Notes under the pieces: model-generated
Databases searched by the model: none
The model's input: only the letters and a program-made list of their open reading frames with translations
Told to the model about the DNA's origin: nothing
NCBI RefSeq assembly: GCF_001457615.1
Contig: NZ_LN831024.1
Location: 3,210,001-3,242,000, forward strand
Direction: 5' to 3'
DNA from: Pseudomonas aeruginosa
GTDB lineage: Bacteria > Pseudomonadota > Gammaproteobacteria > Pseudomonadales > Pseudomonadaceae
DNA length: 32,000 nt
Made by a program: the position numbers and the translations under genes
Part shown: piece after piece, positions 1 through 32,000 of the stretch
Numbering within the stretch: the first letter of the stretch is position 1
Layout: each line of letters begins with the position of its first letter

Positions 1-219
1 GTACATCAGGCGTTGCGCGATGGTCGCGAGGAACGCCCGCGGCGAGCGGATCGACGCCGGGTCGGGGAGCATCCAGACCTGCAGGAAAGCCTCGGCGGCG
101 AGGTCTTCGGCGCTGTGGCTACAGCCGGTCTGGTAGGACAGCTTCTTGCACAGCCAGTCGTAGTTCTGCTGGAACAACTGGGCGATCAGGGTGTTCTTGA
201 TGGAGCCTTGGCTATCCAT
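1..219 (-). CDS. ECF (FecI-type) sigma factor, N-terminal 73 codons only; the gene runs off the left edge
   Basis: Absent from the ORF track because there is no stop codon in the window. The reverse complement from ATG at 219 reads MDSQGSIKNTLIAQLFQQNYDWLCKKLSYQTGCSHSAEDLAAEAFLQVWMLPDPASIRSPRAFLATIAQRLMY. This is a typical region-2 start of FecI-like ECF sigmas (AEDLxxEAFL). It lies next to a TonB-dependent transducer cluster. Confidence 0.8.
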   Translation of the reverse strand, partial: MDSQGSIKNTLIAQLFQQNYDWLCKKLSYQTGCSHSAEDLAAEAFLQVWMLPDPASIRSPRAFLATIAQRLMY

Positions 220-321
220 GGTAAGCGTTCGCTGCTGGCAGGCCACGCCACGGATAGCGGTAGTGAGCCTGGAGGTTGAGGAACGGCGCCCGGGGCTGTT
301 CCCGTGGCGCACGGTAGGGAA

Positions 322-1518
322 TCAATCGAGGCGCTCCCGGCAGTCCGCCGTGCCCGCCGCCGGCCGCTGCGCGGACAGCCAGCCGCAGGCGGCGGCGCCG
401 AGGATCAGCGCGGCGCCCCACCAGGGGAGCGCGCGCACCGCCACCTGGTCCACCAGGATCGCGCCGATGAAGGCGCCCAGGGCCACGCCCAGCTGGATCG
501 CGCTGGTGTTGAGGCTGATCTGGATCGCCGCGGTGTCCGGGCTGAGTTCCACCAGGTATTTCTGGATCGCCGGCCCCGGCGCCATGTTGAACACGCACCA
601 GAACACCACCGCGCCCAGCAGCAGCGGCAGGCCGCCGGTGGCGAACGGCAGCAGGACCAGGGCCAGTGCATGCAGGAGCAGGAAGGCGACGAAGGTGGCC
701 GGCCCCGGCCAGCGGTCGGCGGCACGTCCGCCGAGCAGCGCGCCGAGGATGCCGCCGCCCCCGTAGACCAGCAGGACCAGGCTGATGGTCGGTTTGTCGA
801 GGGCCATGCTGCCGACCAGGAACGGCACGATGTAGGTGTAGACGGTGAACTGGCCGGTCATCTGCAACAGCGATGCCAGGTGGGCGAACGGCACCCGGCC
901 CCGGGCCAGCGCCCGCAGTTGCTCCGCCGGGGCGATGCCGGGCGCGCCGGGTATGGCCGGCAGCAGGCGCAGGAGCAGCGGCAGGCCGAGCAACGCGACC
1001 CCGGCGAGCAGCAGGAACAGGCTACGCCAGCCCCAGAACTCGCCGATCAGGGTGCCCAGCGGTACGCCCAGCACCAGTGAGGCGACGATGCCGGCAAACA
1101 CCAGGCCGATCGCCCGGCCGCGCCGTTCCGGTGCGACGATGGCCACCGCCAGGGTGATCGCCACCACCACAATGACCGAGGCACTGGCCGCCACCAGCAG
1201 CCGGCTCGCCAGCAACAGGGCGAAGCTCGGCGCGGCGGCGCTGGCCAGGTTGGCGCCGATGAACGCCAGCAGCGCGCCGGCCAGCAGGCGGCGGCGCTCG
1301 ATGCCGGCGCTGAGGTAGACCAGCAGCGGGCCGAGCAGCGCATAGACCAGCGCGTACAGGCTCATCAGCAACCCGGCCCGGCCCTGGCTGACGGCGAAAC
1401 TGGCGGCCAGTTCGTCGAGCACCCCGGCCACCACCAGTTCCACCGTGCCGACCACGAAGGCCAGCCCGGCCAGCAGCCAGACGCCCACCTCCGCCCTGCT
1501 CCGTTCAGTCTCGCCCAT
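322..1518 (-). CDS. MFS transporter (398 aa)
   Basis: C-terminal part of track ORF 322..1710. It is hydrophobic throughout with multiple predicted TM helices (LLAGLAFVVGTVELVVAGV, LLGPLLVYLSAGIERRRLL, and so on). I chose the start MGETERS at 1518 because GGGGAGG lies about 9 nt upstream. The upstream extension MARSSPSPSPSPS is low-complexity and overlaps the preceding gene. Confidence 0.8.
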   Translation of the reverse strand: MGETERSRAEVGVWLLAGLAFVVGTVELVVAGVLDELAASFAVSQGRAGLLMSLYALVYALLGPLLVYLSAGIERRRLLAGALLAFIGANLASAAAPSFALLLASRLLVAASASVIVVVAITLAVAIVAPERRGRAIGLVFAGIVASLVLGVPLGTLIGEFWGWRSLFLLLAGVALLGLPLLLRLLPAIPGAPGIAPAEQLRALARGRVPFAHLASLLQMTGQFTVYTYIVPFLVGSMALDKPTISLVLLVYGGGGILGALLGGRAADRWPGPATFVAFLLLHALALVLLPFATGGLPLLLGAVVFWCVFNMAPGPAIQKYLVELSPDTAAIQISLNTSAIQLGVALGAFIGAILVDQVAVRALPWWGAALILGAAACGWLSAQRPAAGTADCRERLD

Positions 1519-2788
1519 GGCTGCGTGCCTCCCCGTCGATGGCATAGCGATAGCGCCCGAGCATGACCAGCAGCCCTGCCGCCACGCCGAACGCGCCGAG
1601 CAGGACCAGCGTCGAGCCCGCGTAGGAGCCCGCGCGGTCGTAGAAGTAACCCAGCAGCCAGGACCCCAGGCTGATGGCGATGGCGAAGGTGAAGGGCTGG
1701 ATCGAGCCATAGATCACGCTGAAATGGCGCAGGCCGAAGTAGCGGCTGACGAAGTACTGGGTGGTGCCGGTCTCGCCGCCGGCGCCCAGGCCGATCAGGA
1801 ACACCGCGCCCCAGAGCAGCGCCGGCGGTCCGCCAAGGAGCAGGAGCAGCAGCCCGAGCGCCGCCAGCAGGGCGAACGGCAAGGCGATGCGCGGGGTGTC
1901 GTAGCGGTCCAGCAGGTAGCCCAGCGCCGGTTGCGAAACGATCATGCCGACCCACAGCGCCGCCAGCACGTCGGTGGCGACTTCCCGCGACAGGCCGCGC
2001 TCCTGCAACAGCGGCACGCCATGCACCATCACGCCGGTGACGGCGAACACGCCGAGGATCAGGTTGCCGACGATTAGCCAGAAGTCCGCCGAGCGCCAGG
2101 CCTGGCCTGGCGTCGCTCCGGGCAGCGCGCCGGCTGGCGGGCGCCGCGCCTGCGGCAGGTCGCCGGGCCGCTCGCGGAACAGCGCGTAGAGCAGCGGCAG
2201 CGCCAGCAGGCCTTCGAGCAGGCCATAGACGAGGAAGGTGGCACGCCAGCCGAAGGCGTCGATGCAGGCGCTGCCCAGGTACAGCGCCAGTGGCCCGCCG
2301 ACGCCGAAGCCGAGTCCGAGGATGCCGTAGGCTGCGCCGCGACGACGCTCGAACCAGCCGCCGAGAATCCGCGCATAGGGAATGTTGCCCGGCGTCAGCA
2401 GGCCGAGCAGCGCGAACAGCAGGTATAGCTGCCAGCCGCTGCGCGCCAGCGCCAGGCTGGCCAGGCACAGGGCCAGCGCGGCGGTCAGCGGCAGGACCAG
2501 GGCGCGCGCGCCCCAGCGATCCACCAGCCAGCCCTTCAGCGGGCTGCTCAGGGCTACCGCCAGGCCCAGCAGGGTCACCGGCAGTGCCGACTGGCCACGG
2601 TCCCAGTCCAGGTCGGCGGCGATCGGCTCGATGAACAGCGAAAAGCTGCTGATCACCAGCCCGGTGGGGCCGAAGATCACCCCCACTACCGAGGCCAGCA
2701 GCACCCCACAACTGGCCACGCCGAACTCGCCGACGCCAGGCGCCGCCGGCGCGACGTCCTCCATGGCCTCGCGGGCGACGCCGCTCAT
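1505..2788 (-). CDS. MFS transporter (427 aa)
   Basis: Last 427 codons of track ORF 1505..5266. The sequence is a 12-TM-like hydrophobic protein containing GWLVDRWGAR, an MFS loop 2-3 type motif. The start ATG at 2788 overlaps the upstream stop as ATGA. The stop at 1505 overlaps the next start by 14 nt. Confidence 0.8.
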   Translation of the reverse strand: MSGVAREAMEDVAPAAPGVGEFGVASCGVLLASVVGVIFGPTGLVISSFSLFIEPIAADLDWDRGQSALPVTLLGLAVALSSPLKGWLVDRWGARALVLPLTAALALCLASLALARSGWQLYLLFALLGLLTPGNIPYARILGGWFERRRGAAYGILGLGFGVGGPLALYLGSACIDAFGWRATFLVYGLLEGLLALPLLYALFRERPGDLPQARRPPAGALPGATPGQAWRSADFWLIVGNLILGVFAVTGVMVHGVPLLQERGLSREVATDVLAALWVGMIVSQPALGYLLDRYDTPRIALPFALLAALGLLLLLLGGPPALLWGAVFLIGLGAGGETGTTQYFVSRYFGLRHFSVIYGSIQPFTFAIAISLGSWLLGYFYDRAGSYAGSTLVLLGAFGVAAGLLVMLGRYRYAIDGEARSHGRD

Positions 2789-3864
2789 GCGTCGCGCCTC
2801 AGGCGCTCGATCAGTTGGCGGCGCAAGCGGATGTCCTCGGCGTTCTCGGTGGTGGCCTCGAGCTGGACGATCTCGATGCCGGCGCGATGAAAGGCCAGGA
2901 TCTGTTCCGCCACCTCGCCGACGCTGCCCACCAGCACCCCGGCGAAGCTGCGCTGCACGGTATTCGCCACCCATTCGCGCAAGGCCTCCGGCGCCAGCCG
3001 GGCGAGCCGGTCGCGCTCGCCGTCGCGGGCGACCTGCGGCGATGCCGCCAGTTCGTCGAGGGGCCGTGCCAGAAGCAGTTCGAAAGCGGCCTGGCGGTAG
3101 TGCTCGGCGATGTCCAGGGCCGCCGCCGGACTGTCGCCGAGGATCACCTGGAAGTGCTTCCAGAACTTCAGCCGCCGTCCCTGCTCCGCCGCCTCCTCGT
3201 TCAGCCTGCGCTTGAGCTCCGCGGTCTGCGTGGGGCTGGCGAAGTGGCCGGCGTAGACGTCGGCGAAGCGCACCGCCAGGCGTTGTGCCTGCGCCGAGGA
3301 GCCGCCAACGGATAGCGGCGGGCGCGGCCGCTGGATCGGCAGGAAGCCGCTGCCGGCGTCCTCCAGCCGGTAGAACTCGCCGTGGTAGTCGAAGGGTTCG
3401 CGGCTTTCCAGGGCGCGGGTGAAGACCTCCAGGTACTCCACGGCGCGCCGGTAGCGTTCGTCCTTGTCGGCGAAGTCGCCGTCGCGGCGCACGTCGGCGT
3501 CGCTGGAGCCGATCACCAGGTGTACGCCGGCGCGCCCGTTGGACAGGCCGTCGAGAGTGGCCAGGGCGCGCGCGGCAACGGTCGGCTGGGCGCTCCCCGG
3601 TCGGTGCGCGACGGTGGCGCGCAGGCGCGGCGCCGCGGCCAAAGCCCAGCCGGCGACCAGCCAGGGGTCGGGCCAGGCAGCGGAAACGGTGAACAGCGCG
3701 CCGTCGAGGCCGTCCGCCTCTTCCAGGCGGGCCTTCTGCTGGATGTCGAAGGCGCTCACCGCGCGACTGCGGGTGTCCGGCAGGAAACGCGCGGCCTGGC
3801 GGGCGAAGGCACTGTCGCCGATGACCGCGGAGGCGCGCACGCCGCCGCGCAGTTCGATGCTCAT
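2785..3864 (-). CDS. Luciferase-like (flavin-dependent) monooxygenase family protein (359 aa)
   Basis: Track ORF 2785..3864. Length and sequence pattern fit the bacterial luciferase-like LLM fold (GRAGVHLVIGSSD, LSVGGSS, VGSVGEVAEQILAFHRAGIEIVQL). A strong AAGGAGG lies upstream of the ATG at 3864. Confidence 0.65.
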   Translation of the reverse strand: MSIELRGGVRASAVIGDSAFARQAARFLPDTRSRAVSAFDIQQKARLEEADGLDGALFTVSAAWPDPWLVAGWALAAAPRLRATVAHRPGSAQPTVAARALATLDGLSNGRAGVHLVIGSSDADVRRDGDFADKDERYRRAVEYLEVFTRALESREPFDYHGEFYRLEDAGSGFLPIQRPRPPLSVGGSSAQAQRLAVRFADVYAGHFASPTQTAELKRRLNEEAAEQGRRLKFWKHFQVILGDSPAAALDIAEHYRQAAFELLLARPLDELAASPQVARDGERDRLARLAPEALREWVANTVQRSFAGVLVGSVGEVAEQILAFHRAGIEIVQLEATTENAEDIRLRRQLIERLRRDA

Positions 3865-3876
3865 GGTTCGTCCTCC

Positions 3877-6528
3877 TTAGAAGGTGTAGGCCGCGCCGAG
3901 GTAGTAGAAGGCGCCGTTGAAGCTGATCTGCGAGGCATAGGTGTCGTACTGGTTGAAGCCGAGGTAGGCGCTCTCGGCCGGCAGCTTGTCGGGCTTCACG
4001 TCGAACAGATTGTTGGCCCCGGCGCTCAGGGTCAGGTTGCGGCTCGCCGCATAGCGCAGGGCAACGTCGGTGATGTACTTGGGCGAATTCTCGAAGCGGT
4101 TGAAGACCGTGGTCGAATAGGCGTGCTCGCCGGTGTAGTAGTCCAGTTCGGAAACCGTCTTGCTGTAGCGCGTTTCGCGCAGGGTCAGGCCCCAGCGCCG
4201 GTAGCTCCAGTCGGCCTGCAGGCTGACCTGGCTGCGCGGCGTGGAACTGGTGATCCAGGCCTGCTGCTGGTCGTTGAGCAGCGGCTGGCCGTTGCGCCCG
4301 CGATGATTCCTGACCAGCTTCGTGCGATTGACGTTGGCGCCCAGGCGCCAGTCGATCCGGCCCCACTCGCCGAGCCGGGTCAGGTAACTGGCGGTGAGGT
4401 CGAGGCCGTGGGTACGGGTGTCGGCGCCGTTGGTCATGTAGTGGGTGCTGACCTGGGTCAGTCCGGCCGGGATGCTGATCCCGCCGGCGCGCAGCGCATC
4501 GATCGCCGGCTGTCCGGAATAGGTGGCACCGTCGACGATGCGGTCGCGGATCTCGATGCGATAGGCGTCGATGGCCAGGTTCAGGTCCGGCAAGGGATCG
4601 AGCACCAGGCCGAGGTTGTAGCTGATCGACTTTTCCGGCTCCAGGTCCTCGGCGCCGAGCAGCCTGGCCGCCGGCGAGTTGACCGCCAGCAGGCCGCTGG
4701 CGATGGTCGGCGAGACACCCAGGCTGGTGTAGTTCTCCTGGGCCAGCGACGGTGCGCGGAAGCCGCTGCTGAGACTGGCCCGCGCCGATACCTCGGGGCT
4801 GAAGCGGTAGCGGCTGGCGAGCTTGCCGTTGGTGGTGCTGCCGAAGTCGCTGTAGTGCTCGTAGCGCGCCGCCGTCTCCAGTTGCCAGCGCTCGTCGAGG
4901 GCGGTGGACAGGTCGAGATAGGCGCCGAGCACGTCGCGGCTCCACTGTCCGGCGGTGGCCGGCGCCTGCCCGGGGAGCGCCTTGGAACCGCCGTTGTAGT
5001 AGGACCAGGGATCGCCGGCCTCGACCTCGTAGAGCTCGCGGCGCTGCTCCAGGCCCCAGGAGAAATTCAGCGGCGCCGGCAGCCAGGCGAGGTCGAAGTC
5101 GCGGCGCAGGTCGAGATTGTTGGTCCACTGGGTGGCCTTGTAGCGCGCCAGGTCGAAGGAGCGCGGCGAATCGCCGGTCTCGCCGTAGAGGGCGAGGTTG
5201 ATCGAATGGTCCATGCCGATCTCCGGGCGGTCGGCGCCGTAGGTCGAGCTGAGGTCCCAGTCCCAAGCGCCGAACAGCTCGCCGCCACGGGCGCCGAGGG
5301 TCAGCGAATAGTCGTCCTCGTCGCTGGTGATGCGCGGGGTGAAGCCGTTCGGATAGAGTCGCGGCGCCAGGGACGGCAACTGGTAGATCTGCGCCGAGGA
5401 CACCGAGCGATGGGTATAGGTGGCGAAGCTGTACAGCTCGACGTTGTCGTCCAGCGCCACGCCGGCGTTGTAGGCCAGCGCCTGGCGGTGCAGCGAAGGG
5501 TCGCCGATGGACGGGTTGCCGTAGTGCCCGGTACGCTGGTCGATGCCGGCGCGGATGGTCCGCGCCTGTTCGCGGAACTGCGCGCTGAGGTTGAGGAAAC
5601 CGCTCTCGCCGAAACGCAGGCCGCCATTCACCCCGCCGTTCTGGGTCAGGCCGTCGCCATCGCCGTAGCGACCGTTGTCGTAGGCGAGCCGGCCGCCGTG
5701 GTCGGCCGACTTGAGGATGACGTTGATCACCCCGGCGATGGCGTCCGAGCCGTACTGCGCCGAGGCGCCGTCGCGCAGCACCTCGATGCGCTCGATGGCG
5801 GCGAGCGGGATGGTATCCAGGTCGACCCCGGTGGAGCCGCTCTGCAGCCCGCCGCTGACATTGATGTTGGCGGTCTCGTGACGGCGCTTGCCGTTCACCA
5901 GCACCAGCACGTGGTTGGGACTCAGGCCGCGCAGCGACTGCGCGTTGGTCAGCGCCGAAGCGTTGTAGGCCTGGGCCTGGCGCGACAGCGAGGGCAGCAG
6001 GCGCACCAGGGCGTCGCGCAGGTCGCCGCTGCCACTGTCGCGCAATTGCTCGGCGCTGACCACATCGATCGGTGCCAGGCTCTCGCCGGCCTTGACATCG
6101 GCCTTGCGGGTGCCGGTGACCACCACCGTGGCCAGGGTCCCGGCGGGCTTCGCCGCCGGCAGCGCGGCATCCGGCGCCGTGGCGCGTTGCAGGCTGAGCA
6201 CGCCGGCGGCGCTGCGGATGTATTCCAGGCCGCTGCCCTGCAAGGCCCGCTGCAGCGCCTGCTCGACGCTGTAGGAGCCCTGGATCGCCGGTGCCGGCAG
6301 GCCCTCCACCAGGTGCTGGTCGAAGGCGATCGGGGTGCGACTCTGGCGGACTATGCTCAGCAGTACCTGGGCCAGTTCGCCGGCCGGGATGTCGAAGCGC
6401 TGGATCTCGGCGCGGCTGGTGGCGCGGACCTCCTCTGCCGCCGACTCGCCGGGCTGGCCAAGGCAGGCCAGGCCGACCGCGCAGAGCACGGGGACGAGTC
6501 GAAGACGTGGCGAACGCGGGTTGGGCAT
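3877..6528 (-). CDS. TonB-dependent transducer: outer-membrane receptor with an N-terminal signalling (STN) extension (883 aa)
   Basis: In-frame part of track ORF 3877..7110, starting at MPNPRSPRLRLVPVLCAVGLACLG (signal peptide). An STN-like segment follows (FDIPAGELAQVLLSIVRQSRTPIAFD...QGSYSVEQALQRALQGSGLEY). Next come the plug ([37 protein letters not shown]) and a beta-barrel ending in the terminal aromatic ...GAAYTF. Confidence 0.9.
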   Translation of the reverse strand: MPNPRSPRLRLVPVLCAVGLACLGQPGESAAEEVRATSRAEIQRFDIPAGELAQVLLSIVRQSRTPIAFDQHLVEGLPAPAIQGSYSVEQALQRALQGSGLEYIRSAAGVLSLQRATAPDAALPAAKPAGTLATVVVTGTRKADVKAGESLAPIDVVSAEQLRDSGSGDLRDALVRLLPSLSRQAQAYNASALTNAQSLRGLSPNHVLVLVNGKRRHETANINVSGGLQSGSTGVDLDTIPLAAIERIEVLRDGASAQYGSDAIAGVINVILKSADHGGRLAYDNGRYGDGDGLTQNGGVNGGLRFGESGFLNLSAQFREQARTIRAGIDQRTGHYGNPSIGDPSLHRQALAYNAGVALDDNVELYSFATYTHRSVSSAQIYQLPSLAPRLYPNGFTPRITSDEDDYSLTLGARGGELFGAWDWDLSSTYGADRPEIGMDHSINLALYGETGDSPRSFDLARYKATQWTNNLDLRRDFDLAWLPAPLNFSWGLEQRRELYEVEAGDPWSYYNGGSKALPGQAPATAGQWSRDVLGAYLDLSTALDERWQLETAARYEHYSDFGSTTNGKLASRYRFSPEVSARASLSSGFRAPSLAQENYTSLGVSPTIASGLLAVNSPAARLLGAEDLEPEKSISYNLGLVLDPLPDLNLAIDAYRIEIRDRIVDGATYSGQPAIDALRAGGISIPAGLTQVSTHYMTNGADTRTHGLDLTASYLTRLGEWGRIDWRLGANVNRTKLVRNHRGRNGQPLLNDQQQAWITSSTPRSQVSLQADWSYRRWGLTLRETRYSKTVSELDYYTGEHAYSTTVFNRFENSPKYITDVALRYAASRNLTLSAGANNLFDVKPDKLPAESAYLGFNQYDTYASQISFNGAFYYLGAAYTF

Positions 6529-6559
6529 GGTCGGTTCATCCTTGATCGGTTGCGGATGC

Positions 6560-6592
6560 CACCGAGTGCAATTGCCCGTACCGATTTTCAGC
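6560..6592 (-). promoter_or_regulatory. Candidate ECF-type promoter upstream of the transducer gene
   Basis: The minus strand reads GCTGAAAATCGGTACGGGCAATTGCACTCGGTGG. It has a GAAAAT -35-like element and a TCGG -10-like element about 18 nt apart, within the 91-bp gap before the receptor ATG. This is a pattern match by eye only. Confidence 0.2.
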
Positions 6593-6619
6593 CGCGCGGC
6601 AGACCGATTGCGCATAAGG

Positions 6620-7468
6620 TTATGCCTCGCCCTCCCGAGCCCGGCAGCGCCAGACACTGACCGGGATTTCGCTGACCTGTCCGTCGGCCTGCATGCGCCG
6701 CTCGGCGATCCGCCCGAGGCGGACGAAGAATTCCTCCAGGCGCGTCGCCGGCACCAGCGGTGCGAAATAGGTGCCGAAGGTGGCGGCGTGGAAATGCTGG
6801 TATTCGGCGGAGTCGGCGACACGCAGGACCGCCGGGCGGGAGACGATGGAGTCGACCCGGAAGTGTCGTTCGACGCGTTCGCGCAACGCCTCCCGGCCAC
6901 GGGTGCGGGTGCCCATCGGCAGCAGCCCGGCTTCCGCGTAGAGCGCCGCCACCCGTTCCGGCGCAGCCAGGCCCATCTCGACCAGGGCCTGGGCGACCAG
7001 GTCGTCCTCGCCGCCGAGGCCATCCTCGGCGAACGGATGGTGCGAGGTGAACAGGAATACTCCCTGCGCCTCGAGGTGCCGCGCGACCCACCGGAACAGC
7101 CGCTCTTCATCGGGATACAGCCAGTGCAGCACGGCGGTCATGCTGATCAGCTCGAAGCGTTCCGCCAGCGGCGGCAGGTCGAGCAGGTCGCCCTCCAGCA
7201 GACGCGCCTCGACGCCAGCCCCGCGCAACTGCGCGCGCGCCTGCTCCAGGCGTAGCGGCGAACGCTCGATGCCCCACAACCGTTGCAGGCCGGGCCAGCG
7301 CCGGGCGCCGCCGAGCAGCAGCGAGCCGATGCCGCAGCCGAGATCGAGCAGGCTGCGCGGCTCGATGCCGGCGCGGTCGAGCACCCAGTCCTGGTCGCGA
7401 CGTTGCAGCAGTTCGCTGGAATCCTGGTAGCCGTCCAGGCTGCGCGCCTGTTCAATGATCGCGTTCAT
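6620..7468 (-). CDS. Class I SAM-dependent methyltransferase (282 aa)
   Basis: Track ORF 6620..7468. It carries motif I LLDLGCGIGSLL followed by the acidic loop GIERS and a post-I LEGDLLDL. AAGGAG lies 9 nt upstream of the ATG at 7468. Confidence 0.8.
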   Translation of the reverse strand: MNAIIEQARSLDGYQDSSELLQRRDQDWVLDRAGIEPRSLLDLGCGIGSLLLGGARRWPGLQRLWGIERSPLRLEQARAQLRGAGVEARLLEGDLLDLPPLAERFELISMTAVLHWLYPDEERLFRWVARHLEAQGVFLFTSHHPFAEDGLGGEDDLVAQALVEMGLAAPERVAALYAEAGLLPMGTRTRGREALRERVERHFRVDSIVSRPAVLRVADSAEYQHFHAATFGTYFAPLVPATRLEEFFVRLGRIAERRMQADGQVSEIPVSVWRCRAREGEA

Positions 7469-8108
7469 GTACGCCTGCTCCTTGGTTGAGGCTGTCCGCC
7501 GTGATGGTCCATACGCAGCCGTGGCCTTGCGGCTCTTCGTAGAGCCGCCAGTCGGCGCGGCAATCGCTGGCGGCGACGAACGCCGACAGCAGCTTGGTGC
7601 AATAGGTGCAGGCCGACTCCAGGGTGATCGGCACGCCTCGGGCGCGGGCGCGCTCGCGGTAGTCCCAGATCGCGCAGTGACGGTTGTGGAATACCGCGCG
7701 CCCGTCAGCCTCGGCCTGCACCTCGAAACGCGAACCGTAGAGCGCGGCCTGGCGTGCCAGGCGGTCGGCGGCGCTGGCCGGATCGCCCCGTCCCGCCGGT
7801 TCCAGCGCGCGATAGATCCGCGCGGTGGCGCGCGCCCAGTCGTCGAGCCGGTAATCCGCCGGGCGCGCGACGATGAACTGTTCGATCAGCGCCTGGGCGC
7901 GGAAGAACACCGCCTGCCAGGCTTCGGCGCGCAGGTCGTCGGTCGCCGGCAGATCGGCGAATATCCGCGCGCTGGTCGCCACCCAGTCCCCCAGGTCTTC
8001 ACGCCGATGGCGCTCGGCGACGTAGGCGGACATCGCCGCGTGCACCTCGAACACCCGCTGTCGCCAGAGCGTCGCCTGCGCCGCCGGATCGCGTTCGACG
8101 GCGCTCAT
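7452..8108 (-). CDS. Hypothetical protein with a C-terminal four-Cys cluster (218 aa); possibly ATC-hydrolase-like family
   Basis: In-frame part of track ORF 7452..8378, starting at MSAVERDPAAQ. The ATG at 8108 overlaps the upstream stop as ATGA. Codon usage is like its neighbours. The C-terminus reads AVFHNRHCAIWD...ESACTYCTKLL...SDCRADW...GHGCVWTI. The family assignment is from remembered motif architecture only. Confidence 0.6.
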   Translation of the reverse strand: MSAVERDPAAQATLWRQRVFEVHAAMSAYVAERHRREDLGDWVATSARIFADLPATDDLRAEAWQAVFFRAQALIEQFIVARPADYRLDDWARATARIYRALEPAGRGDPASAADRLARQAALYGSRFEVQAEADGRAVFHNRHCAIWDYRERARARGVPITLESACTYCTKLLSAFVAASDCRADWRLYEEPQGHGCVWTITADSLNQGAGVHERDH

Positions 8109-9007
8109 CGGAGCGCCTCCCGGTGGCTGGCGAGAAACCCCAGCAGGTGCTCCAGCACGGCGTCCGGCGCGTCCTCGGGAAGCATGTGGCTGGCGCCGAT
8201 GGCGGCGCCCTCGACCTGCCCGGCCCAGGTCTTCCAGATTTCCAGCGGATGCTGCCCGGCGGCGTAGGGGCGCTCCTGCCAGAGCACCTGGACCGGGCAT
8301 TGCAGGCGCCGGCCGGCGTCGCGATCGGCCTGGTCGGCGTCGGCATCGACGCCCACCGCGGCCCGGTAGTCCTCGCACATCGCATGGCGCACGGCGGGGT
8401 CGCGGAACGCCCGGCGGTAACTTTCCAGCGCCTGCGGGTGGTAGATGTCGCGGCCCTGGGCCATGCGTCGCAGGGTGTAGTCGAGGAAGTGCTCCGGATC
8501 GGCGCCGATCAGGCGCTCCGGCAGGTCGTACGGCTGGGCGAGGAGGAACCAGTGGTAGGCGTTGAGGGCGAAGGCCTTGTTCACCGCGGCCCAGTTGTCG
8601 AGGATCGGCACCACGGTCAGCGAGACGAAGGCCGCGACCGCTTGCGGATGGTCCAGCGCCAGGCGATAGCCGACCCGCGCGCCGCGGTCGTGGCCGATCA
8701 CCGCGAAGCGTTCGAAGCCTAGCTGGCCCATCGTTTCCAGTTGGTCGCGGGCCAGCGCGGCCTTGGAATAGTCGGCGCCCTCCTCGTCCAGCGCCCGCGA
8801 TTCGCCATAGCCGCGCAGGTCGGCGAGGACCACGCTGTAGTCCTCGGCCAGGCGCGGAGCGATGCGATGCCAGGCCAGGTGGGTCTGCGGATAGCCATGC
8901 AACAGCAGCAGCGGCGGGCCGCTGCCCTTCACGGCGACGCGGAGGCGCGCGGCAGAGGTGTGCAGGGTCAGGTAGTCGAAGCCGGGCAGCAACGGATCGG
9001 TATTCAT
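8105..9007 (-). CDS. Alpha/beta-fold hydrolase, epoxide hydrolase / haloacetate dehalogenase-like (300 aa)
   Basis: In-frame part of track ORF 8105..9121, starting at MNTDPLLPGFDY. It contains LLLLHGYPQTHLAWHRIAP (oxyanion HGxP), the nucleophile elbow VIGHDRGARVGY and a C-terminal catalytic His context ASHMLPEDAP. Confidence 0.85.
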   Translation of the reverse strand: MNTDPLLPGFDYLTLHTSAARLRVAVKGSGPPLLLLHGYPQTHLAWHRIAPRLAEDYSVVLADLRGYGESRALDEEGADYSKAALARDQLETMGQLGFERFAVIGHDRGARVGYRLALDHPQAVAAFVSLTVVPILDNWAAVNKAFALNAYHWFLLAQPYDLPERLIGADPEHFLDYTLRRMAQGRDIYHPQALESYRRAFRDPAVRHAMCEDYRAAVGVDADADQADRDAGRRLQCPVQVLWQERPYAAGQHPLEIWKTWAGQVEGAAIGASHMLPEDAPDAVLEHLLGFLASHREALR

Positions 9008-9017
9008 GGGCGGCGCC

Positions 9018-9527
9018 TCACAGGATGATGCTGATGCGCCGCTGGGCGCTGATGGTCTCGTGGTCCAGGCGGATCTCCCGCGAGACGATGCGCAAGCCCT
9101 CGGGGCCGTCGCGCAGGACATGACTGGCTTCGCCGACGAAGCTCCAGGCCTCGCGGTTGCGGAACTGATGGACGACGAAGTTGCTGCGGCTGCTGACCAG
9201 TTCGCCCTCGACCCGCTTCAGCCGCACGTTGCCCACCAGGCGGCGGGTGCGCGAGCGCGGCTGCTCCATCCAGGTATGCCCGCCGAGGATGCTGTCGACC
9301 CGCTCGCGCAGGCGCACGTGGTCGTCGTCGATGATGTACAGGCTGTCCTCCGGCGCCTGGCCGGCCAGTTGCTCCTGCAAGGGCAGCACCCGGTAGCGTG
9401 CGGCGCGCTCGAACAGCGCGAACCAGGTATCCAGCAGGCGGTCGTCGAGCAGCTCGGCTTCGGCGACGAGGAAATCGCTGACCCGCGCCAGCAGGTCGCT
9501 GTCGGGACGGGACAAGGCAAGGCTCAT
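9018..9527 (-). CDS. Aromatic-ring-hydroxylating oxygenase beta (small) subunit (169 aa)
   Basis: Track ORF 9018..9527. Size and pattern fit NTF2-like beta subunits (VSDFLVAEAELLDDRLLDTWFALF...RRLVGNVRL...SSRSNFVVHQFR). GGAGG lies upstream of the ATG at 9527. Confidence 0.8.
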   Translation of the reverse strand: MSLALSRPDSDLLARVSDFLVAEAELLDDRLLDTWFALFERAARYRVLPLQEQLAGQAPEDSLYIIDDDHVRLRERVDSILGGHTWMEQPRSRTRRLVGNVRLKRVEGELVSSRSNFVVHQFRNREAWSFVGEASHVLRDGPEGLRIVSREIRLDHETISAQRRISIIL

Positions 9528-9554
9528 GAGTATCCTCCGGGAAGAAAGTGCCGC

Positions 9555-11387
9555 TCAGAGGCTGATGTCGACCCCATGGCGGGTCAGCCAGCGGTCCAGG
9601 TTCAGCAGGTAGGCCAGGCCGGCGGTCGGGCTCGCCGAGGCACGCGGGCTGGGCAGCGGCGTGCCCTGTTCGAGAGCCTGGCGGACCCGCCCGGCGTCCA
9701 CCAGTTCGAACAGCGGCGAGCGGCCGTCGTCGAGCAGGCGGCCGACCCGCTCGCGCAGCAGCGCCAGGTAACGTGGGTCGGGGTTGGCCGGGAAACCGCT
9801 CTTGCGCCGCTCCAGGATCGCCTGCGGCAGGTGCCCGCGCAGGGCCCGGCGCAGCAGGCTCTTGCTTTCCCCGGCGACGCTCTTCAGCGCCCAGGGCAGG
9901 TTCCATACGTACTCCACCAGGCGGTGGTCGCAGAACGGCACGCGCACTTCCAGGCCGACCGCCATGCTCATCCGGTCCTTGCGTTCGAGCATCGCCGGCA
10001 GCCAGCGGCTCAGCGCCAGGTAGGCGACCTCGCGCTGGCGTCGCTGGGCGGCATCCTCGCCATCCAGCCGCGGCACTTCGGCGAGGGCCTCGCGGTAGCG
10101 CGCCCGGATGTATTCCGGCGCCGCCACCCGTTCGGCGACCTCCCGCCGCAGCAGTTGCCAGGGCCCGCTCTTGCCGGCCAGCCAGGGGAAGCCGTCGTGT
10201 GCGAGGGCGCTCGGGTCGTGGAAGAACGGGTAGCCGCCGAACACCTCGTCGGCCGACTCGCCCGACAGTGCCACCGTGGTGTGCTCGCGGACCTGGCGGA
10301 ACAGCAGGTAGAGCGAGGCGTCCAGCTCGCCCCAGCCGGGCAGGTCGCGGGCCTGGAGCACCGCCTCGTCCTGTTCCAGCACCTCTTCCGGGGCGACCAG
10401 CACGGTACGGTGCGGCGTACCGAGGAAGTTCGCCGCCAGCTGCGCATAGGGTTCGTCCCAGCTGCTTTGCCAGGGCGTCGGGACGAAGCCGCGGCCTTCG
10501 CCGGGGAAGTCCACGGAGAAGGTCGGCAGGCGCCGCGCGTCGCCATCCAGCGCGGCCACCGCGAAGGCGCTGATGGCGCTGGAGTCGAGCCCACCGGAAA
10601 GCAGGCTGCCCAGCGGGACGTCGGCCACCAGTTGCTCGGCCACTGCCTCGCGGAGCAACTGGCCGGCGCGTTCGGCGCTGTCCTCGGCACCCTCTTCGTG
10701 ACGTTCCGCGCGCAGCGCCCAGTAGACCAACTCGCGCACACCATTGCGGTCGAAGCGCAGCGCCTGGCCCGGCCGGACCTGGCGCAGGCCCTTGTACAGG
10801 CCGTGGCCGGGAGTCGGCGCGGTGGTCAGGGCGAACAGCTCGGCGATGCCGCTGGCGTCGAGCACCGGGTTGGCCTCGGGGTTGGCGAAGATCGCCTTGG
10901 GTTCCGAGGCGAACAGCACGCCTCCGGCGGTCGGGTAGTAGTACAGCGGCTTGACCCCGAAGCGATCGCGCACCAGCCACAGGCTCTGCTCGCGCTCGTC
11001 CCACAGGGCGAAGCCGTAGATGCCGCGGAGCCGGGCGAAGGAAGCCTCGCCCCATTGCAGATAGGCGCGCAGCACCACTTCGGTGTCCGAGCGGGTGCGG
11101 AAGACCTGGCCCAGCGTCTCCAGCTCGGCGCGCAGCTCGCGGAAGTTGTAGACCTCGCCGCTGTAGGTCAGCGCCACCCGCCCGCCCGCCTCGGCAAGCA
11201 TCGGTTGAGCACCGTTCTCCAGGTCGATGATCGCCAGGCGCCGATGGCCGAGCAGCGCGTGCCGCGACAGCCACAGGCCTTCGGCGTCCGGCCCGCGCGG
11301 GGCCAGGGTACGGGTCATGCGTTCGAGGATGCTGCGCTGCTCGCCGAGGTCGCGGCTCCAGTCGGTCCAGCCGGTGATTCCACACAT
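9555..11387 (-). CDS. Asparagine synthetase B-like glutamine amidotransferase / adenylating enzyme (610 aa)
   Basis: Track ORF 9555..11387. The N-terminal Ntn nucleophile MCGITGW (class II GATase) is followed by HRGPD-like RGPDAEG. The PP-loop SLLSGGLDSSAISA marks the synthetase domain. Confidence 0.9.
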   Translation of the reverse strand: MCGITGWTDWSRDLGEQRSILERMTRTLAPRGPDAEGLWLSRHALLGHRRLAIIDLENGAQPMLAEAGGRVALTYSGEVYNFRELRAELETLGQVFRTRSDTEVVLRAYLQWGEASFARLRGIYGFALWDEREQSLWLVRDRFGVKPLYYYPTAGGVLFASEPKAIFANPEANPVLDASGIAELFALTTAPTPGHGLYKGLRQVRPGQALRFDRNGVRELVYWALRAERHEEGAEDSAERAGQLLREAVAEQLVADVPLGSLLSGGLDSSAISAFAVAALDGDARRLPTFSVDFPGEGRGFVPTPWQSSWDEPYAQLAANFLGTPHRTVLVAPEEVLEQDEAVLQARDLPGWGELDASLYLLFRQVREHTTVALSGESADEVFGGYPFFHDPSALAHDGFPWLAGKSGPWQLLRREVAERVAAPEYIRARYREALAEVPRLDGEDAAQRRQREVAYLALSRWLPAMLERKDRMSMAVGLEVRVPFCDHRLVEYVWNLPWALKSVAGESKSLLRRALRGHLPQAILERRKSGFPANPDPRYLALLRERVGRLLDDGRSPLFELVDAGRVRQALEQGTPLPSPRASASPTAGLAYLLNLDRWLTRHGVDISL

Positions 11388-11474
11388 GGATGACGTTCCT
11401 TGCAGTGACCCTTTATTCCCCGCGTAGCCAGGGCGGCGCGCAGGGATCTGCAGGGAGCGATGGTTGAAGACGGC

Positions 11475-12749
11475 TCAGACGGCCACGGCGAGACGCCGCA
11501 GGGCGGCGGGCTGCTGCCCGAGCCGGCGGCTCCATTCGCGCCAGAAGCCGCGGTTCTGTTCCTCGTCGACGTGGCGGCGGGTTGCCGGTCCCATGCCGCG
11601 GGAGAAATCGCTGTAGCCGAGGGCGGCGTGGGCGTAGGCGCGCTGACAGGATTCGAGGATCTCGACGTCGTCGGGGGTGCCGAAACCGCCCGGGCCGATG
11701 AACGAGATCAACCCATTGATCCGCGCCGCCCGCTCCTCGCGGGTCTCATCGGCGAAGCCGGCGCCCCATACGGTGACGCTGACCTCATCGGCGGCGGTCG
11801 GGAAGAACGAGCGGATGTTCAGGCCGAGGATGTCGTTGATCACCAGGTTGGGAAAGATGAACAGGCTTTTGTTGGTGTGGGCGATGTCCTCCGCCCGCGC
11901 CTGCCCGAAGCGTTCCACCAGGCGTTCGAACTTGGCGGCGATGGACGGCTTGAGCGCTTCCGGGAACAGCGGGCTCCAGTAGGCGATCGGCCGTCCGGTG
12001 GACGGCGGGCCGCTGATGATCAGTGCGTGGCCGTTGCCCAGCGCTTCGCCGCGGCCATGGCGCTTGTGCGACTCCGGATCGGTGCCGAGGCTATTCAGGT
12101 ATTCCAGGTAGCGCTTGTGGGCGAACGGCAGGTGGTAGGCGTCCACGCCGTTTTCCGCGAGCAGCTTCCAGTTGGCCTTGATCGAATGCTCGAAGCCGCC
12201 GGGAATGATCTCCAGTTCCGCCTCGGACTGGTCGCAGATCAGGTCGATATAGTCCTTCGCCTGGCCCAGGTAGGTTTCCAGGGACGCTTGCCGGGCGCCG
12301 TAGTGGATGAACAGGAAGTTGCGGTAGATCGCGTGTTTCACCCGTGTCAGGGACAGCTCCGGATGGCATTGCCCGGCGTGTTGGTAGGCGGCCTTGTCCG
12401 GCAGGCCGATCAGGCTGCCGTGGCTGTCGTAGGTCCAGCCATGGTAGGGACAGGTGAAACGCTGGCTGTTGCCCTGGCGCTCGGCGCAGACTTTGGCCCC
12501 ACGGTGCGCGCAGGCGTTCAGGTAGACCGCCGGCTCGCCATCGGCGCGACGCTGGATGATCAGGTTGCGCCCGCCGACGTCGCGGGTGATGAAGTCGCCG
12601 GGCTCGCGCAGCTCGCTGAGGTGGGCGGCATACAGCCAGCTGTCGTCGAATATCTCGTGCAGTTCGCGCCGGTGCAGTTCCGCGGAAACATAGGCCTGGC
12701 GCCTGACCCGGAAGTAACTTGCGTCGTCGGTCTCGATATATTCACTCAC
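11475..12749 (-). CDS. Rieske [2Fe-2S] non-haem-iron oxygenase alpha (large) subunit (424 aa)
   Basis: Track ORF 11475..12749 with a GTG start and GGAGG 7 nt upstream. The Rieske motif is CAHRGAKVC...CPYHGW. The catalytic iron motif is NWKLLAENGVDAYHLPFAH. Confidence 0.9.
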   Translation of the reverse strand: MSEYIETDDASYFRVRRQAYVSAELHRRELHEIFDDSWLYAAHLSELREPGDFITRDVGGRNLIIQRRADGEPAVYLNACAHRGAKVCAERQGNSQRFTCPYHGWTYDSHGSLIGLPDKAAYQHAGQCHPELSLTRVKHAIYRNFLFIHYGARQASLETYLGQAKDYIDLICDQSEAELEIIPGGFEHSIKANWKLLAENGVDAYHLPFAHKRYLEYLNSLGTDPESHKRHGRGEALGNGHALIISGPPSTGRPIAYWSPLFPEALKPSIAAKFERLVERFGQARAEDIAHTNKSLFIFPNLVINDILGLNIRSFFPTAADEVSVTVWGAGFADETREERAARINGLISFIGPGGFGTPDDVEILESCQRAYAHAALGYSDFSRGMGPATRRHVDEEQNRGFWREWSRRLGQQPAALRRLAVAV

Positions 12750-12875
12750 CGCCTAACCTCCGTGTAACGTTGACAACCCGGCAACGGGGACGGAGGAAAC
12801 CTAGCACGGGGAAAATCAATTCCGGCAGACTATTTATTCATTAGCTAATAACTCGTAACCCCATGAAAAAAGACA

Positions 12876-12887
12876 AAATAATTATTT
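12876..12887. promoter_or_regulatory. Perfect 12-bp palindrome AAATAATTATTT inside an AT-rich island upstream of the Rieske-led gene array
   Basis: Read directly from the sequence. It lies in the 201-bp gap (12750-12950) between the Rieske alpha start and the kynR stop. That gap is far more AT-rich than the rest of the window. Confidence 0.4.
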
Positions 12888-12950
12888 CCCTCGGCGACTG
12901 AAAATTCGTCCCTCTCATTGCACTCATGCTTTTATGAGGGGTCGCCCCGT

Positions 12951-13427
12951 TCAACTCTTCAGGTTCACCAGGTCGAGCAGGTCGGCACCGGCCTTGATCT
13001 CCTGCAGGACGATTTCCGAGCGGATGTCGGTGACGCCGGCGGCGCGGTTCAGTTTGTTCACGATGAAGTCCGAATAGTGCTTGAGGTTGCGCGCCCGGAC
13101 CCGTAGCACATAGTTGGTGGCGCCGGTCACCACATAGGCGGTGACCACCTCCGGCCAGTCCCGGACCCTGGCGATGAACGCCTCGTGCCAACCCTCGACG
13201 TCCTGGCGCAGCGACACATGGACGATGGCTTCCAGCTCCACGCCCAGTCGCTCGGCATCCAGTTCCACCGAGTAGCCGCGGATGATCCCCTCGCTTTCCA
13301 GCAGGCGCAGCCGGCGCAGGCAGGCGGATGGCGAGAGGGAGACCTTCTCCGCCAGGTCCTGGTTGCTCATCCGCCCGTCCTGCTGCAGGTGACGGAGAAT
13401 GCGCAGATCGATGGCGTCCAGGGACAT
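12951..13427 (-). CDS. kynR: Lrp/AsnC-family transcriptional regulator (158 aa); kynurenine-responsive KynR
   Basis: Track ORF 12951..13427. It has the N-terminal HTH LDAIDLRILRHLQQDGRMSNQDLAEKVSLSPSACLRRLRLLE and a C-terminal RAM-type domain. It is divergent from kynB-kynU, as in P. aeruginosa. Confidence 0.85.
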   Translation of the reverse strand: MSLDAIDLRILRHLQQDGRMSNQDLAEKVSLSPSACLRRLRLLESEGIIRGYSVELDAERLGVELEAIVHVSLRQDVEGWHEAFIARVRDWPEVVTAYVVTGATNYVLRVRARNLKHYSDFIVNKLNRAAGVTDIRSEIVLQEIKAGADLLDLVNLKS

Positions 13428-13559
13428 GTGCAGTTCCTATCAGAATGAATAGCTATCTTCGAATTTTGTGCGAACAGATTGCCATGCGACCTTGCATTTC
13501 GCACGAAAATTCTCCGAAATCTCGTTCATTATCATTCGCTGAATTTCCGGAGAAAAACA
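13428..13559. promoter_or_regulatory. Divergent kynR / kynBU control region
   Basis: A 132-bp AT-enriched gap between divergent starts. It contains the inverted repeat GTGCGAA (13468-13474) / TTCGCAC (13498-13504) and repeated CGAAA(A)T units. Confidence 0.5.
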
Positions 13560-14201
13560 ATGACTTCGCTCCGCTACTGGGACATCAGTCCCGCCCTCGA
13601 CCCGAGCACGCCGACCTGGCCCGGCGACACTCCGTTCCAGCAGGAATGGGCGGCGCGGCTGGACGAGCAGTGCCCGGTCAACGTCGGCCGGATCACCCTT
13701 TCGCCGCATACCGGCGCCCACGTCGACGGCCCCCTGCACTACCGCGCCGACGGCCTGCCCATCGGCCAGGTGCCGCTGGACGTCTACATGGGACCGTGCC
13801 GGGTGATCCACTGTATCGGCGCTAACCCGCTGGTGACCCCCGAACACCTCGCCGGCCAGCTCGACGACCTGCCCTCGCGGGTGCTGCTGCGGACCTTCGA
13901 ACGGGTCCCGGCGAACTGGCCGGAAGGCTTCTGCGCTATCGCTCCGGCCACCATCGAGTGCCTCGCCGAGCGCGGCGTCAGGCTGGTCGGCATCGACACC
14001 CCGTCGCTCGACCCCCAGCACTCCAAGACCCTCGACGCCCACCACGCGGTGGGCCGCCACGGCATGGCGATCCTCGAAGGCGTGGTCCTCGACGACGTGC
14101 CCGCCGGCGACTACGAACTGCTCGCCCTGCCGCTGAAATTCACCCACCTCGATGCCAGCCCGGTGCGTGCCGTGCTGCGCGCCCTGCCTACCGCGGAGTA
14201 A
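13560..14201 (+). CDS. kynB: Kynurenine formamidase (cyclase family, 213 aa)
   Basis: In-frame part of track ORF 13479..14201, starting at [11 protein letters not shown] (ATG 13560). It carries the metal-binding motif [13 protein letters not shown] and is followed 3 nt later by kynU. Confidence 0.9.
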
Positions 14202-14204
14202 CCG

Positions 14205-15455
14205 ATGACCACTCGTGACGACTGCCTGGCGCTCGACGCCGGCGATCCCCTGGCCGACCTGCGCCAACTGTTCGCCCTGCCCGACGGCGTGATCTACCTC
14301 GACGGCAACTCCCTCGGCGCCCGCCCCCGGGCCGCCGTGGAGCGCGCCGCCGAAGTGGTCGCCGCGGAATGGGGCGAGGGCCTCATCCGCAGCTGGAACA
14401 GCGCCGACTGGCGCGGCCTGCCGGAGCGCCTCGGCGACAAGCTGGCGCCCCTGATCGGCGCGCGCGCCGGCGAAGTGGTGATCACCGACACCACCTCGAT
14501 CAACCTGTTCAAGGTGCTCAGCGCCGCCCTGCGGATCCAGGAGGAAGAAGCGCCAGGGCGCAAGGTGATCGTTTCCGAATCGAGCAACTTCCCCACCGAC
14601 CTGTACATCGCCGAGGGCCTTACCGACATGCTCCAGCGCGGCTACCGGTTGCGCCTGGTGGATGGCCCGGAGCAACTGCCGGCGGCGATCGACGCGGATA
14701 CCGCGGTGGTGATGCTCAGCCATGTCAACTACAAGACCGGCTACCTGCACGACATGCGCGAGGTCACCCGCCTGGTCCACGAAAACGGCGCCCTGGCGAT
14801 CTGGGACCTGGCCCACTCGGCCGGCGCGCTGCCGCTGGACCTGCACGCGGCCGAGGCCGACTACGCCATCGGCTGCACCTACAAGTACCTCAACGGCGGC
14901 CCCGGCTCGCCGGCCTACGTGTGGGTCGCGCCGCGCCTGCGCGAGCGTGTCTGGCAACCGCTGTCCGGCTGGTTCGGTCATTCCCGCCAGTTCGCCATGG
15001 AGCCGCGCTACCAGCCCGGCGAAGGCATCACCCGGTTCCTCTGCGGCACCCAGCCGATCACCTCGCTGGCCCTGGTCGAATGCGGCCTGGATATCTTCGC
15101 CCGGACCGACATGCAGCGCCTGCGCGACAAGTCGCTGGCCCTCGCCGATCTGTTCATCGAATTGGTGGAAAGCCGTTGCGAACGCTTCGGCCTGACCCTG
15201 GTGACCCCGCGCGAGCATGCCCGGCGCGGCAGCCATGTCAGCTTCGAGCATGCCCAGGGCTACGCCATCGTCCAGGCCCTGATCGACCGCGGGGTAATCG
15301 GCGACTACCGCGAGCCGGGCATCCTGCGCTTCGGCTTCACCCCGCTGTACACCCGCTTCGTCGAGGTCTGGGATGCGGTGCAGGCGATGCTGGAAATCCT
15401 CCAGAGCGAAGCCTGGAAAGAGCCGCGCTACCAGGTCCGGCACAAGGTGACCTGA
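14205..15455 (+). CDS. kynU: Kynureninase, PLP-dependent (416 aa)
   Basis: Track ORF 14205..15455. It contains the PLP-lysine context [15 protein letters not shown], plus IYLDGNSLG and WDLAHSAG, which are typical of kynureninases. Confidence 0.92.
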
Positions 15456-15465
15456 GCCCCGCTCG

Positions 15466-15500
15466 CGCGGGCCGCGCCGGTATTCCCGGGGCGGCCCGCG
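15466..15500 (+). other. GC-rich stem-loop just after kynU, with no U-tract
   Basis: CGCGGGCCGC (15466-15475) pairs perfectly with GCGGCCCGCG (15491-15500). Four further inner pairs form across a G.G mismatch. The downstream sequence is AACACCC, not a T-run. Confidence 0.5.
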
Positions 15501-15610
15501 AACACCCACCGCTCTCGCGCACAGGAGCCCGCGACCGGCACCCGCACATCGCCACCGACGTTCCCTCGGCAATTCATAAGAACCCCAATAAGATTCCAGA
15601 GGACATCCAG

Positions 15611-17017
15611 ATGAACGACCCCCAGGGCTTCGAGGCCATCTCGCGCCGCGAACAGGGCCTGCAACGGCGGCTCTCGGCCGCGCAGATGAGCATGATCGCC
15701 ATCGGCGGCGCCATCGGCACCGGCCTGTTCATGGGCAGCGCCTTCGCCATCGGCTTCGCCGGTCCCAGCGTCCTGCTCAGCTACGCCATCGGCGCGCTGA
15801 TCACCCTGCTGCTGATGGGCTGCCTGGCGGAAATGACCGTGGCCCATGCCACCCCCGGCTCGTTCGGCGCCTTCGCCGAGCACTACGTCGGCCCGCTGGC
15901 CGGGTTCCTGGTGCGCTACGCCTACTGGGCGGCCATCGTCCTGGCGGTGGGCACCGAGGTCACGGCGGTGGCCATGTACATGAAGTACTGGTTCGCCGGT
16001 ATCCCGGAATGGGTCTGGATCATCTCCTTCTCGACCCTGCTGATCGGCCTGAACGCCAGCAGCGTGAAAGCCTTCGGCAACTTCGAATACTGCTTCTCGA
16101 CACTGAAGATCGCCGCCATCGTCGCCTTCATCCTGCTCGGCGCCTACCTGGTGTTCGGCTCCGCCAACCCGGCCTACGGCGTGCACAACTACAGCGCCCA
16201 CGGCGGCTTCTTCCCGCACGGCCTGAAAGGCATGTGGATCGCCGTGGTGGTGTCGATCTTCAGCTATCTCAGCGTGGAGATGATCGCGGTCGCCGCCGCC
16301 GAGGCCGAACATCCGGAACAGGCGGTGAGGTCGGCGTTCCGCTCGACCATCGTGCGCCTGGTGGTGTTCTACCTGCTGACCCTGGCGCTGATGCTCGCCA
16401 TCGTCCCCTGGGACCAGGCCGGGCAGAGCCAGAGCCCGTTCGTCACGGTGATGCAGGCGATCGGCCTGCCCGGCGCCACCGGGGTGATGAACTTCGTGGT
16501 GCTGGTGGCCGCGCTGTCGGCGATGAACAGCCAGCTCTACATCACCACCCGGATGATGTTCAGCCTGTCGCGCGCGGGGCACGCGCCGAAGGGCCTCGGC
16601 GAACTGAGCCGCCAGGGCGTGCCGCTGAACGCGCTGCTGCTGTCGAGCGTCGGTATCGCCCTGGCGACCCTGCTCAACCTGGTCTACCCCGAGCAGTCCT
16701 TCACCCTGATGATGGCGGTGTCGATGTTCGGCGCCCTCTTCACCTGGCTGATGATCTTCTTCACCCACCTCTGCTTCCGCCGCCACCGCGCCCGCCACGG
16801 CGGCGCGCCGCTGGCCTTCCGCATGCGCCTGGCGCCCTGGTCGACATTGCTCGGCCTGGCGCTGATGGCGGCGATCCTGGTCACCACCTTCTTCACCGAG
16901 GCGTTCCGCATGACCCTGGTCTTCGGCGTGCCGTTCCTCGCGCTGCTCAGCGCACTCTACCTGGTCTTCGTCCGCAAGCCCGGCAGGGATTGTCCGATAG
17001 AACGGGCAACGCCCTAG
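15611..17017 (+). CDS. APC-family amino-acid permease (468 aa)
   Basis: In-frame part of track ORF 14369..17017, starting at MNDPQGFEAISRREQGLQRRLSAAQMSMIAIGGAIGTGLFMGS (the AroP/LysP-type signature). The remainder is a 12-TM hydrophobic protein. The upstream 414 codons of the track ORF overlap kynU out of frame and are rejected. Confidence 0.9.
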   Translation: MNDPQGFEAISRREQGLQRRLSAAQMSMIAIGGAIGTGLFMGSAFAIGFAGPSVLLSYAIGALITLLLMGCLAEMTVAHATPGSFGAFAEHYVGPLAGFLVRYAYWAAIVLAVGTEVTAVAMYMKYWFAGIPEWVWIISFSTLLIGLNASSVKAFGNFEYCFSTLKIAAIVAFILLGAYLVFGSANPAYGVHNYSAHGGFFPHGLKGMWIAVVVSIFSYLSVEMIAVAAAEAEHPEQAVRSAFRSTIVRLVVFYLLTLALMLAIVPWDQAGQSQSPFVTVMQAIGLPGATGVMNFVVLVAALSAMNSQLYITTRMMFSLSRAGHAPKGLGELSRQGVPLNALLLSSVGIALATLLNLVYPEQSFTLMMAVSMFGALFTWLMIFFTHLCFRRHRARHGGAPLAFRMRLAPWSTLLGLALMAAILVTTFFTEAFRMTLVFGVPFLALLSALYLVFVRKPGRDCPIERATP

Positions 17018-17028
17018 GCGCTCTCCGC

Positions 17029-17051
17029 CCTGCGAACCTGGCGCGCAGGGC
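17029..17051 (+). terminator. Stem-loop after the permease gene (weak terminator candidate)
   Basis: CCCTGCG (17029-17035) pairs with CGCAGGG (17045-17051) across a 9-nt loop, 12 nt after the TAG. There is no clear T-run. Confidence 0.3.
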
Positions 17052-17302
17052 GAAGCCCGACCGGCGCGCCCTTTCCGGACCGGGCGGTTCCGTTTCCCAT
17101 ACCTTTTCCGTCGCACAAAAAGCATTACCCGCCGGCCGCCGCGACTCCGTAGCGTAGTGCCCAACCGGACGTTCCGGCCCGCGGCGCGCCGCGGCCGGCG
17201 CGCTCCCGTCAGGGACGAAGTGGCGGCACGCCCAGCCATCGAGCGCACTGCATCGCTCTGCCCTGTGGGGACGCAGACGTCGTCAGCCATGAGGGGAACA
17301 CG

Positions 17303-19177
17303 ATGCATCCGACCTTTTCGCGGGTCCTGCTGGCCGCCGCACTGGCCGCCGCCGGCAGCCCTGCCGTCGCCACCGAAATCCAGCTCGAGCAAGGCTGGAA
17401 CGCCGAGCAACGCGCCTCCTGGTACGACGCCTCGCTCGGTTCGCGGCTGCTGCCGCTGGCCTGGGCCCAGGCGCTGGAGCGTCCGGACAGCGAGGAGCGC
17501 CTGTTCTCCGAAGACAACGCCCGGCGCCTCGGCTTTCCCCTGCGCAACTGGCAAGGCGGCGAACTGCGCCTGCCGCGCGGCTTCGCCCTCGACCAGCAGG
17601 ACGACAGCCAGTTCTCCGACACCCGCCTGCGCTGGAAAGCCCGCCAGTCGTCCAGCGAACCCTGGGTCGGGCTGAATTGCGCCGGCTGCCACTCCACCGA
17701 CATCAGTTACCGCGGCAGCGAACTGACCGTCGACGCCGGCGCCACCCTGGCCAACGTCCAGGCGATCTTCGACGAAGTGCTCGCCGCGCTGCGCCGCACC
17801 AGCGACGACGGCGACAAGTTCGCGCGCTTCGCCGGCAACGTCCTCGGCAGCGAGGACAGCCCGGCCAACCGCGAGCTGCTGAAGGCCGCCCTGGTCAAAC
17901 GCGCGGCGCTGATCGACACCCTGCTGAGCATGTCCGCGACCGACCTGCAACCCGGCCCGGGGCGCCTCGACGCCACCGGCCAGTCACTCAACCGCACGGC
18001 GATCAACTCCGGCGCCCGCCATCTGCAAGCGAACCCGACCGACGCGCCGACCAGCTTCCCGGCACTGTGGCACACGTTGCAGATGGACAAGCTGCAATCC
18101 AGCGGATTCGTGCCCAACGTCAAGGTCCTCGATCTCAACGGCCAGGTCTTCGACCTCGGCTACCTGGCCGGCGACATCGGTGTGGTCCAGGGCGACTACG
18201 GCGACGTGGTCAGCCATCCGCTGTCCGGCCTGGAGGGCTATATATCGAGCATCCGCGTGGACAACCTGACCCGTGTCGAGGGCCTGATCCACAAGCTCAA
18301 GGCGCCGGCCTGGCCGAGCCAGCTGTTCGGCGCCCCGGACAGCGCCAGGCTGGCCCAGGGCAAGCGCCTCTACGAGGAGAACTGCGCGGCCTGCCATGCG
18401 AGCATCGGCCGCGACGACCTGCAAACCCCGATCAAGGTCCGCCAGGTGCGCCTGAAGGCCCATGGCGACGACGCGCCGATCGGCACCGACCCGTGGATGG
18501 CCTGCAACACCTTCACCTTCAGCAGCCCCAGCGGCAACTACTTCGGCCTGTTCCGACCTTCCCTCGGCACCCCCAGCGGCGTCGGCATCGTCGGGCGGAC
18601 TTCGAAGATCGCCGACATGCAGGTCCCCGAGGTGTTCCAGATCATGCTCGGCAAGAAAGGCCAGCTGGCCGACGGCATCGCCGAGATCATCCACGCCATC
18701 GTCACCGGGCAGCAGACCCTGCCCGGCTCCGACAGCCTGCAAGCGGTGCCCGCCGGACAATTGCTGCTGGCCGGCGCCGCCCCTGCCGACAGCCAGGCGC
18801 AGAGCCTCGCCGCCGGCGAAGTCCCCACCGACAAGAGTGCGCGCAAGGACTACTGCCTGAATACCGAGCATCCATTCCTCGGCTACATCGCTCGCCCGCT
18901 GAACGGCATCTGGGCCACCGCACCCTACCTGCACAACGGTTCGGTGCCGTCGCTGTACGACCTGCTGCTGCCCCAGGAGCAACGGCCGGCCACCTTCTAC
19001 ACCGGCAGCCACGAGTTCGATCCGAGCCGGGTCGGCTACCTCACCGCGCCCGGCCCGGACAACGCCTTCCTCTTCGACACCCACCTGGAAGGCAACTCCA
19101 ACGCCGGCCACGACTTCGCCCGCGAGTACGACGAAAGCCAGCGCCTGGCGTTGCTCGAATACCTCAAGACCCTGTGA
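17303..19177 (+). CDS. Secreted dihaem c-type cytochrome, MauG/CCP/RoxA-superfamily-like (624 aa)
   Basis: Track ORF 17303..19177 with GAGGGG 6 nt upstream. The signal peptide is MHPTFSRVLLAAALAAAGSPAVA. Two haem-c motifs are present: CAGCH (17678-17692, residues 126-130) and CAACH (18383-18397). A distal motif APYLHNGSVPSLYDLL resembles the MauG/CCP family. Confidence 0.75.
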   Translation: MHPTFSRVLLAAALAAAGSPAVATEIQLEQGWNAEQRASWYDASLGSRLLPLAWAQALERPDSEERLFSEDNARRLGFPLRNWQGGELRLPRGFALDQQDDSQFSDTRLRWKARQSSSEPWVGLNCAGCHSTDISYRGSELTVDAGATLANVQAIFDEVLAALRRTSDDGDKFARFAGNVLGSEDSPANRELLKAALVKRAALIDTLLSMSATDLQPGPGRLDATGQSLNRTAINSGARHLQANPTDAPTSFPALWHTLQMDKLQSSGFVPNVKVLDLNGQVFDLGYLAGDIGVVQGDYGDVVSHPLSGLEGYISSIRVDNLTRVEGLIHKLKAPAWPSQLFGAPDSARLAQGKRLYEENCAACHASIGRDDLQTPIKVRQVRLKAHGDDAPIGTDPWMACNTFTFSSPSGNYFGLFRPSLGTPSGVGIVGRTSKIADMQVPEVFQIMLGKKGQLADGIAEIIHAIVTGQQTLPGSDSLQAVPAGQLLLAGAAPADSQAQSLAAGEVPTDKSARKDYCLNTEHPFLGYIARPLNGIWATAPYLHNGSVPSLYDLLLPQEQRPATFYTGSHEFDPSRVGYLTAPGPDNAFLFDTHLEGNSNAGHDFAREYDESQRLALLEYLKTL

Positions 19178-19216
19178 GCCGGCCCCGCCCACATGCCCAA
19201 TAGAGAGAACCGCCCG

Positions 19217-21121
19217 ATGACCCTATCGCGACTCAGCCTTGCCATCCTTTCCGTCCTCGCCGGTGCCCCGGCATTCGCCGACGACAGCGGCGTCGACCTC
19301 GACCAGGGCTGGAACCAGACCCAGAAGACCGCCTGGCTGGAAGCCGGCCAGGGCTCGCGGATGCTGCCGCTGGCCTGGCTGGTGGCGCTGGAGCAGCGCG
19401 CCAGCGAAGAACCGCTGATGTCCGATGCGCTGATCCGCCAGTACGGCTATGTCCCGCACACCCTCGGCGGTTCCAGCGTGAAGGTGGTGCAGGGCTACGC
19501 GGTCGACCGCAGCGACGACAGCGACCTGACCTTCACCAAGCTGCGCTGGAAAGCCCTGCAGGGCTCCAGGGAACCCTGGGTCGGACCGACCTGCAGCATG
19601 TGCCACACTTCGCACATCAGCTACCAGGGCACCCAGCTGACCGTCTACGGCGGGCAGACCATGGGCGACCTCGCCGGCTTCCAGCTGGAGATCCTCGGCG
19701 CCCTGCAGAGCACCCGCGCCGACACCGCCAAGTTCGAGCGCTTCGCCCGCAAGGTGCTCGGCGCCGACGGCCTGGTCAGCGGCTACAACGATGCCAACAA
19801 GGCACGCCTGCAGGCAGCCCTGGACGCCACCATCGTGCGCCTGCGCGACGGCTCGCACTTCAACCTGCCGCACGATCCCGAGTTCGGCCCGGGCCGCCTG
19901 GACGCCATCGGTTCGATCTTCAACTCGGTGGGCTACGAACTGCATGCCAACGAGCAGATCTACGGCGCCGAGGACGCCCCCGTGAGCTATCCGTTCCTGT
20001 GGAACGTACCGCAGCTGGACCGCGTACAGTGGACCGGCTTCAACCCGAACCACATCAACGTGGTCGAGATCGACAACCGCAAGTTCGACGTCGGCGCCCT
20101 GGCGCGCAACGCCGGCGAGGCGGTCGGGGTATTCGCCGACGTCAAGGTGCTCAGCCCGATCCAGTCGGCGCTGCACATCGGCTACCCGTCGAGCATCAAC
20201 GTCGACAACCTGATCCGCATCGAAGACCAGCTCGGCCAACTGAAGCCGCCGGCCTGGCCGAACCAGCTGTTCGGCGCCCCGGAGCCGACCAGGGTCGCCG
20301 AGGGCCGCGAGCTGTACCGGCAACATTGCTCCAGCTGCCACACGCCGCTGGACCGCAACGACCTGCGGACCCCGGTGAAGACCGTGCTCACCCACCTGCA
20401 GGCGCGCGGCGAGGTCGCGCCGATCGGCACCGACCCGTGGACCGCCTGCAACAGCATCGCCCAGCTGAAGACCGGCTACGTGCGCGGCAAGCCCTACCTG
20501 TCCTTCGTCGGCACCGGCCAGCGCGGTTTCTACGGCAAGCAGGCCTATGCGGTGGACGTGCTCCAGGAAGTGGTGGTCCAGGCCCTGGCCGCGCGCGGCC
20601 TGAGCGTCGCCCTGGGTGCCTTCCAGACCGCCGCCCTGGGCATCTTCGACGGGCAGTTGCCGCCGCTGATCAGTCCGGTTCCGGACAGTCCCGATGCCGC
20701 CAGCGCCGAAGCGCCCGCCGCGGACGCGCCAGGCGCCCTGCTCCTGGCCGAAAACGTCGCGGCCGACAGCGACAAGGCCCGGCGCCTGGAGCAGTGCCTG
20801 GCGATGACCAGCGACCTGATGGCCTACAAGGCGCGCCCGCTGAACGGTATCTGGGCCAGCCCGCCCTACCTGCACAACGGCTCGGTGGCGACCCTCTACG
20901 ACCTGCTGCTGCCGCCGGACCTGCGGCCACGGACCTTCTACACCGGCAGCGTCGAGTTCGACCCGGTCAACGTCGGCTACATCACCGATGCCGGCGGCGC
21001 CAACCGCTTCCTCTTCGACAGCGGCAAGCCGGGCAACGCCAATGGCGGCCACGACTACGGCAACGCGCAGTTCAACGAGCAGCAGCGCCGCGCCCTGGTC
21101 GAGTACATGAAGACCCTCTGA
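19217..21121 (+). CDS. Secreted dihaem c-type cytochrome, paralogue of the preceding gene (634 aa; 642 aa if it starts at 19193)
   Basis: Track ORF 19193..21121. I prefer ATG 19217 because AGAGAGA lies upstream and it gives a clean signal peptide MTLSRLSLAILSVLAGAPAFA. The haem-c motifs are CSMCH (19592-19606, also residues 126-130) and CSSCH (20327-20341). It also has PPYLHNGSVATLYDLL and aligns with the upstream protein along its whole length. Confidence 0.75.
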   Translation: MTLSRLSLAILSVLAGAPAFADDSGVDLDQGWNQTQKTAWLEAGQGSRMLPLAWLVALEQRASEEPLMSDALIRQYGYVPHTLGGSSVKVVQGYAVDRSDDSDLTFTKLRWKALQGSREPWVGPTCSMCHTSHISYQGTQLTVYGGQTMGDLAGFQLEILGALQSTRADTAKFERFARKVLGADGLVSGYNDANKARLQAALDATIVRLRDGSHFNLPHDPEFGPGRLDAIGSIFNSVGYELHANEQIYGAEDAPVSYPFLWNVPQLDRVQWTGFNPNHINVVEIDNRKFDVGALARNAGEAVGVFADVKVLSPIQSALHIGYPSSINVDNLIRIEDQLGQLKPPAWPNQLFGAPEPTRVAEGRELYRQHCSSCHTPLDRNDLRTPVKTVLTHLQARGEVAPIGTDPWTACNSIAQLKTGYVRGKPYLSFVGTGQRGFYGKQAYAVDVLQEVVVQALAARGLSVALGAFQTAALGIFDGQLPPLISPVPDSPDAASAEAPAADAPGALLLAENVAADSDKARRLEQCLAMTSDLMAYKARPLNGIWASPPYLHNGSVATLYDLLLPPDLRPRTFYTGSVEFDPVNVGYITDAGGANRFLFDSGKPGNANGGHDYGNAQFNEQQRRALVEYMKTL

Positions 21122-21131
21122 AGCCCCTTGC

Positions 21132-21152
21132 GCGGCCGGCGCTCCCGGCCGC
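21132..21152. terminator. Stem-loop between convergent genes (bidirectional terminator candidate)
   Basis: GCGGCCGG (21132-21139) pairs with CCGGCCGC (21145-21152) across a 5-nt loop. It sits in the 36-bp gap between the dihaem gene stop and the LysR gene stop. Confidence 0.5.
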
Positions 21153-21157
21153 CTCCC

Positions 21158-22108
21158 TCAACCGGCGGCGACCCGCCGCGCGGTCTCGACGAAGCATTCG
21201 AACTGGGTGTCGCTGGCGCGAAGCCGCGAAGTCGGCGACACCGCCAGCCCCACCGGCAGGCGGAAGCCTTCGTTGACCGCCGCCGGCAGAGCGGTGAAGG
21301 CCACCCCCGGATAGGCAAACTTGGTCAGCGACAACGGCAGGAAGGCGAAGCCGTCGCCGCTGGCGACCTGGGCCAGGAGAATGCTCAGGTCGTTCGGCCG
21401 CACGCTGCGCCGGGGCGCGAAGGCAGCGGCATCCATCGCATCGTTCATGAACTGGCTGTAGGCGGGAAACAGCGAGTCCTTCGGTACCAGCAGCGGCTCG
21501 CCGATCAGGTCGTTCAGCGACCAGTCGGGCGCCAGTCGCCGGTGCAGGGTTTCCGACAGGGCGATGACGTGCTCGTAGCTGCCGATCTCCATCAACTCGT
21601 ATTCACGCACCACCTTCGGCGGCGCGCCGATGATCGCCGCGTCCAGGGACGACTCGCGGACCAGGCTGAGCAGGTCCAGCGATGGCGCCCAGGATGGCGA
21701 AACGGCGCTGCACACCCGCGCTTCCTTCAGTTGCCGGGCCAGCTCGCCGGACCAGCCGGGATCGAGGTAGCGGCTGAAACCGATGTGCAACTGGCGGTCG
21801 TCGCCGTCGCCGATGTCGCGGGTCAGCGCCTTGGCCTCGGCGATGATCTTCACCGCGCGGCAATGCACCACCCTGCCCACTTCGGTCAGGCTCACCCCGG
21901 CCGGACCGCGGACGAACAGCGCCTCGCCGATGTGCGCTTCGAGCGCCTGGATCTGCCGCGACAGCGACGGCTGCGAAACGTGCAGCACCTCGGCGGCCTG
22001 GCCGATGCTGCCGTACTCGGCGACACAGGCGAAATACATCAGCTGGCGCAACGAAGGCATCGCCTTCGACCAGTTGATGATCGGGAAACTGGCATCGGTC
22101 ACGGACAT
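21158..22108 (-). CDS. LysR-family transcriptional regulator (316 aa)
   Basis: In-frame part of track ORF 21158..22873. The HTH is LRQLMYFACVAEYGSIGQAAEVLHVSQPSLSRQIQALE, followed by a periplasmic-binding-protein-like effector domain. The start MSVTD at 22108 has GAGGGG about 10 nt upstream. An alternative start is MPSLRQL at 22060. Confidence 0.85.
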   Translation of the reverse strand: MSVTDASFPIINWSKAMPSLRQLMYFACVAEYGSIGQAAEVLHVSQPSLSRQIQALEAHIGEALFVRGPAGVSLTEVGRVVHCRAVKIIAEAKALTRDIGDGDDRQLHIGFSRYLDPGWSGELARQLKEARVCSAVSPSWAPSLDLLSLVRESSLDAAIIGAPPKVVREYELMEIGSYEHVIALSETLHRRLAPDWSLNDLIGEPLLVPKDSLFPAYSQFMNDAMDAAAFAPRRSVRPNDLSILLAQVASGDGFAFLPLSLTKFAYPGVAFTALPAAVNEGFRLPVGLAVSPTSRLRASDTQFECFVETARRVAAG

Positions 22109-22485
22109 TGCGTACATACCCCTCGCTGGCAACACGGGTCGGATCGGCACGGACAGGGAAACCCCGGGACGGCGCGACGAGCGACCGCCGGCCGCCTTCA
22201 TCCGAAAGCCGTTTCGCGGCAGAAGAACGAAAGATAGGTAGCGGAGATGACAGGAAGCGCGACGTTCGGGTCCGGGACGCTCTTCATGGACGGCGTCTTG
22301 TTCCCGCGCCGCCAGTATAGCCAGGCGGCATGGGAAACTGGCCATGCGGCGCGCCACCACCGCGGGCCACCCTCGCCGTTCGGATAGGTCCCCTTGCCAG
22401 GTCGGTCCGAAGCTGCCGGGGGCTATCGAAAGCGCTGCGCCGTGGGCACCGGCCACGAACGCAGGCCACCCCGTCGGCAGCGGCT

Positions 22486-22515
22486 GAACCGCTTCGTCTT
22501 TTCGTGAACCGCTTC
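22486..22515 (+). repeat. Direct repeat GAACCGCTTC x2 with 20-bp periodicity, upstream of the small ORF
   Basis: tGAACCGCTTCgt at 22486-22495 and tGAACCGCTTCcgt at 22506-22515, read directly. The repeats lie 59-88 bp upstream of the ATG at 22574. Confidence 0.5.
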
Positions 22516-22573
22516 CGTGTCGGCGGAGCGCCAGGGGGGCTACGCTGAGTTTTTCAGGATCAGGAGTACCGCC

Positions 22574-22783
22574 ATGCTGGATCACGACCTGACTGTCGCC
22601 CTGCTCTGCCGTCTCAACCAGAACCAGAGTGCCCTCGGCATGGCCCTGGAGGAGCTGGCGATCTGGGCGAAGCGCCATGAAGGCGGCGAAACCTACGATG
22701 TCGTCATGAACCACCTGCAGACCCTGGAGCGCAATGCCGACTTCGTCGCCGAGGCCATCGTCGTCCTGATGGCGGATCGCTGA
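22574..22783 (+). CDS. Small hypothetical helical protein (69 aa)
   Basis: In-frame part of track ORF 22517..22783, starting at MLDHDLTVALL. AGGAG lies 8 nt upstream of ATG 22574. GC3-rich codon usage is consistent with real coding. I recognise no family. Confidence 0.55.
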   Translation: MLDHDLTVALLCRLNQNQSALGMALEELAIWAKRHEGGETYDVVMNHLQTLERNADFVAEAIVVLMADR

Positions 22784-22843
22784 AGCGCGCCGCCCCCGTA
22801 CGAGCGGACGAGCCTGCGCGGTGTGCTGGGCACGGTGCGCAGT

Positions 22844-22860
22844 AAAATCTTCAAGATTTT
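22844..22860. promoter_or_regulatory. Perfect 17-bp AT palindrome AAAATCTTcAAGATTTT (operator-like) upstream of the coiled-coil gene
   Basis: Read directly. It has 8-bp arms around a single central C. It is preceded by the GC stem CTGCGC (22814-22819) / GCGCAG (22837-22842) and lies about 100 bp upstream of ATG 22960. Confidence 0.45.
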
Positions 22861-22959
22861 TCTTACAAGGCAATAGGACTCGTCCAAGTTACCTCGCCCA
22901 TAGCTCCCGGTACCCTCGCCCGTTACACCTTTCAAGCACCAACGGGATCTCCAGGGCTT

Positions 22960-24621
22960 ATGCTTCTTCGAACCATCAGTGTGGAAACTGCCGAGCAGAC
23001 GGAACTGAATGCGGCCTTGTTGTGTGGTTTCGCCATTCCCGCCAGCGACCGCAACTTCATCGCCTACAGCCTCAACGAACAGGTCGACGAAAACGACTCG
23101 CGCGTCTACATCGCCTCCCTGTTCAAGACCGACGACGGCTTCCGCCTGGGCCGTCTCGACACCGACGAGGCCTGCGAGGCGGCCATCCAGGTGTTCCGCC
23201 AACTGGTCCGCGAAGCCACCACCGGCAACCGCCGGACCAGCGATCTGGCCTACCACCTCATCGACCTGCAGGACGCGGCCATCGCCCCCTCGCGGCGGGA
23301 AGAACACCGCTCCCTGGTGCTCGAACGCGAATGGGTGATGAAGCTCGTCACCTTCGAGTCCCCCCATGGCTACGGCCCCGCCCTGGATGGCGAGGAACCC
23401 TGCGCGGAAGTCCCGCCGCTCGTCCAGGAGGCCCTTTTCGAAGACGCCGCTCCCGATGTCCTCGCCGAAGACGATGCGGACGAGACCACGGACGGGCCGG
23501 CGGAGCCCATCGACGAGCCCGAGGCGGCGGAAGACGAAACCGTCACCGAGGCCGGATGCGTCGAGCCCGAGCCGCGGCCGGATGCGGAAACGGCAGCGCC
23601 CGAGGGTGGGGCTCCAGCCGAGTTCGCGGCGAAAGCGGAGCAGTCCGCCAAGGTAGCGGATGCCGAGGCCATCGGCGCCTTCGTCGACAACGCCAGTCAT
23701 CTTCGCGAGGAGCTTGCCGACCTGGCGCAGATGCTCCACCCCGCGCTGCACGCCGCCGACGCCACGGGCAGCGCCAACCTTCCGTCTCCAGACGCCGCCG
23801 AGGAATCCTCCATGCCCCCGAGCCCCTCCCCCCTCGCCGCACCCGCGCCGGAACCGGTATCGGCCAGGGTCCCCAGCCTGTCGCTGCGCCTCCGGGTGCC
23901 GCCCGCACGCCTGGCCGGCGCCGAGGGCGGGGCCAACGCCAGAGAGGCGCCCACCCAGGCCGCCGCCGTCATTCGCCAACCCGAGGATGAAGCCCACGTG
24001 GATACGGATACCGCGCTCGATATCGGCAACGATACCGAGCATCTGCTACAGGACGTGCAGGGCACCCTGGCCGACCTCGCCGGCATGGCCCAGCAACTGA
24101 GCCAGCAGAAGCAGGAAGCGCTCAAGCAGCAGGAGTCGCTGGAGTCGCTCCAGACGCAACTGCACGAGAAGGAGCGGCAATTGCAGGAAAAGGAAAAGCA
24201 GCTCCGGCAGTGGCACAAGCGCCTGCAGGACGACCGCCAGGCGCTGGAGCGGGAAACCGAGCAGAGCAACCGTCTCCTCGCCGAGCGCAGCGCGGCCCTG
24301 CAACAACTCGCGGAAAGCGTCGAAGCCCGCGAGCGCAGCAGCGCGCGGCGAGCCGAAGTACTGCAGATCGAGCAGGAACGCCTCGAAGAGTTGCGCAGCC
24401 AGCAGAACCTGCGCCAGGCCGAACTGGAAAAGCGCGAAGCCAGCGTCCAACAGCGCAGCCTGGAACTCGGCGAGCGCTTCAAGAAGCTGGAAAGCGCCCG
24501 CGAGAAGCTGGCGCAGATCGTCAAGGGTTTCAACGAGACCGTACAGTTCAATACCGCTCTGCACGCCATCAGTCATACCGGGTTGAAGCGCCAGGAAGAG
24601 AGCGCAGCCGAACTGGAATAA
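22960..24621 (+). CDS. Hypothetical protein: N-terminal globular domain, acidic/Pro-rich disordered linker, C-terminal long coiled coil (553 aa)
   Basis: Track ORF 22960..24621. Roughly the first 135 residues look compact. The middle is rich in D/E/P/A (DDADETTDGPAEPIDEPEAAEDETVTE). The last 190 residues or so are heptad-like Q/E/K/R/L (QQKQEALKQQESLESLQTQLHEKERQLQEKEKQLRQWHKRLQ). There is no signal peptide or TM segment. Confidence 0.7.
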   Translation: MLLRTISVETAEQTELNAALLCGFAIPASDRNFIAYSLNEQVDENDSRVYIASLFKTDDGFRLGRLDTDEACEAAIQVFRQLVREATTGNRRTSDLAYHLIDLQDAAIAPSRREEHRSLVLEREWVMKLVTFESPHGYGPALDGEEPCAEVPPLVQEALFEDAAPDVLAEDDADETTDGPAEPIDEPEAAEDETVTEAGCVEPEPRPDAETAAPEGGAPAEFAAKAEQSAKVADAEAIGAFVDNASHLREELADLAQMLHPALHAADATGSANLPSPDAAEESSMPPSPSPLAAPAPEPVSARVPSLSLRLRVPPARLAGAEGGANAREAPTQAAAVIRQPEDEAHVDTDTALDIGNDTEHLLQDVQGTLADLAGMAQQLSQQKQEALKQQESLESLQTQLHEKERQLQEKEKQLRQWHKRLQDDRQALERETEQSNRLLAERSAALQQLAESVEARERSSARRAEVLQIEQERLEELRSQQNLRQAELEKREASVQQRSLELGERFKKLESAREKLAQIVKGFNETVQFNTALHAISHTGLKRQEESAAELE

Positions 24622-24635
24622 GGTTCTCCTCCGGC

Positions 24636-24673
24636 AAAAGGGCGCGGCGCCGATACTGGCCCGCGCCCTTTTT
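24636..24673 (+). terminator. Rho-independent terminator, potentially bidirectional
   Basis: AAAAGGGCGCGG ... CCGCGCCCTTTTT. The 8-bp GC stem (24640-24647 / 24661-24668) is extended by three inner pairs. It is flanked by an A-tract upstream and a T-tract downstream, and starts 15 nt after the stop of the 553-aa gene. Confidence 0.8.
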
Positions 24674-24691
24674 CATTCGCCCAGCTGCGCC

Positions 24692-24892
24692 TGGCCGCTC
24701 GCCCTCGGGACGCGGTGCCGCCGGCCAGTTCACCGGTGCGCAGAGCAGTTGTGCGCCGGACAGCGCCGGCAGGCGCACCCATTCGGGAAACTCCAGGTCG
24801 TAGCAGACCATCACCGCGATTCGCCCGAAGCGGGTGGCGACCACCGGCGCTGGCCCTGGCACAAGGCCATGGGAAGGACGGAGTGTCGGCAA
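24692..24892 (-). pseudogene. Internal fragment of a carbon-nitrogen hydrolase (nitrilase-superfamily) gene
   Basis: Track ORF 24569..24892 translates to ...SHGLVPGPAPVVATRFGRIAVMVCYDLEFPEWVRLPALSGAQLLCAPVNWPAAPRPEGERP. This contains the catalytic-Cys strand (VMVCYDLEFPE) and the following NWP segment of CN-hydrolases. There is no N-terminal Glu/Lys part, since an in-frame stop lies just upstream. The reading frame runs into the neighbouring terminator. Confidence 0.6.
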
Positions 24893-25012
24893 GCGAAGAC
24901 GGGAAGGGAATCAGTCAGGTCAAATAATCAGTTGAGCATTCTCTGAACCATACGCAGGGCGTTCGCTGAACCGAGGGCCGCTGAGGCTCCGCGTGGTCTC
25001 TTCTGCCCCCGC

Positions 25013-27607
25013 TCAAGGGCGGCGCGCAGCATGGCCCTCGGCGGAAACCTGTGGCGCCTGGGTCTGCCCCGCCTCGCGCGCCAGCAGGTCGCGCAGGCCC
25101 TGCGCATCCAGCGGCCGGCTGAGCAGGAATCCTTGCAGTTCGTGGCATTGCTCGTCGCGCAGGATATGCATCTGCCCTTCGGTCTCCACCCCCTCGGCGG
25201 TGACCCGCAGGTTCAGGGCGTTGCCGAGATTGATGATGGCCTGCACGATCGAACGGTCGCGCCCGGTCTTCTCCATGCTGGCGACGAAGCGCTTGTCGAT
25301 CTTGATGCTGTCGAAGGGATAGGTGCGCAGGTAGCCGAGCGAGGAATAGCCGGTACCGAAGTCGTCCATGTTGAGGCGGACGCCCAGCTCCTTGAGGGCC
25401 GTCATGGTCCGCAGCGCGCCATCGACATCGTTGAGCATGACGTTCTCGGTGACTTCCAGCTCCAGCCGGCGAGCATCCAGGCGGGCCAGGCGCAGGGCCT
25501 CGCGCACCTGCCAGACGATATCGCCGGTCATGAACTGCGCCGGCGACACGTTCACCGAGACCATCACCTCGCCTGGCCAGCTGGCGGCGGTGGCGCAGGC
25601 CTCGCGCAGCACCCAGTTGCCGATCTGTACGATCAGGTCGCTTTCTTCCGCCAGGCCGATGAACTCGTCCGGGCCGATCAGCCCGCGGCGCGGATGGTTC
25701 CAGCGGATCAACGCCTCCGCCGAGGCGATCGTCTGTTCCTGCGCCAGGAAACGCGGCTGGTAGTACAACTCGAACTCGCCGTTCTGCAAGGCGGCGCGCA
25801 ACTCGGTCTCGCGCAGCTTCTTCTCGGCGAGATGGGAGTCCATGGCTTCCAAGTAGAAACGCCAGGTATTGCGCCCCGCGGCCTTGGCCTCGTACATCGC
25901 CACGTCGGCGCAACGCAGCAGGCCGCGCGGATCGCCGCCGTGCTCCGGCGCCAGGGCCACGCCGATGCTGGCGCCGACATGGAAGCTGTGCCCTTCGTAG
26001 GCGACCTCGCGGTTGATCACGTCGATCAGCCGGCTACAGAACTTCTCGATTTCCAGCTTCGACGACACGTGGGTACTGACCACCACGAACTCGTCGCCGC
26101 CGAGCCGGGCAACCATGTCCTGGTCGCGGGTCGAGGCGCGCAGCCGTTCGGCGATGGCGTAGAGCACCGCATCGCCGGCGGGATGGCCGTGCTGGTCGTT
26201 GATCGGCTTGAAGCGGTCGAGGTCGAGCATCAGTACCGCTACCGGCGACTTGCCAGCCTTTTCCGCCAGCAGGCGTTCGAGGAACTGGAACAGCTTGTTG
26301 CGGTTCGGCAGGCCGGTCAGGGCATCGTGCAGGGACAGATGCTGGATCTTCGCATGGGCTTCGACCTCGTCGGTGATGTCGGCCGCCGTGCCGCGATAGC
26401 CGCTGGCGACGCCGTTGCGGATCGCGCTGGCGCTCAGCTTGCCGACCCGCGCCTGGCCCTGGCTGTCGCGGAAAGCGCAGACCAGGCTGGACGGCGCACC
26501 GGCATCGGGCAGCCCTTCCAGCCACTTGACGATGTTCACCGTATCGCTATCCAGCAACTCGTCCAGCCGCCGCCCGATCCAGGCCTCCGGCTGGTAGCCG
26601 GTGACGTCGCGGAAGCGCACGGAGAGATAGGTGAAGACGAAATGCCCGTCGACTTCCCAGATCCAGTCCGAGGCCGCCTCGGCTATCGACTTGAAACGTT
26701 CCTCGCTGGCCAGCAGGGCCTGGTTGCTGCGTTTCAGGACCTTCTGCTGGCGATCCACCGCGCGGGCGTTGAGCACGGCGCTGCGGCTCAGCCAGAACAG
26801 CAGCCCGGCGGCGAGCACGAAGATTCCCAGCAGCGGCAACGCGGTCTCCCGCAGCATGGCGCTACCCGGACGCGACGACACCCAGGCCAGGCGATGGGGA
26901 GTGCCCTCCAGGGCAAGGCTTTCCTTGTCGCCCGCCGCACCGCCGGCCAGCAGGTGCAGGTTGGCGATGCCGTAGTCGCCGCCGAGCTTGGCCAGCTTCA
27001 CCGGGGTCAGCCGGTCGACGAAGACCATCACCGAGGCCTTGGCCAGGTCGATGGGCGCATGATCGCTGGTGGGCTTGATCGCCGAGGCGACCAGGATCGC
27101 CGGTGCGCCGTCGAAGTCGACGTAGCGGCTGATCGCCGCCTCGTCCACCGCGGCGCGGCGGGCGGCGCTGAGGATGTCTCCGGCATCGGCGCCCAGCGAG
27201 TCGGCCAGCGAGCGTTCGGAAAGCTCGCCCTCGAGCATGGCGTAGCGAGTGCCACGGTCGTCGATGACGAAGACGCCGTCGTAGCCATTGGTGGTGTAGA
27301 GCACCGAGCCGAGGTTGTTCTTGGTGAAGGCCCAGTCCACGTCGACCCGGTTTCCCAGATAGACGTAGGCGTCGGTCCAGAAGGAATAGGTGGTGGAGAA
27401 CTGCTCGGAATTTTCCCGGCGATTCTGCAGCGCCTTTTCCACGTAGAAATGGCTCTGCTCGATGGCGATGTCGTCCTGGTGCCTGGCGATGTGCAGGATC
27501 GCCCAGCCGCATGCACCGAGGGCGAGGAAAAGGGCGGCCAGGAACATTAGGAGATGCTTGGAGACCTGGGAGACTGCGGTACCGCTGGCAATCGCTGAAG
27601 CAAGCAT
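25013..27607 (-). CDS. Membrane c-di-GMP turnover protein: CHASE4-like periplasmic sensor, PAS, GGDEF and EAL domains (864 aa)
   Basis: Track ORF 25013..27607 with AAGGA about 10 nt upstream. Two TM segments ([23 protein letters not shown] and [17 protein letters not shown]) flank a periplasmic domain of about 230 aa. The PAS segment is [19 protein letters not shown]. The GGDEF site is intact ([10 protein letters not shown]). The EAL site is also intact ([27 protein letters not shown]). Confidence 0.9.
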
Positions 27608-27740
27608 CGATTCGCCATCCTTGTGACCGTATAGGTGCGGGCCTTGGTCACTGTCTTATAGTTAAGCATCCAGGGGGCGTCAAAAACCCCGCTTGGCAAG
27701 CGCATCGGCGCCGAAGATGCGGCTGCCGCTCCCGCAAAGG

Positions 27741-27771
27741 CGCGCGCCGCCGCTGGCCTCGGCGGCGCGCG
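27741..27771 (-). terminator. GC stem-loop immediately after fusA2
   Basis: CGCGCGCCGCCG (27741-27752) pairs perfectly over 12 bp with CGGCGGCGCGCG (27760-27771) across a 7-nt loop. It lies 7 nt after the TGA on the minus strand and is followed only by a short CCTTT. Confidence 0.55.
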
Positions 27772-27778
27772 GCGGCTC

Positions 27779-29887
<2,109 letters not shown>

Positions 29888-30162
29888 GATCTGCCCCTTG
29901 GGTGCTGCCCTGGATGATGGGAACGACTGCTGAAAGAAAAATGTAGCTGAAGAAAGGACGCCACAGCACCGCCGCGACGCCTGCTTTTCGACCTCGGCAG
30001 AGGGGACTGGTTCTGCCGCTCCGGCCCGCCGACGAAAGGCGCAACGGCAGGGCTTGTTCCCAGCGGACATAAACTCATGGCGCAAAGGTCTAAGCCGTCC
30101 CTGGAAAATCCCCCGGCTCGACGGACATCCGTGGACACACCGGAACAAGGGATGCCCCGACC

Positions 30163-32000
30163 ATGCACCGATCGCTCCACACCGACCCGCCGCTGGGCGC
30201 CGCCCTGCTGCTGGCCCTGCAGCTCGCTCCCGGCAGCGCCGCCGCGGCGGAGGGACAGGCGCCTGTCGACCCGCCCACGGTCCAGTTGCAACGAATCGAG
30301 GTGACCGGTAGCGCGATCCGCCGGGTCGATGCGGAAACCGCGGTGCCGATCAGCGTCCTGCGCGCCGAGGAGCTGCGCCAACAGGGCGTGACCAGCACCG
30401 AGGAACTGATCGGCCGGCTTTCCGGCAACCAGGGCGTATACAACTCCAGTCGCTCGGTCGGCAGCGCCACCGGCGGCGCCTCGTTCGCCGACCTGCGCGG
30501 GATCGGCGCGAACAAGACCCTGGTGCTGCTCAACGGCCGGCGCCTGGCGAACAATGCCATCGACGGCTCCGCCGTGGATCTCAACACCATTCCCTTCGCC
30601 GCCATCGACCGGGTCGAGGTGCTGCGCGACGGCGCCTCCGCACTGTACGGCACCGATGCCATCGGCGGGGTGATCAACTTCATCACCCGCAAGAGCCTGA
30701 ACGAAGGCCGCGTCGACAGCGGCTACGCCTCCCCCACCCACGACGGCGGCGGCAACCAGCGCAACGTCAGCGCTAGCTGGGGCTTCGGCGAGCTGGAGGA
30801 GGATCGCTTCAATGTCTTCGCGGTGGCCAACTACGACAAGCAGGAACGCCTCGGCGCCAAGGACCGCGGCTACACCTACAACTACCAGCCGGGACGCGGC
30901 CTCGACTACAGCTCCGGCACCGCCTTCCCCGGCAACTGGAGCCAGGGCGCCAACGCCAGCAATCCGCTGGCCGCCGGCGGTTGCAAGGGCGCCGACCTGA
31001 TCCCGCGCAACGGCATCTGCCGGCAGAGCCTGTGGCGCTACCTCGACCTGGTGCCGGAAACCGAGAAGACCTCGGTGTTCAGCCGCGCCACCGGCAAGCT
31101 GGCCGACGAGCACAACGTCAGTCTGGAGTACTTCTGGTCGCGCAACGACAACGCTACCCAGGTCGGCCCAGGGACCCTCACCGGCCTGCAGATCGATCCC
31201 GGCACCGCCTTCTATCCCGGCAACGGCATCACTCCCGGTCCCGGCGGCTTCGTCCTCGACCCGAGCCGGCCGGTGGAGGTCAACTGGCGGCAGAGCGTGC
31301 TCGGGCCGCGCCTGCAATCCTCGCAGAACACCGGCCAGCGCCTGCTGCTCGGCTTCGACGGCCAGTTCGCCGGCTGGGACTACGATATCGGCGCCTCGTA
31401 CAACCAGAACAAGGTGGTCGACCATATCCACAGCGGCTACGTCGACGATCGCGCCGCCGCCCTCGGCATCGCCAACGGGACGCTGAACCCGTTCGGGCCG
31501 CAGACCGACGCCGGCCTCGCCTACCTCGGCAGCCATGCCCTGAGCGGCGACTTCCGTACCTCGGTCGGCCGCGTCAAGGGCCTGGACGCCCGCGCCAGCC
31601 GGGAGATCGGCGACTGGTTCGGCGCCGGGCCGGCGGCCCTGGCGCTGGGCGGCGAGTTCCGCAAGGAAGCGTTCCACCAGGACATCCAGGACTTCGCCGG
31701 CAACGTGCAGAGCCTCGGCGTCGATCCCGCCGCCACGGTCAGCGGCGAGCGCAACCTGAAGGCGCAGTACGCCGAACTCAACGTGCCGGTGCTGGACAGC
31801 CTGGAACTCAGCGCGGCGATCCGCCACGACAAGTACAGCGACTTCGGCAGCACCAGCAACCCGAAATATTCGTTCCGCTTCCAGCCGTTCCGCCAGTTGG
31901 TCCTGCGCGGCGCCTACAGCGAAGGTTTCCGTGCGCCGTCGCTGTACGAACTGTACAACCCGACCTTCACCACCTATACCAGCGCCAACTACGACGACCC
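30163..32000 (+). CDS. TonB-dependent outer-membrane receptor, without a signalling extension; partial, runs off the right edge
   Basis: Absent from the ORF track because there is no stop codon in the window. From ATG 30163 it reads [31 protein letters not shown]...[11 protein letters not shown] (TonB-box region). The plug motifs are [18 protein letters not shown] and [30 protein letters not shown]. The frame stays open with barrel-like sequence to position 32000. Confidence 0.85.

Follow-up and report, generated by a model that had tools for sequence, protein, structure and literature searches.

Gene content of the PA2083-PA2094 locus

Ten open reading frames (ORFs) on the minus strand of the 32,000-nucleotide stretch of Pseudomonas aeruginosa DNA analyzed here (the window) run in one direction between positions 322 and 12749. 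A gap of 102 bp separates them from an ORF that starts at position 219 and continues beyond the left window edge. Recomputed coordinates gave junctions of +87, +27, +10, -4, -17, +91, +12, -4, and -14 bp between the ten genes, in exact agreement with a preliminary description made from the letters of this DNA. Third-position GC ranges from 0.84 to 0.93 in the ten ORFs, and a GGAGG-type ribosome-binding site precedes most of them. The array is the PA2083-PA2094 locus of P. aeruginosa PAO1, of which the window holds PA2083 to PA2092 and the start of PA2093. All ten products are exact same-length matches to P. aeruginosa proteins, the gene order is that of PAO1 from PA2083 to PA2092 and then PA2093, and the right flank (kynR, kynB, kynU, a GGDEF/EAL gene, and fusA2) also follows the PAO1 order. 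The exact sequences of 7 of the 10 proteins are recorded on at least 1000 contigs; those of the methyltransferase, the receptor, and the PA2091-type MFS protein occur on 39 to 79 contigs, with near-identical cluster members on at least 1000. The genes are as follows.

11475-12749, minus strand: Rieske non-heme-iron oxygenase alpha subunit, PA2083 (by order and annotation), 424 aa, GTG start
9555-11387, minus strand: AsnB-like glutamine-dependent amidotransferase, PA2084, 610 aa, N-terminal Cys2 (MCGITGW), SGGLDSS PP-loop
9018-9527, minus strand: Rieske oxygenase beta subunit, PA2085, 169 aa, Pfam Ring_hydroxyl_B (3.4e-43)
8105-9007, minus strand: alpha/beta hydrolase of the fluoroacetate-dehalogenase/epoxide-hydrolase type, PA2086, 300 aa, GHDRG nucleophile motif
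7452-8108, minus strand: 4-Cys protein of a small uncharacterized family, PA2087, 218 aa, no Pfam or NCBIfam family
6620-7468, minus strand: class I SAM-dependent methyltransferase, PA2088, 282 aa, Pfam Methyltransf_25/11/23/12/31
3877-6528, minus strand: TonB-dependent transducer with N-terminal signaling domain, PA2089, 883 aa, Pfam STN, Plug, and TonB_dep_Rec_b-barrel
2785-3864, minus strand: SsuD-like luciferase-type flavin monooxygenase, PA2090, 359 aa, Pfam Bac_luciferase (2.3e-47)
1505-2788, minus strand: MFS transporter of the lactate/oxalate:formate type, PA2091, 427 aa, Pfam MFS_1
322-1518, minus strand: MFS transporter of the DHA1 efflux type, PA2092, 398 aa, Pfam MFS_1 and MFS_4
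1-219, minus strand: first 73 codons of the ECF sigma gene PA2093, Sigma70_r2 (2.1e-10), the rest lying left of the window

Pfam profile searches confirmed every domain assignment of the preliminary description, the 4-Cys protein alone being without a family. The adjoining ECF sigma gene is likewise borne out, and the anti-sigma gene lies left of the window: the 73-residue fragment matches Sigma70_r2, PA2093 orthologues in the related loci L001, L002, and L010 display 82 to 84% identity, and a DUF4880/FecR anti-sigma gene follows the full sigma gene in L001. As had also been claimed, no NRPS or NIS domain, nor any opine-synthase domain, was detected among the ten proteins (Pfam and NCBIfam).

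The alpha subunit PA2083 (Rieske, 1.3e-18; Ring_hydroxyl_A, 3.1e-14) has its best PDB matches in the alpha subunits of naphthalene, benzene, biphenyl, and 3-phenylpropionate dioxygenases, and its best NCBIfam scores, 237 bits for benA and 202 bits for antA, are both far under the equivalog cut-offs (781 bits for BenA). According to Pfam, the Pseudomonas array encodes neither a reductase or ferredoxin for the Rieske oxygenase nor a flavin reductase. The best PDB match of PA2084 (Asn_synthase, 2.9e-101, plus GATase_6/7) is the hydroxyamidotransferase TsnB9 (7ylz; 544 bits, 44% identity). In a tree, PA2084 and the amidotransferases linked to the 4-Cys protein form their own clade apart from TsnB9, which falls among ordinary actinobacterial AsnB proteins (53 to 57% identity). 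PA2086 differs by one residue from PDB 4b9a ("probable epoxide hydrolase"), the next matches being fluoroacetate dehalogenases (285 bits). PA2087, previously termed a four-Cys hypothetical protein, indeed belongs to no family but contains five Cys residues, four of which (C145, C167, C170, and C198) are invariant, together with H144, in an alignment of 24 homologues. Its AF2 model (pLDDT 88.7) gave a weak H-NOX-like fold match (E, 1.2e-3; TM, 0.41 to 0.47), and the family has only 58 cluster representatives in 1.84 billion proteins. PA2088 weakly matches the Tam and BioC carboxyl methyltransferases in NCBIfam. Sulfonatases that cleave C-S bonds (SsuD, SfnG, and MsuD) account for four of the top five and 7 of the 11 PDB matches of PA2090; since this protein scores 153 bits against a cut-off of 510 for the NCBIfam alkanesulfonate monooxygenase, C-S cleavage is a resemblance and not a demonstrated family membership. 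The transducer PA2089 has been named optL (PMC5971595). The NCBIfam scores of the MFS proteins are 114 bits (SfMCT) and 79 bits (oxalate/formate antiporter) for PA2091 and 208 bits (sugar efflux) and 188 bits (Cmx/CmrA) for PA2092.

Response to sulfur starvation and promoter-like motifs

Sulfate limitation induces PA2093 and the locus (PMC6555301). In sulfur-starved PAO1, the locus is increased by log2 values of 3.0 to 4.6 (8- to 24-fold) for RNA and of 1.2 to 4.0 for protein, the RNA values being 4.59 for PA2083, 3.69 for PA2084, 3.27 for PA2086, 3.19 for PA2087, 3.02 for PA2089, 3.64 for PA2090, 3.28 for PA2093, and 3.20 for PA2094 (PMC12581299 supplements). Under the same conditions, pyoverdine and pyochelin genes, including pvdD, pvdQ, and pchR, drop, as does foxI (PMC12581299 supplements). 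The PA14 orthologues of the locus co-vary with the ssu, tau, and ats genes. Cys plus internal Met residues account for 51 of 4070 positions (1.25%) in the ten proteins versus 104 of 3733 (2.79%) in seven further window genes (Fisher P = 1.3e-6). PA2090 contains no Cys and no internal Met, and PA2089 contains two of each (0.45%). Their low Cys and Met content allows the array proteins to be synthesized during a shortage of sulfur. Sulfur sparing and induction by sulfur starvation bear on the timing of synthesis and not on function.

Three sequence elements were located upstream of the transducer gene and of the first gene.

6564-6590, minus strand: motif TGAAAAT-N13-TTGCACTC, candidate ECF-sigma-dependent promoter, its end lying 35 nt before the transducer start codon
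12899-12925, plus strand: second exact copy of the motif, in the orientation opposite to that of the array, roughly 150 bp before the first gene
12798-12852, minus strand: block upstream of the first gene, GTTATTAGCTAA, then TTTTCC..GTGCTAGGTT, conserved by eye in three Pseudomonas species

The window contains two exact copies of the motif versus 0.24 expected. With identical spacing, it also precedes the transducer genes of L001, L002, and L010, as well as a second transducer paralogue in L010. In three Pseudomonas species, the receptor gene is preceded by the conserved form TGAAAA-N14-TGCACTC, a candidate promoter for the PA2093 sigma factor assigned purely by conservation. Against this assignment, the inverted copy upstream of the first gene, which has one-mismatch counterparts at the equivalent position in L001 and L010, is left unexplained. 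The block at 12798 to 12852 may comprise an activator site and a weak sigma-70 -10 element. Scoring of positions 1 to 13500 gave no consensus sigma-70 promoter, and no Fur box was found with up to three mismatches allowed.

Comparison with known systems

The FecIRA-type cell-surface signaling systems of Pseudomonas (FpvA/FpvR/FpvI, FoxAIR, FiuAIR, HasRIS, and others) likewise combine an STN transducer with an ECF sigma factor and an adjoining FecR-type anti-sigma factor, and the conserved promoter-like motif directly upstream of the receptor gene is a further likeness. However, these systems are controlled by iron and Fur and serve iron carriers, whereas the array lacks a Fur box, is induced by sulfur starvation, and encodes sulfur-spared proteins; its receptor gene lies among genes for six enzymes and two MFS proteins, with the sigma and anti-sigma genes downstream rather than upstream.

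The ssuEADCBF, msuEDC, sfnG, and atsRBCA/atsK systems of Pseudomonas resemble the array in their induction by sulfur limitation, their paucity of Cys and Met, and their SsuD-like FMNH2-type monooxygenase. TonB-dependent SftP of Pseudomonas putida participates in organosulfur scavenging under sulfate starvation, as described in the literature from the Kertesz group, and a TonB-dependent outer membrane step is common to the scavenging systems and the array. Unlike in these systems, PA2090 is not an equivalog of SsuD, MsuD, or SfnG, the Pseudomonas array lacks an SsuE-type reductase and an ABC importer, control involves an ECF sigma factor, and the Rieske, AsnB-like, methyltransferase, dehalogenase-like, and 4-Cys proteins have no counterpart.

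Dibenzothiophene desulfurization by the DszABCD "4S" pathway of Rhodococcus is repressed by sulfur and removes the sulfur atom without use of the carbon, the desulfurized aromatic compound being released; it involves a two-component flavin oxygenase, a luciferase-like monooxygenase, and a flavin reductase. Compared by description, PA2083-PA2094-type loci lack a DszB-type desulfinase, and the Pseudomonas version has a Rieske oxygenase; Dsz, for its part, lacks the amidotransferase, methyltransferase, and importers found in these loci.

PMC13418202, and Kudo 2017 as cited in PMC5719088, present TsnB6, TsnB7, and TsnB9 as a hydroxamate-forming cassette in the biosynthesis of trichostatin A and benzohydroxamic acid. 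Like this cassette, the array has an oxygenase and a methyltransferase beside an ATP-dependent AsnB-like enzyme whose N-terminal Cys is intact. It differs by its oxygenase, which is a Rieske alpha/beta protein (or HpaB in relatives) and not an AurF-type diiron enzyme, by the absence of a TsnB6 helper and of polyketide synthase (PKS) or other scaffold genes, and by its regulation by sulfur.

Relatives in other bacteria and proposed function of the locus

The synteny check in other genera called for by the preliminary description revealed the complete ten-gene set in two further Pseudomonas species and in Methylosinus. Homologues of the 4-Cys protein, the AsnB-like enzyme (52 to 63% identity), the methyltransferase (39 to 49%), the SsuD-like enzyme (44 to 48%), and the DHA1 MFS protein (29 to 37%) form joint clusters in about 80 actinomycete species. 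There, the place of the Rieske oxygenase is taken by an HpaB/flavin-reductase pair and that of the TonB receptor by an SBP-dependent ABC importer. Importers of this kind work in the inward direction only. The actinomycete clusters are also sulfur spared (Cys plus Met, 1.23% versus 2.02% outside the cluster; Mann-Whitney P = 9e-13), with medians of 0.00% for the SsuD-like enzyme and 0.19% for the binding protein.

On balance, we favor by a small degree the view that the locus, under the control of surface signaling, takes up an exogenous small molecule, probably an organosulfur compound, and processes it oxygenolytically. Sulfur limitation turns on the whole block, as shown by the published omics. 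PA2089 would bind the ligand, import it with TonB energy, and signal via its STN domain to PA2094 and PA2093, the latter firing the TGAAAA-N14-TGCACTC promoter before the transport and monooxygenase genes, as the anatomy of the locus and the conservation of the motif suggest. The carboxylate-type PA2091 could then move the ligand to the cytoplasm, where, judging from family resemblance, PA2090 and/or PA2083/PA2085 may attack the carbon-sulfur center with release of sulfite. More speculatively, the AsnB-like enzyme, the methyltransferase, the dehalogenase-like hydrolase, and the 4-Cys protein might modify the carboxylated, probably aromatic remainder, and PA2092 might expel it. This reading draws on the induction by sulfur starvation, the sulfur-poor proteins, the resemblance of PA2090 to sulfonatases, the conservation of the core with an importer in actinomycetes, and the rarity of precursor-supply genes (DAHP synthase, 6 of 70 loci). 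Signaling control is supported by the STN receptor with its adjoining sigma and FecR-type anti-sigma genes and by the motif preceding receptor genes in three species and one paralogue. Against salvage, the array has an amidotransferase that consumes ATP and a SAM methyltransferase, enzymes that are uncommon in such pathways and typical of biosynthesis, and the roles of these two enzymes and of the 4-Cys protein are left unexplained. The conservation of an efflux-type MFS protein with the core, the presence of DAHP synthase, a biosynthetic hallmark, in a few actinomycete versions, and the lack of a Rieske reductase or ferredoxin or of a flavin reductase in the Pseudomonas array also argue against this reading.

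As a possible but unlikely alternative, the cell may make and secrete a small aromatic amide or hydroxamate, acting as a chelator or other "-phore," and take it up again. The oxygenase, together with the AsnB-like enzyme, would convert an aromatic acid into the amide or hydroxamate, to be tailored by the methyltransferase. PA2092 would secrete the product, and PA2089 and PA2091 would retrieve it, with surface signaling as in pyoverdine systems; the product would be used only when sulfur is scarce, e.g., as a sulfur-free substitute for pyochelin or to mobilize mineral-bound sulfate. TsnB9, the nearest solved structure to PA2084, makes hydroxamic acids from carboxylic acids, and an AsnB-like enzyme paired with an oxygenase forms hydroxamates in natural-product clusters. 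An oxygenase always lies beside the AsnB-like gene (the Rieske pair in proteobacteria; HpaB plus flavin reductase in 58 to 61 of 70 actinomycete loci), the DHA1 efflux-type MFS protein is kept in 73 of 89 related loci (30 to 37% identity to PA2092), and DAHP synthase adjoins the 4-Cys gene in 6 of 70. SAM methyltransferases and amidotransferases are typical tailoring enzymes, and the MmyB-like and LuxR-type regulators of the actinomycete clusters are common in secondary metabolism. However, PA2084 and TsnB9 share only 44% identity and fall in separate clades, the AurF-family N-oxygenase and the helper TsnB6 of the Tsn cassette are absent, enzymes that would build a scaffold are lacking, and 64 of 70 loci have no genes for precursor supply. 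Iron-uptake genes drop under the condition that induces the locus, there is no Fur box, and the literature searched reports no product for the locus, which belongs to the core genome of an intensively studied organism.

It appears quite improbable that the locus is a module for stress response or detoxification during sulfur starvation that supplies no sulfur. Such a module would sense or import an environmental compound and neutralize a reactive aromatic compound or aldehyde upon collapse of the thiol pool (glutathione, mycothiol). PMC12581299 and PMC6555301 report antioxidant proteins co-induced by sulfur starvation; detoxification classically proceeds by hydroxylation, methylation, amidation, and efflux, and an aldehyde dehydrogenase and an aminotransferase are encoded in variant clusters. 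Yet a dedicated TonB importer with surface signaling and, in actinomycetes, SBP-dependent importers point to deliberate acquisition rather than defense, and the SsuD-like enzyme is both the most sulfur-spared part and among the most conserved. An ordinary operon for aromatic carbon catabolism (benzoate, anthranilate, or phenylpropionate type), suggested by automated annotation, the resemblance of the Rieske subunits to BenA/AntA and HcaE/F, the epoxide-hydrolase-like enzyme, the inclusion of PA2083 and PA2085 in an in silico PAH-degradation network (PMC5655620), and the adjoining kynurenine-to-anthranilate genes, is very improbable, since all equivalog scores are far under the cut-offs (BenA, 237 versus 781 bits), the array lacks a cis-diol dehydrogenase, a ring-cleavage dioxygenase, and a reductase (Pfam), control is by sulfur and not carbon, sulfur sparing is unexpected for a carbon pathway, and the kyn neighborhood is not conserved at the other Pseudomonas loci.

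The earlier interpretation is partly supported. Its metallophore-like headline is not supported, in view of the induction under sulfur starvation while pvd, pch, and foxI fall, the lack of a Fur box, and the Cys- and Met-poor proteins. The TsnB9 match, the best among solved structures for PA2084, keeps the metallophore idea alive; however, the separate clade of PA2084 and the absence of the AurF-type partner weaken this hint. Uptake and processing of an exogenous ligand, which had been placed on an equal footing with metallophore synthesis, is the better-supported reading. The locus is not an orphan in the sense of undescribed, because its induction by sulfate starvation had already been reported (PMC6555301); the term holds in that no assigned product or ligand for PA2083-PA2094 was found in the literature searched, as had been claimed. 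What is new is that the enzyme core of this P. aeruginosa locus is common to about 80 actinomycete species.

Anatomy and identity of the array

Recomputation of the open reading frames (ORFs) showed that ten co-directional genes extend from position 12749 down to 322 on the minus strand. The junctions between them (+87, +27, +10, -4, -17, +91, +12, -4, and -14 bp) agreed exactly with the preliminary description, as did the 102-bp gap that precedes an ORF starting at 219 and leaving the window at its left end. The 73-residue fragment encoded by this ORF (1 to 219) matched sigma-70 region 2 (Pfam Sigma70_r2), as expected for the ECF sigma gene proposed to lie beside the array, and all of the earlier domain calls were borne out by Pfam and NCBIfam. 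Third-position GC was 0.84 to 0.93 in each of the ten ORFs, most of which are preceded by a GGAGG-like ribosome-binding site; the GC content is ~0.70 across the array, in a window that is itself GC rich.

The products of the array (10/10) matched P. aeruginosa proteins exactly and over their full length. The exact sequence was present on at least 1000 contigs for seven of these proteins and on 39 to 79 contigs for the remaining three. By gene order and annotation, the array is PA2083 to PA2092 of strain PAO1, followed by PA2093 (ECF sigma). The exact matches, the PAO1 identity, and the existence of a crystallized PA2086 protein indicate that the locus belongs to the core genome of a well-studied organism and is not an undescribed one.

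Features of the array and its borders
1-219, minus strand: fragment of PA2093 (ECF sigma)
322-12749, minus strand: ten-gene array, from PA2083 (first gene, 11475-12749) to PA2092 (322-1518)
6564-6590, minus strand: promoter-like motif TGAAAAT-N13-TTGCACTC, 35 nt upstream of the start codon of the transducer gene PA2089
12899-12925, plus strand: second exact copy of the motif, inverted, ~150 bp upstream of the first array gene
12951-13427, minus strand: kynR

Between positions 1 and 13500, no consensus sigma-70 promoter was found, and the three terminator-like sites were all located within ORFs, were below the number expected by chance, and included none that was convincing inside the array. 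This lack of promoters and terminators is compatible with long polycistronic transcripts but is not proof of them. Rfam and tRNA scans returned no match.

The right flank contains genes for an Lrp-type regulator, a cyclase similar to kynurenine formamidase, kynureninase, two RoxA-like cytochromes c, a CHASE4-GGDEF-EAL protein, a paralogue of EF-G, and another TonB-dependent receptor. The adjacent genes for the RoxA-like dihaem cytochromes (17303 to 19177 and 19193 to 21121, plus strand) are flanked by ORFs without a Pfam family (16009 to 17157 and 21128 to 22237, plus strand), and the segment from 16009 to 22237 (plus strand), downstream of kynU, appears to be an uncharacterized operon. Farther right, between 22000 and 25000, the GC content falls to 0.63 to 0.64, with an AT skew of up to 0.31 near 24 to 25 kb; no Pfam family was found for a 449-residue ORF located at 22693 to 24042 (minus strand).

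Sulfur starvation and cell-surface signaling

The locus has reportedly been on record since transcriptome and signaling studies of 2007-2008. PMC6555301 names PA2083-PA2094 a predicted "extracellular sulfate locus" and states, citing Tralau 2007, that sulfate limitation induces PA2093, with PA2089 regarded as its cognate transducer and PA2090 described as a putative sulfonatase. According to the supplementary tables of PMC12581299, obtained with PAO1 in sulfur-free medium, RNA increased by log2 3.0 to 4.6 for PA2083, PA2084, PA2086, PA2087, PA2089, PA2090, PA2093, and PA2094 (the anti-sigma gene), and protein increased by log2 1.2 to 4.0 for PA2083 to PA2087, PA2089, PA2090, and PA2093. The same tables report decreases for pvdD, pvdQ, pchR, foxI, and the fpv operon under sulfur starvation. 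In published data, the PA14 orthologues (PA14_37440 to PA14_37550) co-vary with ssu, tau, and ats genes. Since the locus and its regulation were already in the literature, they are not a discovery as such. Literature searches, including searches with PAO1 and PA14 locus tags, retrieved no functional study of any array gene and no paper assigning a ligand, a product, or an enzymatic function, in keeping with the initial statement that no product or ligand had been assigned.

A low content of Cys and Met is an established property of sulfur-starvation proteins, one that Tralau reportedly described for P. aeruginosa in 2007. Counting Cys plus noninitiator Met, the ten array proteins contained 51 such residues out of 4070 (1.25%) versus 104 out of 3733 (2.79%) for seven other genes of the window (Fisher p=1.3e-6). 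PA2090 was devoid of Cys and internal Met over 359 residues, and the PA2089 transducer contained only four such residues out of 883. The Cys residues that remain in the array are mostly functional, comprising Rieske ligands, Cys2 of the amidotransferase, and four invariant Cys residues of PA2087. A similar bias was detected in the orthologous cluster of Pseudomonas sp. StFLB209 (1.54% versus 2.72%). This sulfur-spared composition agrees with the published regulation and is unexpected for a metal-starvation system. We are highly confident that the locus is part of the sulfur response and not of a metal response.

PA2089 contains a Pfam STN domain (2.3e-10, residues 67 to 115) followed by Plug and barrel domains, as do the transducers of FecIRA-type systems. 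The anti-sigma gene lies outside the window; in the StFLB209 locus, where the sequence extends far enough, a DUF4880/FecR gene comes after the sigma gene. Known FecIRA-type cell-surface-signaling systems typically have an iron/Fur-controlled sigma factor, whereas no Fur box was found within 3 mismatches in the whole window and the present locus is, according to published data, induced by sulfur starvation.

The sequence TGAAAA-N14-TGCACTC was found in three species, ahead of four receptor genes at a distance of 30 to 35 nt: besides PA2089, it precedes, with the same spacing, the transducer gene of StFLB209, that of Pseudomonas sp. LRF_L74, and a second transducer paralogue of the latter. Two exact copies occur in the window versus 0.24 expected. 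The copy at 6564 to 6590 looks as a promoter of the adjacent ECF sigma would, making it a candidate on sequence grounds. A sigma-54 reading of the motif was rejected, because P. aeruginosa misses the GG-N10-GC spacing by one and StFLB209 lacks the GG. The inverted copy points away from the array, toward kynR (antisense) and then kynB and kynU on the plus strand. Inverted copies with one mismatch are present at the equivalent place in StFLB209 and LRF_L74, whose flanks differ, and candidate roles for this element are those of a divergent promoter or a regulator site. The three Pseudomonas species also share a conserved block, GTTATTAGCTAA ... TTTTCC..GTGCTAGGTT, which lies nearer the first array gene and might combine an activator site and a weak -10 element.

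A palindrome, GCATAACCTTATGC, lies across the stop codon of PA2088 (6610 to 6623, minus strand). It is kept in StFLB209 and reads GCATAAGGTTATGC in LRF_L74, where two central bases are swapped and the symmetry is retained. Since its arms are too close to form a hairpin, it may be a protein-binding site. The second TonB-dependent receptor gene of the window (30163 to 31998, plus strand), which is PA2070 by position, leaves the window at its right end and encodes Plug and barrel domains without an STN domain. The 612 visible residues include 2 Cys and no internal Met (0.33%), and, in the published proteome of sulfur-starved cells, PA2070 was increased by log2 5.9. The product thus has the appearance of a further receptor of the sulfur-starvation response, encoded 17 kb away from the array; no TGAAAA-N14-TGCACTC motif was found upstream of its gene.

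Enzymes and transporters and their conservation in other bacteria

Sulfonatases (SsuD, SfnG, and MsuD), which are C-S-cleaving flavin monooxygenases, accounted for 7 of the 11 PDB matches of PA2090 and for four of the top five, but PA2090 itself scored far below the equivalog cutoffs of TIGR03565 (152 versus 518 bits) and SfnG (97 versus 383 bits). PA2083 and PA2085 display the domains of the subunits of an alpha3beta3 Rieske oxygenase (PF00355, PF00848, and PF00866) and are about equidistant from benzoate, anthranilate, phenylpropionate, and naphthalene enzymes; Pfam revealed no dedicated reductase or ferredoxin among the ten array genes. The alpha/beta hydrolase PA2086 is closest to fluoroacetate dehalogenases (285 bits) and contains the GHDRG Asp-nucleophile motif. 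Crystal structures are available in the PDB (4b9a and others), and include T131D and Q244E variants solved by the same depositors, a hint that the protein lacks the usual acidic residues. The protein encoded here (8105 to 9007, minus strand) differs from the crystallized PAO1 protein 4b9a by one residue, Ala145 in place of Val. PA2088 is a class I methyltransferase with weak similarity to carboxyl methyltransferases, and the MFS proteins PA2091 and PA2092 resemble lactate and oxalate:formate carriers and DHA1 efflux pumps, respectively.

No known family could be assigned to the 4-Cys protein PA2087, whose AF2 model, although confident (pLDDT 88.7), resembled an H-NOX fold only weakly (E 1.2e-3, TM ~0.45). 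A profile search retrieved 58 representatives among 1.84 billion proteins, all of the same small family. The database label "ATC hydrolase" (L-2-amino-thiazoline-4-carboxylate hydrolase) was rejected, as there was no match to Pfam ATC_hydrolase even at E<=10 and the profile search provided no remote relatives. Precomputed Pfam annotations were empty for all full-length PA2087 homologues, the sole entries being domains of neighboring genes in two fusion calls.

The complete ten-gene set and the sigma gene are present in Pseudomonas sp. StFLB209 and LRF_L74, and each of the ten genes also has a homologue in Methylosinus sp. Sm6. In the LRF_L74 locus (L010, 513 to 4608), the second transducer paralogue (570 to 3227) has the TGAAAA-N14-TGCACTC motif upstream and is followed by a PA2091-type MFS gene, upstream of the enzyme genes, indicating that the transport genes have been duplicated and rearranged relative to P. 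aeruginosa. Just upstream of the StFLB209 cluster (L001, 155 to 4831), a Pfam "Sulfatase" match was discarded as a link to sulfur, since the product is an EptA/CptA-like phosphoethanolamine transferase; its gene, which lies together with those for a cytochrome b, a PepSY protein, and a two-component system, is unrelated to sulfur scavenging.

The detection of PA2087 homologues in ~80 actinomycete species (Streptomyces, Kitasatospora, Nocardia, Micromonospora, Kutzneria, Embleya, and others) was unexpected. An AsnB homologue (42 to 63% identical to PA2084) was found within the flanks in 86 of the 89 loci, directly downstream in most actinomycete loci. Homologues of PA2088 (39 to 49%), PA2090 (44 to 48%), and PA2086 (45 to 50%) were present in 78, 45, and 20 of these loci, respectively, and a PA2092-type MFS protein in 73. 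In actinomycetes, the Rieske pair is replaced by HpaB (61/70 full loci) plus a flavin reductase (58/70), and the TonB/MFS import route by an ABC importer with a family-5 binding protein (~60/70). The clusters usually also encode a second luciferase-like enzyme and an MmyB-like regulator; DAHP synthase occurs in only 6 of the 70 loci. The binding proteins are closest, weakly, to glutathione- and dipeptide-binding proteins, and their subfamily differs between clusters, so that the ligand cannot be deduced from them.

The actinomycete clusters are also sulfur spared, with 1.23% Cys plus Met versus 2.02% in ORFs outside the clusters (Mann-Whitney p=9e-13) and medians of 0.00% for the SsuD-like enzyme and 0.19% for the binding protein; no such sparing was seen in the regulators. 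Association with sulfur limitation is therefore a trait of the module across phyla and not of P. aeruginosa alone. In two variant clusters, the 4-Cys protein is accompanied by an aldehyde dehydrogenase, an adenylating enzyme, the importer, and a class III aminotransferase, and one of these clusters also encodes a luciferase-like enzyme. In variants L007 and L009 (Nocardioides zeae and Nocardia sp.), the aminotransferases (477 and 456 residues), whose genes adjoin those for the adenylating enzyme, the aldehyde dehydrogenase, and the 4-Cys protein, contain zero Cys and zero internal Met, an extreme of sulfur sparing.

Proposed uptake and processing of an exogenous compound

The preliminary description had considered a metallophore-like system and the uptake and processing of an exogenous ligand as equal options. 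We favor the latter and hold it moderately probable that the locus mediates uptake and desulfurization. The conserved actinomycete module, with its importers, focuses the hypotheses on a compound, carboxylated and probably aromatic, that is taken up and processed. The ligand would be an exogenous organosulfur compound, from which PA2090 and/or the Rieske oxygenase would release sulfite, and TGAAAA-N14-TGCACTC would be the PA2093 promoter. More speculatively, a carboxylated aromatic remainder might be processed by the amidotransferase, the methyltransferase, the hydrolase, and the 4-Cys protein and then exported by PA2092.

The main alternative, which we consider unlikely, is that a small amide or hydroxamate is made, exported, and reimported under sulfur limitation. 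Such a role would better account for the biosynthetic-looking enzymes and the exporter but less well for the SsuD-like enzyme, for the fact that genes of precursor supply are rare, and for the lack of any reported product. Hydroxamate formation was suggested by PA2084, whose best solved-structure match was TsnB9 (7ylz; 544 bits, full length, 44% identity), an enzyme that moves hydroxylamine from glutamate gamma-hydroxamate onto a carboxylic acid (PMC13418202, PMC5719088). As TsnB9-like chemistry would yield a chelating hydroxamate and revive the metallophore idea, we tested membership in the TsnB type. In true Tsn loci, an AurF-type oxygenase gene (PF11583, TsnB7) adjoins that of TsnB9, and the Saccharothrix locus also has a small 143-residue helper gene (TsnB6); Pfam detected neither the AurF-type amide N-oxygenase nor the TsnB6 helper in the array. 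In a neighbor-joining tree, the 4-Cys-linked amidotransferases of Pseudomonas, Methylosinus, and actinomycetes formed a clade of their own, whereas TsnB9 clustered with ordinary actinobacterial AsnB (53 to 57% identity). These results argue against a TsnB9-type cassette. The hydroxamate route is retained solely as a rival mechanism, since Tsn loci and the array alike pair an oxygenase with a carboxylate-adenylating amidotransferase. The metallophore reading itself was not supported, as Pfam and NCBIfam identified, in agreement with the first analysis, no NRPS, NIS synthetase, opine/nicotianamine synthase, or further enzyme known to build chelators among the ten proteins, there is no Fur box, the sulfur-spared proteins are induced by sulfur starvation, and iron-uptake genes fall under that condition.

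Returning to uptake and processing, the conserved sulfur-spared module of actinomycetes is a useful new lead, what was previously known being the locus and its regulation. Only tentatively do we propose that the 4-Cys, AsnB-like, aromatic oxygenase, methyltransferase, SsuD-like, importer, and exporter proteins form a new sulfur-starvation-specific pathway in Pseudomonas, Methylosinus, and ~80 actinomycete species, with the 4-Cys H-NOX-like protein as its signature. Such a pathway would perform either a novel oxygenolytic C-S cleavage of a natural class of aromatic carboxylated organosulfur compounds or the synthesis of a sulfur-free secreted amide or hydroxamate used only in times of scarcity.

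Surface signaling by TonB-dependent transducers is understood nearly wholly as a matter of iron acquisition, and the same signaling hardware is here linked to the way in which a major pathogen responds to sulfur starvation. The sulfur of mucus and soil is mostly organic. The enzyme core is not peculiar to Pseudomonas, being found as a sulfur-spared module with binding-protein-dependent importers in ~80 actinomycete species, among which many genetically tractable hosts are available for finding the substrate. Should the chemistry turn out to be a new desulfurization route, or a secreted metabolite specific to starvation, knowledge of how bacteria acquire sulfur would be broadened.
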